Below are positions 1 through 64,000 of a DNA stretch of 64,000 bases, piece after piece (within the stretch, counting starts at the first letter, position 1; every line of letters begins with the position of its first letter). The DNA lies in assembly GCA_018664825.1 (NCBI GenBank), contig JABJNO010000024.1:7204-71203 (forward strand). The letters run 5' to 3'. The notes beneath the pieces are model-generated. The model did no database searches, was not told where the DNA came from, and was given only the letters and a program-made list of their open reading frames with translations. The DNA comes from Candidatus Parcubacteria bacterium (lineage in GTDB: Bacteria > Patescibacteriota > Patescibacteriia > UBA1558 > GWA2-36-10). A program made the position numbers and the translations under genes.

Positions 1-562
1 TCACCAAAATCTTGTTTGGCTGTACCCCGTAGCGTTGCAACCTAGCTTTGACTCGCCTGTTTGGAACCAAATAAGTAATCTTACTTTTCTTTGGATAATA
101 TGGTGCCCAAGCACGCGCTACATCAGCATCACAAACCACACAATAAATCTTGCCCTTATAACCATAATAATCTGCAAAATATGCAGGTACAAAAAAAGTG
201 GACAAAAACGGCAAAGGATTTTTGTTTAGCTCATGTATCAAATCCTGCCCTAGGCCACCTTTTATTTTTTTATAAAAATAAGTCAATTGTTGTGAAGGTT
301 TGGATAAATCCCTATTTGGATAAAAAGGGTCTATCTTTTGAAAATGATCCATAATAGCAAAAGCAGCTGTACCCAAAAGAGGTATTTTTTTGAAACGAGA
401 AATTATTTCATACCATTTTCGGCCACTCTCCCAACTTTTTTCTTCACCCTTGCTAATTCCTTGATAACGATTGGCATTGATTATCCCTCCTTTTGCACTA
501 GCCATAAAAGGATAAGCCGCCCTTTGATGACCGTAGCCCATGTCAACAGCCACTACGTACAT
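1..562 (-). CDS. glycosyltransferase-like protein, partial (start at 562, C-terminal part runs off the left edge); N-term MYVVAVDMGYGHQRAAYPF resembles the GxGH N-terminus of GT-B (MGDG-synthase/UgtP/MurG-like) enzymes
   Basis: Minus-strand ORF open to position 1, so absent from the ORF track; ATG at 562 with an alternative in-frame ATG at 583; antisense + ORFs 35-679 are spurious. Confidence 0.4.
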   Translation of the reverse strand, partial: MYVVAVDMGYGHQRAAYPFMASAKGGIINANRYQGISKGEEKSWESGRKWYEIISRFKKIPLLGTAAFAIMDHFQKIDPFYPNRDLSKPSQQLTYFYKKIKGGLGQDLIHELNKNPLPFLSTFFVPAYFADYYGYKGKIYCVVCDADVARAWAPYYPKKSKITYLVPNRRVKARLQRYGVQPNKILV

Positions 563-777
563 TTTTTGTTTTTGTTTTATCATTTTTTTGATCTAATAGC
601 GAACGTTGGCCACTTCTTTACCGGCTTTTTTGCGGTGTTTTTTCTTGGCCATTTTCTTTTTTTTATTCATCCCGTTTAGAATTTAATAATTAAAATTCTC
701 TCCATCAGAAACAAAACGTTTCCAACGGGATATATATGTGTATTATAACACAAAAGTGTATTTTTTGAGAAATTTTT

Positions 778-1386
778 TTATTCAACTCTAATGCCACTGA
801 TCTGTCCTTTTCTTTTTAGGGCTGCAGCTTGCACCATAATAGGGCTATGATTTTGAGTTTTATCATTCATAATCAAAACACCACCAACACGCAAATCATC
901 TGGCAAAGAATCAAGACTGGTCATAAAAATATCCAAATTACCATCTATATTCAATCCTTTGGGTAGCGACTCTTGTCCTTTGGCAATAAACTCAAAGTAA
1001 CCGTAGACCGTAAGATTTTCTGGAATATCTATTTGCCCGCTAGTATTGATAGTCAAATCACGATTGATAGTTATGCGAGTACCTTTTCTTTTGTTGGGGA
1101 AAACTACGCACTCATTCTTCAAACAACTGTCTACAGTAGTGATATTTCCCGTCCCTGTTTCTTCAGGAAAGGCATTTATCTTTTCCAAAAATTTTCTTAA
1201 AACTATAAATTTTATTACCAATCCTTCCAATGAATTAATTCTTTCTTCTATTTTGTCTCTTTTATTTGCCCACATAGCAAAATTATCAGAACTAATATCT
1301 GGTACAGAAAAATCACTTACTGTAATTTTGATTTCTGATAAAATCCTTCTAAAATTTTTGCAATTTGGTATTTCTATGTCTCTCAT
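778..1386 (-). CDS. LRR-like repeat protein, paralogue family member (20-residue LPxxLxVxGxL repeats, conserved C-terminal tail AAALKRKGQISG)
   Basis: Repeats SLPKGLNIDGNLDI / SLPDDLRVGGVLIM; C-tail shared with 5507, 8202, 8854 and 14509 genes; no signal peptide. Confidence 0.6.
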   Translation of the reverse strand: MRDIEIPNCKNFRRILSEIKITVSDFSVPDISSDNFAMWANKRDKIEERINSLEGLVIKFIVLRKFLEKINAFPEETGTGNITTVDSCLKNECVVFPNKRKGTRITINRDLTINTSGQIDIPENLTVYGYFEFIAKGQESLPKGLNIDGNLDIFMTSLDSLPDDLRVGGVLIMNDKTQNHSPIMVQAAALKRKGQISGIRVE

Positions 1387-1580
1387 ATTTATCTAGCTAA
1401 TTTTTCATCCATCTATAAATCAAATAAACTAAAATCAAAGCATACAAGTAGTATTCTAAATTTATCAAACGATGTACCATACCTGAATTGGACAATTCGA
1501 GTACAACCAAAATAATCCAAGTGCCTAGAGCTACATGGAAAAAATCTTGAATTATTAATACGTGCTTTTTCATAATTATT

Positions 1581-2837
1581 TTAAAATACTTTTTTGCCTT
1601 TTTTATCTATACAAAATTGTTCCTTACCCTTTTTTACTGCAGCTATACCATTTTCAAATCTACCAATAGAATCAAATCTTTCTGAAGTTATTCTTTTACC
1701 TTTTTTATCTACAAAAAACCATTCTTCACCTTTTTTAACCTCGGCTATACCATTTTGAAACCTACCAACAGAATCATATCTTTCAGGGCTTATCTCTTTA
1801 CCTTTTTTATCTACAAAAAACCATTCTTCACCTTTTTTAACTCCAGCTATTCCTTCTAAAAAATACTCTACTCTATCATATCTTTCAGGGCTTATTTCTT
1901 TACCTTTTTTATCTACAAAAAACCATTTATCATCTTTTTTAACTCCAGCTATTCCTTCTGAAAAGCCACTGCATCCATCAAATCTATTAGGACTTACCTC
2001 CTCATTCTTTGTATTGATAAAAATATACTCGTCACCTTTCTTAATTGCAGCTATGCCTCCTGAAAAACCATAGCCACCATCATGTCCCTCAGCATCTAAT
2101 ATTTCACCTTTTGTATTTATAAAAAACCATCTATGAGCTGTCCTTTCTTTTGTAACTGAAGCAAAGCCATCGCGGAACCCATCAACGAAATCATACTCTC
2201 TACTAGGATACACCTCTTCACCTTTTGCATTTATGTGAAACATTTTCCCATCTTTTTTAACTGAGCCAAATCCACCTGAAAAATCATAAGTAGCATCATA
2301 TCTTTTAGAAGTAATTTCTTTGCCTTTTTTGTCTACATAAAACCATCCCTCGCCTCTTTTGACCCTGGCCATTCCTTCATGAAACTCCCAAATGCCATCA
2401 TACAATTGAGAATCTACCTTCTCGCCCTTGGCGTTGATAAAAAAATATTTATTATTTTTTACCACATAAGCTATTTCTTCTTCAAAATAACTAGTATAAT
2501 CGTATTTTTCTGTTCCTATCTGCTCTCCTTTTGTGTTGATAAAAAATTCTTCATTATCTTTTTTAACTTTGGCTATACCTCTAAAAAATTTTTCTATGTG
2601 ATCTAGACCCAACTTTTGAGCTAACTCTCTTTTTAATTCTACTGTATATGTCTCTAACAAATTTTCCAGCTCTTCTACACTACTTGTCAATATAAGCTGT
2701 TTGTCTATTAGCTTATCTAAACCTTCCGTAAAAGAAATAGTATTTATGCTTAAACTAAAATCTTCAAAGTTTGTCTGAACTTGAGATAATTCTTGTTTTA
2801 ATTGTTCACAGGTAACGTCCATATAATTATCTATCAA
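1581..2837 (-). CDS. WG-repeat (KWG-like) protein carrying the same N-terminal CEQLKQEL helix as the LRR-like family
   Basis: At least 9 tandem ~40-aa repeats of WFFVDKKGKEISPERYDxVxxFxxGIAxVKKGEE (PF14903-like WG repeat); N-term VTCEQLKQELSQV. Confidence 0.6.
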   Translation of the reverse strand: MIDNYMDVTCEQLKQELSQVQTNFEDFSLSINTISFTEGLDKLIDKQLILTSSVEELENLLETYTVELKRELAQKLGLDHIEKFFRGIAKVKKDNEEFFINTKGEQIGTEKYDYTSYFEEEIAYVVKNNKYFFINAKGEKVDSQLYDGIWEFHEGMARVKRGEGWFYVDKKGKEITSKRYDATYDFSGGFGSVKKDGKMFHINAKGEEVYPSREYDFVDGFRDGFASVTKERTAHRWFFINTKGEILDAEGHDGGYGFSGGIAAIKKGDEYIFINTKNEEVSPNRFDGCSGFSEGIAGVKKDDKWFFVDKKGKEISPERYDRVEYFLEGIAGVKKGEEWFFVDKKGKEISPERYDSVGRFQNGIAEVKKGEEWFFVDKKGKRITSERFDSIGRFENGIAAVKKGKEQFCIDKKGKKVF

Positions 2838-3324
2838 ATATAAATTGCCAATTATTGTGCAGACTGACAGTAGAGGTACTTTTGAGATCTGGTACAGACA
2901 AAATCATTTCTACTTTATTATTTTTTATATCTACATTCTCCAAATCATAGATCAGAGAAAAATCAGAGCCTTGAATCTCTTGCCAGTACCAATCTCCGTT
3001 TTCCTGACGCAAGCCTAGTCTCATGCTTTCATCTATATAATCAACACTACCTTCTACTACTAGCCGATCAAAACTCAGCGGTGTGTATAGTTTTATATAA
3101 AGAGGCTCACTAACTAGCTTAAATTTATCATTTTGAAAACTCCCCCTGACCTCAGGATACCAACCTACAATGTCTTTGGTGATAGATACATCAAAATCAG
3201 GTTGATAGGTCAGGATACGCTTGGTATAGACTCCATTTATAAACACATACAAAAGAATGGCTAGAGCGATTATTAGCCATATATAACGAAAAATGCTTCG
3301 AATAGCAATTTTTTTCAAATTCAT
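2827..3324 (-). CDS. membrane-anchored hypothetical protein (single N-terminal TM helix)
   Basis: 165-aa ORF with hydrophobic N-terminus IWLIIALAILLYVFI; 11-nt overlap with the downstream WG-repeat gene. Confidence 0.45.
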   Translation of the reverse strand: MNLKKIAIRSIFRYIWLIIALAILLYVFINGVYTKRILTYQPDFDVSITKDIVGWYPEVRGSFQNDKFKLVSEPLYIKLYTPLSFDRLVVEGSVDYIDESMRLGLRQENGDWYWQEIQGSDFSLIYDLENVDIKNNKVEMILSVPDLKSTSTVSLHNNWQFIFDR

Positions 3325-3401
3325 GTACTCATTGTAGCAAATCTAAAGCATTTACAGAAGTGTAAAAATGTATTAAATTATGATACAATATACCGGTATT
3401 T

Positions 3402-5504
3402 ATGATAAATTTTAGCCGTCAACAACATCTAATTTGGCAAGCATTTAGCATCGCTGTAATCTTAGCCAATTATATATGGCTTCAATGGCCAATTTTGGGC
3501 GTTATATTTGGATTTTTTTATTTATGGTTCAATAGTAAAAAAATATCTGACTTATTTTTCCCAAAAATTCGAAAAGGCCTAAAAAGCACCTGTGGATTTG
3601 TAGTGCTACTTGCTTATGTCAGTGTAGTGTATACAATTTTTTATCATGCCTGGCTTATCAATTTTTGGACATTTTTGTGGACACTTGTTTCTATTCCTAT
3701 TTTGGTAGAATTTTTCTCATACAAACTATACATCAACCATTATTTTCTAAAAGATACAAACTTTGGTTTTTTTGGTGACAACAATATCCGAAACAAATTT
3801 TTGCCCATTATTGTTTTTTTAATTGATTTGCTTTTATTTTATGTTTTATTCAAAAAAGCATCCATGGGTATCATTCGTTCTCCTTGGGAACTTTTGCATT
3901 TCAAATTTTGGGCATTGTTTATGCTTAGTAATATATTGCTAGTGACAAATTTTGTTAGCAAAAAATCTTTCAAAAATATCTTTTTGATCGTTTGGCATTT
4001 TTTGTTGATAGCTTGTATCGGTATTATATTATATCCACTGGGCTTTGGTTATGATTCTTTTATCCATCAAGCAGCCCTAGAGACAATCAAAAACACCAGT
4101 ACTATACAGCCTCGCCTGTTTTTGTACATTGGCCAATATGCTCTGACTTTTTTTGTGTCCGGCATCTCTCAGCTTTCCCTGGCAACCACAAACAAAATAC
4201 TATTACCAGGACTCTTTGCCCTGATATGGCCAACTAGCCTGTACTACGGTTTACGATACGGCTTTAATTGGTCTCGAAAAATCAGCTACCTAGCAGTCCT
4301 ATGGAGTATTTTTATTGGCATCAATTTTGCCATTATGACCACTCCCCAAAGCTTATCTTTTCTTTTGTTGTCTCTGATTTTCTTTTTGATGCCAGATATG
4401 AACAACCGTAAAATAAGTCATTTGTTTGCTTGGGTGGTTGCTATCATGACTATGACCATCCATCCTTTGGCTGGTATACCATTGTTTTGCTTGGCTGCTA
4501 TGATGACAGTCTGGCAAATGCGTAAAAACAAAAAAATACGTAAAATTTTATTTTATATAGTATCTACAATATCAGCCATAATATTACCAATATTTTTGGC
4601 CTTGTACCAAAGAGTTCAAGGTATTGCTTGGTCAGAAATATTTAGTTTCAAGCTCTGGCCTTTATTGGACTTTCCTGATCTTGGTTGGTACCAAACTTTC
4701 AACTTTCCCCTTGATCTCGTCTATAATATTGGCTCAAATCAAGTATGGATTTATGTTTTGGCTATTTTAATTGGTCTCTGGACTATATTTAGAGAAAACA
4801 AATACATATTTTTCAAAAGGCTTACTTTTTTTACTATTATGTTGGCTATCAATTTTTTGATTACCAAAATATTTTTGAACTTCAATCTCCAGATTACCTA
4901 CCAAAAAGACGACTATTCAAACCGAATTCTATTTATGATAGCCCTGGGAGCTTTACCACTGTTTTTGACTACTGTTTATTTTTGGTTTAGAGAGGTTTTC
5001 CGAAACAATGGTTTTTGGAATAAAGTCTGGTTGGTAGTATTGACTTCAATCATAATCGGTATCAGTACTTATTTTAGCTACCCCGTCTATGACCAACACG
5101 GCAATAGCAAAAGCTTTAATGTCACAGAGTTTGATATAGAAACAGTCGCCGCCATAAAAGAAAACGCCGAAGGTGACCCATATGTAGTACTAGCCAACCA
5201 AATGGTCGGTGCAGCCGCTATCAAAGACTACGGCTTTGCTCACTACTACAATGACAATTTTTATTATTCTATGCCCCTAGGTACTGCCAATATCTATGAC
5301 CAATACCTAAATATGATAGAAAAAAATGCTTCCCGTGAGGAAGCGCTAGTAGCCATGGACAAAGCTGGTGTAGATAGACTGTATTTTGTAGTCAACAACT
5401 ACTGGCATTCTGCCAAACAAGCCATAAATCAAGCAGAGACTACTGCCGATGAAAAAATATTGATTGGCAATGGCGTCAATACTATATTTATTTACGAAAG
5501 ATAA
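3402..5504 (+). CDS. polytopic integral membrane protein (more than 12 TM helices plus ~160-aa C-terminal soluble domain); possibly a GT-C-type glycosyltransferase or polymerase, function unknown
   Basis: 700-aa ORF with numerous hydrophobic helices and a hydrophilic C-terminal domain; no recognisable catalytic motif. Confidence 0.5.
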   Translation: MINFSRQQHLIWQAFSIAVILANYIWLQWPILGVIFGFFYLWFNSKKISDLFFPKIRKGLKSTCGFVVLLAYVSVVYTIFYHAWLINFWTFLWTLVSIPILVEFFSYKLYINHYFLKDTNFGFFGDNNIRNKFLPIIVFLIDLLLFYVLFKKASMGIIRSPWELLHFKFWALFMLSNILLVTNFVSKKSFKNIFLIVWHFLLIACIGIILYPLGFGYDSFIHQAALETIKNTSTIQPRLFLYIGQYALTFFVSGISQLSLATTNKILLPGLFALIWPTSLYYGLRYGFNWSRKISYLAVLWSIFIGINFAIMTTPQSLSFLLLSLIFFLMPDMNNRKISHLFAWVVAIMTMTIHPLAGIPLFCLAAMMTVWQMRKNKKIRKILFYIVSTISAIILPIFLALYQRVQGIAWSEIFSFKLWPLLDFPDLGWYQTFNFPLDLVYNIGSNQVWIYVLAILIGLWTIFRENKYIFFKRLTFFTIMLAINFLITKIFLNFNLQITYQKDDYSNRILFMIALGALPLFLTTVYFWFREVFRNNGFWNKVWLVVLTSIIIGISTYFSYPVYDQHGNSKSFNVTEFDIETVAAIKENAEGDPYVVLANQMVGAAAIKDYGFAHYYNDNFYYSMPLGTANIYDQYLNMIEKNASREEALVAMDKAGVDRLYFVVNNYWHSAKQAINQAETTADEKILIGNGVNTIFIYER

Positions 5505-5506
5505 AA

Positions 5507-6103
5507 TTACCTACCAGCAGGATAATTAAACATTACTTCGGATACTTGACCTTTTTCACTCAAAGCTAGGGCCTGCTGTCCTAGTTTTTCATTACTTGCA
5601 TTTAACATTAATTTTCCTTTTACTACTATATCGTCTGGTAGTTCTGTAATAAAATTATTTTCATCCAAAATTAAATCTCCATAAACTACCAATCCTTTTG
5701 GTAGTTCTTTGACTCCAGAAAAATTTATATTAAAACTTCCTACTACTTCTAGGTTGTCTGGCAATTGCCTGATTTTTCCTTCTCCGCGGATATCCAAATC
5801 TGTATCTACTATAAACCTGTATCTATCCGCATAAAGCCTAGCTCCATATTTTTTCTCTACTCTTTCTTGTTTTTGTTTTGTTATCTTTGCTATAAAATGA
5901 AAAAAACTAAGCCTATCCATGTTGGTGGTAAAATAACAAAAATGATAACCTATCTGACGTTTTAGATCCTGTGCTCTTCTAATAAGTAGCTGAGTATCCT
6001 TTGTATCAGAAATATTTTCAAGATCAGAAATAAAATCTACCAAAGCAGGTCTCAACTGTTGCTCTATTACCATTTTATAATCTGGACATTTTTCTTTTCT
6101 CAT
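5507..6103 (-). CDS. LRR-like repeat protein, paralogue family member
   Basis: Repeats LPDNLEVVGSFNINFSGVKELPKGLVVYGDLILDENNFITELPDDIVVKGKLML; tail ALALSEKGQVSEVMF. Track ORF reaches 6241 but would overlap hup, so the start is trimmed to the ATG at 6103 (MRKEKCPDYK). Confidence 0.55.
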   Translation of the reverse strand: MRKEKCPDYKMVIEQQLRPALVDFISDLENISDTKDTQLLIRRAQDLKRQIGYHFCYFTTNMDRLSFFHFIAKITKQKQERVEKKYGARLYADRYRFIVDTDLDIRGEGKIRQLPDNLEVVGSFNINFSGVKELPKGLVVYGDLILDENNFITELPDDIVVKGKLMLNASNEKLGQQALALSEKGQVSEVMFNYPAGR

Positions 6104-6179
6104 ACATACATAATATAGCAAACAAAAAAGGCTGTCCATGTAGGACAGGCCTTTTTTAATATAATTTCTATTCTCTGCC

Positions 6180-6461
6180 TTAGAGTACTGAATCTTTAGC
6201 AGCTTTTGCAACACGGAATTTAACAACAGTCTTGGCAGCAATCTGGATAGATTCGCCTGTGGCTGGGTTACGTCCCATACGTGCAGCGCGGTCTTTCTTT
6301 ACCAATTTTCCAATTCCAGGAATGATAAATTCGCCACTTTCTCTGACTTCGCTATAAGCCAATTCTGCAAAAGTGTCCATAAATTCGGTCACTTCTTTTT
6401 TGCTCATGCCTGTCTTTTCAGCCAAGACATTTAGCAACTGTGATTTTGTTAGTTTTGCCAT
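6180..6461 (-). CDS. hup: DNA-binding protein HU
   Basis: 93 aa, MAKLTKSQLL...GFGKF-like arm RMGRNPATGESIQIAAKTVVKFRVAKAAKD. Confidence 0.9.
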   Translation of the reverse strand: MAKLTKSQLLNVLAEKTGMSKKEVTEFMDTFAELAYSEVRESGEFIIPGIGKLVKKDRAARMGRNPATGESIQIAAKTVVKFRVAKAAKDSVL

Positions 6462-6707
6462 AACTTTATTTATCTTAATTAATTAATATTTTCATTAGGA
6501 AATATATCACAAAAATCTAATTTTGTTAAGTAAAAATGGGGAAATTGTGCATAAGTGGATACATAAAATAATTTCTATGTCAAATAAAAAAACCCTAAAT
6601 ATAACATTTTACTATGATTTTGTGGCTAATATTAGGTAATTAAATACTTTTAATTATTTTACACCAATTGTCCAAAGAGCAAAAATAGGGCTTTTTTCAG
6701 GCTTTTC

Positions 6708-7715
6708 CTAATTAGAATCAAAAGCCAAGAAAAATCCTTGTTTAGCTCTCTTGATAAATTGAGGCCTATTGAGCTTTAGGGTTTCAATAATGCCTTTAGG
6801 TGACAAATCATAGCCCTCTATCTCTATATTTTTACCATCAACCTCAGCTGTAGCCATGACTGGCTGTGGCTCACCGATGGCATAAGCCAATTTTACCAAT
6901 ACTTCTTTGGCTTGATGCTTTTTGAGGTACTCAACAGCTAAATATCTAGCCATATAGGCCGCTGACCTATCTACCTTGGTACTGTCTTTGCCAGAAAAAG
7001 CTCCTCCGCCTACAGGAATCTGTGGTCCATAGTTGTCTGCTGTGATTTTACGTCCAGTCAGACCAGTATCAGCCTCAAATCCCCCCGATACAAATGGTCC
7101 GGCTGGGTTGATGTATAGTTTTTTATAATCTGATACTACCTGATCTACGATTTCTTTTTTCAAAAAATCTTTGAGCTCCTCAAAATCCACCTCCTCGCTA
7201 TGCTGAGTAGAAAGTACAACTGACTCTACCTTGTCCCCATCTAGAGTCACCTGAGCCTTGCCGTCTGGCCCTAGGGCCTTGGCAAATTTTGATTTACCCT
7301 CTTGCCTGACTCTCTCTAGTCTTCTGACAAGCCTTGTTGCCAGGACGTGTTCTAATGGAAGTAGCTCCTCTGTCTCAGAAGTAGCATAACCGACCATGAT
7401 TCCCTGATCTCCTGCTCCACCAGTATCTACTCCGTTGGCAATATCTGGACTCTGCCTGACAATATTGACCAAAATATCCAGCTCATCGTCATAGCCAATA
7501 TCTTTGTAGATTTGGCGAGCAATTTTATCGGCCTCAAATTTTGCCCTTGATGTTATCTCTCCTATTATTACCAATTGTCCGTGTCCCCCTAGAGTCTCTA
7601 CCGCTACCCTACTATTTGGATCTTGTCTTAGGCATTCGTCCAAAATAGCGTCTGAGATTTGATCACAAACTTTGTCAGGGTGTCCCATGGTGATGTTTTC
7701 TGCTGTCTTTAGCAT
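6708..7715 (-). CDS. metK: S-adenosylmethionine synthetase (compact, 335 aa)
   Basis: GHPDKVCDQISDAILD, GGGAFSGKD and DTYGG-like motifs; shortened C-terminus. Confidence 0.9.
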   Translation of the reverse strand: MLKTAENITMGHPDKVCDQISDAILDECLRQDPNSRVAVETLGGHGQLVIIGEITSRAKFEADKIARQIYKDIGYDDELDILVNIVRQSPDIANGVDTGGAGDQGIMVGYATSETEELLPLEHVLATRLVRRLERVRQEGKSKFAKALGPDGKAQVTLDGDKVESVVLSTQHSEEVDFEELKDFLKKEIVDQVVSDYKKLYINPAGPFVSGGFEADTGLTGRKITADNYGPQIPVGGGAFSGKDSTKVDRSAAYMARYLAVEYLKKHQAKEVLVKLAYAIGEPQPVMATAEVDGKNIEIEGYDLSPKGIIETLKLNRPQFIKRAKQGFFLAFDSN

Positions 7716-7736
7716 TGTTCTTTTTTGTTTAATAAT

Positions 7737-7878
7737 AAAAAATTTCTCCTCAAAAAGGAGAAATATAATGTAAACATCATCTTCCCCTTTTTAGGGGTTG
7801 GATTTAGCACCGTTCCTATAAGGATGGTTGCCGGCGGGTCGTCGAGCCAATTCTCTCACCGCACTCTTGATAACTAAA
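7737..7878 (-). ncRNA. SAM-I (S-box) riboswitch with intrinsic terminator in the metK leader
   Basis: Minus-strand transcript GUUAUCAAGAGUGCGGUGAGAGAAUUGGCUCGACGACCCGCCGGCAACC...ACGGUGCUAAAUCCAACCCCUAAAAAGGGGAAGAUGAUG matches the S-box consensus (UUAUCAAGAG..GGNGGAGGGA..GCAACC..GGUGCUAA.UCC), followed by hairpin UUUCUCC-UUUUUGA-GGAGAAA plus U-tract just upstream of the metK ATG. Confidence 0.8.
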
Positions 7879-7970
7879 ATATTCAATTGTAAAGTAATAA
7901 CATTATATATCATTTTGTAAAATTTGCCAAATAGTGCCATAATATATGTATAAAAATTAAACAAAAAAAT

Positions 7971-8198
7971 ATGTTTCATGAAAAGCATTCCCGTACAATT
8001 GCCAAATCAGTTACTTGGCGCCTAATAGCCTTTGTGTCCAGTATACTGGTGCTCTATTTATTAATTGGAGATTGGGAAACTTCTTTTTATCATTCAGTGA
8101 TTATCCATTCAGTAAAAACTGTTCTCTACTATTTCCACGAAAGAATCTGGAATTCATCAAACTTTGGACAAGAAATACGAAAACCTAAGGCCGTGTAA
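7971..8198 (+). CDS. DUF2061-family small membrane protein
   Basis: RTIAKSVTWRLIAF...YYFHERIWN pattern typical of DUF2061. Confidence 0.55.
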   Translation: MFHEKHSRTIAKSVTWRLIAFVSSILVLYLLIGDWETSFYHSVIIHSVKTVLYYFHERIWNSSNFGQEIRKPKAV

Positions 8199-8201
8199 TA
8201 T

Positions 8202-8849
8202 ATGACCTCAATAACTTGCAAACAACTTAAAAGAGACTATACAACATTAAAAGCTGATCTTATAGAGATTAATCAGCTCTTGGCTACTGGCAAAAATCAT
8301 AGCGACATAGCAGAAATCAAAGACAAACAAAAACAACTTCTTGATGCCATAGAAACTTTGGCAGAAGATGTTTTTGTCTTCAAGGCTCACGAACAAGTCA
8401 CGGCTATGTTGCTCGGAGATACTAGATTACAATCTGGTAGAGTAAAAACCCGTGAAAAAGCAACTACCTGGATTGAAAAAAATGTTGACCTAGACATGGC
8501 ACAAAAATTGGTGAAAATAGAAAATCTTTATTACGAAAACGTCCAGATTACTAAACTACCTGACAATCTCTATATCAAAGGAAATCTAGAACTACGAGGA
8601 TCTCAAGTTGCTGAACTTCCTGGATTTTTATATGTGGGAGGAAATATGGATATACAAGAAACTAGAATCACAACCTTGCCCAATGGTTTGTCTGTAGGAG
8701 GAAATTTGAACCTAATAAATTCAGGTGTCGCTACTTTTCCTGAAATTATCTATATCAAAGGAGGTTTGATAGTAGGAAAAAATCTAGAAGACGCAGCCAA
8801 TAAACTAAAAGAGAACGGAAGAGTCCAAGGAGAAATCACAGTAATATAA
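8202..8849 (+). CDS. LRR-like repeat protein, paralogue family member
   Basis: N-term ITCKQLKRDYTTLKADL; repeats KLPDNLYIKGNLELRGSQVAELPGFLYVGGNMDIQETRITTLPNGLSVGGNLNL; tail AANKLKENGRVQGEITVI. Confidence 0.65.
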   Translation: MTSITCKQLKRDYTTLKADLIEINQLLATGKNHSDIAEIKDKQKQLLDAIETLAEDVFVFKAHEQVTAMLLGDTRLQSGRVKTREKATTWIEKNVDLDMAQKLVKIENLYYENVQITKLPDNLYIKGNLELRGSQVAELPGFLYVGGNMDIQETRITTLPNGLSVGGNLNLINSGVATFPEIIYIKGGLIVGKNLEDAANKLKENGRVQGEITVI

Positions 8850-8853
8850 AAAT

Positions 8854-9393
8854 ATGCCCGAACCAAGCTGCGAACAACTTAGACAAGAATTGACTGCGGT
8901 AAAATCTATACTGGCTGAATTTGCTTTAGCTATAAACGAACCCTTGAGTGATAAAAGTATCAAGATTTTACAAAGCCTAAAAACTAAAATTCAAAAAGCT
9001 ATACCCAAACTAGACAACTTGTGGTTTGATTCTGAACCAATCTTGAATAAGATTATAGATATAGTAATAAAAACAGCTGACAGTAGTCCAAGCAACAAAG
9101 AAGAAGTAGAACAACTAATAAAAGATTGGACAAAAAATAATCTAAGAATAGACCAAAAGAATAGAAAAATAATAATTACAGGAGACTGGGATCTTTCAGG
9201 TTCTACTATTGGCGAGCTACCCGACAATATCCAGATAGAAGGAAATTTACACCTTGAGCATAGCTCAATTAGTAAACTACCAAACAACCTCTATGTAGAA
9301 GGATGGTTATACGTAGACAAAAGTTTGAAGAAAGAAGCAGAAAGACTAGCTAAACTAGGAAATTTAAAAGAAGGCGTAGCAACAAGAGAATAA
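8854..9393 (+). CDS. LRR-like repeat protein, paralogue family member (tandem to 8202)
   Basis: N-term PSCEQLRQELTAVKSIL; repeats ELPDNIQIEGNLHLEHSSISKLPNNLYVEGWLYV; tail AERLAKLGNLKEGVATRE. Confidence 0.65.
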   Translation: MPEPSCEQLRQELTAVKSILAEFALAINEPLSDKSIKILQSLKTKIQKAIPKLDNLWFDSEPILNKIIDIVIKTADSSPSNKEEVEQLIKDWTKNNLRIDQKNRKIIITGDWDLSGSTIGELPDNIQIEGNLHLEHSSISKLPNNLYVEGWLYVDKSLKKEAERLAKLGNLKEGVATRE

Positions 9394-9397
9394 TAAT

Positions 9398-9712
9398 ATG
9401 AATCTTTCAAGGCTACAAAAATATATCTTGAAAAAAGCTTGGGAAAGTAAAAACCCCCGAGTTTCTCGAGATATTTTTGATAGCTTTTACAATTTTATCA
9501 AAGATCCGCCTTCTCAAAAAATCCGCGCCAACATCATCACCAAAAGTATGGAAAGACTGATAAGCCGCGGCCTGATAGCTGGCTTTGGTGAAAAAACTCA
9601 ACACAAACTTTTTATCCAATATATACGCCTCACTCCCCTTGGTAGGAAAACAGCCCGCCAGCTCCTAGGCACTCAATCAGAATTTCCATTTATCAAAAAA
9701 CTCCGTCAATAA
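9398..9712 (+). CDS. hypothetical protein (104 aa)
   Basis: ORF 4 nt downstream of the 8854 gene; no recognisable motif. Confidence 0.4.
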   Translation: MNLSRLQKYILKKAWESKNPRVSRDIFDSFYNFIKDPPSQKIRANIITKSMERLISRGLIAGFGEKTQHKLFIQYIRLTPLGRKTARQLLGTQSEFPFIKKLRQ

Positions 9713-9725
9713 GCGGGGTTTTATA

Positions 9726-10457
9726 TTATTCTATGATTACTTTTGTGTCATACTCAGACCACCAGTAGAGATGTTCCATGTCTCTATAATGCACATTGAC
9801 GCAACCATGGCTCATTGGCTGGCCAAAATTGTCATGCCAATAAGCTCCATGGATATAATACCGATATCGCTGAGTAGTAAAATGTAAATTCCATTTTGTA
9901 TTTGGATAATCAAAGTCTGCTCCACCATAATGCTTGACTGGTACTTTATCCAAAATAGTAAATTGACCTTCTGGAGTAGGCATATTGCTCAGACCGCTAG
10001 ATATCGGAAAAGAATCAAATAAATATTCTCCAAAATAATAACTCAAACTTTGTTCTGCCAAATTGACCTTGATCAATTTTTCTTTTTTTACAGGCTCGCT
10101 ACTAAGTGGGTCATAGCCAGCTGCTACCTCAGTACCATCTAGATAAAGATCACCATCCGAATCAGGATTCATCAAACCAGTACCAAGTATCAACTCCCAC
10201 TTGTCATTGAGATAATCTTTGTCACTATCTACCTCTATCAAACGAGAGCCATCTCCGTGTCGTGGTGAATATCCATAGGATACTTCCAAGGAATCTGAAA
10301 AACCATCACCATCAGTATCTGGATTGTTTGGATCTGTATAATAAATATTTTTCTCCTGATCATCAAATAAACCATCTTTATCTGCATCCATCACGTCTGC
10401 ACTGGCAATCATTGGTATCAAGCATAAGAAAAATAAAATAAAATATATTTTTTTCAT
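9726..10457 (-). CDS. secreted L,D-transpeptidase (YkuD domain) with N-terminal thrombospondin-type-3-like Ca-binding DxDxDG repeats
   Basis: Signal peptide MKKIYFILFFLCLIPMIASA; DADKDGLFDD, DTDGDGFSD, DSDGDLYLD; catalytic HGxxxxxxxxSHGCVNV motif. Confidence 0.75.
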   Translation of the reverse strand: MKKIYFILFFLCLIPMIASADVMDADKDGLFDDQEKNIYYTDPNNPDTDGDGFSDSLEVSYGYSPRHGDGSRLIEVDSDKDYLNDKWELILGTGLMNPDSDGDLYLDGTEVAAGYDPLSSEPVKKEKLIKVNLAEQSLSYYFGEYLFDSFPISSGLSNMPTPEGQFTILDKVPVKHYGGADFDYPNTKWNLHFTTQRYRYYIHGAYWHDNFGQPMSHGCVNVHYRDMEHLYWWSEYDTKVIIE

Positions 10458-10769
10458 AAGTTTATTATAGCATATGATTTTATATTATAAAAAAGTACTA
10501 TTGACAAAACCATAATTATTGTATATAATAATCATCTGTACATTAAATATCGCCCGTCACTATCAGGCCAATAACCAAAAAAGGAGGTGAAGAAATTTCT
10601 AAGGAGTTTTTCAGGAGCGTTGACCTCATTAAGCAAGGTCAACACAAGGATGTAACTTAAGAAGGTTGGGGGACAACCAATGTGTAACTGTTCTGCTCAC
10701 TCAAATCAATTTTTCTCGGCTTTTAGCCTCAAAACAACACGCTCTGTCAATGTGGAACGCGCAACCCAA

Positions 10770-11147
10770 ATGGCTCAAGAGGTCAAATCGACTCTCAGTG
10801 GCCCCAAAGGGGAAATTGCCGTATGCAAGCTGGAGCAAGGTCTTATGACAGCAATCAACGAGATTCTCTGTTTACAAGACCGTACTGATGGCAACGGTGA
10901 ATTTGAGGCTGTAAAAGCCTTTGTCGTGGAGCTGGGAAAATATCCCCGCGTCAATATCCAAGACAAAAAGGTTCGAGAACGGTTTTCCGTTCTTATCACT
11001 AGTCTCAAATCGTCCGCAGGACTCTATGTACGTGGTCGCAAGACCGCAGCATCTGCGACAGTAGCCGACAAAGCTATTACACCGAAGAAAGCCCGGGCCC
11101 AGAAGAAGATTCGTAGAAAGAGAACAACTCAGAAAATTACAATCTGA
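10770..11147 (+). CDS. hypothetical protein with lysine/arginine-rich C-terminal tail, in a GC-rich islet
   Basis: Visibly higher G+C than flanks. ORF could start at 10680, but the ATG at 10770 (MAQEVKSTL) is preferred. Ends with KKARAQKKIRRKRTTQK. Confidence 0.4.
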   Translation: MAQEVKSTLSGPKGEIAVCKLEQGLMTAINEILCLQDRTDGNGEFEAVKAFVVELGKYPRVNIQDKKVRERFSVLITSLKSSAGLYVRGRKTAASATVADKAITPKKARAQKKIRRKRTTQKITI

Positions 11148-11158
11148 TAGTCTCGCCG

Positions 11159-11207
11159 CCAGGTACCAAAATGCATCTAGAATGACATAGGTACCTGGCT
11201 TTTTTTT
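11159..11207 (+). terminator. intrinsic terminator
   Basis: CCAGGTACC...GGTACCTGG stem followed by TTTTTTTT. Confidence 0.6.
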
Positions 11208-11260
11208 GACTAAAAAAACTCCCAGTCTAACTGACTAGGAGTTTTTATATTATTTATAAA

Positions 11261-12787
11261 TTATTTTACAGGTAAGCCTGTGACATAAGCACTTAAATGA
11301 GTTCTATTTATGGTTATGATATCATTCCATTTGTATCCTCTGCTTTCAAAAACATTTCCTGATACAATTTCTTTTTTATAACCATTTTTTATCAAATAGA
11401 CAGTTGGACTATCTGCGGTTTTTACCAAACTGGCTGTTGGATATCTATCAACATCTGTTTTATCAAAAGTGATTATATCAGTCCAACTATTTTTAACATA
11501 TGAGTTAAAAGCAGCTGGCCCAGGAATATGTATCTTCTTGTTATTGAATATCTGATAAACTTTATGACTATCATTTGTCTTTACAAGATGAATATTTGGT
11601 ATAGATTTTATAGTCTGCTCACTGACACGTCTTACATCGTTCCAAGAAAATTTATAACGATTGAATGTATCGATGCTTGGAATACCATATTTTTGACCAT
11701 TATACACAGCATAAGTGACCATTCCCACACTAGATCTAGCTTGGTACAACATTTCTGGTTCAGAATATTTACTGGCACTAGAGCCATTTGATTGTTCTAC
11801 TTCTGAAGCTGCCTTGGTTCTGACACTATATACATTTGAATCCTTTTTTGCACCAAATACATCCACAGCTTTTATCATAAAATAATAAGTAGTATCTGGT
11901 TCTAGGTCTGACAAAAGAAATTCATGATCCATAGATCTAAAAACTTGCAACTGTTCTAAGCTTACTTTATTTTTTAATCTATTTGAATCAGTACCATAAT
12001 ATATATAACCTCCTGCCAATCTATTTGTTGACCAAGACAAAATAATACTGGTGTCACGAATTCCTGAATCATTGGCAGTGATAGGACCAAAATCAGAAAT
12101 TTTCAATGCTGTACGTTCGGCACTATCTGTAATAGTGGTTTTATGACTTTGATTATAATAACTAAACATGTCACCATCTGCATCTACTGATTCTACTTTA
12201 AAATTATAACGAGTAGATACATTTAGTCCACCAACTGTGATGTCATGGTTATTTACTTTTTTTCTGTTTTCTACCCTCTTACCATAAGCAGTAGTACGAC
12301 CATAGTGAACAACACTAGTAGATGGCACCTCTGTGTACCACTGAAAAGTAATACTGGTACCAGTAGTATAAACAACTCTCAAATTTTTAATTTCTAGATC
12401 TCCGCTGCCTTCTTCAAAATCACTAGTAGTAAATGTTCTATCAAATGTAGACAATATCTGTCCATCTGTACTTTGAGAAGTTATTTTAAAATGATAAACA
12501 GCATCAGAGTGTAGATTGTTTAGAGATAGTTCATGATTTAGATTTGTACTACCCTGAGAGACTACATAAGCTCCATAGCTATTGCTAAGACCAAAATCAA
12601 CACGACTGTCAGCTGGAATATTGGTATTCCAACTAATAGTAGCCCTATCATTGTTTAGGGATACTTCAACATTATCTATCCTTAAGCTTTCAGCATTGGC
12701 AATGCCAACAAAATTGACAAAAACCAAGCTCAAAATAATGGCAATAAGTAATGTATTTACGCTAATTTTAGCTAATTTTGACCACAT
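11261..12787 (-). CDS. secreted protein with three FN3-like domains and three C-terminal ~45-aa W-x-D-I/V repeats (possible wall- or glycan-binding)
   Basis: Signal/TM LLIAIILSLVFVNFVGIANA; YHFKITSQSTDG / YNFKVESVDADGD / YYFMIKAVDVFG strands; repeats SWNDVRRV..VYQIF, SWTDIITF..VYLIKNG, YKWNDIITI. Confidence 0.5.
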   Translation of the reverse strand: MWSKLAKISVNTLLIAIILSLVFVNFVGIANAESLRIDNVEVSLNNDRATISWNTNIPADSRVDFGLSNSYGAYVVSQGSTNLNHELSLNNLHSDAVYHFKITSQSTDGQILSTFDRTFTTSDFEEGSGDLEIKNLRVVYTTGTSITFQWYTEVPSTSVVHYGRTTAYGKRVENRKKVNNHDITVGGLNVSTRYNFKVESVDADGDMFSYYNQSHKTTITDSAERTALKISDFGPITANDSGIRDTSIILSWSTNRLAGGYIYYGTDSNRLKNKVSLEQLQVFRSMDHEFLLSDLEPDTTYYFMIKAVDVFGAKKDSNVYSVRTKAASEVEQSNGSSASKYSEPEMLYQARSSVGMVTYAVYNGQKYGIPSIDTFNRYKFSWNDVRRVSEQTIKSIPNIHLVKTNDSHKVYQIFNNKKIHIPGPAAFNSYVKNSWTDIITFDKTDVDRYPTASLVKTADSPTVYLIKNGYKKEIVSGNVFESRGYKWNDIITINRTHLSAYVTGLPVK

Positions 12788-12915
12788 ATTGGTTCATTAA
12801 TTATTTATTATTAATACTATATTATACTACTAAAATAAGGTTTTGTCAATAGTATTGATATTTATATTATACAATGAAAATAAATAATAAAAAACCCCAT
12901 TTTTTCAAATGGGGT

Positions 12916-13119
12916 TTATTTTCGGCGTGAATTGAGTATGATTTCCATCTTTTCATCTCTGGTCAAAAAATCTTCCCTTTCTGCTAATGCTCTTTTACGA
13001 GCTCTTTCCCTCTCCTCTGGCGGTAATTTACGTAAATATTTACGAAAACTATTGGGCAATCGTTTGCCCTTGCCATATGGAGAGCGTTTTCTGGGAACAC
13101 CTCTATACTTAACCATCAC
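12916..13119 (-). CDS. small highly basic hypothetical protein (67 aa)
   Basis: MMVKYRGVPRKRSPYGKGKRLPNSFRKYLRKL; bracketed by G/C-clamped hairpins at 12892-12921 and 13186-13211. Confidence 0.35.
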   Translation of the reverse strand: MMVKYRGVPRKRSPYGKGKRLPNSFRKYLRKLPPEERERARKRALAEREDFLTRDEKMEIILNSRRK

Positions 13120-13185
13120 TCACCTCCTTTGCTTGAGATAGAACTACTATACCTATATCTTACCTAATTATTGAAAAAAGTAAAA

Positions 13186-13211
13186 CCCCGTTAGAAAATT
13201 TTCTAACGGGG
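13186..13211. repeat. perfect palindromic hairpin CCCCGTTAGAAAATTTTCTAACGGGG (bidirectional terminator, copy 1 of 2)
   Basis: Same 13-bp arms recur at 14445-14472; T-runs on both sides. Confidence 0.6.
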
Positions 13212-13220
13212 TGTTTTGTT

Positions 13221-13787
13221 TTACAAATTGTACTCTTGCCAAAGAGGTAGCCACTCTTCTCGGAAGACTGCCGTCAATACTCCATCATAATACTGACCGT
13301 CTTTGAAAAAATGATCTTTTCGCCGACCCTCTTCTTTGTAGCCACACCTGGCGTTGAATGCCAAACTGCGACCATTGTAGGCAATGGCTTCTGAGCAAAC
13401 CTTTCTGAGGTTTAAAGTATGAAAAGCATAGTCAAGCAAAATCATCTTGGCATCAGTACCATATCCTTTGCCACGATTCTGCTCATCACCAATCAAAGCA
13501 CCCGTAGTAGCCACTCTAGCGACCCAATCAATACCATGCAAACCGATATTGCCAATCAACTCCCCTTCTAATGTTTCGATAGCAAAGGTAATGTTATTTT
13601 TCCTTTTACCCAAACCATCGATCCATTCCTCTTCTTCTTGTAGGCCAATAGGTGTAAACCCGGTCATAAACTTTCTCACACCTGGATCATTGATCCAGCG
13701 CTGAAAAGCTTCCATATCGGTCGCCTTATTGACTGGCCGAAGAACTACCTTTTTTCCTTGCAGAAAAACTACTTTGTCACTCATCAT
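13221..13787 (-). CDS. GNAT family N-acetyltransferase (RimJ/RimL-like)
   Basis: GNIGLHGIDWVARVATTGALIGDEQNRGKGYGTDA acetyl-CoA binding motif; AGGAGG SD in front of ATGATG at 13787; G+C higher than flanks. Confidence 0.7.
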   Translation of the reverse strand: MMSDKVVFLQGKKVVLRPVNKATDMEAFQRWINDPGVRKFMTGFTPIGLQEEEEWIDGLGKRKNNITFAIETLEGELIGNIGLHGIDWVARVATTGALIGDEQNRGKGYGTDAKMILLDYAFHTLNLRKVCSEAIAYNGRSLAFNARCGYKEEGRRKDHFFKDGQYYDGVLTAVFREEWLPLWQEYNL

Positions 13788-14109
13788 TTTCCTCCTATGT
13801 AAAAGAACGCAACAAAAAAACTGTCTCACGCATTGAGACAGCCTTTGTATACTACAAAATAATTTTTTCTATGTATTTATAAAATAAAAAGACTGCCTCA
13901 ATGGAAAATTGGCCACCATTTTGGTGGAATCAATACATAGTCCATAGTTGTGCAATCTTTGATTGTTCATATATTTATTTTATTGTAATCCAATTACAAC
14001 ATCTTTATATATTTTTGTCAAATCATCGACCTTCACCTTATTGACAAACAATACCTATCATGTTAATTTAATTTGTTCTTTTAAATAAACTTTTTCAAAG
14101 GAGATAATC

Positions 14110-14403
14110 ATGCAAAACGGATACCTTCTAGTAGCCAACAACAAGGCTTTTCTCAGAGAATTTGGCAAACGGGCCCCCAAGGGACTAAAAACAACCTGGG
14201 AAGATGTGCCCAAAGAACATCTACCCGTAACCTTGATTGATAATGGTGATTTTAGTTCTGCGGCAGTCAACCACAGTCAACGTGAATTTGAAGTTTTTAC
14301 AGCCCTCAATCCTGGTGATACCCGACCCAAGACAATATATTTTGTCCCTATAGAAGTTCTATTGCTGGCCACCCCTGGTTTGGACGAACTCCTCAAGAAG
14401 TAA
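14110..14403 (+). CDS. hypothetical protein (97 aa)
   Basis: SD AAAGGAGATAATC-ATG; followed by perfect hairpin GCCGACGTGTA-C-TACACGTCGGC and then the second CCCCGTTAGAAAAT palindrome. Confidence 0.45.
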   Translation: MQNGYLLVANNKAFLREFGKRAPKGLKTTWEDVPKEHLPVTLIDNGDFSSAAVNHSQREFEVFTALNPGDTRPKTIYFVPIEVLLLATPGLDELLKK

Positions 14404-14444
14404 ACTCTCGGCCGACGTGTACTACACGTCGGCTGTTTTATTTG

Positions 14445-14472
14445 CCCCGTTAGAAAATATTTTCTAACGGGG
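14445..14472. repeat. palindromic hairpin CCCCGTTAGAAAATATTTTCTAACGGGG (copy 2 of 2)
   Basis: Near-identical to 13186-13211. Confidence 0.6.
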
Positions 14473-14508
14473 TTTGCTTATCTTTGCTAAATATAATAAA
14501 ATAACTTT

Positions 14509-15291
14509 ATGAAACTTTGCGAAAAAATAGCCGAACAAATGCAATCTATCTATGCTCTAAGGCAGGAGTTTGTCGATGCTATTGAAGATGGCAAAAAAAC
14601 CAAAGATTTTAAACCCGCTCACAAAATCAAAGACGTATATGAAGGAAAATATGTAAAAACTGTCTATAAAAATATCCATCCTTATATAAACCTGATTTTT
14701 TTGGCTGTTACATACCTATCAAGAGAGGGAAAGGCTCATGGCAAAAAACAACTTTCAGAAGCCCTAAACAAAATAGAGGTCAAGGGAGAAGCTGTACATG
14801 TGCCATATTCTCTAACCGTAGGAAATAAAACAGCCGACGGACCAAGTGATATTATGATATTACCAGATGATTTGGTGGTTGATGGTGATTTGGACATTTG
14901 GAGCTACTCAATAGAAAAGTTACCCAGCAAACTAAAAGTAAAAGGAGACTTGAATATTTCTGGTACTACTATCACTGAAATTCCCAAGGGTATAGAAATC
15001 GGTGGAGATTGTAAAATGCAAAAAACAAATATACACCAACTCCCACTAAATTTTAAAATCAAAGGAGATCTTGATATCAGAAGTACCCAAATAGCCTGGC
15101 TACCAAAAGGATTGCATGTAGGTGGAAGTGTATATGCCCAGGCCACAGGCATCGATACTATTGTAGATATCCCTGATGATGTAGTCATCGAAGGAGATTT
15201 ACATGTACGTAATAAATTTAACAATAACGAAGCCCTAGAACTAAAAAACCAGGGTATTGTAAAAGGTGAGGTATACAATCACTACAACTAA
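14509..15291 (+). CDS. LRR-like repeat protein, paralogue family member (six 20-residue repeats)
   Basis: LPDDLVVDGDLDIWSYSIEK / LPSKLKVKGDLNISGTTITE / IPKGIEIGGDCKMQKTNIHQ / LPLNFKIKGDLDIRSTQIAW / LPKGLHVGGSVYAQ.. / IPDDVVIEGDLHV; tail ALELKNQGIVKGEVYNHYN. Confidence 0.65.
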   Translation: MKLCEKIAEQMQSIYALRQEFVDAIEDGKKTKDFKPAHKIKDVYEGKYVKTVYKNIHPYINLIFLAVTYLSREGKAHGKKQLSEALNKIEVKGEAVHVPYSLTVGNKTADGPSDIMILPDDLVVDGDLDIWSYSIEKLPSKLKVKGDLNISGTTITEIPKGIEIGGDCKMQKTNIHQLPLNFKIKGDLDIRSTQIAWLPKGLHVGGSVYAQATGIDTIVDIPDDVVIEGDLHVRNKFNNNEALELKNQGIVKGEVYNHYN

Positions 15292-15306
15292 AAAAGACTT
15301 GTTGGA

Positions 15307-15335
15307 TTGACAAAATAGCATATTTATGCTATTTT
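15307..15335 (+). promoter_or_regulatory. sigma-70-like promoter TTGACA-17-TATTTT with embedded 18-bp palindrome ATAGCATA-TT-TATGCTAT (putative operator)
   Basis: Hexamers at 15307-15312 and 15330-15335; perfect inverted repeat 15315-15332. Confidence 0.45.
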
Positions 15336-15384
15336 TAGTTGTTCGCGTTTTTTCAAAACAAACTCAAAAACAAGGAGAAGGCAC

Positions 15385-15630
15385 ATGGCTGCTGTAAATG
15401 TCAGAGGATTCAAAAACAAAGAAGCAATTATTGTACAGGATATTCCCTACGGTGAAGACGAGACACTGGAAGTTGATTCACCGGTCACTCTGACTGGTAT
15501 GACAAAAGTTTGCGTTAGCAAAACCCGTAGAATACCTTTTATCATGGTTGAAGTAACATCCGTACTACTTCTCAATGGAACTGATTCCATCTTTGTTGAT
15601 GGAAACTGTCTCGAACTGTTGGAAATCTGA
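15385..15630 (+). CDS. hypothetical protein (81 aa), GC-rich islet
   Basis: SD AAGGAGAAGGCAC-ATG; higher G+C than genome background. Confidence 0.45.
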   Translation: MAAVNVRGFKNKEAIIVQDIPYGEDETLEVDSPVTLTGMTKVCVSKTRRIPFIMVEVTSVLLLNGTDSIFVDGNCLELLEI

Positions 15631-15654
15631 CAACACCCAAAAAAGGAGAGACTA

Positions 15655-16020
15655 ATGCCGAACATTGAAATGCACGGGTTCCAAACCCACATAGTCATGC
15701 CTGAGGATGACGTTTCCTTTTTCCGGAACACCAAAAACAAGATTCACGAAGTTATTCGTAAACTCGAGCTGACTGGGGAAGCGGTCATCACTATTCACAA
15801 TACAACTGTCGAACGTTGTGATGGTAGCGATAAGCCCGCTCCCTATCTCCGTGTCTGTGGGACAAATGATACAGATGACGCCGATATCGAAGGCATCGTC
15901 GAGGCTCTGATTGAGTGCGAGATCGCAGTTGACTGCGAAACCCTGACACTCGATGACTTCTACCCCGATGTTGAAATGGGAGCAGAAGCCAAAGAAGACG
16001 ATTCGAAAAAAGAATCGTAA
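15655..16020 (+). CDS. hypothetical acidic protein (121 aa), GC-rich islet
   Basis: SD AAAGGAGAGACTA-ATG; acidic C-terminus; strong terminator follows. Confidence 0.45.
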   Translation: MPNIEMHGFQTHIVMPEDDVSFFRNTKNKIHEVIRKLELTGEAVITIHNTTVERCDGSDKPAPYLRVCGTNDTDDADIEGIVEALIECEIAVDCETLTLDDFYPDVEMGAEAKEDDSKKES

Positions 16021-16026
16021 AAAATA

Positions 16027-16062
16027 ACCCCGCCAAGCAAAGCTTGGCGGGGTCTTTATTTT
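16027..16062. terminator. bidirectional intrinsic terminator CCCCGCCAAGC-AAA-GCTTGGCGGGG
   Basis: 11-bp GC-rich stem with T-tracts on both strands, between convergent genes. Confidence 0.7.
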
Positions 16063-16065
16063 GAT

Positions 16066-16548
16066 TTATTTTACTAACTTTTCTAGCTCCATTACTACCT
16101 GAGGAGTAGCTTTGTCTGCTGTCTCAATGACTTTACCAAAATCTACTTTGGCAACTGCATTGTAGACAAACTCAGCCGCATCTTTACCATGTGGAGGCTC
16201 ACGACTTGCATCTCGCTCTATGCAGATATCAAGTGGTGCATGTAAAGTAAAAACTTGCGTATCCACCGATACATTGTCTACCAAATCATCTATCGCTTCT
16301 TTAAAATAAAAATTTCCATCAACAATTACACTTGTTCCCCTATCAAAATTCTTTTCAAGTTCGGAAAGTATGATTTTATTAGCCTTGAGGAAATCTTCTA
16401 CCACATAGCCATTCTCTGCTTCAAGGTCATTGTCTTTGAGAACTTGATCAACTGAAATATACTCGGCTTGGATATGATGAGCCAAATATTTTGATACTGT
16501 TGATTTACCGACTCCTAGAGGGCCCCGGATTATTATAAGTTTTGACAT
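16066..16548 (-). CDS. P-loop NTPase / small-molecule kinase-like AAA-domain protein
   Basis: Walker A GPLGVGKST; ~160 aa, reminiscent of shikimate-kinase/zeta-toxin/chloramphenicol-phosphotransferase-like kinases. Confidence 0.55.
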   Translation of the reverse strand: MSKLIIIRGPLGVGKSTVSKYLAHHIQAEYISVDQVLKDNDLEAENGYVVEDFLKANKIILSELEKNFDRGTSVIVDGNFYFKEAIDDLVDNVSVDTQVFTLHAPLDICIERDASREPPHGKDAAEFVYNAVAKVDFGKVIETADKATPQVVMELEKLVK

Positions 16549-16567
16549 GTTTCGTTAAAAATTGTTA

Positions 16568-17251
16568 CTAATCTATAGAAATTAGTTTGATACTAAAGAT
16601 TAGGGTTGAATTTGGTGGTATTGGACCAACGGCAGTTGAGCCATAGCCCAATTCAGAAGGAATAGTCAATTTTCTTTCTTCACCTATCTTCATACCAATC
16701 AAACCTTGATCCCAACCAGTTATAACCTGTCCTTGCCCAACGGTAAAGACAAAAGGCTCTCTTCCTATACTAGAATCAAATTCTGTACCATCTTCTAAAG
16801 TACCTGTATAGTCTACACTGACTGAATCACCAGTTTTGACAACTTGATCACCACTACCTTCTACTAAAATTTCTGTTTTTAATTCCATTTGATTTTGATT
16901 ATTGTTGTTATTGTTATTATTTTCTGAAATTTCAGGTTCTTCATCTACTATTACTCCTGTTATTTCTATTTTTTCTGGAAAGAAAAATTTACCATCTTTG
17001 GTCAAATAAGAAAACACTTCCCTGCCATCCGAAAGATTGATAGATATTTTATACAAGTCACCTTCTTCGGTTATTTCACCAACGACAATGGTTTCACCTA
17101 TTTCAAGTAATTCTTCATTGATAAACTTTTCTGTTATAGCTTTGGCCTTATCTTTTCCTATGGCGCCAAAGTTGGGACTGGTAAATACCATATAACCAAG
17201 AGACCCTACTGATATTATTGCCAAAACAATAATGATTATTATCTTATTCAT
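16568..17251 (-). CDS. membrane-anchored FKBP-type peptidyl-prolyl cis-trans isomerase with internal poly-Asn tract
   Basis: VDYTGTLEDGTEFDSS..FVFTVGQGQVITGWDQGLIGMKIGEERKLTIPSELGYG; N-terminal TM; NNNNNNNNQNQ encoded by an (ATT/GTT)n run around 16895-16925. Confidence 0.85.
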   Translation of the reverse strand: MNKIIIIIVLAIISVGSLGYMVFTSPNFGAIGKDKAKAITEKFINEELLEIGETIVVGEITEEGDLYKISINLSDGREVFSYLTKDGKFFFPEKIEITGVIVDEEPEISENNNNNNNNQNQMELKTEILVEGSGDQVVKTGDSVSVDYTGTLEDGTEFDSSIGREPFVFTVGQGQVITGWDQGLIGMKIGEERKLTIPSELGYGSTAVGPIPPNSTLIFSIKLISID

Positions 17252-17358
17252 GAATTTTTAGTTTAATTATTTAGCTTATCAATTATACTATATTACTGAT
17301 TAAGGTCAAATATGAACAACAAAAAAACAAGCCTAACTAAGACCTGTTTTAATTAAAT

Positions 17359-18012
17359 TTATCTGCATTCACAGGCTGGATAATCTGTCTTAGTTGAAAA
17401 ATCAGGACATGGCGGATCCATAGGACTACAACCAGCTGGTACATATATCAATTTGCATTCACAGGCTGGATAATCTGTCAGATAAGCACTACCAATACCT
17501 CTATAACCAATGCAAGATTCAATTGAATTGGAACACTGTGTGCCATCTGGCTCTGGAAGTAAATCATCATTATCTACAATAGCATCATCATCTTCACCTT
17601 TGGGGTTCAAATCATAATCTTCTCCCACCAAACCATCGACTTCTTCTCCTGTGAGTATATCATCGTTTTCTACACACTCTCCAACACTACAATCCTCTGG
17701 ACACTCTTCTAAAAATCTAAGATCTCCCTGACAGGTTCCATTTGAACATACTTGGCCATAGACATCTCCATTGTGACATCTATCACAGTCCAAATCTACA
17801 TTACACTGGTAGACCGGCACTGTCACCTCATCCCCAATAGTGACTATGGGTGTTAGCTCGTTTACTACACTATTTGCCTCTTCTATATCTTTGTCAAAAA
17901 ATCCTGGACCAAGATCAAATGGTGCTGGGCTAGTATCATCACCACAACCCGTTATGAGCAAAGGAATAACTAACACAAAAAGTATAAAATATAATTTATT
18001 TATTTTTAGCAT
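17359..18012 (-). CDS. cysteine-rich acidic lipoprotein
   Basis: Lipobox LLITGC; about 20 Cys; C-terminal duplicated TDYPACEC(K/R) encoded by a ~26-bp direct DNA repeat (17363-17395 and 17454-17481). Confidence 0.55.
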   Translation of the reverse strand: MLKINKLYFILFVLVIPLLITGCGDDTSPAPFDLGPGFFDKDIEEANSVVNELTPIVTIGDEVTVPVYQCNVDLDCDRCHNGDVYGQVCSNGTCQGDLRFLEECPEDCSVGECVENDDILTGEEVDGLVGEDYDLNPKGEDDDAIVDNDDLLPEPDGTQCSNSIESCIGYRGIGSAYLTDYPACECKLIYVPAGCSPMDPPCPDFSTKTDYPACECR

Positions 18013-18184
18013 ATTTTTACTTAAATAATAATATGGCCGCAGTCCACCTTACTTGACTTCGCCATTCACATTGAATCTAGCTTATCAAAAAAACAGGATT
18101 ATAACAATCCAGTTCTTTTTGACAGGAACAACAAAACAATACATGAACCTTTTTTAATAACAACGATTAAAGGTCTTGATTATT

Positions 18185-18364
18185 TTATGCTGAAACAACT
18201 TCTTTCTTTACCTTGTGCTTGGCTTTACAATCAATACAATATAGTAGTTGATCTTTTTTTTGAATATTTAGAGTAACTTCAAATAAGTCACTGGACTCTA
18301 CTCCACATTTTTGACAATATCTAGATTGCCCAGTTGCAAATTTTTTTATTTGATCTTTTTTCAT
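18185..18364 (-). CDS. small zinc-ribbon protein (59 aa, below the ORF-track cutoff)
   Basis: MKKDQIKKFATGQSRYCQKCGVESSDLFEVTLNIQKKDQLLYCIDCKAKHKVKKEVVSA with two CxxC pairs. Confidence 0.4.
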   Translation of the reverse strand: MKKDQIKKFATGQSRYCQKCGVESSDLFEVTLNIQKKDQLLYCIDCKAKHKVKKEVVSA

Positions 18365-18495
18365 ATATTTTTATAATTTCAAAATCTTAATAAGCGAGTT
18401 AATCATACCAAAAAAACTCACAAATGTCAATAAAATAAGGCATTTTAAGCTAGTAGAGACAATAGGACGATATTTAGGCCCTTTTTAAAGAATGG

Positions 18496-18526
18496 TTGAC
18501 AAAATTGCTATTTTATAGTAAAAATA
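18496..18526 (+). promoter_or_regulatory. putative sigma-70 promoter TTGACA-17-TAAAAA upstream of the 18577 gene
   Basis: Perfect -35 at 18496-18501; weak -10. Confidence 0.35.
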
Positions 18527-18576
18527 TAACCCTGTCATAACCATATGACATGTTCCTACAATAGAAAGTGATAATC

Positions 18577-18894
18577 ATGCCACAAAAGAAACACCTTTTC
18601 TTCTCAGCTCGACAGAACGCACATTCTACTGGTGACGGACTCATTCTCTGGTACGTAAAAGAGGACGAAGAATGCCCAGGAGTACCAGAGCTTGTAGAGG
18701 TATCAGAAGTTATGGAAGTTCATGAAAATGAGCCAATCCCGACAAGTACTTGGGATGACGCCAAGTATCTAGGGATCGGAGCCTTCCATCAAAAAGGACC
18801 TGGATTTGCAACTACAGATTTTTCCCCCAACGACACGGATGATTTAGCCGCTGACCTTGCTAGCGATTATCCCTTCTATGATGTCTATGAATAA
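18577..18894 (+). CDS. hypothetical acidic protein (GC-richer islet)
   Basis: SD GAAAGTGATAATC-ATG (track ORF begins 9 nt earlier); followed by two hairpin terminators 18920-18995. Confidence 0.45.
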   Translation: MPQKKHLFFSARQNAHSTGDGLILWYVKEDEECPGVPELVEVSEVMEVHENEPIPTSTWDDAKYLGIGAFHQKGPGFATTDFSPNDTDDLAADLASDYPFYDVYE

Positions 18895-19004
18895 GTCTCT
18901 ACGGAGACAGGTTCCCCCGAGCGCCCACCTATAAAGGGTGCTCATTTTTTTATTTAAAAAAACAAGCTTTACAGCTTGCTTCTTATTTTTGTATTTGTAT
19001 AAAA

Positions 19005-19606
19005 TTAATGGTTCCGTGGACCTAATAGCCAGTATGGCGTCAGCGCGCCAACACCGTTACCTTCTTCATAAACAGTGTCCTCTCGCCCTCCATCATTTGC
19101 CATCTTATACGCGCCAGCTTCAAGGTAGGTAGCTATAATATATGTTTGCCTATCTGCAGTAACATGATAAAGATAGCCCCGCCCCAAATCATCCCAGACA
19201 GTTTGTCCTTCCACTAGTGATGGATCTAGAGGGCATGATGTATGAAGTAAGCCCATACTAAATAGCCCACCAATTGGTAAACCATCACAGTTATCCTCTG
19301 GCGGGTTTACCCCAGTGCCATTTAAAAATCCTTCTACGTCAGCAGTTGGATTAGGACCACAACTTAAATTTGAATCCTTTGTCCCCCCATTAACATCCTC
19401 TGCATCACCACAAGGATATACGCCATAGTGTTCATAATATATTTTCAAAGCAAGTCGAAAATCATCTAACTCATGAAGACGTACAGCATCACGAGCCTTG
19501 GCTTTGACGGTATTTAAATTTATTATAGACACAGTAGAGAGTATTCCAATAATAGCAATTACAACTAACAATTCGACAAGCGTAAAACCTAATTTATTAT
19601 GTGCCA
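19005..19606 (-). CDS. type IV pilin-like protein (prepilin N-terminal cleavage/methylation domain), solitary copy
   Basis: MAHNKLGFTLVELLVVIAIIGIL; start trimmed from 19652 to the ATG at 19606. Confidence 0.75.
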
Positions 19607-19653
19607 TTATTTTATACATAAATTTATTATACCAGAAAAATAAAAAGTTCAAA

Positions 19654-19718
19654 AGTTACTTTAGGGTAACAAAAAAACAGGATTAAAAATCCAGTTCTTT
19701 TGGCAGGGGCGGTGGGAC
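19654..19718. repeat. ~65-bp repeat, copy 1: AAGTTCAAAAGTTACTTTAGGGTAACAAAAAAACAGGATTAAAAATCCAGTTCTTTTGGCAGGGG (includes a copy of the tRNA-Trp 3' end CCCCTGCCA)
   Basis: Near-identical to 20414-20480; degenerate third copy around 18095-18140. Confidence 0.7.
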
Positions 19719-19826
19719 GATGTTAGAACCTTTATTGACAAAAATAAAGATATATAGCATTATAATATGATTTGTTCAATTGGTTCATTACATGGTTGCT
19801 AAGCAACCTTTTCCGGAGGTAAAGAA

Positions 19827-20360
19827 ATGAAGGTAACTGTTCTTGTTTTAGGTCTTGTGATTCTCTTGGGTGGTGTGCTTTTTAAAGAAGGTATTGCCGT
19901 TGTCTTGGGCACTCTACTGTTTATAGGTAGCATAACAAGCTTTTCAAAACCAAAACACCGTAACAACCCCCCTACTAATAAGCGTCATCTTAATGATTCA
20001 AAAAGAAGGGACGACTTAACCGAGGCTGAGCTACTAGCTCTTCAAGAAACTATAGAAAACTATCTTTTTGAAAGATTTAATACAATCAGATTATCTGGTG
20101 TATCTAGATATCCAAAGATAGGTGAAGTTTTTTTGATAAACCATATAAGCTGTAGGGAAGATGTATCTAAACGTCTAGTAGGCAAAGCCTTAAAAGCTAT
20201 CGTGGTAGATTATGGTTCACCTAATTATTTTTCTGCTTGTTTTGTTGGAGATAATAAGGCTATTTGGGATCTACCATATCCACATAACAAAAAAAACATA
20301 GGACCTGGACCCAAATTCGAAGAAAAAATTAGACACCGAAAAAACCGACATAAGACCTGA
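19827..20360 (+). CDS. membrane-anchored hypothetical protein (177 aa)
   Basis: SD GGAGGTAAAGAA-ATG; N-terminal TM VLVLGLVILLGGVLF; sits between the two 65-bp repeats. Confidence 0.5.
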   Translation: MKVTVLVLGLVILLGGVLFKEGIAVVLGTLLFIGSITSFSKPKHRNNPPTNKRHLNDSKRRDDLTEAELLALQETIENYLFERFNTIRLSGVSRYPKIGEVFLINHISCREDVSKRLVGKALKAIVVDYGSPNYFSACFVGDNKAIWDLPYPHNKKNIGPGPKFEEKIRHRKNRHKT

Positions 20361-20413
20361 GTAAGTCTCAAGAACTACTCCCCCTGTACATCGCGTGCGG
20401 GGTTTTTTATTTA

Positions 20414-20480
20414 AAAAGTTCGAAAGTTACTTTAGGGTAACAAAAAAACAGGATTAAAAATCCAGTTCTTTTGGCAGGGG
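20414..20480. repeat. ~65-bp repeat, copy 2, the native tRNA-Trp trailer/terminator (GGATTAAAAATCC hairpin plus T-tract)
   Basis: Abuts and overlaps the 3' end of tRNA-Trp. Confidence 0.7.
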
Positions 20481-20548
20481 TACTAGGATTCGAACCCAGT
20501 CTTGTGGTTTTGGAGACCACCGTGCTAGCCAATTGACACTATACCCCC
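20472..20548 (-). tRNA. tRNA-Trp (anticodon CCA), CCA end encoded
   Basis: GGGGGTATAGTGTCAATTGGCTAGCACGGTGGTCTCCAAAACCACAAGACTGGGTTCGAATCCTAGTACCCCTGCCA folds as a cloverleaf; anticodon loop CUCCAAA. Confidence 0.85.
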
Positions 20549-20576
20549 TCGACACAATACTCCCAAAAAATTGAGA

Positions 20577-20732
20577 TTATTTAGTCTCTTTGTGTTGTGT
20601 ATGGTTTTTACACTTTTGACAATATTTTTTAAGCTCCAATCTTTCCTTTACCATCTTTTTGTTGCGATGGCTGTGATAGTTTATACTATGACATTCAGTA
20701 CATTCAAGCTTTGCTAGATTATCTTGTGACAT
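20577..20732 (-). CDS. rpmG: 50S ribosomal protein L33 (51 aa, below the ORF-track cutoff)
   Basis: [51 protein letters not shown] with CxxC...CxxC and [10 protein letters not shown] hallmark. Confidence 0.85.
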
Positions 20733-20757
20733 ATCGTTTTTATTACTTAAATAAATC

Positions 20758-20833
20758 TGGAGCCATCCGTCGGACTCGAACCGACGACCGACGGTTTACA
20801 AAACCGTTGCTCTACCAACTGAGCTAGGATGGC
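20758..20833 (-). tRNA. tRNA-Thr (anticodon UGU), CCA end encoded
   Basis: GCCATCCTAGCTCAGTTGGTAGAGCAACGGTTTTGTAAACCGTCGGTCGTCGGTTCGAGTCCGACGGATGGCTCCA. Confidence 0.85.
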
Positions 20834-20979
20834 AAATATATTAAATAATCACCCTTTATCAAGAGTATAATATAAGGATAACGGGATAAATTATAGACAA
20901 ATACAGAAGAAAAGTCAAGATGTAGTGTGCGCCTTCACTTTTAAATAAAATCACCCTTGTAAAACAAGGGTGATATGTT

Positions 20980-21177
20980 TTAAGAAGATTTCTTTTCGGA
21001 CAAAACTTTGATAATTTCATCAGTTTCACCGCCCCTGATTACACCTACCAAGCTTACCCGTCCAGTGTCGTGTTGCTCATACCAACGACGACAAATTTCG
21101 GTAGCTGAAGCAGATATACCCATCGGCTCCTTGTGAAATGTACCATCTTGCCTTCTGACAATTGCCAACCAATTCAT
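20980..21177 (-). CDS. hypothetical protein (65 aa), last gene of the heat-shock operon
   Basis: SD AAAGGAGATAACC-ATG; followed by terminator hairpin 20941-20975. Confidence 0.4.
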   Translation of the reverse strand: MNWLAIVRRQDGTFHKEPMGISASATEICRRWYEQHDTGRVSLVGVIRGGETDEIIKVLSEKKSS

Positions 21178-21211
21178 GGTTATCTCCTTTGTTTGAGTGT
21201 GCGATTATGAA

Positions 21212-22312
21212 TTAAAACCAAGATTTTTTATCTTTTATTAATTCTTTATTTAATTCTTCCAACAACTGTTTTTGTTTTTTACTCAGTTTGGTCGGAACAT
21301 CTACATTGATTATCACTACTTGATCTCCTCTACCTCGGCTTTTTAGCCTATTTACTCCTTTGCCTTTGAGGATAAACTTTTTAGCACTTGGCGTACCAGC
21401 TGGAATCTTTAACTTTACTTTACCATCTATAGTTTTGACCTCTATCTGACTGCCCAGCGCTGCCATAGTAAAAGGTATATCATATTCTGAGATTAAATCA
21501 AATCCTTGTCGCTCAAATCCTTTTTCTGCAACAACTACTATATTTGCATAGAGATCACCAGCAGGAGCTCCATTTTTGCCTGCATTACCTTGTCCTGCTA
21601 GGCGGATAGCTTGTCCATTGTCTATGCCGGCTGGTATTTCTACATTGATATCTACATTTTCAGTAGTCACTCCAGTAGCGCTACAATTCCCACATTTATC
21701 CTTGATAGTTTTGCCTTGACCCTTACAGTCTGGGCAGACAGTCTGCATACGAAAAGTACCAAGTACAGTTGTACTTATTCGACCACTACCAGCACAAGAC
21801 TTACATTGATCAAAAGAATCTCCTTTGTCTGCTCCTGTACCTTTACAAGGTTCGCAAGAATTTTCTTTTCGGATAGAAATATTTTTGGAAGTACCAAAGA
21901 CTGCTTCTTTGAGAGATATATCTAATTCTACTTCTATATCAGTACCTCTGTTGGCACGACCGCCTCCGGCTGGTCCGCCACCACCAAACATACTACCAAA
22001 AATATCCCCCAAATCAAAATCTGCATTTTGACCGCCACCAAAACCCTGGGAAAAATCAAAACCCTGTCCAAAAGGATTACCGCCACCCATACCACCTTGG
22101 CCATCAAAGGTAGTGCCAAACTGATCGTATTGTTGGCGCTTTTCTTTGTTGCCTAGGACCTGATAGGCTTCATTTATCTCTTTGAACTTTTCAATATCTC
22201 CACTGGCTTTATCAGGATGATGCTCGTGAGCAAGTTTGCGAAAGGCGCGCTTGATATCAGCATCATTCGCACCTTTCTCAACTCCTAATATTTTGTAATA
22301 ATCTTTTCCCAT
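21212..22312 (-). CDS. dnaJ: molecular chaperone DnaJ
   Basis: J domain YYKILGV..HPDK, G/F-rich linker, four CxxCxGxG zinc-finger repeats. Confidence 0.95.
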   Translation of the reverse strand: MGKDYYKILGVEKGANDADIKRAFRKLAHEHHPDKASGDIEKFKEINEAYQVLGNKEKRQQYDQFGTTFDGQGGMGGGNPFGQGFDFSQGFGGGQNADFDLGDIFGSMFGGGGPAGGGRANRGTDIEVELDISLKEAVFGTSKNISIRKENSCEPCKGTGADKGDSFDQCKSCAGSGRISTTVLGTFRMQTVCPDCKGQGKTIKDKCGNCSATGVTTENVDINVEIPAGIDNGQAIRLAGQGNAGKNGAPAGDLYANIVVVAEKGFERQGFDLISEYDIPFTMAALGSQIEVKTIDGKVKLKIPAGTPSAKKFILKGKGVNRLKSRGRGDQVVIINVDVPTKLSKKQKQLLEELNKELIKDKKSWF

Positions 22313-24243
22313 TATTTTTTATCGTCTTTCTTGTCTTCGTCCTTTACTTCTTCAAAATCACCTTCAACAGCGTCTTTGTCGGATTTTTTGTCATCATCTG
22401 ACTTGGTCTCTGCTTCTGGTCCAGCAGCTCCTGCAGATTGGGCTTGTTGCTGATACATAGCTGCACCAATTTTTTGTACAGCTTCATCCATCTCGGTCAT
22501 GGCTGATTTGATAGGTTCTAGCTCTTTGCCATCTTTTACTTTTTTCAAAGCTTCCATCTTTTCTTCCATTATTTTCTTGTCTTCGTCTTTGATTTTATCT
22601 TTGTTCTCTTTGATAAACTTTTCGGTTTGGAAAATAATATTTTCTGCATTATTTCTGACTTCAACTTCTTCTTTCTTTTTTTTGTCTTCTTCGGCATTTA
22701 ACTCAGCGTCTTTTTGCATCTTGTCTACTTCTTCTTCACTGAGACCAGATGAAGACTTGATTGTAATTGATTGTTCTTTGTTGGTTGCTTTGTCTGCAGC
22801 TTTTACATTCAAAATACCATTGGCATCTATATCAAAACTTACTTCTACTTGTGGGACACCACGTGGTGCTGGAGGGATACCAGACAAAGTAAATTTACCC
22901 AAAGTCTTGTTATCAGCTGCCATCTCACGCTCACCTTGTAAGACATGGATTTCTACCGTGTCTTGATGATCAGCGGCAGTAGAAAAGATTTGAGTCTTGC
23001 TAGCTGGGATAGTAGTGTTTCTTTCTATCAATGGAGTACGTACACCACCCAAAGTCTCAATACCTAGAGTAAGTGGAGTAACATCCAGCAACAATACATC
23101 TTTGACATCACCCTGCAAAACACCAGCTTGGACAGCGGCCCCAAGAGCTACTACTTCGTCAGGATTGACTGAGATATTTGGTTTTTTACCAAAAAATTCT
23201 TCCACTTTTTGCAAAACCAATGGCATACGAGTCATACCACCGACCAATATCACTTCTTCTATGTCGCTAGTGCTCAAATTTGCGTCTTTTAGAGCTTTTT
23301 CACATGGTTTTAGGGTATCTGCCACCAAATCTCCAACTAGCTCTTCTAGCTTGGCTCTAGTCATTTTCATGACCAAATGTTTTGGTCCTGACTCATCGGT
23401 TGTGATAAATGGTTGATTGATTTCTGTTTCCATAGATGATGAAAGCTCGATCTTTGCTTTTTCGGCTGACTCTTTGAGTCTTTGCAAAGCAAGAGGATCT
23501 TTTGATAGGTCCATGCCTTCTTGTTTTTTGTATTCATCCAAAATCCAATTGATAATCACTTGATCAAAATCATCGCCACCAAGGTGAGTATCACCGTTGG
23601 TTGATTTTACTTCGACAGTATCAGCTGAGACATCCAAAATAGAAATATCAAATGTACCACCACCCAAATCATAAACAGCAATCTGTTGATCTTTCTTTTT
23701 ATCAAAACCATAAGCTAAAGCAGCTGCAGTCGGCTCGTTGATAATACGTTTTACTTCAAGGCCTGCTATTTTACCAGCATCCTTGGTAGCTTGTCTTTGT
23801 CCATCATCAAAATAAGCAGGTACAGTAATCACAGCTTCTTTTACTTCTTCACCTAGACGTTCTTCGGCATCGGCTTTGATTTTTTGTAAAATCATAGCAG
23901 AGACTTCTTGGGGACTATGTTCTTTGTCTCCCATTTTTACTTTGACACCTTCGCCTGCTTGGACGATTTTATAAGACATAGTCTCTACATCTTTTTTGAT
24001 TTCAGCATCAGAAAATTTTCTACCAATCAAACGTTTTACAGAAAAAACTGTATTTTCTGGATTGGTGACAGCCTGACGCTTGGCTGGTAGACCCACTAGT
24101 CTTTCGCCATTTTTTGAAATGGCTACCATAGAAGGAGTGGTCCTACTACCCTCTTTATTTTCCAGGATCTTTGGTTTTCCTCCCTCAATCACAGCAAAGG
24201 CTGAGTTGGTTGTTCCTAGGTCAATTCCAATAATTTTACTCAT
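22312..24243 (-). CDS. dnaK: molecular chaperone DnaK (Hsp70)
   Basis: [18 protein letters not shown], canonical Hsp70 throughout; acidic C-tail. Confidence 0.97.
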
Positions 24244-24252
24244 ATTTTTATA

Positions 24253-24588
24253 TTATATTAATTTTTTAAAATTGTTTACTAATTCTTTTTTTGACAACAG
24301 GTGTTGGATATCCAAAACATCATCGTCATTTATACCGTCTCCATCTGCAAACTCCAAAACTTCTTGAGGAGTCAGATCAGTCAAGATGGCATTGCCAATC
24401 ACGCCTTGTGGCAATGAAGCAAATTTGGTAAGCAAATTGGCACCACAACTTTTGCAAGTAGCATAAGTCAGTACCCCATATTCACTTTCATCCAAAACTT
24501 GAATCATTGATTGTTGATAATCAACATTGCAAATCGGACATTTTTTTATCAACCGCAGATTGAGCGGTGAATTCATATTGGTCATCAT
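24253..24588 (-). CDS. zinc-ribbon hypothetical protein embedded in the heat-shock operon
   Basis: CPICN...CKSCG pairs; acidic C-terminus; tightly packed between hsp20 and dnaK. Confidence 0.45.
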   Translation of the reverse strand: MMTNMNSPLNLRLIKKCPICNVDYQQSMIQVLDESEYGVLTYATCKSCGANLLTKFASLPQGVIGNAILTDLTPQEVLEFADGDGINDDDVLDIQHLLSKKELVNNFKKLI

Positions 24589-24984
24589 TTATTTATCTAT
24601 ATTAATTTTAATATTTTTTGGTTTAGACTCTGTTTCTTTTGGCAACAATACTTTGAGCATGCCATTTTCAAACTTGGCCTTGGCTTTGTCTGCTTGGACA
24701 GAAGCTGGCAAGATTACACTACGATGAAAAGAACCACTTCGTACTTCTTTGCGATAATAATTTTTTTCATCAATTTCACTAGAAGTCTGACGTTTACCTT
24801 CTAAAGTAAGTACATCATCATGCACATTGATTTCTACTTCTTCTGGTTTGATGCCCGCCAATGTTGCTTCTACAATCACATTGTCTTTTTCTTCATAGAC
24901 ATCTATAGCTGGTACAAAATTTGTAAAACCCTTTTCTAGACTATCAAATGTGTCCAAAAATGGACTCCATGGTATCAACGACAT
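24589..24984 (-). CDS. Hsp20/alpha-crystallin family small heat-shock protein
   Basis: PAIDVYEEKDNVIVEATLAGIKPEEVEINV..AKFENGMLKVLLPK. Confidence 0.9.
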   Translation of the reverse strand: MSLIPWSPFLDTFDSLEKGFTNFVPAIDVYEEKDNVIVEATLAGIKPEEVEINVHDDVLTLEGKRQTSSEIDEKNYYRKEVRSGSFHRSVILPASVQADKAKAKFENGMLKVLLPKETESKPKNIKINIDK

Positions 24985-24988
24985 ATTT

Positions 24989-25477
24989 TTATTTTAAGTT
25001 ATTAATTATTACTTTTGCTGGACGAACTACTCTGTCCTTTATTTTATAACCAGCCAATTTTTCTTCTACTATTATTTGATCTTTTTGATCTTTCTCATTT
25101 ACCTCACCTATTGATTCGTGTAATGCAGTATCAAACATCTGATCAACTGTTTTTATCATCTCCACTCCATGATCATTCAAAAAGCTTTCCCACATTTTCA
25201 AAATATGTTCTAGGCCTATTGCCCATGATTCTTTTTTTTGGCCTTCTGGAATATGGGTAATAGCTATTTGGTAATTATCAAAGATTGGTAATAGCTCAAG
25301 GATAAAAGTAGCGGTTGTAAACTCACTCATACCCGAGAGACGATTTTCCATTTCTTTTTCAAGGTTTTGATAATCAGCCAAGGCTTTTTGCCAGCCAGCT
25401 AGATTTTCGCCAGCTTTTTGCTCTAGCTCTGCTAATTTATCTTTCTTCTTCACTTTCTTTTCTTTCTTTTCTTTCAT
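24989..25477 (-). CDS. grpE: nucleotide exchange factor GrpE
   Basis: Coiled-coil N-term, FILELLPIFDNYQIA, GVEMIKTVDQMFDTALHESI; start taken at MKEKKEKK (25477) giving an ATGA overlap with the hrcA stop. Confidence 0.8.
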   Translation of the reverse strand: MKEKKEKKVKKKDKLAELEQKAGENLAGWQKALADYQNLEKEMENRLSGMSEFTTATFILELLPIFDNYQIAITHIPEGQKKESWAIGLEHILKMWESFLNDHGVEMIKTVDQMFDTALHESIGEVNEKDQKDQIIVEEKLAGYKIKDRVVRPAKVIINNLK

Positions 25478-25479
25478 AA

Positions 25480-26139
25480 TTATTTTACTATTTTTACTGT
25501 TTCTTCTAAAAATCCCAAAATACGATTGTAGTCCATACGGACTGGACCCAGAACTGCCAAAATTTGCTTGCCAGGCAATGGAGTGATAGCTACTGCGCAA
25601 TCACTTGAAAAAGGATTGTCATCACCTATCAAAAGTTCTGGTTTTTCTATACTACTATATATATCACCCATGGCTTTTTCTAAACTATCTACCACCTGAC
25701 TCATGGACAATACCATCTTGTAGTCTTCAAACTCTGGCTGAGAAAATAAATTGAACAAACCAGTAAAATAAAAACTATTTGGTGCAAAGCCGACAATAGT
25801 AGCCATGTTTGTCTTTTCTACCAAAAGTTTGGCCAATTCACGAATATCATTTTTATAAGCAGATTTCAATTCTGTTCTTTCTTTGGCTGTGGCTTTTTGG
25901 ATTGCCAACAAATTGTCCAAATAATATCTATATCCTTCGATGGTAGGAATACGACCAGCCGAAGTATGTGGCTGCATGATATATCCTAGTTGCTCGAGCT
26001 CAAACATATCATTTCGAATGGTGGCTGGGGAAACATCAAATTTCTTGTCTTCTGACAAGCTCTTGGAGCCAACTGGCCGGGCTGTTTTTATATATATATC
26101 GATGATTTCTTTGAGTAATTTTTGCTTCCTTTTTTCCAT
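25480..26139 (-). CDS. hrcA: heat-inducible transcription repressor HrcA (compact, ~219 aa)
   Basis: KRKQKLLKEIIDIYIKTARPVGSKSL winged-helix N-term; track ORF starts at a TTG inside the CIRCE element, so the ATG at 26139 is preferred. Confidence 0.75.
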   Translation of the reverse strand: MEKRKQKLLKEIIDIYIKTARPVGSKSLSEDKKFDVSPATIRNDMFELEQLGYIMQPHTSAGRIPTIEGYRYYLDNLLAIQKATAKERTELKSAYKNDIRELAKLLVEKTNMATIVGFAPNSFYFTGLFNLFSQPEFEDYKMVLSMSQVVDSLEKAMGDIYSSIEKPELLIGDDNPFSSDCAVAITPLPGKQILAVLGPVRMDYNRILGFLEETVKIVK

Positions 26140-26157
26140 GAAGTTATTATATACAAA

Positions 26158-26184
26158 TTGGCACTCTCCGTCAAGGAGTGCCAA
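26158..26184. promoter_or_regulatory. CIRCE operator TTGGCACTC-N9-GAGTGCCAA
   Basis: Perfect 9-bp inverted repeat with 9-nt spacer, matching the TTAGCACTC-N9-GAGTGCTAA consensus, 19 nt upstream of the hrcA start. Confidence 0.85.
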
Positions 26185-26266
26185 TGAGTAAATTGACTAA
26201 TATACTCCTATCCCCTAATATAAAAATAGTTTACAATTGTTCTCTACAAAAAACGGAGGTAAAACC

Positions 26267-26572
26267 ATGTACATAAACCTGGCTATTTGTTTCGTCGGAC
26301 TCTACTTTGTCCTTCGCTGTATGGGTATCAAAGTATCTCTTGGCAAAAAATGCCCCTGTGATTCTTACCTTACCCTATCGATTAGACGTATTACCCTGAC
26401 TTGTCATCATATATTTCGAAACAATGATGGTGACCTAGAAGAAGTCTGGCAAAGCAAAAAATCTATTCTTCTGTGTGCAAAATGCAGAAAAATAAACACT
26501 GGCAAGTACGCCAATCTGAGCAAAATCAAAATGGAAAGGACAGAATCATGTCAGAACAAAGACGCTCAATAA
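26267..26572 (+). CDS. small Cys-containing membrane protein
   Basis: SD ACGGAGGTAAAACC-ATG; one TM helix; 7 Cys. Confidence 0.4.
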   Translation: MYINLAICFVGLYFVLRCMGIKVSLGKKCPCDSYLTLSIRRITLTCHHIFRNNDGDLEEVWQSKKSILLCAKCRKINTGKYANLSKIKMERTESCQNKDAQ

Positions 26573-26802
26573 AGGAAGTAATCGTGGAACTTAAACAGGT
26601 ATATATTTATGTTTCACTGTTTATCTTTGTAGCCACCTGCCTAATGCTTGTCCCTGGATTTGATTATCCAGAAAACCAAAAAGATCCAATGACTTGGCTC
26701 TGGGTTTGTGCCTTGACCTGGCTACTTGCCAGTATCCTGGTCAGTGCAGCTATTACTATTGGGGATTATTTTAGAAAACCAGAAGAAAATGGAGGTACCT
26801 AA
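26548..26802 (+). CDS. small membrane protein (2 TM)
   Basis: Start taken at MSEQRRSIKE; hydrophobic helices. Confidence 0.35.
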   Translation: MSEQRRSIKEVIVELKQVYIYVSLFIFVATCLMLVPGFDYPENQKDPMTWLWVCALTWLLASILVSAAITIGDYFRKPEENGGT

Positions 26803-27080
26803 TGCTCACTCGAAAACAAGCCCTCAAAGAAGCTTTTTGGTCTCTGCGGTATCCTATATGTAAATGTTTTTTCTGGGGAATTGGATTTTTCTCTTTGGTG
26901 ATATCCTCTCTCCCATACACCTCTACTCCTCAGTACAGTAGCATACCCTTCAATCTCTTTGATTGGCTTAGACTGTTGTTGGTACCTTGGCTAGGAACAA
27001 CTATCTTTATGGCGCTTCTTGCCATGTCATTGACCTACTCCGAAAAAAGAACAAAAGTACCAAGCAATAGCACTCCGTAA
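26802..27080 (+). CDS. small membrane protein (2 TM)
   Basis: SD ATGGAGGTACCTA-ATG; terminator 27086-27118 follows. Confidence 0.4.
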   Translation: MLTRKQALKEAFWSLRYPICKCFFWGIGFFSLVISSLPYTSTPQYSSIPFNLFDWLRLLLVPWLGTTIFMALLAMSLTYSEKRTKVPSNSTP

Positions 27081-27200
27081 AAACAAAGCCCTATCTAAAA
27101 AGATGGGGCTTTTTATTTATATTGACAAAAATACACTAACATGGTATTTTCCAATGTTTTCAATTGACCTTTCAAACCTTAAAAAATAGGAGGCAAAAAA

Positions 27201-27464
27201 ATGTTTACATTTATAATCATGTCATTGATCGCCTTGATTTTTGGCACATTGGTTGCTTGGGCATTCTTTAATGAAAAAATCATTTTTTATTTACTGTCTG
27301 GCCTACTCCTTTTGGAAGGGTCATTCGCAGTCATCCTTACTATTGGCCCTAAGCCTATTCCACTACTTGCCATGCAAATTCCAAATATAATTGCCGCCCT
27401 TATAATCCTCGGCACCCAGATCATCCGCCAACGTAAACAAAAAAATGAGGCAATTACCTCATAA
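27201..27464 (+). CDS. small membrane protein (3 TM)
   Basis: SD AATAGGAGGCAAAAAA-ATG; terminator 27472-27499 follows. Confidence 0.45.
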   Translation: MFTFIIMSLIALIFGTLVAWAFFNEKIIFYLLSGLLLLEGSFAVILTIGPKPIPLLAMQIPNIIAALIILGTQIIRQRKQKNEAITS

Positions 27465-27499
27465 AAATCGAGCCCCGTCTAAAAAGATGGGGCTTTTTA

Positions 27500-28735
27500 T
27501 TATTCTTTCCTCAAGGCTGTAATAGGATCCAAAGAAGCGGCTTTTCTAGCTGGATAAAGTCCAAAGATGAGACCTACTACAACTGAAAAACCTATGGCCA
27601 ATAATATACCTAACCAAGATATAGACAATGGCCATTCCATACCATAATAATTTGCCCCAAAATATACTCCATAAATAACAATGATTCCTAATATAATTCC
27701 AAAGAACCCTCCTAAAAATGTAATAATAATAGATTCTATTAAAAATTGTTGTAAAATATCTTTGGGACTAGCTCCAACAGCTTTTCTGAGACCTATCTCA
27801 AAAGTACGCTCAGCTACAGTGGCGTACATAATATTCATAATACCTACTCCTCCCACCAAAAGAGACAAGCCGGCCAATACTACCAAGAGGATTGTCATAC
27901 CTCCCAAAACAGTAGCCATCATTTCCATGGCTTCTGTACCTGACATGACCTCAAAGTCATCTTTTTCTGGATCATCTATGTCATGATTTTCACGAAGTAT
28001 CATCCTCATTTGCTCAGCGGTTTCTTCTTCTGCGCCAGAATCTACCATTTGAGAAGTAATGGCTGACAAATAATTGATGCCCATCAACACTGTTTGAGTA
28101 GTTTTGACTGGTATATAAACCAAGTCATCCAAATCAAAAGTAAAGACTGCTCCGCGAGGCTTGGCTACACCAATAACCTTAAAACTAATTTTATTTATTT
28201 TGACATTTTGACTAATAGCATCACTAGATCCAAATAAATCCTCTTTTACCTTGGAGCCCAAAACTATCACCCGAGCTTTACTATTATCTTCATCCTCTGT
28301 ATAAAATCTACCTTGATCAATCTCGGTAGTATCAATATCTATATAATCAGACCCAACACCATAAATCATTACCTTGTTTATCTCCCCTCGCCAAGAAATA
28401 ATATCTTGTGTTATCACCGCTCCATAAGACTTATCAATATTTTCTAGATCCAAAAAATCTTGTCTATCTTTTTCTTTGAGCGTAGATATAACTATGCCTT
28501 GAATCTGAGAAGCTGCACCGCCACTTCCTTTTGGTACCCTGACCTCTGTTTGTATATAATTTGAACCAAAGCCTTCTATTTGTTTAAAAATCAAGGCTTC
28601 CACACTGTTGCCAGCTGAAATAATAATAGTAACTGAAGAAATGCCAACTAAAACACCCAACACAGTCAAAAATGTGCGTATTTTGCTTCTTGCCAAAGCT
28701 CTTATTGCTATGTTGAATATATTATTTAATTTCAT
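27500..28735 (-). CDS. ABC transporter permease, FtsX/MacB family
   Basis: N-terminal TM, large extracytoplasmic domain, C-terminal four-helix FtsX bundle. Confidence 0.85.
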   Translation of the reverse strand: MKLNNIFNIAIRALARSKIRTFLTVLGVLVGISSVTIIISAGNSVEALIFKQIEGFGSNYIQTEVRVPKGSGGAASQIQGIVISTLKEKDRQDFLDLENIDKSYGAVITQDIISWRGEINKVMIYGVGSDYIDIDTTEIDQGRFYTEDEDNSKARVIVLGSKVKEDLFGSSDAISQNVKINKISFKVIGVAKPRGAVFTFDLDDLVYIPVKTTQTVLMGINYLSAITSQMVDSGAEEETAEQMRMILRENHDIDDPEKDDFEVMSGTEAMEMMATVLGGMTILLVVLAGLSLLVGGVGIMNIMYATVAERTFEIGLRKAVGASPKDILQQFLIESIIITFLGGFFGIILGIIVIYGVYFGANYYGMEWPLSISWLGILLAIGFSVVVGLIFGLYPARKAASLDPITALRKE

Positions 28736-28738
28736 AAA

Positions 28739-29980
28739 TTATTCATAACGAAGTGCTTCTATTGGATTGAGTTTGGCGGCTTTTCTGGCTGGATACCACC
28801 CAAAACTAAGCCCTACTACAATAGTAAATACCACTGCAATTATTATAGAAGTGGCCGAAATCACAAAATCCCAATTATAACCCAAAGAGTTAACTATCAA
28901 GCTAATAATAAAAGCCACAAGTACTCCCAATATTATACCTATCAAACCTCCCATAGAAGTCAACATTATAGTTTGAATTAAAAAATGATTAGAAATATTT
29001 GAACTAGTAGCTCCAACTGCTTTCCTAAGTCCAATCTCCCTGGTACTTTCTGTGACCGAAACAAGCATGATATTCATAATACCAATTCCCCCCACCAAAA
29101 GTGATATAGCAGCTACCATAGCCAAAAAATAATTGAGAGCTCCTGTAATACTCTCCAACATTTCCAAAGATTCTTCTGAGGACTGAACTGTGAAATCGTC
29201 TTCGGATGGATCATCTATGTCGTGCTGCTCTCTCAGTGTACTTTTGATTTTTTCTTGTACAAATTCTACATCCGCTCCTTTGATTACCTTGGCTCTCATC
29301 ATACTAATATAATTGATGCCCAACATCAATTTTTGAGCAGTGGTAATAGAAATAAAAATTTGATCATCTTGATCCTGAAAAGAAGCTGACCCTCTTTCTT
29401 TCATCAAGCCTATCACTCTAAAAGATTCTTTATTTATTTTTATTCGTTCATCTATGGGATCCATAGGGCCAAACAATTCTTCGGCTACAGAAGATCCTAA
29501 AACAGCCACCTTGGTAATAGAGTCTGCTTCTTCTTTGCCTATAAATCTACCAAGCTCTACATCAGCACCTGACTCTACATCCATATAATTTGCAGTAACG
29601 CCGGCAAAGCTTGTGTCTGCAACTTTATTTTGCCAAGTAACTGTAGCTGATCCACGAACATAAGCTGTGACACCTATTATCTCTTCAACATCTTTTTCTA
29701 CGGCCTTGGCATCATCCAAAGTAAGGGTAGTAATATTGATACCCATTATGGCGGCTGGTGGTCCATCATCATCACTGGCCCCTGGTAATACTCCTATAAG
29801 ATCACTGCCTACTCCTTGAATTTCGTTGGCAATCAAAGAGTGAGCGCCCGAACCAACGGACATAATGATAATCACAGCTGAAATACCAATGATTATTCCC
29901 AGAGATGTCAAAAAAGAGCGCATTTTATTACGCTTCAATGCTTTGATGACAGATATGTAATTACGAAAATCAAAACGCAT
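28739..29980 (-). CDS. ABC transporter permease, FtsX/MacB family (paralogue)
   Basis: Same architecture as 27500-28735. Confidence 0.85.
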   Translation of the reverse strand: MRFDFRNYISVIKALKRNKMRSFLTSLGIIIGISAVIIIMSVGSGAHSLIANEIQGVGSDLIGVLPGASDDDGPPAAIMGINITTLTLDDAKAVEKDVEEIIGVTAYVRGSATVTWQNKVADTSFAGVTANYMDVESGADVELGRFIGKEEADSITKVAVLGSSVAEELFGPMDPIDERIKINKESFRVIGLMKERGSASFQDQDDQIFISITTAQKLMLGINYISMMRAKVIKGADVEFVQEKIKSTLREQHDIDDPSEDDFTVQSSEESLEMLESITGALNYFLAMVAAISLLVGGIGIMNIMLVSVTESTREIGLRKAVGATSSNISNHFLIQTIMLTSMGGLIGIILGVLVAFIISLIVNSLGYNWDFVISATSIIIAVVFTIVVGLSFGWYPARKAAKLNPIEALRYE

Positions 29981-29983
29981 AAT

Positions 29984-30694
29984 TTATTTTAAATGGCCAT
30001 TTAATGCTTTGCCATCTATCACATCTTTATTATCTTTATCGCTAACAATTTTGCCATCTCTTATTTCTACTATCCGCTTGGCGTAGCGAGCAGTAGTTGT
30101 CTCATGAGTCACCAAAATAATAGTTTTGCCCATTTTACTCAAACCCTGCAAAATCTCCATAATCTGAATACCGGATTTTGAATCAAGGTTTCCAGTGGGC
30201 TCATCAGCAAAAATCAAATCTGGCTTGTTGACTAGAGCGCGAGCTATGGCTACTCTTTGTTTTTCACCACCAGAAAGCTGATTGGATAGATGGTCTCTAC
30301 GGTGCTCAAGACCAACACTTTTGATAGCGTCATCCACAGCATCAAGATTTTGTTTTCCTTTGACATACAGCAAAGGTAACCGAACATTGTCCCAGACCGA
30401 AGTCTTGGGAAGCAGATTGAAACTTTGAAATACAAAGCCCACTTTTTTGTTTCTATATTCAGCTAGCGTATCATCATCCAAACTACTCACGTCTTTGTTG
30501 TCAAAAAGATATTTACCTGCAGTCAAAGTATCCAAAAAACCCAAGATATGCATCAAGGTAGATTTTCCTGAGCCAGAAGGCCCCATAATAGCTATAGATT
30601 CTCCCTTGTCTATTTTCAAATCAACACCATGTAAAACCTTGGTGACAACTTCATCGTTGACAAATTCTTTGTGTAAATCTTTTATTTCTATCAT
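29984..30694 (-). CDS. ABC transporter ATP-binding protein (MacB/LolD-type)
   Basis: Walker [10 protein letters not shown], signature [15 protein letters not shown], Walker [13 protein letters not shown]. Confidence 0.9.
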
Positions 30695-30696
30695 GT

Positions 30697-32355
30697 TTAT
30701 TTACTATCTTTTATAAAAGTAATCACATCCGCACCTTCTTCGATGCCAGAAACAACTTCCGTCACACCACCGTCACCTTTGAGTCCGGTGGTCACTTCTT
30801 TTTCTGTTAGTAGCCCATTTTCCAAAATTTGAATATATTTGCCATCTTCACGATAAACCACTGCTCGAGAAGGAACAGCTAAAACTCCTTCTCTACTTTC
30901 GGTAGAAATAGTAATATCAGCAGTCATACCAGATTTTATACGATTATCTTTTTCGTTGAATATTATTTTGACCTGATAATAAATAACTCCATCAATATTG
31001 GTCGCAGCTGGATCTACAAAAGTAACTGTACCAACAAATTTGTCTTCACTAGAAAATGCATCCAAGGTTATTTCTACTTCATCGTTGAGCTCTACTTTGG
31101 TAATGTCTGACTCTGGTACATCTACCTCTATCTGCATTGTGCTCAAACCAATCATTGAAACAACCGGGGTAGCCATAGAACTTTGCTCACCAACATCAAA
31201 ATTTATTTCTGTCACAATACCGTCAACAGGAGCCTTGATAACTGTGTCGCTCCAATTACTCAAATATCTATTGAGTGTAGCTTGGGCTCTGCGTACGTTG
31301 GCTTCGGCTGCTGCAATCTCAAAATCTCTTGGCGGAGCTCCTTTTAGTCCCAATCTTGCTTCCGCTAGATTCAAACTAGCCAAGGCTGACTCTACATTGT
31401 TTTGAGCATCAATAATAGATGTTTCATAATATAATTTTCTAGTATTGATGTCAGAGGCTGAATTCTGGACACTTGTAATTGCGGTATTTACTACAGTACT
31501 TTGAGCATTTACACCTGACTTGTAAGCATCAATCACGGTGTCTGTATAAACAGAGTTTTCTATTGCTGTCCGCAATGCTGTAAGTGTGTAATTGAGTGAA
31601 TCAGCCACCTCTTCTAAAATATTTTCTAGACTAGCCAAGGCAATTATTATATCGCTATCTAGATTGGTCTCATTTGCTTGAGTAATCAAATTCCCAAGTC
31701 CCTGATAAGCAAGTGTGGCATCAGAGTGAAGGGCTTTGGCCTGAGTAAGTGAAGTTGTATCTCCAACATACAAATACTGATCAGCGTCACCATCCATAAT
31801 AGAATCATAAATTATGTCCAAAGAATATTGTATTACAAAATATTTATCTTTTATAATATTAAGAGCTACTTCTCGTAAACTTTCCAGTTCATTATCTCTG
31901 GTATTTTCCAAGTTTTCCAAAATATCAATCTTGGCTTGATGAGTAGTTCTGGCGCTAGCCACTTCTTCTTCGGTCACTTGTAGATCCAAGGTGCTGGCTC
32001 CAGCCATCAGTTGGTCCAAATTACTCCTAGCTACATCCAGGGCTGCTCGAGCATCCTCTACCTGAGAAGCAACACTTCCGGATGAAAGTCTGGCCAATAT
32101 CTGCCCCACCTCTACCTCGTCACCGACACCCACCAAAACAGCTGCCAATCTACCCGAGGTACTAAAATTGAGATCAATATCATCTGCTGATTCTACTGAG
32201 CCAGTCACTTCTACTGTCTGTACCAAATCCTGTATTGTTGCTTTTTCTGTAACATAATTTACATCTTCTTTGGAAGACACAGAAGCAAAAACAATGATAA
32301 TAACCACTAAAATAACAGCTATTATCCAAAACCATTTTTTCTTAAATAAGTTCAT
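30697..32355 (-). CDS. HlyD-family periplasmic adaptor / membrane-fusion protein
   Basis: N-terminal TM, long coiled-coil, C-terminal beta-barrel lipoyl/MFP domains. Confidence 0.75.
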   Translation of the reverse strand: MNLFKKKWFWIIAVILVVIIIVFASVSSKEDVNYVTEKATIQDLVQTVEVTGSVESADDIDLNFSTSGRLAAVLVGVGDEVEVGQILARLSSGSVASQVEDARAALDVARSNLDQLMAGASTLDLQVTEEEVASARTTHQAKIDILENLENTRDNELESLREVALNIIKDKYFVIQYSLDIIYDSIMDGDADQYLYVGDTTSLTQAKALHSDATLAYQGLGNLITQANETNLDSDIIIALASLENILEEVADSLNYTLTALRTAIENSVYTDTVIDAYKSGVNAQSTVVNTAITSVQNSASDINTRKLYYETSIIDAQNNVESALASLNLAEARLGLKGAPPRDFEIAAAEANVRRAQATLNRYLSNWSDTVIKAPVDGIVTEINFDVGEQSSMATPVVSMIGLSTMQIEVDVPESDITKVELNDEVEITLDAFSSEDKFVGTVTFVDPAATNIDGVIYYQVKIIFNEKDNRIKSGMTADITISTESREGVLAVPSRAVVYREDGKYIQILENGLLTEKEVTTGLKGDGGVTEVVSGIEEGADVITFIKDSK

Positions 32356-32405
32356 ATTTTTATCTTAATTACACCTGTTATTATACCCTGAACCAAAAAA
32401 TTTGT

Positions 32406-32440
32406 AAAAACAAAAACCCCACTAAAAATAAATTAGTGGA
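32406..32440 (-). terminator. intrinsic terminator after the major-pilin genes
   Basis: Minus-strand CCACTAA-TTTATTT-TTAGTGG followed by GGTTTTTGTTTTT. Confidence 0.6.
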
Positions 32441-32459
32441 GTTTTAAATTTAGAAAATA

Positions 32460-32948
32460 TTATCTAATGACCTTGATTGCTGCAGTTTGATATTTATCAC
32501 AAGATCCTATGGTCACAACTCCGTTTGCATCTTTGAGAAAATAATAACCTGTGCTAGTACCTACGACTGAACTAGATTTTGGATCAAATGGAACAGAGCC
32601 TATATAGCCATTGGTTACTAACGGGTCTAGCCAAATTATAGCATTGGTAGTAGTGGCCCCACAAGCATAATCTGCGTCTGTACCAGCATAATTGGCAATC
32701 ATACAAGTTGTATTGGCTGTAATACAATCTGCAGATGTAGTCACAAATGTACCGCTATTGTCAGAGGCATAAGTAGACCAGGCATCAGCAATACTAGTAA
32801 TATCAGACCAACGTTGAGCATCATTTGCTTCTCCGAGACGTTTGGCTGGATTGATAGCTACAAAAGTAGCAGCTGCGAGTAACGCAATAATAGCTACTAC
32901 TATTATCAGCTCTACCAAAGTAAAGCCCTTGTTTTTTATCTTCTTCAT
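32460..32948 (-). CDS. type IV major pilin-like protein (tandem paralogue 3 of 3)
   Basis: KGFTLVELIIVVAIIALLAAATFVAINPAKRLGEANDAQRWSD prepilin N-terminus; conserved C-term GSCDKYQT. Confidence 0.8.
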   Translation of the reverse strand: MKKIKNKGFTLVELIIVVAIIALLAAATFVAINPAKRLGEANDAQRWSDITSIADAWSTYASDNSGTFVTTSADCITANTTCMIANYAGTDADYACGATTTNAIIWLDPLVTNGYIGSVPFDPKSSSVVGTSTGYYFLKDANGVVTIGSCDKYQTAAIKVIR

Positions 32949-32975
32949 ACTAATCTTTTTTTAAAATTTAATATA

Positions 32976-33470
32976 TTATCTAGTAATTTCGATAGTATTG
33001 GTTTGGTATTTAGCACAAGAGCCTACAACAACAGCTCCGTTGGCATCTTTATGAAAAAAATACCCAGTAGTAGTACCTGTACCCCCGCTTGATTGTGGAT
33101 CATAGGGAATATCACCAATATAACTACCCGCCACCAAAGGATCTAACCAAATTGTACCATTGGTAGTACTAGCACAAGCAGTATTAGCACTAGTAGTACT
33201 AGTTGCTCCATCAAGCGTAGAAATCATACAATTGATATTACCACTTATGCAGGGCGAACTAGTTGCATTTGAACCACCATTGTCAGCCACATAAGCAGCC
33301 CAAGCATCAGCAATAGCAGAAATATCAGACCAACGTTGAGCGTCATTTGCTTGTCCAATACGCTTGGCTGGATTAGTAGCTACAAAAGTAGCGGCTGCTA
33401 GTAATGCAATAATAGCTACTACTATAATCAGCTCCACCAAAGTAAAGCCCTTATTTTGTTTTTTCTTCAT
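32976..33470 (-). CDS. type IV major pilin-like protein (tandem paralogue 2 of 3)
   Basis: As above; variable central Cys-containing segment. Confidence 0.8.
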   Translation of the reverse strand: MKKKQNKGFTLVELIIVVAIIALLAAATFVATNPAKRIGQANDAQRWSDISAIADAWAAYVADNGGSNATSSPCISGNINCMISTLDGATSTTSANTACASTTNGTIWLDPLVAGSYIGDIPYDPQSSGGTGTTTGYFFHKDANGAVVVGSCAKYQTNTIEITR

Positions 33471-33495
33471 CCTAATTTATTTTAAATTAAATGTT

Positions 33496-33996
33496 TTATC
33501 GGACAACTTGAATATTAGCAGTTTGATATTTATCACAAGAGCCTACAGCGACAACCCCGTTGGCATCTTTATGAAAGTAATACCCGGTAGTAGTACCTGT
33601 ACCACCACTTGATTTTGGATCAAAAGGAATACTACCAATATAACCTCCGTCAACCAAAGGATCTAACCAGATTGTACCATTTGTAGTACTAGCACAAGCA
33701 GCATCTGCATTAGCAGTACTACTAGCGGTTCCAGTATAAGTACCTATCATGCAATTTATATTTCCAGTAATACAACCCACAGACGTAGTTGCATCTGTGC
33801 CACTGTTTTCAGCCAAATAAGTAACCCAAGCATCAGCAATAGCAGTAACATCAGACCAACGTTGAGCGTCATTTGCTTCTCCAAGACGCTTGGCTGGATT
33901 GATAGCTACAAAAGTAGCGGCTGCAAGTAACGCAATAATAGCTACTACTATTATCAGCTCTACCAAAGTAAAACCCTTATTTTGTATTTTGTTCAT
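33496..33996 (-). CDS. type IV major pilin-like protein (tandem paralogue 1 of 3)
   Basis: As above. Confidence 0.8.
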   Translation of the reverse strand: MNKIQNKGFTLVELIIVVAIIALLAAATFVAINPAKRLGEANDAQRWSDVTAIADAWVTYLAENSGTDATTSVGCITGNINCMIGTYTGTASSTANADAACASTTNGTIWLDPLVDGGYIGSIPFDPKSSGGTGTTTGYYFHKDANGVVAVGSCDKYQTANIQVVR

Positions 33997-34102
33997 AGTA
34001 ATTTTAGTTTAAATTAAAATATATTATATATAATAGCAATTTTTCGAAATTTTGCCAATCAAAGCTTTTTATATTATAGCACAAAATCTAAAAAAATAAT
34101 AT

Positions 34103-35896
34103 TTAGAGGCGTTTTAAATCCATATTAACCATAATATTATAAGTTTTATTATCTACATCATATTTTATTACTTCATATCCTTTTGTTAGCTCCCAATCTG
34201 ACAATGGGCCTATATTTTGAGCAGAAATAACCCCTGACAAGTACTCATCTACCTCCTGCTCATTTATTTTGAAAAAAGTAAACTCTGCATCTATAGTAAG
34301 AGGGTCGCCCAAGTTGTATTCATCTTCTGAGGGGGATATTTTTTTTATATCAGCCAAAACAGCTTTGGGTAAAATATAAAATCCCTCCTCTTGTGTAGAC
34401 TCTAGATCAAGGCTACCAAGGGTCCTGGTATCCAACAGGTCATAAATATCTTTTGTGATTTCCTGATATCCATATTCTACACCCCTACTTGTTATCACAT
34501 CACTCACCTTGTGCTCTTTTGCAGAAATAAAATTATCGACACCAGTCTCATTTGTCGTGGCTACAAAAATTTCTTTATCAAAAGAATAATTATCCAAAAC
34601 AACAACAATATCTTCCTGATCATCGATAACTGCATCTTTTTGACCAAGACCGGGTATAAAGCTCGAAATCTTATCTCGGAACATAAAACCAGCCCCTGCC
34701 AATAATAATATAGCTAAAATAATAATATACAAAGGTTTTATTTTGAGCTTCTTTTTTTCTTCTTCAACTATCTCCTCGCCATCTTCATTGACTGTTTTGA
34801 CTGGGACAATTGGCTCTTTAGAAACTTCTTCTTTTTTTTCTCTAGAAAATTTTTGATAAAAGTTGATGACTGATTTAGAGTACCCAAGTTTGGCCAATCC
34901 CAAAGCATTTACAAACTTGGTATTGGCTACTGGCTTTGGTAAAAAACTAGCATCAATAAAAGAATAGCCTACTATAGCCGGGATACTAAGATTGTCTCCA
35001 AAATATTTATCTATACCTTTCATCTGAGCCAAACCACCAATCAAGACTATTTGTTCTATTTTTTTATTGTAAGTAGTCTGAAAATAATTTATAAAATTTT
35101 TCAGCTCATCTGCCAGTGGCTGAAGCTGTCCTTGAATAATCAACATTATTTCCCCATCATTGGCACTAGCATCCAATCCTACACTTTGTTTTCTTTCATT
35201 GGCTACTGAACGAGGAATATCCATCTTTTGAGCCAAGGCATCATCAATGTCGTTCCCGGCAATATTTATATTTATAGAATCACGAATACCAGAATGATCA
35301 AAAACAGAAGCAATGGTTGTCCTTGATCCTATATCCAATAAAAGAGTCACTTTTTTCTCAAGAGAATCTGATAATCCCGCAAAAGAGCTAATCGCTTCAC
35401 TGGTAATGCCCTCTATCTCAAAATTCATAGAATCAAATACATCCACAAAACTGGCAATCACATCTTTTTCAGCAGCTGTAAAAAATATTTCTTTATTCTC
35501 TCCTTTGTCTCCTAGTATTCTCATGTCAGTAACTAGATTATCAAAAGCCTCTGGAATCATTTCTTCTGCTCGCCTTTTGGCAACCTCTTTGATATCTTTG
35601 TCTTTTACGCTTTTTGGTATCGTCAAAATCTTGGAAAATACTTTTGACTCAGGAATTGACAAAAATACCTTATAGTCCTCTGCTTTACTAATAGGCTTTG
35701 GTTGGGCACTAGAAAAAAGTTGCTTCAAAGCAACCTTGAATTTTTCTTTATCCAAAATTCTACCATCCTCTACAATATCTGGCACCAAATTTACACGAGA
35801 ATAGGCCTCTACTTTGTATCCTTTTCTTTCTTTATCCAAAACAACAGCTTCGATAGAAAAATCTGCAATATCTATTCCTATTATGTTTTTTGCCAT
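34103..35896 (-). CDS. pilM: type IV pilus assembly protein PilM fused to a TM helix and PilN/PilO-like extracytoplasmic domain
   Basis: IIGIDIADFSIEAVVL actin-like ATPase fold (~380 aa), then TM LYIIILAILLLAGAGFMF and ~200-aa C-terminal domain. Confidence 0.7.
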   Translation of the reverse strand: MAKNIIGIDIADFSIEAVVLDKERKGYKVEAYSRVNLVPDIVEDGRILDKEKFKVALKQLFSSAQPKPISKAEDYKVFLSIPESKVFSKILTIPKSVKDKDIKEVAKRRAEEMIPEAFDNLVTDMRILGDKGENKEIFFTAAEKDVIASFVDVFDSMNFEIEGITSEAISSFAGLSDSLEKKVTLLLDIGSRTTIASVFDHSGIRDSININIAGNDIDDALAQKMDIPRSVANERKQSVGLDASANDGEIMLIIQGQLQPLADELKNFINYFQTTYNKKIEQIVLIGGLAQMKGIDKYFGDNLSIPAIVGYSFIDASFLPKPVANTKFVNALGLAKLGYSKSVINFYQKFSREKKEEVSKEPIVPVKTVNEDGEEIVEEEKKKLKIKPLYIIILAILLLAGAGFMFRDKISSFIPGLGQKDAVIDDQEDIVVVLDNYSFDKEIFVATTNETGVDNFISAKEHKVSDVITSRGVEYGYQEITKDIYDLLDTRTLGSLDLESTQEEGFYILPKAVLADIKKISPSEDEYNLGDPLTIDAEFTFFKINEQEVDEYLSGVISAQNIGPLSDWELTKGYEVIKYDVDNKTYNIMVNMDLKRL

Positions 35897-35919
35897 AATT
35901 TATATTTTAAAATTTTTAT

Positions 35920-36789
35920 TTAAAGACAATACTTGGTACAAGCTGAACAATCTGTATTACAATAAGTAGAACATTCTGCCGTTGGAGACGTACGAGCTAT
36001 GCCTACTCCCCCACAAGAACCACCTGTATAATCACAACCTTCACCACCAACATAAGTAGCTGAACAGGTATTGTTGCAATAAGGGCCACCGGCTTGTCTA
36101 GTGCCATCTCCGCAAGATTCATTTACACCATTACCATCATCACAAGTCTCGTCTGCTACGATCGCCGTACAATCAGCATTGCAGGCATCTGTATCTGGAG
36201 TACCATCTCCACAATATTCAGTAACCTCATTGCCATCATCGCAAACTTCTGAGCCAGTAGTTGCTCCATCTCCACACACCTGACAAACCCCACAATCAGC
36301 ACTACAGTCACCACAAGCCTCAATACCATTGCAGGTGCCGTCGCCACACCAAATATAAGATTTGTAAGACGTCTTGGACTCATTGAAAGAATCAATACTT
36401 ATGGGTGAACTAGATACATTTATTTTGACGACTGCTGTTTTGGTCCAACTACCTAGATCTGATGTACTAGTTGCTGTCGAAGTGACCGTTTTGAATCCAG
36501 CAACAATATTGGTACTAATAGTAGAACTACAAGCAACATCACTAGTCAATAAATTAAAACTACCAGAAATAGCTGTACTAGATGCAATCCTCACCAACGC
36601 ATCATCAATGCAAGTACTTATATCTATCGCTGCCTCCTGGCCTTCACTGATATGATAGTTTGCTAGCTTGTCATTGGTGTTGAGCATAGCAACAATAATA
36701 CTAGACAATACTGTCAGAGTAGTGATCATAATCACCAAAATCAAAGCTATGGCTCCTTTATTTTTTTCTTTTTTAATTTTATTCTTCAT
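35920..36789 (-). CDS. membrane-anchored protein with Myxococcus-type cysteine-rich repeats (CGDGxxxxxExCDDGN)
   Basis: VCGDGATTGSEVCDDGNEV, YCGDGTPDTDACNADC, ETCDDGNGVNESCGDGT; N-terminal hydrophobic anchor without the canonical prepilin Glu. Confidence 0.6.
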   Translation of the reverse strand: MKNKIKKEKNKGAIALILVIMITTLTVLSSIIVAMLNTNDKLANYHISEGQEAAIDISTCIDDALVRIASSTAISGSFNLLTSDVACSSTISTNIVAGFKTVTSTATSTSDLGSWTKTAVVKINVSSSPISIDSFNESKTSYKSYIWCGDGTCNGIEACGDCSADCGVCQVCGDGATTGSEVCDDGNEVTEYCGDGTPDTDACNADCTAIVADETCDDGNGVNESCGDGTRQAGGPYCNNTCSATYVGGEGCDYTGGSCGGVGIARTSPTAECSTYCNTDCSACTKYCL

Positions 36790-36795
36790 ATATTT

Positions 36796-38130
36796 CTAAT
36801 AATCTCCTTGTGATTGTAAAGCTGAAATTTCCTCATCTGTTAAAGCTCTATTATAAAATCTCACTTCATCTATTATACCATCAAAGGTGCCCGAGGTGCC
36901 TGAATAGCTTAGATGAGGTTCATAGGTATCATTAACTAATATTGGAACCGTCCCATCATAGATAACGGACGAAATGGGCCCTGTATCTTTTTCATAAACA
37001 TATACCTGTAGTCTATTATTATTTAGGTCATAAACACAAGCTATATGATAAGTATTTCCTACTACAATAGATGAATCAGCCGAAGCGACCTCAACGTATG
37101 TTGTTCCATCGAAAACTTTGCAATTTGCAGCCTCAGTAGTGGAAAGTAACTCCATCACATAACCTCTCTGGTATGCCCACTGAGTTTTGCTCATAATTTT
37201 ATGTTGAACCGAACCGTTAAATGCTTCCGGCTTTACCCAGGCTGTGATAGTAAATTGATCACTAAAATTCAAATCATCGGGGTCAGTAGTAGATTCAGTA
37301 GCAGGATCATAAGTAATACAAGTTGAAGGATCGTCATCATATTCAAAATCCAGTGCATAAGTACTACCGTCCACTATACCCGCAGCCCAAGTAGGTGTGC
37401 TGCCAGGTGGATAACAACCAGCTGGATTATCACCAATACTATCAACCGTAGTTGTACCCGTGCCCTCTTCAAGTCTCCACCAAGTCACTAAACCGCTTGG
37501 TTTTTCACTATACACTACTACCGTACTAGATGCTGTAGAGGTAGCTGACAACATAGCCTGCCGATTATTTTGACTACTGACTGACAAGGTGGTGGTAATG
37601 TTTATATTGGAATTGGCGGTAGAGGTCGCAGTCGAGGTTGCAAATGTCAGACTAGTATCCAAAACTTCAACATCATCTGAACTAAGATAATACTTGTTCC
37701 CAACGGCAAATGTATCAACACTACAATTGTTATAATGTCCGTTGCCATTCATATTTGGATAACAAGCCATGACAATCCTCCTGTCACTCAGGGTGACTCT
37801 CACTCCGCCACCATTTTTTACGCAAGTACCAGGTAGGTAATCATCATTTTCAAAATACAAAGCCAAAGCCTGAGGAGAAGCACCAAAGGTTGAACAATCT
37901 CCACTTGTATCTTTTAGCATGCCATCTGCATTTTTTACCAAATAATCAATAGCATTGAGTGCTATACGACGGTTACGCGAAGTTTCAACTCCGGCGCCTA
38001 CTTTGACTGCAGTATTTCCTAAAGTGAGGTTGAAACTCACAACAGCAGTAAGTAAAATACCAACAATAGCCAAATATACTATGGCTTCTACTAAAGTAAA
38101 TCCTTTTTTGTTTTTTGTTTTTTGTTTCAT
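36796..38130 (-). CDS. prepilin-type N-terminal domain protein with C-terminal LamG-like (concanavalin-type) jelly-roll domain
   Basis: KGFTLVEAIVYLAIVGILL; FDGIIDEVRFYNRALTDEEISAL LamG signature. Confidence 0.7.
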   Translation of the reverse strand: MKQKTKNKKGFTLVEAIVYLAIVGILLTAVVSFNLTLGNTAVKVGAGVETSRNRRIALNAIDYLVKNADGMLKDTSGDCSTFGASPQALALYFENDDYLPGTCVKNGGGVRVTLSDRRIVMACYPNMNGNGHYNNCSVDTFAVGNKYYLSSDDVEVLDTSLTFATSTATSTANSNINITTTLSVSSQNNRQAMLSATSTASSTVVVYSEKPSGLVTWWRLEEGTGTTTVDSIGDNPAGCYPPGSTPTWAAGIVDGSTYALDFEYDDDPSTCITYDPATESTTDPDDLNFSDQFTITAWVKPEAFNGSVQHKIMSKTQWAYQRGYVMELLSTTEAANCKVFDGTTYVEVASADSSIVVGNTYHIACVYDLNNNRLQVYVYEKDTGPISSVIYDGTVPILVNDTYEPHLSYSGTSGTFDGIIDEVRFYNRALTDEEISALQSQGDY

Positions 38131-41100
38131 TATCTATAGTTAAATCTCGCTCCATACAAAGTGGGAGTATTTGCATTGCTACTACAAGCAGTCAATGCAG
38201 CCTTGTATCTCAAATATCTTTTGCCATTCATAGTGGCGTCTGTACTACTAGTATAATATCCTGCACTAGCATCACTATAAACTTCGCTAGTGACTCCTGT
38301 TGCAAAAGTAACATCATCACTTACCTCAGCTGTAATCTGCAAATCACAACCAGCTGGTACGTTTTGTTCGACGGTCAGACTTTTTATTTCTTTATCTGTT
38401 GAGCCCAAGTCCAAAATAGACGAGTACAAACTACCAGGAGTATTGTACCCCATTTGTGTTTCTGCTCCTATAGTATAAAAAGTAGTAGTTGAATTTATAT
38501 TGTTGTATCCAGTGGTCATCCAATCTGTACTTTTGACATCAGAAGATATTCTTACTTCATCTATCTCTCCATGAAAAAAATAAGCTTTACTTGACCAATC
38601 TTTACCAATATTTACATCATAAACATTACCAATATCATAAGCCGTGGTGTCATCACACGGAGAAGCAGTACAGCCACTTTTGATAACTGTATTTATATAA
38701 GCTTGATAACCTACATCTCTATCTACGGTTGTAGCGATATAAGTCCAGACATCATCTGTAATAGCCGCCGTATCAACATACATACCTCCTAAATTTGTCA
38801 CATTATTATGACCCATATGAAAATATAATTTCTTGGTAGATAAATAGGTCCTAAACAACCAGGCATCGGCATCATTCACATCTCCATTGCCAAACCATAA
38901 CGTAGATGAGTACGTCTGATCTTGTGCTGAATCTGGTTTCATCCAAAACTCTACTGTAAAATCATCTGTGCCCTGAGCTTTGTCACTATTATTTTCTACA
39001 GTAAGATAATCATAATCACCATCAAAGTATTGAGCCCGTCCTACCCTGCCGCTTGACTCGCTAGGAGAATCAATATCATATTTGAACCAACCATTACTAC
39101 TATTGACGCTAGAGCCGACTCCACCTATACCCGAATCTGTCATGTGGGTGACCATTTTATAATTACTACTCCATACTTCATCTATATGTTCCGTGGTACT
39201 AGTGACGTTTGAATTCCCATAAAACATATAAATATCTGTATCAGCTGCCAAAGAATCTACTTTTACCCAGGCTACATATTCACCGGTAGTACTAGCATAA
39301 TATTCTATCTCATGATCTAGTACCAGGGTACCATCCGAATCTGAAGTAAATATTACGTCATAGCCATATTCATTGTATACGTTTCCTCCATTACCAGTAG
39401 TTTTAAAATAATCATTTGTTTCAGATATCACTACCGGAAAGTCAACATGCGCCCCACCTGAGACATTACCATTTTCTCCCAAGGTAATAGTCCTTTTATA
39501 ATCAAAAGTACCGCCAGTTGGATTGGTCCTAGTTTTGCCTATAAAATAAAGTGTCGTAGTGTTGGTCGTACCATCATGACCACCAACAAAAAATCCACGT
39601 GAAGTAGTACTATAAATAGACTGATCAAAGGTAGTATAATTTGATTTTCTACCAAAACCAGGATTACTCAAAACACCGTCTGCTGGGCTAGCCCTGTTGG
39701 TGATATCAATAGCATAAATCCCCCCTGGATTATAATAATGTATAAAAGCCATATCTTCATCAACATCTGGTATGACCTCGGCATAACCTTGACTAGTACC
39801 TACATTATAAGAGCCTATCTCTGATAAAGAGGTACCCTGATCTTCTACAATAATAAACTCTTCAGTTGAGCCTTCATTGCCCAAAACAAATCTATTTTTT
39901 CCTGAAGATTGTTCCAAAAATTCCATGTCCGTGATATCAGAAACATAAGTAGCATGGACATAAGCATTGGTACTTGTTGAGCTAAACCAACGATTATCAT
40001 TGATGCCCATTTTTTTGAACTCGCCCAAATAATCATCGCCCACTATATAAATATATGGCTCGGCTCCTGATTCATCCAAATAAACTTTGTTGATAGCATA
40101 ACCACTACCTGAGCCAGCACTTATCAGCTGAGCGGCATTGGTAACTGTCAAAGTGGCTCCTCCCCCAGTAATTTCAAAAGCATAGCCATAGCCATAACTA
40201 TCAAACATATACAAAGCATCGCCCGCTGCATTGACTACCATGTCCATAGCATAATATGTACCACCCGGATAGGTAATATCATAGCAAGTAGCCCCACTAC
40301 CAGAAATAGCCGTCAAGACAGTCAGGTCAACTACGCAGACGTTGTCTGTACCATCAGCTGGTAGTCTTTTGTTAATATACGCATAGTCACCATCAGGATG
40401 AAAGGCTACATTTTGAGTATGCCACGGCACTGCTCTTTTCCACTCTGGCCTAAAAATGCCTGCTGCTGCTCTAGATATATCATATTTTATAAAATCAAAA
40501 TTGGTAGTCCCAATAAGATAAAGACTCCTACCATCTGCCCCTAATTCATAATTATAAAAATCTTCCCAGGCTTTGTAGGCAGCCCTAGAATCTGGTATCA
40601 AATCAGCCCAGTCAGCCCAGCTTGTTTCTGAGCCTGCTAACTGAGAAAGAGCCAACTCACCAACCGTAGTGGTACTGATGTTGCTATATGATGAAGAAGC
40701 CATGGTCAGGTCTGACCAAAACTCTCTATCTCCTACCCCTGACCAATCTGATTGCTCCCAAGTTTTGTATGACCAATTGGTCACATAAGTAGTAAGTACA
40801 TAATTATCTATCCCTGTACCAGATACTGTGACGACTACTTTTTTTGTGTTTGGATCTTCGGTGCCAGAATCAGTTATATCCCAACTGGCATCTCTTTGAG
40901 CATTGGTAATAGTCACGATTCTAGTCAAATCACCAGAGGTATCCGATGTACCACTAAACTCCCAATAGCCACTAACATTTTTGGCCAGTCCTTTGGCACC
41001 ATCACCAGAAACTGTTTCTATAGTTTGCCAACTATTGTTACGGATAGCCCTGACAATCTCTATACCCTCATCTGCAAACTCTGTGACTGTCTGTCTATCA

Positions 41101-41231
41101 CCGACACCATAAAAATTTTTATACGAATTTGTCGCTACATAAAAAACACCAGTTGCTAAGATAGCAAAAATAGCCAAAGCTATAATTAGCTCTATAACAG
41201 AAAATCCTTTGTTTTTTATATTTATTTTCAT
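38130..41231 (-). CDS. giant (1033 aa) prepilin-type N-terminal domain protein with C-terminal LamG-like domain (putative tip adhesin/minor pilin)
   Basis: KGFSVIELIIALAIFAILATGVF; FHGEIDEVRISSD; Ser/Thr/Gly/Tyr-rich beta-rich body. Confidence 0.7.
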   Translation of the reverse strand: MKINIKNKGFSVIELIIALAIFAILATGVFYVATNSYKNFYGVGDRQTVTEFADEGIEIVRAIRNNSWQTIETVSGDGAKGLAKNVSGYWEFSGTSDTSGDLTRIVTITNAQRDASWDITDSGTEDPNTKKVVVTVSGTGIDNYVLTTYVTNWSYKTWEQSDWSGVGDREFWSDLTMASSSYSNISTTTVGELALSQLAGSETSWADWADLIPDSRAAYKAWEDFYNYELGADGRSLYLIGTTNFDFIKYDISRAAAGIFRPEWKRAVPWHTQNVAFHPDGDYAYINKRLPADGTDNVCVVDLTVLTAISGSGATCYDITYPGGTYYAMDMVVNAAGDALYMFDSYGYGYAFEITGGGATLTVTNAAQLISAGSGSGYAINKVYLDESGAEPYIYIVGDDYLGEFKKMGINDNRWFSSTSTNAYVHATYVSDITDMEFLEQSSGKNRFVLGNEGSTEEFIIVEDQGTSLSEIGSYNVGTSQGYAEVIPDVDEDMAFIHYYNPGGIYAIDITNRASPADGVLSNPGFGRKSNYTTFDQSIYSTTSRGFFVGGHDGTTNTTTLYFIGKTRTNPTGGTFDYKRTITLGENGNVSGGAHVDFPVVISETNDYFKTTGNGGNVYNEYGYDVIFTSDSDGTLVLDHEIEYYASTTGEYVAWVKVDSLAADTDIYMFYGNSNVTSTTEHIDEVWSSNYKMVTHMTDSGIGGVGSSVNSSNGWFKYDIDSPSESSGRVGRAQYFDGDYDYLTVENNSDKAQGTDDFTVEFWMKPDSAQDQTYSSTLWFGNGDVNDADAWLFRTYLSTKKLYFHMGHNNVTNLGGMYVDTAAITDDVWTYIATTVDRDVGYQAYINTVIKSGCTASPCDDTTAYDIGNVYDVNIGKDWSSKAYFFHGEIDEVRISSDVKSTDWMTTGYNNINSTTTFYTIGAETQMGYNTPGSLYSSILDLGSTDKEIKSLTVEQNVPAGCDLQITAEVSDDVTFATGVTSEVYSDASAGYYTSSTDATMNGKRYLRYKAALTACSSNANTPTLYGARFNYR

Positions 41232-41232
41232 T

Positions 41233-42321
41233 TTAATAATCTTTTAAACATCTTACTGAAAAACCCCATCCCTGATCATTGGTTGTTACGCCCATAGTAG
41301 CTGTGGGAGTATCTGTATAATGAGCATATGACTCTGTAGCTGGATCATCGTGTATAGTAGAAGTCCAAACCACCATTAAATCTGCATCATCATAAGTATT
41401 GGTACCTGTATTCATCTCGTTTGATTCAATCAAATCAAAACCAGAAGAACCATTTTTTTTGAGCTCTGTACCATCGCTAGCTGGGGGGAAATTTGCTTCT
41501 AGGGTATTTACTTCCGTATTTGTTGGTATATGCCAACCAGCGGGACAAATACCCTGAACACTAGCTGTCTCCACATAGCCCATCAACTCGTCCCAATGAT
41601 AAAGACCACCCTTGGCATCACAACCGCTAGTTACATCATTTTCGCACCATTTTTCTATTGCACCATTGTCAGTTGGATCAGTGGCAGCACTAGCCAACAT
41701 GGTGCCAGTATTCAAATTTTGTGTCATCCAGCACTGATCTCCTATCTTGACCGTCCGATAGCTATTTCCGTCTATATCAAATACCTTGTCCTCACCACAA
41801 TAAAAAAGTGAAGACACCCCTGTTGGGTTTATCACAACTGAACGTTGATCTCCTGTATTATTTTTGACCACTATCAACTGCTCTGTAGAAGTACTGATAG
41901 TACTAGTGCTGAGCCAACCACTACCTGCACTAAAATGAAATTCATTTATCTGAGTAGATTCTAAATATGTACCCGTCTTTCCTGTGCCTAGCGATACCTC
42001 CTGATCAAAAGAATTGTCCCTAGTAGAATAATAAACTCCTTTATACATTATCACGCAGTCTGCACTACTAGTACAATCCGCATGACTGTCCAATACTTTT
42101 ATTCCCCAAACATCTCCCTTGAATCCAGATGCAGAATAATTTCTAGCTTTATCTATCAAACCCATAATCTCTTGAGTTTTGGCATCAAGATCAGCATCCG
42201 TAATACGCCTAGTCACTAGACTAGTAGCTGAAGAAATCAAAATTACAAATATAGCAATAACAACCAAAATTTCTATTAGGTTAAACCCATCTTGTTTTAT
42301 TTTAAAATTTCTTATACCCAT
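41233..42321 (-). CDS. prepilin-type protein with C-terminal Fibrobacter succinogenes major paralogous domain (TIGR02145-like)
   Basis: GFNLIEILVVIAIFVIL; DGNSYRTVKIGDQCWMTQNLN..GGLYHWDELMG..CPAGWHIPTNTEVNTLE..GFSVRCLKDY. Confidence 0.7.
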   Translation of the reverse strand: MGIRNFKIKQDGFNLIEILVVIAIFVILISSATSLVTRRITDADLDAKTQEIMGLIDKARNYSASGFKGDVWGIKVLDSHADCTSSADCVIMYKGVYYSTRDNSFDQEVSLGTGKTGTYLESTQINEFHFSAGSGWLSTSTISTSTEQLIVVKNNTGDQRSVVINPTGVSSLFYCGEDKVFDIDGNSYRTVKIGDQCWMTQNLNTGTMLASAATDPTDNGAIEKWCENDVTSGCDAKGGLYHWDELMGYVETASVQGICPAGWHIPTNTEVNTLEANFPPASDGTELKKNGSSGFDLIESNEMNTGTNTYDDADLMVVWTSTIHDDPATESYAHYTDTPTATMGVTTNDQGWGFSVRCLKDY

Positions 42322-42332
42322 TTCAAAAATTA

Positions 42333-43562
42333 TTATCTTCCAACACCACTGGTCAATCCATAAATAGGATTGATGATAGCCATTGCCACAAAACCTACGA
42401 TCAATCCAATGAATATCAATAAAGCTGGCTCCAAGGCAGTTGATAAATTTTTGGTGGAGTGATCAACTTCTGATTCATAAAAATCTGACAGATAACTCAA
42501 TGACTCACCAAGTTTTCCAGAATTTTCACCTACCTGAGTCATACTACGGACAATACTTGGAAAATAATATTCTTTGGATAGACAGTCTGACAAGGCTGTG
42601 CCTTTTAGAACTTTGTGATATATGATGTCAATCTCTCTCCTATAAACATCACTAGTAACGGTTTCGGATACAATATGAAGAGACTTATCAATAGTAATTC
42701 CACTATCAAGTAAAGATCCTAAAGTACGGCAAAAAAGAGCAAGATTCATATTGCGTACAATTTTTCCAGTTATGGGTAGCTTCAAAAATACTGTGTGCAG
42801 CACAAGTCTACTTTGCCTTATTGCCAACAGGGCTCTAAACAAAATTACCAAGCCAATAATACCCAATAATACCCAGCGCCAATTGTCTCCCATAAAACTA
42901 GCAACAACTATAAATACCTTTGTAGTCATCGGCAATTCTACGCTTAGGGTTGTGAAAAAATTTACAATCTTTGGCAAGACAACAGCCGAGATGACTATCA
43001 TCAAACCAACAACAGCAACAATAACCAAGGTAGGATAGACTGAGGCAGATTTTATTTTTGATTTCAACTCATAACTTTTTCTTTGCTGGATTGATAACAA
43101 CTGAAGATTTTTTGCCAAGTTACCCCCTTTTTCTCCGACGGCAACCATATTTACAAACAAACGATCAAAATCTTTTTTGTGTTTTGCCAAAGAATCAGAT
43201 AAGGTATGCCCTTTACGAACATCTACCAAAATTTGATTTAGCTTCTTTGACATCAAGGGTGAACCACTGTCTGCCAAAACCTTGAGAGCCTTATCAATAG
43301 ATAACCCTGCCTGGATCATCACCGATAGATGTTTGGCAAACATTACTTTTTCCAAAAGTTTTAACTTGCCAAAAACAAGTCCTCCTTTTTTCTTCTTTCC
43401 TTTTGATTTATATTTATCTTCACTACCAGCCACTGGTTCCAAAGATACGATAATGCCCTCTTTGGAGGCGAGCTTGTTTCTAGCACCATTAATAGAAGAG
43501 GCCTCTATGGTTCCTTTTAATGTTTTTCCACTGGTGTTTGAAATTTTATAAGAATACAACAT
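42333..43562 (-). CDS. pilC: type IV pilus platform protein PilC (GspF family)
   Basis: Two GspF repeats with three TM segments. Confidence 0.85.
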   Translation of the reverse strand: MLYSYKISNTSGKTLKGTIEASSINGARNKLASKEGIIVSLEPVAGSEDKYKSKGKKKKGGLVFGKLKLLEKVMFAKHLSVMIQAGLSIDKALKVLADSGSPLMSKKLNQILVDVRKGHTLSDSLAKHKKDFDRLFVNMVAVGEKGGNLAKNLQLLSIQQRKSYELKSKIKSASVYPTLVIVAVVGLMIVISAVVLPKIVNFFTTLSVELPMTTKVFIVVASFMGDNWRWVLLGIIGLVILFRALLAIRQSRLVLHTVFLKLPITGKIVRNMNLALFCRTLGSLLDSGITIDKSLHIVSETVTSDVYRREIDIIYHKVLKGTALSDCLSKEYYFPSIVRSMTQVGENSGKLGESLSYLSDFYESEVDHSTKNLSTALEPALLIFIGLIVGFVAMAIINPIYGLTSGVGR

Positions 43563-43568
43563 ATATAA

Positions 43569-45257
43569 TTATTGTTTAGTTACTCTAAATATTTCTTCTA
43601 GGGTAGTCTTACCTGATATGGCTTTTTTAAAACCATCCTCAAACATAGTAGTCATACCTTGTTCCATGGCTTTTTTACGGATAGTATCCGCATCGGCCCG
43701 ACTTAATATAAGATTTTTTATTTCTTCATCTATCTGTAACACTTCAAAGATACCTATACGTCCAGCATAACCACTGTTGTTGCAGTTTTCACATCCTTTA
43801 CCTTTATAAAAACGGATATCTTTTATTTCTTGAGTGTCCAAAAATTTGCTAATATCTATCTCACTTTTTAGATCTTCGACTTCTTTTTCATCAAGAGTAT
43901 AACTGACAATACATTTCATACAAATTCTCCTGATCAAACGCTGAGCAACCACAACATTGACCGTGGAGGCTACCAAAAATGGCTCAACATTCATATCAAA
44001 TAAACGTGGTAAAGCAGTAGAAGCATCATTGGTATGCAGGGTGGTCAAAACAAGATGTCCGGTCATCGCAGAGTTGATAGAAATAGCCGCTGTTTCCTCA
44101 TCTCGAATCTCACCTACCATGATGATGTCCGGATCTTGACGAAGAAGAGAGCGTAATCCAGAGGCAAAGGTAAGGTTGGTATTTGCATTTACTTGAATCT
44201 GATTGACGCCAGTCAAATCATACTCTACTGGATCTTCGATAGTACATATATTTACATTTCTGCTATTCAAAATTTTGATGACTGCATAAAGAGTAGTCGT
44301 CTTACCAGAACCCGTAGGACCGGTCACCAATATCATGCCATATGGTCTTTTGGCAGCTTTGCTAATTATCCCAAAATCACGACCATTCATACCTAGACCC
44401 TCAAGGTCAAACTGTTTACCTTTTGATGACAAAAGACGCATTACTATCTTTTCACCTTGTGTAATAGGAATTGATGAAACTCTAATGTCCAACTTCTCGC
44501 CTTCTACGGTAGTTACAATTTTACCATCCTGAGCAGAGCGAATTTCGTCGGTACGTAGCTGGGCCAAAATTTTTATCCTAGCAACTATAATATTCAAAAT
44601 ATTTTTTGGTAGTTTCAAAACATCATACAAAATACCATCTATCCTAAAGCGAACTATGATTTCTTTATCGGCTGGCTCAATATGAATATCAGAAGCATGA
44701 TTGGTGTATGCATAGCTAAACAAATCATCCACTAGGCTGACCACCGAAATATCCTCAGCAGCTGACCCCTGAGCTTTGATAGCGTGTTTTTGGATACTGC
44801 TTGCATACTCCTGTTGGATTGTCTTACGATAAAGACTAAAGCTATTGTCAATACTAAACTGCGTAGCATAATAAGGGTTTACTTTATCTCCAACTTTTTT
44901 TTCAACCATCTTGATCATGGCATAGTCAAAAGGATTGGTCATGGCTATTTTTACCCCTTCTTCATCTCTACCAAAAACAATCATTTTCTGTTTTCTAGCA
45001 ACTACTTCCGGAATCAAGCCTAAGATTTCTGATTTTATTTTTTGTTTTGCCAAATTTACAAAACGAATATGTAATTGGTTGGCTATCAGCTGACCAATTT
45101 CTTCTGCCTTTATCAGATTTTGCTTTATCAAAAAAGTAGCAAAATCTTTTTTTCTTTCTTTTGCGGTCTTCAAGGCAGTATCCAAAATACTAGTTTCGAT
45201 CAAACCTATCTTGGAAATAATTTGATAAATTTTTTCATCAGAAATTATTTTGTTCAT
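43569..45257 (-). CDS. pilB: type IV pilus assembly ATPase PilB (GspE family)
   Basis: N-terminal GspII_E_N domain, Walker A GPTGSGKTT, Asp box, tetra-Cys CMKC..CENC. Confidence 0.95.
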   Translation of the reverse strand: MNKIISDEKIYQIISKIGLIETSILDTALKTAKERKKDFATFLIKQNLIKAEEIGQLIANQLHIRFVNLAKQKIKSEILGLIPEVVARKQKMIVFGRDEEGVKIAMTNPFDYAMIKMVEKKVGDKVNPYYATQFSIDNSFSLYRKTIQQEYASSIQKHAIKAQGSAAEDISVVSLVDDLFSYAYTNHASDIHIEPADKEIIVRFRIDGILYDVLKLPKNILNIIVARIKILAQLRTDEIRSAQDGKIVTTVEGEKLDIRVSSIPITQGEKIVMRLLSSKGKQFDLEGLGMNGRDFGIISKAAKRPYGMILVTGPTGSGKTTTLYAVIKILNSRNVNICTIEDPVEYDLTGVNQIQVNANTNLTFASGLRSLLRQDPDIIMVGEIRDEETAAISINSAMTGHLVLTTLHTNDASTALPRLFDMNVEPFLVASTVNVVVAQRLIRRICMKCIVSYTLDEKEVEDLKSEIDISKFLDTQEIKDIRFYKGKGCENCNNSGYAGRIGIFEVLQIDEEIKNLILSRADADTIRKKAMEQGMTTMFEDGFKKAISGKTTLEEIFRVTKQ

Positions 45258-45262
45258 AGTAT

Positions 45263-45709
45263 TTATTGTGGTTTATTTTGTTTTTCTTCGGCACCCCCAT
45301 TGCCATTTGTTTTTGCCTCTTTACTTTGGCTCTTGGAATGTAAATATTGATTTACTTTGTCCATAATAGCGGTCAGAGTAATATCGTCCTTGATCAGATA
45401 ATCCACTGCTCCCAAATCCAATCCTTTTTTGACATCATCTTCTTGTCCTAGGTTGGATAAAATGATTACAGGAATATTTTTGGTTTTTTCGTCTTCCTGT
45501 AATTCCATCAAAACTTCAAAACCATTTTTCTTGGGCATAATCATATCCAAGATAATTAAATCTGGATCATTGGTCCTGGCTTTTTCCAGGCCTTCCTCGC
45601 CATCAACAGCCAAAATAACATCATAACCTCTATCTCCCAATTCTGACTGATAAACTTTCCTTAAAAAATTATCATCATCTACAAATAAAATTTTTACATT
45701 GTCTGCCAT
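45263..45709 (-). CDS. cheY: CheY-like single-domain response regulator (PilG/PilH-like)
   Basis: ILFVDDD...LIILDMIMPKKNGFEVL...IPVIILS..K receiver-domain residues. Confidence 0.85.
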   Translation of the reverse strand: MADNVKILFVDDDNFLRKVYQSELGDRGYDVILAVDGEEGLEKARTNDPDLIILDMIMPKKNGFEVLMELQEDEKTKNIPVIILSNLGQEDDVKKGLDLGAVDYLIKDDITLTAIMDKVNQYLHSKSQSKEAKTNGNGGAEEKQNKPQ

Positions 45710-45713
45710 AGCT

Positions 45714-47270
45714 TTAAATTATGTTGTTTATATCAATTACTAACACCGGCCCACCATCTTCCGATACAGCCACTCCTTTTATATAATCCTTATCTTTCAA
45801 AATTGTTGGCATTTTTTTATTTACCAATTCTTGCTCTGTGATTTTCCCAAACAAAGGCAAAGCCACCCTGCCTTCTTTTGTTTTTAATAACAAAACATAC
45901 TTATACAAAGCGTCAAATCTTGGCATTGCCAAAGTTTCAAAAAGATAAATCAATTTATATTTTTTTCTATTGTCTACAAAAAACTTACTTTTCTTGAAAT
46001 CTTTTACTTCTTCTAGCTTTACAATTTTTTCTACAATAGACAGGGGCACTGCTAAAGCATGCTCCTTGAAGCTAAACACTATGCTCCTAAAAATAGATAA
46101 GGGTAATGGAAGGGTAATGGTAAAAGAAGTCCCTTTTTTGGAAACACTATCTACTTCAACACTTCCTTTTAGCTCTGCTACCTTGTCTTTGACGAGACTC
46201 AATCCCACACCACGACCAGAACTAATACTAACACTCTTTCCACTAGAAATACCTGGACTAAAAATCAAACCCTTAACTTCTTTTACTGTAAGTTTTTTGG
46301 CTTTTGCCTTGCTTATGATTCTATGTTTCACGGCTTGATCCATTATCTTTTGCCAATCTATACCTTGGCCATTGTCCTGAACTATTACTTTCATCATCTC
46401 GCCATCAAGTCTAGCTTCTAGATTTATGCGGCCATTTTTTTGATCCTTGCTTATTCCATGGGCAACTGCATTTTTCAAAAGCTGAATCAATATTTCAATC
46501 AACTCATCAAGAATAGATTTATCAAGAGCCAAGTCATTGTCTTCTATAATCAATTCTGCTTCTTTACCTTCGTTTTTGGCTATTTCTCTAACCAAAAATG
46601 GTAACGAAGAAAATATCTGAGCCAGAGGAACAATCCTCAATTTTTCAAATTCACGACGAAGATTATTGACCACCTCATCCATACGCATACAATTGGAAAG
46701 CATTTTGCTATTGCCATGTTTTTTGATGACACTCTTATTTTCCATAGTACTAATCATCAGATCATCCAATAAATATTGGATTACATTGAGCTTGTGGATA
46801 GACACTGATATCTCAGCTACCGTTGGTAGGCTACCCAAAATATGTTTTTCTCTTTTGACTATTACTTTTTTACCGTCTTTATTTTTGGTATTTTTTTTCT
46901 TAACAATATTTTTAAAAATTGTTGTTTGTTGTTGTAAATTTATTTCTTTACTTGTTTTTTGAATAGTTTGAATATTTTGTTTAAATTTTTCCAAAGAACC
47001 AATCAAAATATCCATGACTTCTTCGTCTATTATCAAACTTTGGTTGTAAGCAGAATCAATAATATTTTCCATAGCATGAAAAGCATGCACTGTTTTTTTG
47101 TAACCCATAGTAGCAGCTGCGCCTTTCATAGAATGTATCAATCTAAAAATATTTTCTATCAAATTTTGGCTTTTGGTATTTTTTTCCAAAGCAAGCAACA
47201 AGTCGGCCATTTTTTTTAGCTGACTTTTGTAAGTAGATAAATATAGATCTTTGTATTTGTTGTTAATCAT
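45714..47270 (-). CDS. cheA: CheA-type histidine kinase (Hpt - dimerisation - HATPase_c - CheW-like)
   Basis: HSMKGAAATMG Hpt His box; N/G1/G2 boxes NAVAHGI, DNGQGID, SGRGVGLSLV; C-terminal CheW-like domain. Confidence 0.85.
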   Translation of the reverse strand: MINNKYKDLYLSTYKSQLKKMADLLLALEKNTKSQNLIENIFRLIHSMKGAAATMGYKKTVHAFHAMENIIDSAYNQSLIIDEEVMDILIGSLEKFKQNIQTIQKTSKEINLQQQTTIFKNIVKKKNTKNKDGKKVIVKREKHILGSLPTVAEISVSIHKLNVIQYLLDDLMISTMENKSVIKKHGNSKMLSNCMRMDEVVNNLRREFEKLRIVPLAQIFSSLPFLVREIAKNEGKEAELIIEDNDLALDKSILDELIEILIQLLKNAVAHGISKDQKNGRINLEARLDGEMMKVIVQDNGQGIDWQKIMDQAVKHRIISKAKAKKLTVKEVKGLIFSPGISSGKSVSISSGRGVGLSLVKDKVAELKGSVEVDSVSKKGTSFTITLPLPLSIFRSIVFSFKEHALAVPLSIVEKIVKLEEVKDFKKSKFFVDNRKKYKLIYLFETLAMPRFDALYKYVLLLKTKEGRVALPLFGKITEQELVNKKMPTILKDKDYIKGVAVSEDGGPVLVIDINNII

Positions 47271-47679
47271 AAATCTTTAAGTCTTCCATGATTTTATCTG
47301 TCTCTAAAATATAAACTTTTTGTTTGTTTATTTTTATATACTTTTTAAATTGTTTTTTGTTGCGGTCAGTAAAAACCTGATTGACCTTTATGGTTTCTCC
47401 ACCCTGATCAACAATCAAACCATAAAAATCTTTGCTAAAACTAAAGAGTAGACAGTTGTGTTCATCTGGAAGATTATATTTTATATCCAAAAATTTAGCT
47501 GTGTTCAAAACAGTGATAATATTGCCTCCGTGATATATCAAACCAGTTATTCGATTGTCGACATCTGGTAAAATTGCAACTTTATCACAACTAATAAATT
47601 GACTATCACCCAAAAGAGGCATGGCAAATTTCTCATCATTTATGTAAAACAAAATAAATTTTTGCTGTTTTTTTACCAT
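47263..47679 (-). CDS. cheW: CheW-like coupling protein
   Basis: 138-aa CheW domain; 8-nt overlap with cheA. Confidence 0.7.
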   Translation of the reverse strand: MVKKQQKFILFYINDEKFAMPLLGDSQFISCDKVAILPDVDNRITGLIYHGGNIITVLNTAKFLDIKYNLPDEHNCLLFSFSKDFYGLIVDQGGETIKVNQVFTDRNKKQFKKYIKINKQKVYILETDKIMEDLKIYD

Positions 47680-48821
47680 TATTGTTTACCTACCAAATTA
47701 TTTAAAGTGCTAGTCGCCCTGTTGAGCGAGGTTGATGACTTGTTCAATGACTTATTCACCACTAATTGCTTGAATATAATCTGAGCTATATCATCTGTTT
47801 GCTTGACTAGGGATTTTGATTCTTTATTTAGGTTGCCGATCATAGTTTTGATGTTATCAGATTCTTGGTGAGTTTTTTCAGTTGACTTGTTTATATCGTT
47901 GATACTTTGAGAAATAATACCAATACCGCCTGCTATTTTGCTCAAAAACTTTATTGTCTGACTAACAACTTTGATGCTCTTATTGGTCTCTTCCCATTCT
48001 GATTGAGATGATTCTTTGACTTGTTCTATCTGTCTCTGCATATCCCCAACCAACGATTGGATGCTAGCAGCTGCTTGCTCACTAGTAGCATTTAGTTCTC
48101 TTATTTGTGAAACAATGCCTGCGAAACTATCTCCTGAAGATGATTGATTGGCCCGAATAGATGCATTGAGACTCAAAAATTTGGCCGTGTCTGCCAATAC
48201 AGCCACTCTTTCGGCAATATTTTTTACTTTTTTGGTATAAGCATCCAGAGCTTGTGATAATTTTTGATTTTCTGTAACAAGATTTTTGACTGACACCAGA
48301 CTATCGAGAGCTAGCTTTGATTTACTTTCACTCTGACTAGCCAATTTATCAATATCACTAGCATGCTTGGCTGAACTTTGAGTCTTGCCAACAATCTGAT
48401 TCAGTGATTTGACCATACCTGCCACTGCAACGCTTCCTGATTTGAGCCCTAGTTGCTGTTGTTTACTACTAGAAATCAAAAATTCGGAAATTTCACTATT
48501 GTTTTCACTAATGTCTGATAAGTTCTCAATAGATTTTGATAAATTTTCTACAACTTTTGATAAATCAAGAACTGCTTCTTGGATAGGTTCTGTTATAAGA
48601 CGTGATAATCTACGCGTAGCGATCAAAGATAGGATAAAAACAAAGGCCAGGGACGCAAAAACGGCTATCAATACTGCCCTCACTACTTCCTGATCTTCCA
48701 ATAAATTGACTTGCGGCGAAAATATATAGATCAAAATAAACAATATAGCTAAAGGTAGTAAAGATACCAAAATAAACCAAGAAATAAACTTGAGATAGAT
48801 TTTTGTTTCTACGACTTTCAC
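47679..48821 (-). CDS. methyl-accepting chemotaxis protein-like transducer (two TM helices with minimal loop plus MCP signalling domain)
   Basis: Highly conserved hairpin-tip region ...QTSLLALNASIEAARAG-like (LSLNASIRANQSS); heptad coiled-coil; no periplasmic sensor domain. Confidence 0.8.
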   Translation of the reverse strand: MKVVETKIYLKFISWFILVSLLPLAILFILIYIFSPQVNLLEDQEVVRAVLIAVFASLAFVFILSLIATRRLSRLITEPIQEAVLDLSKVVENLSKSIENLSDISENNSEISEFLISSSKQQQLGLKSGSVAVAGMVKSLNQIVGKTQSSAKHASDIDKLASQSESKSKLALDSLVSVKNLVTENQKLSQALDAYTKKVKNIAERVAVLADTAKFLSLNASIRANQSSSGDSFAGIVSQIRELNATSEQAAASIQSLVGDMQRQIEQVKESSQSEWEETNKSIKVVSQTIKFLSKIAGGIGIISQSINDINKSTEKTHQESDNIKTMIGNLNKESKSLVKQTDDIAQIIFKQLVVNKSLNKSSTSLNRATSTLNNLVGKQ

Positions 48822-49037
48822 TTATGTGTATTTTTTATTTTTTTATTTTTGTTTTTCCAGAAATCTGGACTAAATTATTTGTAAATTATAACATATTTCG
48901 GGGTTTAGAACAAAGGAAATTTTGCACTTTTTTTTCTCTTTTAGCATTTTTTTTACAAAACTACCCAAAAAGATACTCAAAACATTTAGTAGTAAAAAAT
49001 TAGTCTATTTTTTTAGCTAAGGTTAGATAAAAAAACT

Positions 49038-49066
49038 TTGACAAATTCCTGCTTTTTTACTATAAT
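49038..49066 (+). promoter_or_regulatory. sigma-70 promoter TTGACA-17-TATAAT for the polysaccharide operon
   Basis: Perfect consensus hexamers 25 nt upstream of the 49091 ATG. Confidence 0.55.
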
Positions 49067-49090
49067 TAAAAAACTAATAAACTATATTTA

Positions 49091-50458
49091 TTGATGAAAA
49101 AAGTAATTTTACTCATCGGAGACATCGTCTTGCTTTATGCAAGTTTGGCCATAACGGTTTGGTTGCGTTATGGTTATTTGGATGGCCAAATTTTTGTTCG
49201 TCACCTTATCCCCTTTTCAATTGTTTTTATTATTTGGTTGATGATATTTTTTATCAATGGTCTTTATGAAATGAAAAAGGTTCGTAATGATTTTAAATTT
49301 TACGGACAGCTTGTCCAAAACCTAGCTATCAACGCTCTCCTTGGATTTGCCCTCTTCTACTCTATCCTCGGACAATTCACTACTCTGCGTCCTCAAAAGG
49401 TTTTAATTGTCTTGTTGATAATCTTTGCTATTTTATTTTTGTTGTGGAGAAAGATATTTTACAAAATAGTTTCTAGTGCTACCTTGGGAACCAATCTAGC
49501 AATCATCGGAATCAACGAAGAGTCTCTTATCTTGGCGCAAGAAATAATGACCAAACCTCAACTAGGTTATAAACTAAAATTATTTATCAACCCAGACCAA
49601 GCTCGGCTACCGGACAAATTTTTGGTAGTACCAATGGCACGAGATATCTCAGAACTAAAAAATAATCTACTAAAACACAAAATAAGCACCGTTGTTGTAT
49701 TGAACAACCCAAAATACGGACCAGAGGTTGCCAAGCATCTTTTTGAAAGTATTGACCTCAAGGTCCAGTATTTTAACTTGGTAAGTTTTTATGAAAAAGT
49801 TTTGGGTAAGATGCCACTAAATTCACTAGAAAGAAGCTGGTTTTTGGAAAATTTTAATAATAAAAACTTTAAATGGAACAAAATTGTTAAAAAAACCATA
49901 GATTTGCTATTTGCTGGTCTATTTAGTCTTGTTTCCCTTGTTTTGTTACCTTTTATAGCCCTATCTATAAAACTAGAGTCAAAAGGACCTCTTATATATA
50001 GCCAAGAAAGAGTTGGTCTAAATGGAAAAATATTTACTGTTTACAAGTTTCGTTCTATGGTAAAAAATGCCGAAACCAATGGCGCTCAATGGGCAAAAGA
50101 AAATGACGCTCGTGTCACTAGAGTTGGTAAATTTATCCGTAAAACAAGAATCGATGAAATTCCCCAATTTTGGAATATCCTAAAAGGCGATATGAGTTTT
50201 GTTGGTCCTCGCCCAGAAAGACCAGAGTTTGTATCTGAACTAAAAGAAAAAATTACTTTTTATGACGAACGACACTTGGTCAAACCAGGGCTGAGTGGTT
50301 GGGCTCAAATCAACTTCCCCTATGGTGCGAGTGTGGAAGATGCCAAAGAAAAATTAAGCTACGATTTGTTTTATATAAAAAATCAATCAGTGGCTCTTGA
50401 TATATCTACAATTCTAAAAACTTTCAATACTGTCTTTAATAAAAGCCTAGGAAGATAA
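49091..50458 (+). CDS. polyprenyl-phosphate sugar phosphotransferase (WbaP/EpsL 'bacterial sugar transferase' family), priming enzyme
   Basis: N-terminal TMs; C-terminal KRxIDxxxAxxxL..GP..YSQERVG.NGK.F..YKFRSM..PGLSGWAQI. Confidence 0.85.
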   Translation: MMKKVILLIGDIVLLYASLAITVWLRYGYLDGQIFVRHLIPFSIVFIIWLMIFFINGLYEMKKVRNDFKFYGQLVQNLAINALLGFALFYSILGQFTTLRPQKVLIVLLIIFAILFLLWRKIFYKIVSSATLGTNLAIIGINEESLILAQEIMTKPQLGYKLKLFINPDQARLPDKFLVVPMARDISELKNNLLKHKISTVVVLNNPKYGPEVAKHLFESIDLKVQYFNLVSFYEKVLGKMPLNSLERSWFLENFNNKNFKWNKIVKKTIDLLFAGLFSLVSLVLLPFIALSIKLESKGPLIYSQERVGLNGKIFTVYKFRSMVKNAETNGAQWAKENDARVTRVGKFIRKTRIDEIPQFWNILKGDMSFVGPRPERPEFVSELKEKITFYDERHLVKPGLSGWAQINFPYGASVEDAKEKLSYDLFYIKNQSVALDISTILKTFNTVFNKSLGR

Positions 50459-50463
50459 AGTCT

Positions 50464-51432
50464 ATGGACAGATTGAAAAACAAAACAATTTTGGTTACCG
50501 GTAGCGCCGGTTTTATTGGTTTCAATGTATCCAAAAAATTATTAGCCGAAGGCATCAAGGTTGTTGGTATCGACAACTTCAATGATTATTATTCTGTTGA
50601 GCTAAAAGAAGCTCGCAATAAACTCCTAGAAAAATTTGATAACTACAAGTTGTATAGAGGCAACTTGGAAAATATAGATTTTATTGAAAAAGTATTTGAA
50701 CAAGAAAAAATAGATCGGATATGCCACCTAGCAGCTCAAGCTGGTGTCAGATACAGCCTAGAACATCCTGACGTCTACATACAAACAAATATTGTTGCTA
50801 CTCACAATTTACTGAAACTTGCCAAAGATCATAAGGTGAGCGACTTTGTATTTGCATCTAGCTCTTCTGTCTATGGTACAATTGATGTGTTCCCTTCTAA
50901 AGAAGATTTTAATCTACAAACTCCCCTGTCTCTATATGCGGCCACAAAACAATCCGGAGAGTTGATGGCCCATGCCTACAATCATCTTTATGGCCTAAGG
51001 ATAAGATGTCTGAGATTTTTCAATGTTTATGGCCCCTGGGGAAGACCTGATTCGGCCTTATATATCTTTACTGATTTGATAAGCAAAAATAAAACAATAG
51101 ATGTTTTTGGTGATAGCGCCAAAGATTATACTTATATAGATGATATAGTAGATGGCGTAGTCAATTCTATTGCCGTAGATTTAGATTATGAGATAATAAA
51201 CCTAGGCAACGATAGACCAATAGAGCTATCACGCTACATCGAACTAATAGAAAAAGAGTTGGGTAAAAAAGCAACTAAAAATAAACTGCCTCCAGCTGTT
51301 GGTGATGTACAAAAATCGTGCGCCGATATAAGCAAGGCCAAAAAACTTTTGGGCTATAATCCAAAAACACCCGTAGAGCAAGGAATCAAAAAATTTGTTG
51401 CCTGGTATAAAGAATATTATAAAATAAAATAA
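50464..51432 (+). CDS. NAD-dependent sugar-nucleotide epimerase (WbpP/TviC-like UDP-GlcNAcA/UDP-glucuronate 4-epimerase)
   Basis: GSAGFIGFNV Rossmann; YAATKQSGE catalytic YxxxK. Confidence 0.8.
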   Translation: MDRLKNKTILVTGSAGFIGFNVSKKLLAEGIKVVGIDNFNDYYSVELKEARNKLLEKFDNYKLYRGNLENIDFIEKVFEQEKIDRICHLAAQAGVRYSLEHPDVYIQTNIVATHNLLKLAKDHKVSDFVFASSSSVYGTIDVFPSKEDFNLQTPLSLYAATKQSGELMAHAYNHLYGLRIRCLRFFNVYGPWGRPDSALYIFTDLISKNKTIDVFGDSAKDYTYIDDIVDGVVNSIAVDLDYEIINLGNDRPIELSRYIELIEKELGKKATKNKLPPAVGDVQKSCADISKAKKLLGYNPKTPVEQGIKKFVAWYKEYYKIK

Positions 51433-52631
51433 TGAAATCTAAAAAAACAAAAATCTGTATTGTAGGATTGGGCTATGTAGGTCTCCCTCTGGCGGTTGCT
51501 TTTGGTAAACAAGAAAAAATAAACGGCTTTGATATAAATAAAAAAAGAATTGAAGAGCTCAAAAAAAATATTGATTCTAGCAAAGAAACAAGCTCTAAGG
51601 ACATCCAAAGAGCAAAAATAACTTTTTCTTTTGATCCAAAAATTATTAGTCAGTCAAATTTTATCATAATCGCCGTACCCACTCCTATAGACAAGTACAA
51701 AAACCCTGATTTACGTCCACTACTCAGTGCATCAAAGCTAGTCGGCCAAAATCTAAAAAAAGGTAGTGTAGTAGTCTATGAATCAACTGTTTATCCTGGT
51801 TGTACCGAAAATGACTGTGTCCCTGTACTAGAAAAATATTCTAAATTAAAGTTTGGTGAAGATTTTCAAATTGGTTATTCACCCGAGAGGATAAATCCAG
51901 GAGACAAAGTATATACCATAGATAAAATTGTAAAAGTAGTTTCTGGTAGTGACAAAAAAACTTTGGAGCTAGTCGCTAAAACATATTCAAAAATAATAAA
52001 AGCTGGTGTGCATAAAGCATCAAGTATACAAGTAGCCGAAGCTTCTAAAATCATCGAAAACACCCAAAGAGATGTAAATATTGCTTTGATGAATGAATTT
52101 AAAATGATTTTTGACAAAGCAAACGTCAATTGGGAAGACACCCTGAAGGCTGCTGGTACCAAATGGAACTTTCTAAAATTTACCCCCGGACTTGTCGGTG
52201 GTCATTGTATCAGCGTAGATCCCTACTATCTTACCCAAAAAGCAAAATCCCTACACCACAATCCCAAGATGATCTTGGCTGGTAGAGATATCAATGATAA
52301 TATGGCAAAATATGAAGCCAAGCGCATGATAAGGTATATCCGTAAAAACAAAATCAAAGCCAAAAAAATATTGATTTTAGGAGCTACTTTCAAACCAGAT
52401 GTTTCTGATACTAGAAATTCAAAAATCGAAGATTTTGCAAATGAAATCAAAAAAAAGAACTACCAAGTAGCTATCTTTGATCCTTTTATAAAATCTACTA
52501 GGATATTTGGCTGCCAAAACATAAAAAAATCCGAAATCAAAAAATATGATTTTGTAGTCAAGGCTGTAAATCATAAATTGTTTAAAGATTTGACACCTAA
52601 TTACGAAATATTAAAATATATAGATGTTTAG
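51432..52631 (+). CDS. nucleotide-sugar dehydrogenase (UDP-glucose/GDP-mannose dehydrogenase family; WbpO/TviB/WecC-like)
   Basis: KICIVGLGYVGLPLAVAF; catalytic Cys region GGHCIS. Confidence 0.85.
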   Translation: MKSKKTKICIVGLGYVGLPLAVAFGKQEKINGFDINKKRIEELKKNIDSSKETSSKDIQRAKITFSFDPKIISQSNFIIIAVPTPIDKYKNPDLRPLLSASKLVGQNLKKGSVVVYESTVYPGCTENDCVPVLEKYSKLKFGEDFQIGYSPERINPGDKVYTIDKIVKVVSGSDKKTLELVAKTYSKIIKAGVHKASSIQVAEASKIIENTQRDVNIALMNEFKMIFDKANVNWEDTLKAAGTKWNFLKFTPGLVGGHCISVDPYYLTQKAKSLHHNPKMILAGRDINDNMAKYEAKRMIRYIRKNKIKAKKILILGATFKPDVSDTRNSKIEDFANEIKKKNYQVAIFDPFIKSTRIFGCQNIKKSEIKKYDFVVKAVNHKLFKDLTPNYEILKYIDV

Positions 52632-53901
52632 AAGTTTGCAACAAAAAATATACAAGCTACTAAAACGTAGTGAAAAATATACAAAAACTGACATGGTCTA
52701 TCTAGCCAAGGGTGGTTTTTGGCTTACTTTATATCAAGGATTTTCTATACTGACGGGTTTCTTGTTGGCTATTGCCTTTGCAAATCTTTTGCCAAAAGAA
52801 ACTTATGGTACTTACAAATATATATTGTCTATTGCTAGCCTCCTATCTATACCTACACTATCTGGTATAAATACTGCCATCACTCAAGCGGTGGCCCGGG
52901 GTTTTGAACAGTCTTTTTATCCAGCTCTAAAGACAAAAATAAAATGGGGACTCCTTGGTGGAGTAGCTAGTTTATTTTTGGCTTTATACTACTACACCAA
53001 TGACAATAATACTTTGACGATTAGCTTTTTGATTGTTGCCCTATTTACACCTTTCATGGATCCTTTGTCATTGTACACATCTTATCTCAGTGGCAAAAAA
53101 GAATTCCGTATTCTCAGCAAGTACAATATCATCACCAGAGTATTTGATGCTATTGTGTTGGGTGTAGTAATTTATTTTACAAGCAACCTCTTTCTTTTGG
53201 TGGCCGCCTATTTTATTGCAAACACCACAATTCGTTTTATATTCTTTAAACTAACTACCAAAAACTTCCCTATTCATCACAAATATGACCCTAGTACACT
53301 GAGCTACGGAAAACACCTTAGCCTAATGAATATAATCACTACAATAGCTGGGCAATTGGATAAAGTTTTGGTTTTTCATTATTTGGGCGCTGTAGATCTG
53401 GCTATATTTTCTTTTGCCATCATCATGCCCGAACATATCAAGGGTATATTCAAAAATATAAACGCCCTGGCTTTTCCAAAATTTTCAGAAAATCACACTA
53501 CTGCTGAAATCAAAAAAACCATTTTCAAAAAAATGGGCAAACTACTTATCTTGGCTACTGCTATAACAATAGTATATGTAGTGGCGTCTCCTTATATTTT
53601 TAGATGGCTATTTCCAGAATATATAGAATCAATTTTTTATTCTCAAATATTTGCGATATCTATAATATTGTTACCTATCACAGGTCTAATGCTTACAGCC
53701 TTGCAGGCCCAAAAAGCTCAAAAGGAGCTATATCAATTCAATATATACTCCTCTATCACTCAAATAGTAATTCTATTTTTCTTTATTTATTTTTATGGTT
53801 TGATGGGTATGATAGTAGCTCGTATTGTCATCCGATTTATCAGTGGTGCTATATCTATAGCCCTACTAAATAAAGCAGCCGCTAAATCTACAAGTGCTTA
53901 A
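52624..53901 (+). CDS. oligosaccharide flippase (Wzx / MOP superfamily), 12 TM
   Basis: 425 aa, evenly spaced hydrophobic helices. Confidence 0.7.
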   Translation: MFRSLQQKIYKLLKRSEKYTKTDMVYLAKGGFWLTLYQGFSILTGFLLAIAFANLLPKETYGTYKYILSIASLLSIPTLSGINTAITQAVARGFEQSFYPALKTKIKWGLLGGVASLFLALYYYTNDNNTLTISFLIVALFTPFMDPLSLYTSYLSGKKEFRILSKYNIITRVFDAIVLGVVIYFTSNLFLLVAAYFIANTTIRFIFFKLTTKNFPIHHKYDPSTLSYGKHLSLMNIITTIAGQLDKVLVFHYLGAVDLAIFSFAIIMPEHIKGIFKNINALAFPKFSENHTTAEIKKTIFKKMGKLLILATAITIVYVVASPYIFRWLFPEYIESIFYSQIFAISIILLPITGLMLTALQAQKAQKELYQFNIYSSITQIVILFFFIYFYGLMGMIVARIVIRFISGAISIALLNKAAAKSTSA

Positions 53902-54973
53902 ATATCCTTTCGGCAACCTTGTCGTCCCACAATGGAATATGTCCTGATTCAAAATCATCTCTTTGGAGATGTTTTATTACATCTTTATTTTCCAAATAAT
54001 CATCAATAGAAAACAATTTGTTGGAACCCTTCTCCAAAGTAATGGGTCTTTCAGTATTATCTCTCAAGGTAGCACAAGATATACCAAGGTGCGTAGTCTC
54101 TTCTTGGATACCCCCAGAGTCTGTAATCACTCCCTGACTTTCTGACATTAGCTTCATAAAATCAAAATACCCCAACGGCTCTACAATATTTAAATTATCC
54201 AATAAAAAACCTAATTTTAAATCTTCTATTTTATGTTTGGTGCCTGGATGAATTGGTAAAACAACCGGAATGTCACCATTTACTTCATTTAGCAACATCA
54301 ATATCTTTTTGAACAACATAGGATTGTCTGTATTTTCTTGACGATGAATTGTAGCTACAACATATTTTTTTGATTGTAAATTCAAAGTTTTTAAAATATC
54401 AGATTTATTGAATTGATCTCTAAATATCTCAATACTATTTATCATTATATTTCCAACATAATGTATTTTGTTTTTTGGAACACCCTCTCTTTCTAAATTC
54501 TCATTGGCTGATGGCTCGGTAGTAAAGAGGGATTCTGAAAGATGATCAACTATAGCTCTGTTTATTTCTTCGGGCATACGACGGTCATGACTTCGTAGGC
54601 CGGCTTCTATATGAATCAATTTTTGACCGCTCTTCATAGAAGCTACCGCTCCTGCTAGAGTTGAGTTTACATCTCCAAACACAATTACTCCTTCATAATC
54701 TCCCTTGGACAAAATTTCTGTCAAAGCTGTGAACATTTTACCGATTTTTTCAGTATGAAATTTGCCCTGAATATCAAGATTGAAATCTGGTTTTGGTATA
54801 GCCATCTCTTCAAAAAATATTTTTGACATATTTTGATCGAAATGTTGACCAGTATGTATAATCGTAAATTCAAATTCTGGATGTTTTTTGGCTTCCTTAA
54901 AAAATGGAGCCGCTTTTACAAAGTTTGGTCTAGCTCCCATAATAACTACAAATTTTCTTTTCTTGTTTTCCAT
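53888..54973 (-). CDS. wecB: UDP-N-acetylglucosamine 2-epimerase (non-hydrolysing)
   Basis: GARPNFVKAAP, HTGQH, HIEAGLRS; start taken at MENKKRKF to avoid overlap with the upstream gene. Confidence 0.9.
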   Translation of the reverse strand: MENKKRKFVVIMGARPNFVKAAPFFKEAKKHPEFEFTIIHTGQHFDQNMSKIFFEEMAIPKPDFNLDIQGKFHTEKIGKMFTALTEILSKGDYEGVIVFGDVNSTLAGAVASMKSGQKLIHIEAGLRSHDRRMPEEINRAIVDHLSESLFTTEPSANENLEREGVPKNKIHYVGNIMINSIEIFRDQFNKSDILKTLNLQSKKYVVATIHRQENTDNPMLFKKILMLLNEVNGDIPVVLPIHPGTKHKIEDLKLGFLLDNLNIVEPLGYFDFMKLMSESQGVITDSGGIQEETTHLGISCATLRDNTERPITLEKGSNKLFSIDDYLENKDVIKHLQRDDFESGHIPLWDDKVAERIFKHL

Positions 54974-54977
54974 AATT

Positions 54978-55790
54978 TTATGATTCCATAATTTTTTTAA
55001 CACGCTCCTTGCCCCAGCCAGATTCTTCAAATTGATCCTGACTCAAAGTCAATAGTATTGTAGCTCTAGCCGGTGAAGTCAATCTATCACCCAATAAAAA
55101 TTCTTCTACTTTATCCAAGGGAATGGTTTCAAATTGACCCTCCTCTGTTGTTGGCGCTTTATCCTCTACCTCTCCATACATCGCTACATTGTACAAAGAA
55201 TAATGTGCATCAAAAATACGTTCCAAGCCCATACTAACTATATTTGCAGGTTGTAATCCCAGTTTTTTATCAAAACGATTTTTGATAGTAGCAAATGGAT
55301 CAGCATCTTCAAAATCAGGATTCAATACTCCTCCAGGTGCATCTACCATACTAGCCTGCTCTTGAGAATCACTTGGCCTTACACTCATATAAAAACATTT
55401 TCTAGTTTTATCATAGACTATTCCGCAGGTAGACAAGGCCGCATAACGCTCTTCCATTTTTTCTGGTTGCTCTTGTCTCAATTCATGTGCAGCAAAATAA
55501 ATATGATAATGCAATTTTTCCGCCGTCAAATCAAGACTATCTCCCTCTGTTGATTTGACACCCATATTGCCCAATAAAATACCATTGAATGCTCCTGGAG
55601 ATTCTACCTTAAAATCTCTGGCCTTGGCAATAACACCTTTTAGCTCTGGATGTTCTTTGAAGGCATCTTTGATTGCCAAATCTCTTTCTGGAAAATCAAT
55701 ATCTACGGACTGAAATGTCTTTCCAAGTGGCGTTTCAAAACCAATTCCCTCTGGCTTGGTTATTTTTTCTTGTGGATCTTCAAAACCCAT
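54978..55790 (-). CDS. hypothetical protein (270 aa) within the polysaccharide locus
   Basis: Complete ORF, no recognisable motif. Confidence 0.4.
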   Translation of the reverse strand: MGFEDPQEKITKPEGIGFETPLGKTFQSVDIDFPERDLAIKDAFKEHPELKGVIAKARDFKVESPGAFNGILLGNMGVKSTEGDSLDLTAEKLHYHIYFAAHELRQEQPEKMEERYAALSTCGIVYDKTRKCFYMSVRPSDSQEQASMVDAPGGVLNPDFEDADPFATIKNRFDKKLGLQPANIVSMGLERIFDAHYSLYNVAMYGEVEDKAPTTEEGQFETIPLDKVEEFLLGDRLTSPARATILLTLSQDQFEESGWGKERVKKIMES

Positions 55791-56744
55791 TTATTTGATT
55801 TTATAATATTCTTTCATCCAATCAATGGTAGTTTTTACACCATCTTCTAGTTTTACGGTCAATTTGTGACCTAGATCTTTGACTGCCTTGGAAGTATCTA
55901 CTTTCTTTGATTTGGTAGTCAAAACTTCTGATTCTTTGAATTCAATCAATTTTTTATCAGCTCCTGTGTATTTCCAAATTGTCTCTGCCAAAGTTTCGAT
56001 ATCATGATACTCCAGACCACCGACATTATAAATCTCGCCTGCTTTGAAGTTGTCGATAATGTTTGATAAGGTTCGGCAAGTATCTTCTAGATATGTAGAA
56101 GTACGGAAATGTCCTTTGTAGACAACTATCGGCATACCATGCAAGGCGTGATAACAAAATTTACAGTTTACACTACGATATGGATGATACCATTCACCTG
56201 GTCCATAAGTATTGAAAAGCCTGACAATCACGGTCTCGGTACCGTATTGAATAGCTGAGTTTCTAATTTGAGTTTCGTTTACCCATTTTGATAGTGCATA
56301 GTCATTCATCTGCCTGATGACAACTTTGTCCATTGTATCTTCTTTCATTACATCATCATAGTCTCCATAAACTTCAGAAGATGAAAAATGAATCAATTTA
56401 AATTTGTACTTTTCTTGAAGACGAATTACATTTTTTGTTCCAATAGCATTTGAACGCCAAACATTTTCATAATAATCTTCACCATTCCATCTGCCAAATT
56501 CAGCTGCAGTATTGTAAACAACATCAAAAGGACCAGCTTCCTCAAAAATACGAGATAACTGACGGAAATTTGATATATCACAACGAGCATAAAAAAAGTC
56601 TCCTTTTGACATAGTATGTTGCCAACCACGCTCGCCTACGGCATGAAAAAGATCAATACCAAATACTTCATGTCCTTTGGCCTTTAACATTTTTTCTAGC
56701 CAAGAACCTACAACGCCTTTGCTTCCTGTAATCAAAATTTTCAT
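55791..56744 (-). CDS. SDR-family NAD-dependent epimerase/dehydratase
   Basis: ILITGSKGVVGSWL; YALSK catalytic dyad. Confidence 0.8.
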   Translation of the reverse strand: MKILITGSKGVVGSWLEKMLKAKGHEVFGIDLFHAVGERGWQHTMSKGDFFYARCDISNFRQLSRIFEEAGPFDVVYNTAAEFGRWNGEDYYENVWRSNAIGTKNVIRLQEKYKFKLIHFSSSEVYGDYDDVMKEDTMDKVVIRQMNDYALSKWVNETQIRNSAIQYGTETVIVRLFNTYGPGEWYHPYRSVNCKFCYHALHGMPIVVYKGHFRTSTYLEDTCRTLSNIIDNFKAGEIYNVGGLEYHDIETLAETIWKYTGADKKLIEFKESEVLTTKSKKVDTSKAVKDLGHKLTVKLEDGVKTTIDWMKEYYKIK

Positions 56745-56758
56745 AATATTATTTTATA

Positions 56759-57571
56759 TTATTTTTTAATTGCCTTTATAATCAATTGCCTACCAAAAAA
56801 TAAATTTATATTAGTAAGAAATTTTTCTAGGCCTATGATGGCCTTTTGGATTATTTTTATATGTAATAAAACTTTTAATAAAAACTCAAACCAACGTGGC
56901 CCATCAATAAAAGAAGCTGATTTTATAACTTTAACTTCATAGTCATTTTTCTCGAGCCATTGACTCAAAGACTTTTTACTAAATTCTCTAACATGAGCAT
57001 CTCCGTGTTTGACCAACTCTTCTTTGGAAAAAACATCAATCGGCGTAAATTTGCGTACCTTGATTAGTCTCAAAAATCTTCCCCACAGCGTTGCATCTGC
57101 ATTCATGTTTGGTACTGTGATTAGTAGTGTACCACCTGTTTTTAGCACCCTACCCAGCTCACCCAGAGCTATATCTTTGTCAAAAACATGTTCCAATACT
57201 TCACCGCAGATTATTTTATCAAAGAAACTATCTTCAAATGGCATTTCTTCTATATCACTTTGAGAGAAAAATAAATTTTCAACATTATTTTCTTGTTTAT
57301 GTTTGTCAGCCATATCTACAAAGCTTTGTGCAATATCAGTTCCATAACCAGCCTTGATTGATTTTGATAAAGCAAAGAGCTGTTTACCAGCTGCGCAACC
57401 ACAGTCCAAGAGAACATCTTCTTTTTGGGGATCAATAAATTTTATTATCAATAATTCTCTCAAATAATTGGTCAGGCCTATTCGGTAAGTTGGCTCAAAT
57501 TTGTATCCCAAATATGATTTCTTGCCCTTACCAAAATCCTGCCACATTTTTTCATAAGTCTGATTGGACAT
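56759..57571 (-). CDS. class I SAM-dependent methyltransferase
   Basis: LLDCGCAAGKQL motif I; acidic motif II GTDI. Confidence 0.75.
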   Translation of the reverse strand: MSNQTYEKMWQDFGKGKKSYLGYKFEPTYRIGLTNYLRELLIIKFIDPQKEDVLLDCGCAAGKQLFALSKSIKAGYGTDIAQSFVDMADKHKQENNVENLFFSQSDIEEMPFEDSFFDKIICGEVLEHVFDKDIALGELGRVLKTGGTLLITVPNMNADATLWGRFLRLIKVRKFTPIDVFSKEELVKHGDAHVREFSKKSLSQWLEKNDYEVKVIKSASFIDGPRWFEFLLKVLLHIKIIQKAIIGLEKFLTNINLFFGRQLIIKAIKK

Positions 57572-57574
57572 ATA

Positions 57575-58678
57575 TTATAATTCTGCTAAATGTTTATTTA
57601 TTTTTTTACCTATTATTTCCCAGGTGAGGTTTTCTTTTACAAAATCAATTGCCCTGCCACCCACGGCCATTCTCTCTTCTCTACTCATCTTGTATATTTT
57701 TTGTAAATTGTCCTCTAAATCACCCACGATATTGTCTGTATCCAAAATAATACAAACATCCTTACCCACCAACAACTCCTCCACTGGCCCTACGTTGGTA
57801 GTGATATTTATGATACCCGTAGCTAAATATTCTGGCAATTTTGCTGGATAGGCGTATTCTGTCATCATAATGCCAGCGGGCCGTGCCAAAACCAAAACAT
57901 CTGAATCATTGACTATGTCATTGACCAAATGATGTTCAACGTTGCAATGAAGTACTACGTCGTCTTTTAATCCATTTTTTTCAATCAATGTTTCAACTTC
58001 TTTTGGATCTCCGCTAGTTATCAAATTTAGTTTAAAAGGTAATAACTTTTTTTGTTTTATATTTTTGGTAGCTTCAAGCAATAGATCCAGTCCTTGATAT
58101 GAACGAGCGTTGCCCATATAGCCTATTACCAAGTGATCTCTTTCTTTGTAGTCTGTTCTTTGAAATTCTGATAAATCCACTCCTCCATATATGACTTCAA
58201 TATTTTTATTTTCTTTTTTATAATAACTTTTTAGTTTTCCAGAAACAACAAATAATAAATCATAAAATCTCAATAAAAATTTTATTATGACTTTTCTGGT
58301 CATCATTGTCCTTTTGTTTATGTAGCCATGATAATACGGCTCTTCAAAATCAAGTCCATGTAGATCAACTACAATCTTGACTCCAGATAAAAGTTTTAGG
58401 ACAACCAAAAGTTTGATACTGGTGCCCGTAGCACTAATTACTATATCAATCTTGTTTTCTTTTATTATTTTGTGAAAAAATAAAAACTTTTTTATCAGAT
58501 TTACTTTTGGAATCTCAAAATACTGATCACCAAAATCTTTGTGGTTAGTTTGGGATGATACCCAGACATTGTTTTCCTTTTTTATATTTAAAATAAATTT
58601 GTAAATCCTCAAGGGTGTTCCCCTCATCGGATTGTCCAACTTTATATTTGAAATAAACAAGACATTCTTAGGCTTCAT
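57575..58678 (-). CDS. glycosyltransferase family 4 (GT-B)
   Basis: C-terminal Glycos_transf_1-like region with E..E motif. Confidence 0.7.
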   Translation of the reverse strand: MKPKNVLFISNIKLDNPMRGTPLRIYKFILNIKKENNVWVSSQTNHKDFGDQYFEIPKVNLIKKFLFFHKIIKENKIDIVISATGTSIKLLVVLKLLSGVKIVVDLHGLDFEEPYYHGYINKRTMMTRKVIIKFLLRFYDLLFVVSGKLKSYYKKENKNIEVIYGGVDLSEFQRTDYKERDHLVIGYMGNARSYQGLDLLLEATKNIKQKKLLPFKLNLITSGDPKEVETLIEKNGLKDDVVLHCNVEHHLVNDIVNDSDVLVLARPAGIMMTEYAYPAKLPEYLATGIINITTNVGPVEELLVGKDVCIILDTDNIVGDLEDNLQKIYKMSREERMAVGGRAIDFVKENLTWEIIGKKINKHLAEL

Positions 58679-58682
58679 AGTT

Positions 58683-60068
58683 TTAAGATAATTTTGATTT
58701 AACTTTTTTTACAACTTTACTGAATATACTAGGACTAATAAAATAAAATCTACCCTTGCTAAAAGTATATTTATAATGCCAACGATATATTCTAGCCAAC
58801 CAAGGTGGTTGATTCACATTTACTCTACCTGCAAATTTTTCTAAATTTTGCCAATCAAATTCTTTGCCCTCTTGTTTTTTAAGCATCTCGTACATCTCAG
58901 TGCTAAAATAAGGAATAGGTAAATTTGGTTCACACATTGTCTCGAGATCATTATCAGACAAAAACTTTTCAGTTTCTTTGATTGAACTCCTGTCCTCTCC
59001 TGGTAAATTGAGAATAGCATAAAGACCAATGATTATTTCGTGTTTCCTCAATACCTCTACACAATTTTTCGTCTCTTCTAGAGTAATGCGTTTATTTAAT
59101 ATATCCAAAACTTTTTGTGAACCACTTTCAAATCCAATATTTACCCTGACACAACCTGCTTGTTTCATCTTTTGGGCAACCTCATCATCTATATCGGCTA
59201 CTCGAGCATTGCAACCCCATTTGATATCTAGTCCTTCTTTTATAATCAAATCACAAATCTCAATTGTCCTAGCTTTGTTGATAACAAATTCCCAATCTTG
59301 AAAATATATTCCTTTTACTCCAAATTTATCAATCAGATATTTTATTTCCGCCAATACATTTTCTGGACTACGGACAATATAAAATCTTTCCATCATGACC
59401 TTTAGGCAATATATACAATTAAAAGGACATCCTCGAGATGTCATCATGATAGAAAATGGTTCTGGAATGTCAGCCTGAGTATAACGATATCTATCCATCG
59501 GCAACAAGTCATAAGCTGGAAAAGGCATACTATCCAAATCGCGATTACGCTGAGCACTTGGATTGTTTATAACTTTATCATCTTTGATATAAGAAATCCC
59601 CTCTACTTCACTAATGTCTCCTTTTTTAGACAAAGTTTTGATCAGTTCTACAGTGATCAATTCTGGCTCATTGCGAACTACAAAATTTACTTTGCTTTTT
59701 TCTAGTATCCATTCTGGCATCAATGAGCCATGAGCTCCAACTAAAATTGTTGTAGGTATCTTGGCCGCCTCTACTGTCTCTATGATATTGTTTGCCAAAA
59801 ATTTGATATGAGCATGAGAAGGTACTTCCCACCTATCAACTGGTGTAGAAGTCAAAATCAAAACTTCTGGATTGAAGTCTTTTATTTTTTCTATAGTATC
59901 TTCCAATGACAAATTTAAGGCGTTGGCATCCAATAATTTTATTTCATGATCATCACGAAGTATGCTTGCAATATAAGCTAGAGACAAGGGCTGCCTCTTT
60001 CTAGAAAGCTTACTTAGCTTACCTGAAAATAAAAATGGATTTAAAATAAATATTTTCATATATATCAA
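58683..60068 (-). CDS. B12-binding domain-containing radical SAM protein (class B radical SAM, probable C- or O-methyltransferase)
   Basis: CPFNCIYC CxxxCxxC motif after an N-terminal Rossmann-like B12-binding region. Confidence 0.75.
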   Translation of the reverse strand: MIYMKIFILNPFLFSGKLSKLSRKRQPLSLAYIASILRDDHEIKLLDANALNLSLEDTIEKIKDFNPEVLILTSTPVDRWEVPSHAHIKFLANNIIETVEAAKIPTTILVGAHGSLMPEWILEKSKVNFVVRNEPELITVELIKTLSKKGDISEVEGISYIKDDKVINNPSAQRNRDLDSMPFPAYDLLPMDRYRYTQADIPEPFSIMMTSRGCPFNCIYCLKVMMERFYIVRSPENVLAEIKYLIDKFGVKGIYFQDWEFVINKARTIEICDLIIKEGLDIKWGCNARVADIDDEVAQKMKQAGCVRVNIGFESGSQKVLDILNKRITLEETKNCVEVLRKHEIIIGLYAILNLPGEDRSSIKETEKFLSDNDLETMCEPNLPIPYFSTEMYEMLKKQEGKEFDWQNLEKFAGRVNVNQPPWLARIYRWHYKYTFSKGRFYFISPSIFSKVVKKVKSKLS

Positions 60069-61183
60069 CCGATAAAGTTTATTATATTTTTAGATCTGGT
60101 ATCCCAGCTATATTTAGCAACATCAACCAAAGCTTGTTGGGATATTTTAGCACTAAAACCCTCATCTAGCAATGCTGTTTTTATGCCTTTAGCCAAAGAA
60201 TCCGGGCTATCTGGCTCAAACAAAATAGCATTTTTATCATTTAAAACTTCCTTGATAGACGGCAATGCAGAAGCTACAATGGGCCTTCCAGAAGCCATAT
60301 ATTCAAAAAGTTTCATTGGAGAGGTATAATATCTAGAAACCTTTTCTTTACCACTATTTGGCAAAATCAAAGCATCAGCTGCCCGCAGATAGATGGGTAC
60401 TTTTTCATGTGGCTTGCGACCGGCTATCAAAATATTTTTGTAGTCTTTATTTTTTTCTTGGAAAGTCTCAATATCCTTATCTGTACCTCCAATAAACACT
60501 ACTGTTGTATTTTGATCCAAAAATTTTGAGGCATCAGCCAAAGTCTGAGCTCCTTTCCAATCATAGAGATGCCCTGCATAAAGAGCTATTTTTTTGTTTT
60601 GGTCTAAATCTAGTTTTTCTCTAGCCTCTTTTTTTGAAAGTTGAATATCAAATTGTTTTAAATCAACACCATCATGAGAAGCCAAAACTCTTTCCTCTTT
60701 GATGCCAAAATTCAAAAGTTCTTTTTTCAAACCATTGCTAATGGCTACAAACTTTAAATAAGGAAATAGTTTTTTATGAAAATAATTTAAATTTTTTGGA
60801 AAGTTATGAATTTCATAAACCAGATCATAATTTTTATTGTCTTTGAGTAACCACAAAACAAATAAATCCCTACTATAAACTACTCCTTTGTACTTTTTGA
60901 AACTCAAGTATTTTTTGGCCTTTTTGGCAAAAGACCAGCTACTCAACCAAAAACCAAAACGAGGGATAGTCCCTACCAAGTCTATGGCTGATAAATATTT
61001 TATTTCAAAATTATTTTCTAATTTATAGTAATCAAAAATATCCTTCTGAATAAAATTGTTTCTTTTGGGAACTATCAATTTTAATTCAGAGAACCTTTCA
61101 AAGGCTTCACACATTTTGGCTATTTGAATGCCGTGAGCTTTTTCTGTTGGTATTCTATTGTTGGCTATATATAATACTTTCAT
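60065..61183 (-). CDS. glycosyltransferase family 4 (GT-B)
   Basis: GT1/GT4 C-terminal domain; 4-nt overlap with the radical SAM gene. Confidence 0.7.
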   Translation of the reverse strand: MKVLYIANNRIPTEKAHGIQIAKMCEAFERFSELKLIVPKRNNFIQKDIFDYYKLENNFEIKYLSAIDLVGTIPRFGFWLSSWSFAKKAKKYLSFKKYKGVVYSRDLFVLWLLKDNKNYDLVYEIHNFPKNLNYFHKKLFPYLKFVAISNGLKKELLNFGIKEERVLASHDGVDLKQFDIQLSKKEAREKLDLDQNKKIALYAGHLYDWKGAQTLADASKFLDQNTTVVFIGGTDKDIETFQEKNKDYKNILIAGRKPHEKVPIYLRAADALILPNSGKEKVSRYYTSPMKLFEYMASGRPIVASALPSIKEVLNDKNAILFEPDSPDSLAKGIKTALLDEGFSAKISQQALVDVAKYSWDTRSKNIINFIG

Positions 61184-61186
61184 CTC

Positions 61187-62659
61187 TTATTCCGATTTTA
61201 TTTTATAAGCTTGATTATCAAATAATATTTCTACCTTACAATTTTTGTTATCCAAGAGTCTGCCATATTTTGTAGCCGGTATGATAGAAAACCTGAGTTT
61301 ATTGTTGTCCCAAACAAAATTATCTACTTTCCCATATTTTAACTGGTAGACTGGCATAATAGAAACAAATATTCCCTTGCTCAATTTTATCAACCTGGCA
61401 AAAAACTCACCCAGATGAAAAGTGCGTAGAGCTACCTTACAATGATACAATGTTTCTCTGATAGAAAACAATACATTCTTATTTGGTTTTAATAAAGAAA
61501 ATTTATAAAACTTTTTATTGCACTCTTTTGGTAAACCGTTGCCATATATACCTACTGTATAATTTCTTTCCTGCCAAAACTTGTTTAAAATAACTTGATA
61601 ACTATTATGACTAATATTGACGACCTTATCTAGCTTTATTTCAAAATCAATAGGCTCTTGATCAATATTCAATGACCATAATTTTTCTATATCACCAACT
61701 CTAGTTACCCAAGCCAAATGAGCATTCCAAAATAAATTACACTGATAATTATGATTTGATCCTGCATGAGAATGTAAATAACCATTTTTGATGTGATTTT
61801 TGATTTGGTGCAAAGAACGTAATAGTATTTGTTTGGCCAAGGGGTTTGTGGATTTTGATAAAGCATAAACATCAAAAGTATGAGAAGCTATCTCGTAATC
61901 ACTCAACCAATACCATTTTTTACACTCCAGATTCAAATCCTTGTAGCCCTCTTGTTTGTACATACTCAACAAGGCCAATATACTTTGTTCTAGTTTGTTT
62001 TGATATAGACCCAAATCCAATCCTGATTTTTCTATAGCATAATATATAAAAGCTGTGCACCTTGATTGATAATAAGTGGTCAATCCACCATAACCAGGAA
62101 AATTTTTGACCTGATCTGTATGTGGATGATAGATAAAAAACCCATCATCAGTCATCTCTTTCAAAGAAACTTCTATAGACTCTTTTATAATTGGCAATAA
62201 GTTTGAATCTTTTTTGTAATGATAATAAGAAGCCAAGCCTGTCAATCCCCATAGCCTTTGATTTGTAATTGGCTTTTTTACTGCCGCATCAACCAGATAA
62301 GTATTTACCACTCTATCCAAAACACCCTCTATCTTTTCTAGCTCTTCTTTGTCAAAAATATCTTTATGCCGATAAAGAAATCTGGACAATGAATCAATAA
62401 TAGCTCCACAGTCAATGACGTTGTTGCTTTTGTTGTAATGATTGAATATACCTGGATAAAAAACTAAGTGCCCATCTTTTTCTTTTGCCTTGTCTATAAT
62501 TTTGAAAACTAATTTTTTGGCTTTACCCATATCACCCAAGGCCATATAAAAATCAAGGGCGTATGCATTTTTTCCAGTATGCTCAATTTTGTGCTTCTTG
62601 CAATAATAATTTTTATCCAAGTACTGAGCTATTTGTTCTAAAAAATTTCTGAATTCCAT
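61187..62659 (-). CDS. hypothetical protein (~490 aa), possibly an alpha/alpha-toroid polysaccharide-modifying enzyme
   Basis: Start trimmed to MEFRNFLEQ (62659) to avoid overlap with the methyltransferase; W/Y-rich; no firm motif. Confidence 0.35.
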   Translation of the reverse strand: MEFRNFLEQIAQYLDKNYYCKKHKIEHTGKNAYALDFYMALGDMGKAKKLVFKIIDKAKEKDGHLVFYPGIFNHYNKSNNVIDCGAIIDSLSRFLYRHKDIFDKEELEKIEGVLDRVVNTYLVDAAVKKPITNQRLWGLTGLASYYHYKKDSNLLPIIKESIEVSLKEMTDDGFFIYHPHTDQVKNFPGYGGLTTYYQSRCTAFIYYAIEKSGLDLGLYQNKLEQSILALLSMYKQEGYKDLNLECKKWYWLSDYEIASHTFDVYALSKSTNPLAKQILLRSLHQIKNHIKNGYLHSHAGSNHNYQCNLFWNAHLAWVTRVGDIEKLWSLNIDQEPIDFEIKLDKVVNISHNSYQVILNKFWQERNYTVGIYGNGLPKECNKKFYKFSLLKPNKNVLFSIRETLYHCKVALRTFHLGEFFARLIKLSKGIFVSIMPVYQLKYGKVDNFVWDNNKLRFSIIPATKYGRLLDNKNCKVEILFDNQAYKIKSE

Positions 62660-62669
62660 AAAAATACTC

Positions 62670-63317
62670 TTAGGTTTTCTTGACTCTAAAAATATAGCCC
62701 AAAACAAATCTTTCTTTTAGGCTTGGTTTTATTTTTATCAACAACAAATCCAAAATATAATAAAAAGGGAAAAGAATGACTCTTATAAAAATTGGGAACA
62801 AAACCATTATGTTGTTGTAATTTGCTATAAACGGCCCCATGCCAACGCTACTAATAGAGATATCATCAAAAGAAGTAGCTTTGAATAATTTATATAAAGC
62901 TTCTTTTGTATACCTAAAATAGTCATGTGGATCAGGATGATAGGCTATCAAAAAAGGTACAAATCCCAGCAGAACGCCTTGATTTTTAAGAACTCTATTT
63001 GCTTCACTCAATACAAATTTGTGTTCGTATATATGCTCCAACAAATTAAACATCAAAACTTGATCTACTGAGCCATCTTCCATTGGTAGTTTATCTTTTT
63101 CTAGGTCGATCTTATTTGAATCATCTTTGGCATCTAAATCAACATTTATAATTTTTACGCCTTCTGATTTTTTCAAAAATCTCTGATAACTCGGTATATC
63201 TGCCCCAGCGCCGACATCAACAACTTTTCCTTTCAAAGTATACTGTGCTACCGAAAAATTGGTCATTGCCTTCATGACCGTCTTACCTTTTGAAATTTCT
63301 TTTATTATTTTAAACAT
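62670..63317 (-). CDS. class I SAM-dependent methyltransferase (Methyltransf_11-like)
   Basis: VVDVGAGADIPSY motif I; LLEHIY. Confidence 0.7.
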   Translation of the reverse strand: MFKIIKEISKGKTVMKAMTNFSVAQYTLKGKVVDVGAGADIPSYQRFLKKSEGVKIINVDLDAKDDSNKIDLEKDKLPMEDGSVDQVLMFNLLEHIYEHKFVLSEANRVLKNQGVLLGFVPFLIAYHPDPHDYFRYTKEALYKLFKATSFDDISISSVGMGPFIANYNNIMVLFPIFIRVILFPFYYILDLLLIKIKPSLKERFVLGYIFRVKKT

Positions 63318-63327
63318 TGTATTTTTA

Positions 63328-64000
63328 TTAAAATAAACTAACGATTGTTTTTGATAGTTTATCCAGGCTATGATGACTATCTACATAAGTATGTAAATCT
63401 TTCAAAAAACTAGCATCTCCAATATCAGCAACCACCAAGGCTTTATCACCAAGCTTATCAAGATTGTTTATATACATCGATTTATTTATTGGTTCCAAAA
63501 TATCCCTGAAGGCTTCATTTGAAACCAGTACAGGCGTACCAGAACTCATAGCCTCCAAAACAGTCTTGTCTACACTACCTGTTTTTGAAAAGTTCAAAAA
63601 TATATCAGCCCACTGATACAAGGGTGGCGTTTCGGTATTTGAAACTGAACCCAAAAATTTTACTTCTTCTTTTAGATTCAATTTAAAAATCCTATTATTT
63701 TGTTCATTTAAAAAAACCTTATCTTTTTCTAACGTAGCTTCGCCAACTATTTTTAGAACAACTTTTTTGTTTGTTTTTGATTTTATACTAGCCACCAAGT
63801 CAATCATTTTATCAATCTGTTTGGTAGCCGAAATACGACTAACACTCAACAATCTCAACTCATCATGAATTTCTTTTTCTTTGAAATAAAAAATTTCTGT
63901 ATCAATACCATGATGCAAAAATATAACCTTTTTGCTTGGCAAACGAAAACTCTCTTTGTTTATAGAAAGCATTTTGTCAGACAAAAAATTTAGCAGCCTC
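63328..64000 (-). CDS. glycosyltransferase family 4, C-terminal half (gene start lies beyond the right edge)
   Basis: Glycos_transf_1-like EAMSSGTPVLVS; frame stays open to position 64000. Confidence 0.6.
   Translation of the reverse strand, partial: RLLNFLSDKMLSINKESFRLPSKKVIFLHHGIDTEIFYFKEKEIHDELRLLSVSRISATKQIDKMIDLVASIKSKTNKKVVLKIVGEATLEKDKVFLNEQNNRIFKLNLKEEVKFLGSVSNTETPPLYQWADIFLNFSKTGSVDKTVLEAMSSGTPVLVSNEAFRDILEPINKSMYINNLDKLGDKALVVADIGDASFLKDLHTYVDSHHSLDKLSKTIVSLF

What the first reader, a model, noticed from the sequence alone, without database searches (positions are those of the whole stretch)
32460..48821. Chemosensory module (MCP-CheW-CheA-CheY) hard-wired in one array with the type IV pilus motor and pilins
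Seen in sequence: a 16 kb uninterrupted minus-strand array runs MCP (47679-48821), CheW, CheA, CheY-like REC, PilB, PilC, four decorated prepilin-type proteins, a PilM-PilN fusion and three tandem major pilins. Junctions are 1-8 nt overlaps or gaps of a few nt (47679 shared; 47263-47270 overlap; 38130 shared), so the genes are probably translationally coupled. The MCP has two TM helices only ~15 residues apart, so it has no periplasmic ligand-binding domain. No CheB/CheR, flagellar or motor genes lie in the window. Established knowledge: Pil-Chp (Pseudomonas), Frz/Dif (Myxococcus) and Tax (Synechocystis) systems use the same four signalling parts to control pilus extension and retraction. Inference: in an organism that otherwise looks like a reduced, pilus-dependent (possibly episymbiotic) lineage, this is a minimal chemosensory circuit dedicated to the pilus, and apparently without methylation-based adaptation.
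Basis: partly seen in the sequence, partly recalled or inferred. Interest (0 to 1): 0.8.

Follow-up and report, generated by a model that had tools for sequence, protein, structure and literature searches.

The report
Chemosensory module built into pilus operon
[quoted passage not shown] This points to an undescribed, minimal way for these bacteria to control their pili.

Summary
On the minus strand, 48821 to 32460, fourteen genes run without a break: MCP, CheW, CheA, a single-domain receiver (REC), PilB, PilC, four minor-pilin-like proteins, a PilM fusion and three paralogous pilins. Junctions range from an 8-nt overlap to a 27-nt gap, apart from 106 nt before the pilins. A strong terminator follows the last pilin.

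The organism is a Candidatus Parcubacteria bacterium (exact protein matches). The same gene order recurs in all 30 related species representatives examined, at 38-57% CheA identity. It also recurs in a sister lineage whose CheA is only 27% identical.

The receptor is a transmembrane hairpin with a 9-residue outer loop, no HAMP domain and a 44-heptad-long bundle. It has no conserved methylation motif. CheA is P1-P3-P4-P5 with no P2 and with its catalytic motifs intact. REC keeps all CheY switch residues and is as conserved as PilB.

No CheB, CheR, CheC or CheD occurs in 690 kb of window plus related loci. Whole genomes could not be searched.

The CheA lineage is monophyletic (100% NJ bootstrap). 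It fails the defining features of the Tfp and ACF classes. Its nearest neighbours are compact CheAs from CheB/CheC/CheD operons.

Verdict: a new, apparently undescribed variant of chemosensory control of pili. The input signal and the output target are inferred, not shown.

The parts
48885..48892 (-). Extended -10 promoter-like element (TGtTATAAT), about 64 nt upstream of the MCP start, in the 269-bp divergent intergenic region
   Evidence: Read directly from the sequence. Consensus match only, not tested.
47679..48821 (-). MCP, 380 aa. TM hairpin with a 9-residue outer loop, no HAMP, one continuous helix into a roughly 44-heptad signalling bundle. Divergent tip: LSLNASIRANQSSSGDSFAGIVSQIRELN.
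   Evidence: PF00015, 5e-15. AF2 model pLDDT 79: H2-34, H44-226, H232-377. Best PDB hit is Tm1143, a 44H receptor. The GTG start is supported by a conserved N-terminus in 26 orthologues.
47263..47679 (-). CheW, 138 aa. Shares 1 nt with the MCP stop.
   Evidence: PF01584, 1e-10. PDB hits to T. maritima CheW.
45714..47270 (-). CheA, 518 aa: P1(Hpt, His46)-P3-P4-P5, no P2. Overlaps CheW by 8 nt.
   Evidence: Pfam Hpt + HATPase_c + CheW. Aligns to T. maritima CheA P3-P5 over residues 154-518 and P1 over 5-128. H46 and the N, G1 and G2 boxes are invariant in 20 orthologues.
45263..45709 (-). Single-domain receiver (CheY-like), 148 aa, with a low-complexity tail. 4 nt after CheA and 5 nt before PilB.
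   Evidence: PF00072, 2e-24. D12, D13, D55, S85, Y104 and K107 are conserved. 62-79% identity across species.
43569..45257 (-). PilB extension ATPase, 562 aa, with an N-terminal MshEN-type domain, Walker A and a tetracysteine motif
   Evidence: T2SSE 3e-128 and MshEN 5e-10. TIGR02538 PilB 6e-157. Motifs.
42333..43562 (-). PilC platform protein, 409 aa
   Evidence: T2SSF, 2e-61. NCBIfam PilC/GspF.
41233..42321 (-). Minor-pilin-like protein with a Fib_succ_major domain, 362 aa
   Evidence: N_methyl + PF09603. N-terminus DGFNLIEILV.
38130..41231 (-). Giant minor-pilin-like protein, 1033 aa (DUF2341, lectin-like)
   Evidence: N_methyl + DUF2341. N-terminus KGFSVIELII.
36796..38130 (-). Minor-pilin-like protein with a LamG domain, 444 aa
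   Evidence: N_methyl + Laminin_G_3.
35920..36789 (-). PilX/GspK-like minor pilin lacking Glu5, 289 aa
   Evidence: N-terminal TM segment 10-38, sequence KGAIALILV, no Pfam hit. Conserved in position in related loci.
34103..35896 (-). PilM fused to a TM segment (383-410) and a roughly 190-aa extracytoplasmic domain. PilN-like by topology only.
   Evidence: PilM_2, 1e-27. TIGR01175. TM. No PDB hit and no usable model for the C-terminal part.
34030..34058 (-). Internal promoter-like site (TTGGCA-17-TATTAT with TG) in the 106-nt gap before the pilins
   Evidence: Consensus match only.
33496..33996 (-). Pilin paralogue 1, 166 aa
   Evidence: N_methyl. KGFTLVELI motif. 75% identical to paralogues 2 and 3.
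32976..33470 (-). Pilin paralogue 2, 164 aa
32460..32948 (-). Pilin paralogue 3, 162 aa
32413..32445 (-). Intrinsic terminator-like hairpin (13 pairs plus a T-run) that ends the array

Best explanation
This is a lineage-specific, minimal chemosensory pathway (MCP-CheW-CheA-REC), very probably co-transcribed with the type IV pilus genes and dedicated to controlling them.

Proposed mechanism (inferred):
1. The sensor-less hairpin receptor forms a core signalling complex with CheW and the P2-less CheA.
2. CheA autophosphorylates on His46 and passes the phosphoryl group to Asp55 of the single-domain receiver.
3. The phosphorylated receiver acts directly on the pilus motor, most likely on PilB, whose gene follows after 5 nt. 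This switches pilus extension on or off.
4. No phosphatase and no methylation enzymes accompany the module. It would therefore act as a simple switch or threshold device reset by receiver autodephosphorylation, not as an adapting gradient sensor.
5. The receptor in this clade has no outer domain and no HAMP. Its input is probably read within the membrane or cytoplasm: the state of the pilus machine, the membrane pilin pool, envelope stress, or contact.

Shown here: gene content, intact catalytic and phospho-acceptor residues, receptor architecture, operon-like structure, and deep conservation of the linkage.

Inferred: phosphotransfer, the target (PilB), the nature of the stimulus, and the lack of adaptation.
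For: - Domains confirmed.
- Tight junctions with no terminator-like site at any of them; the one strong terminator follows the last pilin.
- Same order MCP-CheW-CheA-REC-PilB-PilC-minor pilins-PilM-pilins in every sufficiently long locus of 30 GTDB species representatives and 4 further contigs.
- Median gaps over 28-31 species: +1, -8, +2, +9, +4 nt.
- A sister lineage with CheA only 27-28% identical keeps the same order. The two lineages together are monophyletic in 100/100 NJ bootstraps.
- REC is 62-79% identical across species, the same range as PilB (68-77%). MCP, CheW and CheA range from 30 to 64%, consistent with a constrained REC-motor interface.
- His46, the N, G1 and G2 boxes of CheA, and D12, D13, D55, S85, Y104 and K107 of REC are conserved.
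- The MCP family is a single isolated orthologue group of constant length, 379-387 aa.
- The AF2 model shows a TM hairpin, no HAMP and a 308-residue bundle.
- No CheB/CheR/CheC/CheD in 690 kb of window plus 36 related loci, with positive controls working.
- The strict methylation consensus is present in at most 4 of 29 orthologues at any position.
Against: - No expression or biochemical data exist; co-transcription and phosphotransfer are inferred.
- Whole genomes were not searchable, so CheB/CheR, a phosphatase, PilT, other MCPs or even flagellar genes could lie elsewhere.
- REC has no output domain in this genome, and its target is guessed from gene adjacency and conservation only.
- A relaxed methylation-like motif (SSxQQQ, residue 121) occurs in 16 of 29 orthologues.
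- In one relative (L089) the MCP has a roughly 250-aa outer domain. The sensor-less state is therefore not universal, and the input may differ between lineages.
- PilT and PilD are not in the window, so it is unknown whether this pilus retracts.
Confidence: 0.68

Rival explanations
1. The module is a conventional adapting chemotaxis-like system. Its CheB, CheR and possibly a phosphatase are simply encoded elsewhere in the genome, so it is not 'minimal'.
For: - Only 64 kb of this genome and +/-10 kb of relatives were inspected.
- A relaxed EQ-pair motif at residue 121 occurs in 16/29 MCP orthologues.
- A KEGG-level survey reported 'moderate coverage' of the chemotaxis pathway in OD1 bins (PMC5383146).
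Against: - In the nearest non-CPR relatives, CheB, CheC/X and CheD lie beside CheA. Here none lies within 10 kb in any of 36 loci.
- The strict methylation consensus is not conserved, and there is no C-terminal tethering pentapeptide.
- These genomes are about 0.7-1 Mb (contig sizes).
Confidence: 0.2
2. The Che module regulates a pilus-dependent process other than movement: DNA uptake, or adhesion to and contact with a host cell. It would gate when pili are made rather than steer motility.
For: - The minor pilins carry large lectin- or adhesin-like domains: Fib_succ_major, LamG, DUF2341.
- No PilT is present in the window.
- In cultured Saccharibacteria, T4P mediate host binding as well as twitching (PMC11623550; PMC9894109).
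- Without adaptation enzymes the module suits a switch better than gradient tracking.
Against: This is a variant of the main explanation (same wiring, different physiological output). Nothing in the sequence separates the two. PilT may be encoded elsewhere.
Confidence: 0.35
3. The che genes are neighbours of the pilus genes by descent only and control something unrelated, for example another REC target or gene expression.
For: REC is a generic single-domain receiver with no recognisable pilus-specific feature. Deep-branching relatives add a C-terminal zinc ribbon that could bind another partner or nucleic acid.
Against: - The linkage persists with gaps of a few nt or overlaps across lineages whose CheA has diverged to 27% identity.
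- A reduced variant (L038) lost MCP, CheW and CheA P3/P5 but kept Hpt-kinase-REC immediately before PilB.
- REC is as conserved as PilB.
Confidence: 0.07
4. The module is a decaying relic with no function.
For: The receptor tip is highly divergent from the canonical EAARAGExGRGFAVVAxEVRxLA. Pfam scores are modest. The L038 variant shows that loss can occur.
Against: All catalytic and phospho-acceptor residues are invariant across 20-33 orthologues. Protein lengths are constant. No frameshifts or stops were seen in 30 species.
Confidence: 0.03

Closest known systems
Pil-Chp system of Pseudomonas aeruginosa and the cyanobacterial Tax/Pix systems (Tfp class of chemosensory systems)
   Same: A chemotaxis-type MCP/CheW/CheA/CheY set whose output is the type IV pilus. 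In cyanobacteria the CheY-like regulators act on the PilB motor (bioRxiv 10.1101/2021.06.11.447907, listed).
   Different: - Tfp class is defined by gene order YYWMRABW, a CheA with 5-6 Hpt domains and a fused receiver, and 40H receptors, usually with CheB/CheR (PMC9321776 S1 Table).
- Here the order is M-W-A-Y, CheA has a single Hpt and no fused REC, and the receptor is 44H-length without sensor or HAMP.
- No CheB/CheR lies nearby.
- The che genes sit inside the pilB-pilC-pilin operon rather than at a separate locus.
Frz (ACF class) and Dif systems of Myxococcus xanthus
   Same: Che-like pathways that govern pilus-dependent surface behaviour. The Frz receptor FrzCD also lacks a periplasmic sensing domain.
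   Different: - ACF class has CheA-REC hybrids, CheR-TPR and 40H receptors.
- Frz acts on polarity proteins, not from within a pilus operon.
- FrzCD is cytoplasmic, whereas this receptor is a membrane hairpin.
F1-class chemotaxis systems (Thermotoga, Bacillus, archaea), including the archaeal che system that controls the archaellum, a type IV filament machine
   Same: - The receptor has 44H length.
- The best NCBIfam CheA model is the haloarchaeal CheA (265 bits, against 150 for E. coli).
- The nearest CheA neighbours lie in CheB-CheA-CheC/X-CheD operons.
- In archaea a CheY likewise targets a type IV filament motor.
   Different: - F1 systems carry CheC, CheD, CheB and CheR, and usually a P2 domain. 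None of these is present here.
- The output is a bacterial PilB/PilC pilus rather than a flagellum or archaellum.
- The CheA lineage is separated from all others by a large score gap (383 to 251 bits).
Type IV pili of cultured Patescibacteria (Nanosynbacter lyticus TM7x)
   Same: A monoderm-type T4P locus with PilB, PilC, PilM and multiple poorly conserved pilins, used for host binding and twitching (PMC11623550).
   Different: No sensory or Che component is described for the TM7x pili: the paper contains no mention of chemotaxis, CheY or response regulator. The present clade is Parcubacteria and is uncultured.

Membership tests
Core chemosensory pathway (MCP-CheW-CheA-CheY) | Receptor with an MCP signalling domain forming a helical hairpin | tested here: met
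   PF00015 at 56 bits, above the 34.6 cutoff. AF2 hairpin H44-226/H232-377. PDB hits to Tm1143 and Tsr.
Core chemosensory pathway (MCP-CheW-CheA-CheY) | CheA with Hpt (phospho-His), dimerisation, HATPase and CheW-like domains | tested here: met
   Pfam Hpt, HATPase_c and CheW. P3-P5 align to T. maritima CheA. H46 and the N/G1/G2 boxes are invariant. The Pfam P3 model itself did not hit. P2 is absent.
Core chemosensory pathway (MCP-CheW-CheA-CheY) | Separate CheW coupling protein | tested here: met
   PF01584 at 41.9 bits, above the 23.5 cutoff. PDB CheW hits.
Core chemosensory pathway (MCP-CheW-CheA-CheY) | Single-domain receiver with CheY phospho-acceptor and switch residues | tested here: met
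   PF00072. D12, D13, D55, S85, Y104 and K107 are conserved in 33 orthologues. The best PDB hit is annotated CheY (6azr), but generic receivers score equally well.
Core chemosensory pathway (MCP-CheW-CheA-CheY) | Phosphotransfer from CheA to REC | not testable with these tools
   Needs biochemistry.
Tfp class (Pil-Chp / Tax) | CheA with multiple (5-6) Hpt domains and a C-terminal receiver | tested here: not met
   518 aa, one Hpt, no REC. Definition from PMC9321776 S1 Table.
Tfp class (Pil-Chp / Tax) | 40H receptor | tested here: not met
   The cytoplasmic bundle spans residues ~70-377, i.e. 308 residues or 44 heptads. The best structural relative is the 44H Tm1143.
Tfp class (Pil-Chp / Tax) | Gene order YYWMRABW with CheR and CheB | tested here: not met
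   The order is M-W-A-Y. No CheB or CheR lies within the window or +/-10 kb in 36 loci.
Tfp class (Pil-Chp / Tax) | CheA groups phylogenetically with Tfp-class CheAs | tested here: inconclusive
   In the NJ tree the clade does not sit among the long multi-Hpt CheAs; its neighbours are compact CheAs. No curated class-labelled reference set was available.
ACF class (Frz, Wsp, etc.) | CheA-REC hybrid, CheR-TPR and 40H receptor | tested here: not met
   None of the three is present. Definition.
F1 class | 44H receptors | tested here: met
   Length and model. 44H is also cognate to F9, so this is not diagnostic.
F1 class | Auxiliary CheC and CheD, plus CheB/CheR | tested here: not met
   tblastn with CheB, CheR, CheC and CheD queries gave no hit at E<=0.5 in 690 kb, and positive controls worked. 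Genome-wide absence was not tested.
F1 class | CheA phylogenetic affiliation | tested here: inconclusive
   The nearest neighbours (P0119, P0093, P0410, P0317) lie in CheB-CheA-CheC/X-CheD operons. The clade is a long separate branch: 383 to 251 bits.
Type IVa-like pilus machinery (monoderm/CPR type) | PilB-type extension ATPase and PilC platform | tested here: met
   TIGR02538 6e-157, T2SSE 3e-128, T2SSF 2e-61.
Type IVa-like pilus machinery (monoderm/CPR type) | Prepilins with G|F(T/S/N)L(V/I)E class III signal | tested here: met
   Six of seven pilin-like genes carry it. The 289-aa protein lacks E5.
Type IVa-like pilus machinery (monoderm/CPR type) | PilM with PilN/PilO alignment partners | tested here: inconclusive
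   The PilM domain is met. The C-terminal TM plus 190-aa part has no detectable PilN/PilO homology, and the model was unusable.
Type IVa-like pilus machinery (monoderm/CPR type) | Prepilin peptidase PilD and retraction ATPase PilT | tested here: not met
   Neither is in the 64-kb window. They may be encoded elsewhere.

The most novel reading that the evidence does not exclude
These genes define a previously unclassified chemosensory class, restricted to Patescibacteria, that evolved its link to type IV pili independently of the Tfp class. In it a receptor with no sensor domain and no HAMP reads the state of the pilus machine itself: the membrane pilin pool, load on the filament, or contact with a host cell. 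A CheY-like receiver then feeds that signal straight back onto PilB. This would be a closed-loop, non-adapting contact or mechano-sensor that lets ultra-small episymbionts decide when to extend pili. The invariant cytoplasmic N-terminal peptide of the receptor (K2, E5-Y9) would be the docking site for a pilus-machine component.
Probability: 0.2. Interest if true: 0.85.

Novelty: new variant of a known kind. Interest (0 to 1): 0.62.

Why it matters
Patescibacteria make up a large share of bacterial diversity. All cultivated members live attached to other microbes, and type IV pili are their main tool for host contact and movement. How those pili are controlled is unknown: the most detailed pilus study in a cultured member mentions no sensory input.

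A conserved, minimal Che module wired into the pilus operon suggests that some of these reduced bacteria make behavioural decisions with four signalling proteins. It has three uses:
- It is a natural minimal chemosensory system: one receptor, no sensor domain, no HAMP, no P2, and apparently no adaptation or phosphatase. That makes it suitable for reconstitution.
- It extends the classification of chemosensory systems.
- It gives a concrete handle, the REC-PilB pair, for asking how CheY-like proteins control type IV filament motors.

Tried and rejected
1. Whole-genome test for cheB/cheR, flagella or other MCPs. No tool returns whole genomes. Only the window and +/-10 kb of 36 related loci could be scanned.

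2. Class assignment using hits from the genome-contig scan. Most non-CPR 'relatives' (Neisseria, Cellvibrio, Moraxellaceae, Myxococcota; L040-L085) were ordinary sensor kinases of about 700 aa that end at the HATPase domain and were picked up by the short peptide patterns. They were discarded.

3. Heptad class from the HMMER alignment to Tm1143. Scattered small gaps in the N-arm made it unreliable. The AF2 helix boundaries were used instead.

4. PilN identity of the PilM fusion:
- No Pfam PilN hit.
- A profile search of PDB found nothing at E<=10.
- The single-sequence model had pLDDT 43 and was unusable.

5. A Biopython NJ bootstrap timed out. It was replaced by a numpy NJ.

6. Literature. 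Six searches combined Patescibacteria, CPR or Parcubacteria with chemotaxis, CheA, CheY, CheW, MCP or pili terms, plus one on Parcubacteria, chemotaxis and twitching. None found a description of this operon. The only relevant item is a KEGG-level remark (PMC5383146).

7. A canonical MshEN c-di-GMP motif in PilB was not found by regex and was not pursued.

8. Rejected idea: that CheW and CheA P5 are recent duplicates. They show no significant similarity.

Full report
**1. What is there**

ORF listing and Pfam/NCBIfam scans confirm an uninterrupted minus-strand array from 48821 to 32460:
- MCP, 380 aa.
- CheW, 138 aa.
- CheA, 518 aa.
- A single-domain receiver (REC), 148 aa.
- PilB, 562 aa.
- PilC, 409 aa.
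- Four minor-pilin-like proteins of 362, 1033, 444 and 289 aa. The first three carry prepilin signals plus Fib_succ_major, DUF2341 or LamG domains. The fourth has a pilin-like N-terminus without Glu5.
- A 597-aa PilM fusion.
- Three paralogous pilins, 64-75% identical to one another.

Junctions are -1, -8, +4, +5, +6, +11, +1, -1, +6, +23, +106, +25 and +27 nt. The consensus scan places no terminator-like site at any junction. It lists a few weak stem-loop matches inside coding sequences on the minus strand. The only strong hairpin (13 pairs plus a T-run, 32445-32413) lies just after the last pilin. A promoter-like site sits in the 106-nt gap before the pilins. An extended -10 (TGtTATAAT) lies about 64 nt upstream of the MCP start.

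Downstream is a separate HlyD/MacB-type ABC operon. Upstream, divergently, is a polysaccharide-synthesis cluster of more than 14 kb. Scanning every ORF of at least 110 aa in the window found no CheB, CheR, CheC, CheD, CheZ, flagellar, PilT or PilD gene.

**2. Whose genome**

CheA, MCP and REC have exact matches annotated Candidatus Parcubacteria bacterium (P0001, P0121, P0197). All close homologues are from Patescibacteria: Parcubacteria, Komeilibacteria and Nomurabacteria.

**3. Anatomy of the parts**

*CheA.* It aligns to Thermotoga maritima CheA P3-P4-P5 over residues 154-518 and to P1 over 5-128, so P2 is missing. His46 and the N, G1 and G2 boxes are invariant in 20 orthologues.

*MCP.* An AlphaFold model built on 27 orthologues (pLDDT 79) gives:
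- TM1 at 2-34 and a 9-residue loop.
- A single unbroken helix 44-226 (TM2 running straight into the N-arm, with no HAMP break).
- A tip at 227-231.
- A return helix 232-377.

The cytoplasmic part is about 308 residues, or 44 heptads. The best solved relative is the 44H receptor Tm1143. The tip is highly divergent from the canonical motif.

The strict methylation consensus occurs in at most 4 of 29 orthologues at any position, and a relaxed form in 16 of 29 at residue 121. There is no C-terminal pentapeptide. The cytoplasmic N-terminal peptide (K2, E5, T6, K7, I8, Y9) is invariant and unexplained.

*REC.* It keeps D12, D13, D55, S85, Y104 and K107. It scores no better against CheY models than against generic receivers.

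**4. Comparative evidence**

Four long contigs and 30 GTDB species representatives carry the same order wherever the contig is long enough. The order even includes the divergent sugar-transferase neighbour.

| Protein | Identity to the window |
|---|---|
| REC | 62-79% |
| PilB | 68-77% |
| PilC | 45-62% |
| MCP | 37-64% |
| CheA | 38-57% |
| CheW | 30-53% |

Median intergenic gaps over 28-31 species are +1, -8, +2, +9 and +4 nt for the first five junctions. The 8-nt CheW/CheA overlap is identical in 22 of 31.

The MCP family is an isolated orthologue group: 75 clusters at 49% identity or more, and then nothing better than E~1e-3.

Two more distant loci keep the order MCP-CheW-CheA-REC(+zinc ribbon)-PilB(-PilC). 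These are L088, a Komeilibacteria MAG, and L089. Their identities to the window are CheA 27-28%, REC 57-58% and PilB 55%. In L089 the MCP has a roughly 250-aa outer domain.

One locus (L038) is a reduced form. It has no MCP and no CheW, and its CheA is cut down to Hpt+HATPase, yet it is still followed by REC-PilB-PilC.

**5. Which class**

An exhaustive phmmer search of 1.84 billion representatives shows six clade representatives at 383-576 bits. There is then a gap to 251 and 233 bits, followed by a continuum of all kinds of CheA.

In an NJ tree of the P3-P5 core (160 sequences, 100 bootstraps):
- The window clade is recovered in 89%.
- The L088/L089 clade is recovered in 100%.
- The two together are recovered in 100%.
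- Their nearest neighbours are compact, P2-less CheAs.

The gene contexts of those neighbours, where looked up, are CheB-CheA-CheC/X-CheD operons with 4HB_MCP receptors. Long multi-Hpt CheAs lie elsewhere in the tree.

The published class definitions (PMC9321776 S1 Table) are:
- Tfp: YYWMRABW, Hpt[5-6]:CheA-REC, 40H.
- ACF: CheA:REC, CheR:TPR, 40H.
- F1: auxiliary CheC/CheD, 44H.

This system fails the Tfp and ACF definitions on every tested feature. It shares only receptor length and weak CheA affinity with F1. It is best described as its own lineage, probably derived from an F1-like ancestor by loss of P2, CheB/R and CheC/D and by fusion to a pilus operon. That derivation is inference.

**6. 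Adaptation enzymes**

tblastn queries were taken from the non-CPR operons: CheB catalytic domains, CheR, CheC and CheD. They found nothing at E<=0.5 in 690 kb (the window plus 36 CPR loci), while they readily cross-detected each other between phyla. This supports the absence of local adaptation genes. Genome-wide absence could not be tested.

**7. Mechanism**

The best-supported reading is a dedicated phosphorelay from a membrane hairpin receptor through CheW/CheA to a CheY-like receiver that acts on the pilus motor, most likely PilB. Three points support the link to the pilus:
- The operon structure.
- Its persistence across deep divergence.
- REC being as constrained as PilB while the upstream signalling proteins evolve faster.

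The stimulus is unknown. With no outer domain and no HAMP, a membrane- or machine-derived signal is plausible for this clade. The L089 receptor suggests that related lineages sense something outside the cell. Whether the output is steering of twitching, gating of adhesion and host contact, or DNA uptake cannot be told from sequence. The lectin-like minor pilins and the lack of a nearby PilT lean towards adhesion or contact.

**8. Novelty**

Chemosensory control of type IV pili is a known kind of system. This architecture, lineage and operon fusion are not described in the searchable literature. Eight searches were run in total, seven of them aimed directly at this question. The only trace is a KEGG-level remark that OD1 bins have partial chemotaxis and twitching pathways (PMC5383146). 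The detailed pilus study of TM7x does not mention any Che or response-regulator component.

I rate it a new variant of a known kind, of moderate-to-high interest.

Noticed in passing
L038:6362-9704 (uncultured bacterium LaPlata-7m-a bin-459): A natural reduced variant of the cluster. It has no MCP and no CheW, and its CheA is cut down to Hpt+HATPase (311 aa, no P3/P5). It is still followed directly by REC (with a C-terminal zinc ribbon), PilB and PilC.
   Followed up: partly
L089:4133-6037 and L088:61-1272: A sister lineage with CheA only 27-28% identical keeps the same che-pil order. The L089 MCP is 634 aa, with a roughly 250-aa extracytoplasmic domain (no Pfam hit) between its two TM helices. 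The L088 MCP has a roughly 22-aa loop. The sensor-less receptor is therefore only one state of a wider family.
   Followed up: partly
REC orthologues in L005, L031-L035, L038, L088, L089: Deep-branching members carry a C-terminal CPxCG...CPxCG zinc ribbon on the receiver. The window's clade has only a short low-complexity tail with a conserved SKxAK motif.
   Followed up: partly
window 49091-64000: A surface-polysaccharide/glycosylation cluster of more than 14 kb: Bac_transf, epimerases, UDP-glucose dehydrogenase, flippase, glycosyltransferases, methyltransferases and a B12-radical SAM enzyme. Its first gene (49091-50458, +) is divergent from the MCP, and that neighbourhood is conserved at 59-70% identity in nearly all related species. 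A link to pilin or envelope glycosylation is possible.
   Followed up: partly
window 47679-48821 (MCP residues 1-16): The short cytoplasmic N-terminal peptide before TM1 (K2, E5, T6, K7, I8, Y9, F12, F16) is invariant across 27 orthologues, while the outer loop is variable. It may be a docking peptide. This is unexplained.
   Followed up: no
window 19005-19652 (-): An additional orphan prepilin-like gene (215 aa, N_methyl motif) lies 13 kb from the cluster. It is only about 22% identical to the three tandem pilins.
   Followed up: no
window 7774-7876 (-) and 6708-7715 (-): A SAM (S-box) riboswitch lies upstream of the S-adenosylmethionine synthetase gene.
   Followed up: no
window 27500-32355 (-): An HlyD-like periplasmic adaptor, a MacB-type ABC ATPase and two FtsX/MacB permeases form a separate operon immediately downstream of the pilins. 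It has its own promoter-like site (32408-32380) after the terminator.
   Followed up: no
window 21212-26184 (-): A heat-shock cluster (hrcA, grpE, hsp20, dnaK, dnaJ), with tRNA-Trp and tRNA-Thr at 20472-20833.
   Followed up: no
loci L014, L017, L020, L021, L023, L024, L027, L028, L031, L033: Several species representatives that carry this Patescibacteria-type cluster are titled 'uncultured Gammaproteobacteria bacterium' in their records. These are probably mislabelled MAG submissions.
   Followed up: no

Follow-up and report, generated by a model that had tools for sequence, protein, structure and literature searches.

Organization of the pilin array

Three full-length prepilin genes, A1, A2 and A3, lie head-to-tail in this order on a single strand of the window (the whole stretch of DNA analysed, 64,000 nucleotides). 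The array forms the end of a type IV pilus operon with the order MCP-CheW-CheA-CheY-PilB-PilC-large minor pilins-PilM, and the linkage of the pilins to PilB, PilC and PilM within a common minus-strand operon was confirmed (Table 1). Only one PilB/PilC set is present in the operon, and no PilD (Peptidase_A24) or PilT was found among the scanned ORFs of the window. All three pilin genes are complete, running from an ATG through the leader and the whole α1 helix to a stop codon. The PilM-like gene precedes the pilin slot in every relative examined.

Table 1. Features of the pilin array and the adjoining pilus operon (window coordinates).
Feature	Position	Strand	Basis or remark
Pilin A1, 166 aa, NCBI MBT4850311.1	33496-33996	minus	ORF, coordinates as initially annotated
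Pilin A2, 164 aa, MBT4850310.1	32976-33470	minus	ORF and pilin profile matches
Pilin A3, 162 aa, MBT4850309.1; most divergent copy, 5-aa deletion in the variable loop	32460-32948	minus	
Spacer 1, 25 nt, AT-rich, without terminator-like site	33471-33495	minus	A1/A2 interval
Spacer 2, 27 nt, AT-rich	32949-32975	minus	A2/A3 interval
Candidate sigma-70-type promoter, TTGGCA / 17 nt / TG-n-TATTAT, extended -10	34030-34058	minus	pilM-A1 intergenic region
Intrinsic terminator 3′ of A3: 13-bp stem, 7-nt loop, T-run	32413-32445	minus	RNAfold MFE -16.0 kcal/mol
A1 codons 1-57 (leader and α1 helix), segment homogenised among paralogues	33826-33996	minus	
A2 counterpart of the homogenised codon 1-57 segment	33300-33470	minus	
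A3 counterpart of the homogenised codon 1-57 segment	32778-32948	minus	
47-nt A1/A3-identical tract, A1 copy	33926-33972	minus	Switch point in all three hybrid contigs
47-nt A1/A3-identical tract, A3 copy	32878-32924	minus	
PilM-like assembly protein, ~280-aa C-terminal extension, directly upstream of array	34103-35896	minus	PilM_2 1.3e-27
PilB	43569-45257	minus	T2SSE 3e-128
PilC	42333-43562	minus	T2SSF 1.7e-61
Large prepilin-type protein, Fib_succ_major	41233-42321	minus	
Large prepilin-type protein, DUF2341	38130-41231	minus	
Large prepilin-type protein, Laminin_G_3	36796-38130	minus	
Cys-rich protein, 289 aa	35920-36789	minus	
Rest of pilus operon upstream of the PilM-like gene (PilB to Cys-rich protein)	35920-45257	minus	

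The tandem units align at 74–83% nucleotide identity over ~520 nt, which rules out chance as the source of the array. The spacers had been described as near-identical and ~25 nt long; the length holds, while in sequence they are similar rather than near-identical, sharing with each other and with the 35 nt upstream of A1 a common ATTTAATTTAAAA..AAATTAG motif.

The intergenic region between pilM and A1 (33997–34102; 106 nt) is AT-rich and is 88.6% conserved in a related lineage of ~84% nucleotide identity (L029), compared with 74% for the neighbouring 3′ coding sequence of pilM. The promoter-like site within it matches the consensus at 10 of 12 positions and carries the TG extension; since such matches are no more numerous in the region than expected from shuffled sequence, it is regarded as a candidate only. 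A weak match (9/12) at 33506–33479, which overlaps spacer 1, does not exceed the shuffle background, and neither an internal terminator nor a convincing internal promoter was found between A1, A2 and A3. The strong terminator proposed to follow the last copy is indeed present. That the pilins have no Shine-Dalgarno sequence upstream was weighed as evidence against their expression and dropped, since only 4 of the 34 window genes have one. From this layout the three genes are predicted to be co-transcribed.

Features of the predicted pilins

The initial annotation of three tandem pilins of ~165 residues is borne out by the protein features. All three have a class III signal peptide, M-x-K-x-x-N-K-G↓FTLVE (M(N/K)K..NKG↓FTLVE), and match Pfam N_methyl (PF07963) above the cutoff (E = 4e-9 to 6e-8) as well as TIGR02532 (32 bits; cutoff 16.3). 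As in other pilins, an N-terminal α1 helix of ~50 residues, hydrophobic in its first half, leads into a globular αβ head that contains an antiparallel β-sheet. The 8-residue leader including the glycine, the phenylalanine at +1 and the mature length of 154–158 aa are those of type IVa pilins.

Amino acid identity among the paralogues is 88–93% over residues 1–57, 47–63% over residues 58–108 and 62–78% from residue 109 to the end. The near-identity claimed for the first ~60 residues is therefore confirmed; the last ~50 residues are conserved, although not nearly identical as had been thought, and the middle is variable, for which the term ‘hypervariable’ was an overstatement. Each pilin has four cysteines (C75, C82, C101 and C154 in A1), with the greatest variability in the loop between the second and the third. 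With regard to a possible C-terminal (D-region) disulfide, all of 117 family members have C154 and at least 90% have C101; the C75/C82 pair is specific to the subclade of the window's pilins. A3 is an outlier, with 67–77% amino acid identity to the other two, a different loop length and a deep lineage of its own together with P0018, resembling L033.

A1–A3 are the smallest pilins, and their slot has its own intergenic region and terminator. The slot is taken to be that of the major pilin because one pilin of similar size and of the same family is found there in three related lineages (L030, L031/L032 and L033/L034). The content of Gly, Ala, Ser and Thr (GAST) is 40–44% in A1–A3, compared with 25% in PilB; GAST content was the criterion for sheared extracellular pilins in PMC11623550. 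Taken together, these features suggest that A1–A3 are major pilins of a type IV pilus.

Relatives and selection

A scan of genome contigs with the pilin alignment yielded two useful entries, L010 and L011; most of what it returned were unrelated pilins, from Pelagibacter among other sources, with a match to the N-terminal motif alone. The number of pilin copies in this slot ranges from 1 to 3 across relatives. The order of the three genes is identical in L029, and A1–A3 are intact in both lineages. In the tree and in the distance matrices, the middle and C-terminal parts of each paralogue are closest to their own L029 orthologue, and the A3-type loop with its deletion is found in the third gene of L029 and also in P0018, from a more distant lineage. 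Orthologue dN/dS between the window and L029 is ~0.1 overall (0.09–0.11) and 0.12–0.30 in the middle; for A2, the L029 orthologue is 91% identical in amino acid sequence, with a dN/dS of 0.09. The triplication is older than the split between the window lineage and L029, and purifying selection has maintained three distinct surface types across lineages. In the tree, the array of L011 is an independent triplication.

Homogenization of the 5′ segment

Synonymous divergence (pS) among the paralogues is 0.15–0.30 in codons 1–57 and 0.37–0.71 in the 3′ third, where A3 approaches saturation against A1 and A2 (dS 1.6–2.2). In codons 1–57 the distance between paralogues is no greater than that between orthologues, and their synonymous divergence is lower. 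Quartet site patterns in this segment comprise 11 of the genome type and 12 of the orthology type, against 16 and 103, respectively, elsewhere (Fisher p = 0.0005). A GENECONV-style permutation of the longest concordant run at polymorphic sites detected no pairwise mosaic tract (p = 0.16–0.99). This run-length test is blind to homogenization common to all three copies, and regional dS, orthologue and paralogue distances and quartet patterns were therefore used. Uniform divergence with no mosaic blocks, together with an absence of population variation, had been named as the outcome that would speak against the initial reading; mosaic tracts are indeed missing in the pairwise comparisons, yet the divergence is non-uniform.

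The same pattern recurs in more distant arrays: third-position identity in the 5′ part and the remainder is 83% and 43% in L052, and 60–74% and 43–48% in L011. In L029 the 5′ homogenization is weaker (S_A1–S_A2, 83% in the N-terminal part and 78% in the rest). The 5′ estimates are based on ~40 synonymous sites per comparison, and part of the low divergence could stem from constraint at the nucleotide level, either on the initiation of translation or on which codons are used in the hydrophobic helix. Because the 5′ 171 nt are synonymously homogenized and carry genome-specific shared substitutions, gene conversion appears to be confined to this conserved end, reaching no further than the α1 helix (~57 codons) and leaving the variable part unshuffled.

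Population contigs and hybrid junctions

Contigs of at least 2 kb that reach into the array, from many metagenomes, are all 99.6–100% identical to the window over the part covered, and the gene order is canonical in every such contig that covers several pilin genes. Of the variation envisaged at this position among relatives and metagenomes, that in copy number is found across lineages, whereas these contigs show hardly any sequence variation.

The longest exact matches between copies are 47 nt (A1/A3), 29 nt (A1/A2) and 21 nt (A2/A3). Three short, low-coverage contigs (L035, L036 and L037) contain A1/A3 hybrid junctions, all of them inside the 47-nt exact repeat. Such junctions stem either from true crossing-over or from chimeric assembly. 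The hybrid proteins P0009 and P0121 were not accepted as direct evidence of recombination: their contigs are 839–952 nt long, one of them labelled with ~2x coverage, and the switch coincides exactly with the longest exact repeat, where the same two false combinations of entry and exit would be expected from a collapsed de Bruijn node. Clear artefacts occur in the same datasets, including a mis-join of L046 to a collagen-like ORF and N gaps in the arrays of L044, L045 and L052. Size variants beside A3 (165 aa in L045, 158 aa in L044) were rejected as artefacts of scaffold Ns. Assemblies often break within the pilin array; because the repeat leaves short-read assemblies fragmented or wrongly joined, metagenome-assembled genomes of this clade probably under-report the number of pilin copies. 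Neither a degenerate junction pattern nor the plain 47-nt tract had a match in a metagenome contig collection, which evidently lacks the organism.

A model of the array

On balance, it is somewhat probable that A1–A3, paralogues with the same orientation, are all functional genes for the major type IV pilin, most likely expressed as one transcription unit and most likely contributing to a mixed-subunit pilus, with their 5′ ends kept uniform by intra-array gene conversion. The α1 helix forms the buried core of the pilus filament. A single transcript would start in the promoter region ahead of A1 and end at the terminator after A3. One PilB/PilC/PilM machinery would then process and polymerize any of the three subunits, since the prepilin-peptidase site is shared and the α1 helix is almost identical. 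The subunits differ in the αβ-loop and the C-terminal surface of the head domain, and a three-subunit mixture could present a mosaic or multifunctional pilus surface, like that of the Streptococcus sanguinis PilE1/PilE2 pilus, a precedent for co-assembly. Intra-array gene conversion, a form of concerted evolution, would hold the shared 5′ segment uniform, and the same repeats probably drive the gain and loss of copies through unequal crossing-over, which would account for the 1–3 copies in the slot among relatives.

Alternatively, each paralogue might build its own homopolymeric pilus (for adhesion, motility or DNA uptake, for example), with regulation, or competition between subunits for the machinery, deciding which is made. 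The conservation of paralogue-specific surfaces across lineages does imply distinct, maintained functions, and TM7x, with its two major pilins, produces two kinds of pilus (PMC11623550). TM7x, however, has separate loci and a second ATPase where this operon has a single PilB/PilC set, and with gaps of 25–27 nt and neither an internal terminator nor a convincing promoter, independent regulation is not apparent here. The near-identical α1 helices also favour co-polymerization, the S. sanguinis pilins binding self and partner equally well, and separate filaments are considered unlikely. It is quite unlikely, too, that one true major pilin is accompanied by two accessory, low-abundance or modulatory pilins. 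Pseudomonas stutzeri PilAII is said to be a modulatory pilin of the antagonist type. The status of A3 as an outlier in identity, loop length and lineage would suit such an arrangement, as would the sufficiency of one pilin in the single-copy relatives; but size, leader, α1 helix, GAST content and cysteine pattern are the same in all three, purifying selection is equally strong on each, and the operon already has separate large minor pilins. That the copies are redundant recent duplicates, drifting or decaying without biological significance, is hardly to be expected: copy number in the slot does vary and arrays did arise independently, as in L011, but the triplication predates the split from L029, the copies are intact in both lineages at an orthologue dN/dS of ~0.1, and the dS of A3 against the others in the 3′ third indicates that they are old and retained.

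The initial annotation offered two mechanistic readings, pilin variation by gene conversion and co-assembly of mixed fibres. In the former, segments of the variable middle would be copied between paralogues, as in Neisseria pilE/pilS. The conserved flanks of the tandem copies could guide such recombination, the 5′ segment bears detectable traces of gene conversion, and both the A1/A3 hybrid junctions and the frequent assembly breaks within the array could be read in the same way. All copies are complete, however, with no silent or truncated cassettes; no significant mosaic tracts are found in the variable part, where the middle and C-terminal segments follow orthology across ~16% nucleotide divergence; and dN/dS in the middle (0.12–0.41) gives no sign of diversifying selection. 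The pilM-A1 intergenic region has no G4 motif (no run of at least three G), the switch in the hybrid contigs always falls within the conserved 5′ tract, so that no new surface variant results, and the long population contigs are near-invariant. Antigenic or phase variation is consequently very improbable and already largely refuted, and co-assembly is probably the better of the two readings. Switching by inversion, as in Moraxella tfpQ/tfpI with Piv, does not match the locus either: the repeats are direct, and no recombinase was found among the scanned neighbours. The locus is more in keeping with a stable multi-subunit pilus than with a switch that varies the surface.

A more speculative extension, which we consider doubtful, is that the 47-nt A1/A3 tract is an active recombination site in nature. 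Crossovers there would give a one-gene form (A1 leader and A3 body) and an expanded or circular form (A3 leader and A1 body); the composition of the pilus, and hence the surface or host specificity of an episymbiont, would vary between cells by reversible change in copy number, and the three-subunit state, where retained, would build the first tri-heteropolymeric bacterial type IV pilus.

Comparison with known pilin systems

A literature search on the candidate phyla radiation turned up no account of such an array of pilin genes. Among the organelles of host contact in Patescibacteria, type IV pili have the best support. If marine lineages of the Parcubacteria type routinely use two or three conserved subunits, surface composition could shape host range or the evasion of phages and predators. 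The locus also offers a clean natural case of partial concerted evolution, in which gene conversion would keep the core helix interchangeable while the exposed heads diverge and are then preserved. As in other tandem paralogues that evolve in this way, paralogues are closer than orthologues in just one segment, substitutions are shared in a genome-specific manner, and the longest tract of identity coincides with the putative crossover junctions. Nothing here is mechanistically unusual; the one particular feature is the match between the converted segment and the filament-core helix.

Thermus thermophilus PilA4 and PilA5 reportedly form distinct wide and narrow pili. That organism (PDB 6xxd, 6xxe) resembles the present case in having more than one major pilin. 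The Neisseria pilE/pilS system likewise has several pilin-homologous sequences with conserved and variable segments and recombination between copies, but its cassettes are silent, promoterless and 5′-truncated and it has a G4 element, both of which are absent here. In the window, by contrast, conversion would homogenize the conserved 5′ end, and the variable part is without population variation in contigs of at least 2 kb.

Within the Patescibacteria, the saccharibacterium TM7x (Nanosynbacter lyticus) has PilA1 and PilA2 (PMC11623550), so that it too combines more than one small, GAST-rich major pilin with large minor pilins bearing accessory domains. Type IV pili of Saccharibacteria have been implicated in episymbiosis, with roles in host binding, competition and twitching (PMC11623550). 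The two TM7x pilins differ in belonging to separate loci, with separate machineries and two filaments, while here three tandem paralogues share one machinery; the window organism, moreover, is of a Parcubacteria/Komeilibacteria-like lineage.

The closest analogue is the heteropolymeric PilE1/PilE2 pilus of S. sanguinis, in which two tandem, highly similar major pilins, differing mainly by an indel in the αβ-loop, co-polymerize stochastically (PMC10628169). It has two copies rather than three; the present pilins have four cysteines and come from an uncultured, ultrasmall patescibacterium (‘Candidatus Parcubacteria’ at NCBI). In both cases, adjacent full-length genes for similar major pilins lie in the pil locus (PMC10628169, PMC6497953), there is a single assembly machinery, the cell envelope is of the monoderm type, and separate large, modular minor pilins carry adhesin domains. 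The α1 helices are near-identical in each, and the copies differ mainly around the αβ-loop, by substitutions and a short indel; set against the description in PMC10628169, A1–A3 show the same near-identical α1, surface-loop differences and an indel of 5 aa.

Organization of the pilin locus

The three tandem type IV pilin genes A1, A2 and A3 form the final element of a minus-strand pilus operon, at the exact coordinates of the initial annotation. The alignable tandem unit of approximately 520 nt includes about 30 nt 5' of each start codon; whole-unit nucleotide identity is 83% for A1/A2, 78% for A1/A3 and 74% for A2/A3. All three proteins have a class III signal peptide at the N-terminus (M-x-K-x-x-N-K-G|FTLVE) and score above the cutoff for both Pfam N_methyl and TIGR02532. 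The N-terminus is conserved as described, with 88–93% amino acid identity between paralogues in residues 1–57; identity is 47–63% in residues 58–108. From residue 109 to the end it is 62–78%, so that "nearly identical" overstated the likeness of the C-termini, as "near-identical" did that of the spacers (25 nt for A1–A2, 27 nt for A2–A3). The strong terminator after the last copy was correctly recognized. GAST content, by which extracellular pilins have been recognized in Saccharibacteria (PMC11623550), is 40–44% in the three pilins versus 25% in PilB.

Features of the pilus operon and its surroundings
Feature	Position	Strand	Remarks
Surface-glycan biosynthesis cluster	49091-62707		Large; adjoins pilus/chemosensory operon
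MCP, CheW, CheA, CheY	45263-48821	minus	Pilus operon
PilB	43569-45257	minus	Pilus operon
PilC	42333-43562	minus	Pilus operon
Three large prepilin-type proteins	36796-42321	minus	Adhesin- or lectin-like modules
289-aa Cys-rich protein	35920-36789	minus	In pilus operon, between LamG pilin and PilM
PilM	34103-35896	minus	Long C-terminal extension; PilM_2 domain, residues 7-318
Promoter-like site (candidate)	34058-34030	minus	Extended -10; in 106-nt intergenic region upstream of A1
A1 pilin	33496-33996	minus	166 aa ORF
A2 pilin	32976-33470	minus	164 aa ORF
A3 pilin	32460-32948	minus	162 aa ORF
Terminator 3' of A3	32445-32413	minus	13-bp stem and T-run, -16 kcal/mol
Promoter-like site for HlyD operon	32408-32380		Strong; TTTACA, 17 nt, TATAAT, 11/12
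Orphan prepilin-type ORF	19005-19652	minus	215 aa; ~13 kb from pilus operon

Neither a terminator-like site nor a convincing promoter occurs between the pilin genes. An HlyD/ABC/MacB transporter operon lies downstream of the array. The intergenic regions on either side (33997–34102 and 32356–32459) are 88.6% and 92.3% identical to those of the related lineage L029 (GCA_003358065.1), against 74% for the neighbouring 3' part of the pilM coding sequence; their better conservation suggests that they contain regulatory elements.

The large prepilin-type proteins are candidate tip adhesins: one of 362 aa carries Fib_succ_major, one of 1033 aa carries DUF2341 plus a domain resembling the receptor-binding domain of Clostridium neurotoxin (Toxin_R_bind_N), and one of 444 aa carries Laminin_G_3. 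The Cys-rich protein has 24 cysteines, with CGDG...C motif repeats behind a hydrophobic N-terminus, and has no match in Pfam or NCBIfam; in relatives, the gene at this position encodes 136–332 aa. The PilM extension of about 280 aa, with a predicted membrane segment at approximately residues 378–398, may represent a PilM-PilN/O-like fusion, and the extended form (555–600 aa) is kept in all relatives examined. The chemosensory module is complete, comprising MCP, CheW, CheA (Hpt/HATPase/CheW domains) and CheY. It immediately precedes pilB, is co-oriented with it, and resembles a Pil-Chp control system, here in a reduced-genome bacterium. The scanned ORFs of the 64-kb window yielded neither a prepilin peptidase (PilD) nor a retraction ATPase (PilT). 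The orphan ORF, with 'KLGFTLVELLVVIAIIGIL', adds a pilin that lies outside the cluster.

The glycan cluster encodes a sugar transferase, epimerases/dehydratases, a UDP-glucose dehydrogenase, a flippase, glycosyltransferases, a methyltransferase and a B12-radical SAM enzyme. The variable loops of the pilins are Ser/Thr-rich (12–17 S+T within residues 64–108), which makes pilin glycosylation conceivable. The GC content of the window is ~36%; an SD-like 4-mer precedes just 4 of its 34 long ORFs and A/T-rich sequence precedes the start codons, suggesting largely SD-independent initiation.

Age and distribution of the paralogues

The proteins are labelled 'Candidatus Parcubacteria' at NCBI; the closest relatives with a name belong to Komeilibacteria and other Patescibacteria. 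Window and L029 orthologues share 88–91% protein identity and 83–88% nucleotide identity, similar to the flanking genes (pilM 3' end 74%, hlyD 88%). They have paralogue-specific features in common (a 5-aa deletion and 'CGATTT' in A3, 'SSP-CISGNINCMISTL' in A2), and the A3 type is also present in a more distant lineage (protein P0018). Orthologue dN/dS is 0.09–0.11 overall and 0.12–0.30 in the middle segment, which is thus variable but not hypervariable as first described. The low dN/dS and common features indicate that all three copies are old, functional and individually maintained.

The slot after PilM holds three pilins in the window, L029, L011 and L052, at least two in L010, and one in L030, L031/L032 and L033/L034; HlyD/ABC comes next in all relatives but L031/L032, where HrcA-GrpE follows. 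In a head-domain tree, window and L029 orthologues pair, A1 and A2 group with the single-copy pilins of L032 and L030, and A3 forms its own deeper branch near L033. The three L011 copies cluster together, so this array is an independent triplication. Tandem pilins are common in the clade, judging from ~15 groups of homologue matches whose longest contigs are identical in size and from two pairs with consecutive NCBI locus tags (COV55_00805/00810, C3F02_00175/00180). In one paralogue each of L029 (482–1021, 'MKKIEKKGFTQAPSFSRKSGA|GFTLVEL') and L010 (672–1217, 'MKNLIKKSDFTQRHYGA|GFTLIEL'), the leader is extended and contains a degenerate second cleavage-like motif, which may reflect partial leader-region duplication.

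Homogenization of the 5' end

Divergence along the pilin genes is non-uniform, also at synonymous sites. Paralogue dS is 0.17–0.38 in codons 1–57, 0.6–0.9 in the middle and 0.5–2.2 in the 3' third; dN/dS is 0.3–0.4 in the middle and 0.08–0.27 in the 3' third. Of the two patterns considered initially, neither mosaic tracts nor uniform divergence was found: a GENECONV-style permutation of polymorphic sites gave no significant pairwise tracts (p = 0.16–0.99), and the 5' end is homogenized.

The decisive comparison is with L029, a lineage of ~84% nucleotide identity in which all three genes recur in unchanged order. For every paralogue, the nearest sequence across the middle and 3' regions is its orthologue (nucleotide p-distance 0.12–0.23, versus 0.19–0.34 between paralogues). 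In the first 57 codons, paralogues within a genome are equally close or closer than orthologues; for example, pS is 0.15 between A1 and A2 of the window and 0.45 between the A1 genes of window and L029 (Fisher p = 0.007). Quartet site patterns in the 5' segment comprise 11 sites grouping by genome and 12 by orthology, against 16 and 103 in the rest (Fisher p = 0.0005). Gene conversion or an equivalent homogenizing process thus appears detectable but confined to the α1-coding 5' end, and it does not shuffle the variable part. The proposal of pilin variation by gene conversion is therefore not upheld: conversion acts on the conserved end. The same 5' signature occurs in more distant arrays (third-position identity 83% versus 43% in L052, 60–74% versus 43–48% in L011).

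The array in metagenomic assemblies

Proteins identical to A1 are encoded on at least 24 contigs, to A2 on at least 23 and to A3 on at least 18; these contigs come from many JGI and ENA metagenomes. All contigs of at least 2 kb reaching into the array match the window at 99.6–100%, in canonical order where more than one gene is covered. Three short hybrid contigs are exceptions. L035 (952 nt, ~2x coverage) runs from the pilM end through the A1 promoter region, A1 leader, A3 body and terminator to hlyD. L036 and L037 (887 and 839 nt, different samples and assemblers) contain the A2 3' end, spacer 2, A3 leader, A1 body, spacer 1 and A2. All switch points fall within a 47-nt A1/A3-identical tract, the longest exact repeat of the array. 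The hybrids could equally be the two reciprocal products of unequal crossing-over or loop-out, or the two false paths through a collapsed de Bruijn node. Scans of the metagenome contig collection aimed at counting the junction types gave no matches.

Many contigs stop or have N gaps within the array, indicating that the repeat troubles assemblers. L044, L045 and L052 have N runs inside pilin genes, and L046 (1–365), from the same data as the hybrids, is a clear misjoin, with a collagen-like G-x-y repeat ORF fused into the 3' part of A1. Because public assemblies misjoin or gap the array, pilin copy number is likely under-called in MAGs of this clade.

Possible roles of the three pilins

Established pilus structures place α1 inside the filament core and the αβ-loop and D-region at the exposed surface; this split coincides exactly with that between homogenized and diverged parts of A1–A3. 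Three complete pilins alike in leader, cleavage site and core helix would be co-expressed, with one PilB/PilC/PilM set, one promoter region and one terminator serving all of them, and would co-polymerize. Gene conversion in the segment that encodes α1 would ensure that the machinery can use any of the subunits interchangeably. Alternatively, each pilin may form a homopolymeric pilus of its own, as seen in TM7x or Thermus, or one major pilin may be accompanied by accessory pilins. With a shared leader and helix, one machinery, one promoter region and terminator, and distinct conserved surfaces, co-expression and co-polymerization into mixed filaments would be the most economical reading. Neisseria-type antigenic variation is effectively excluded, since conversion is limited to the 5' end and the variable part is conserved by orthology.

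The co-assembly of mixed fibres proposed initially is thus plausible, given the common leader and core helix, the single machinery and a precedent in Streptococcus sanguinis, where PilE1 and PilE2 assemble stochastically into mixed filaments and differ mainly by an αβ-loop indel (PMC10628169). A1–A3 resemble this pair in differing mainly by such an indel; co-polymerization is demonstrated for PilE1/PilE2 and is proposed here for A1–A3. Multi-paralogue major pilin loci are already known, and the A1–A3 array adds one from an understudied phylum.
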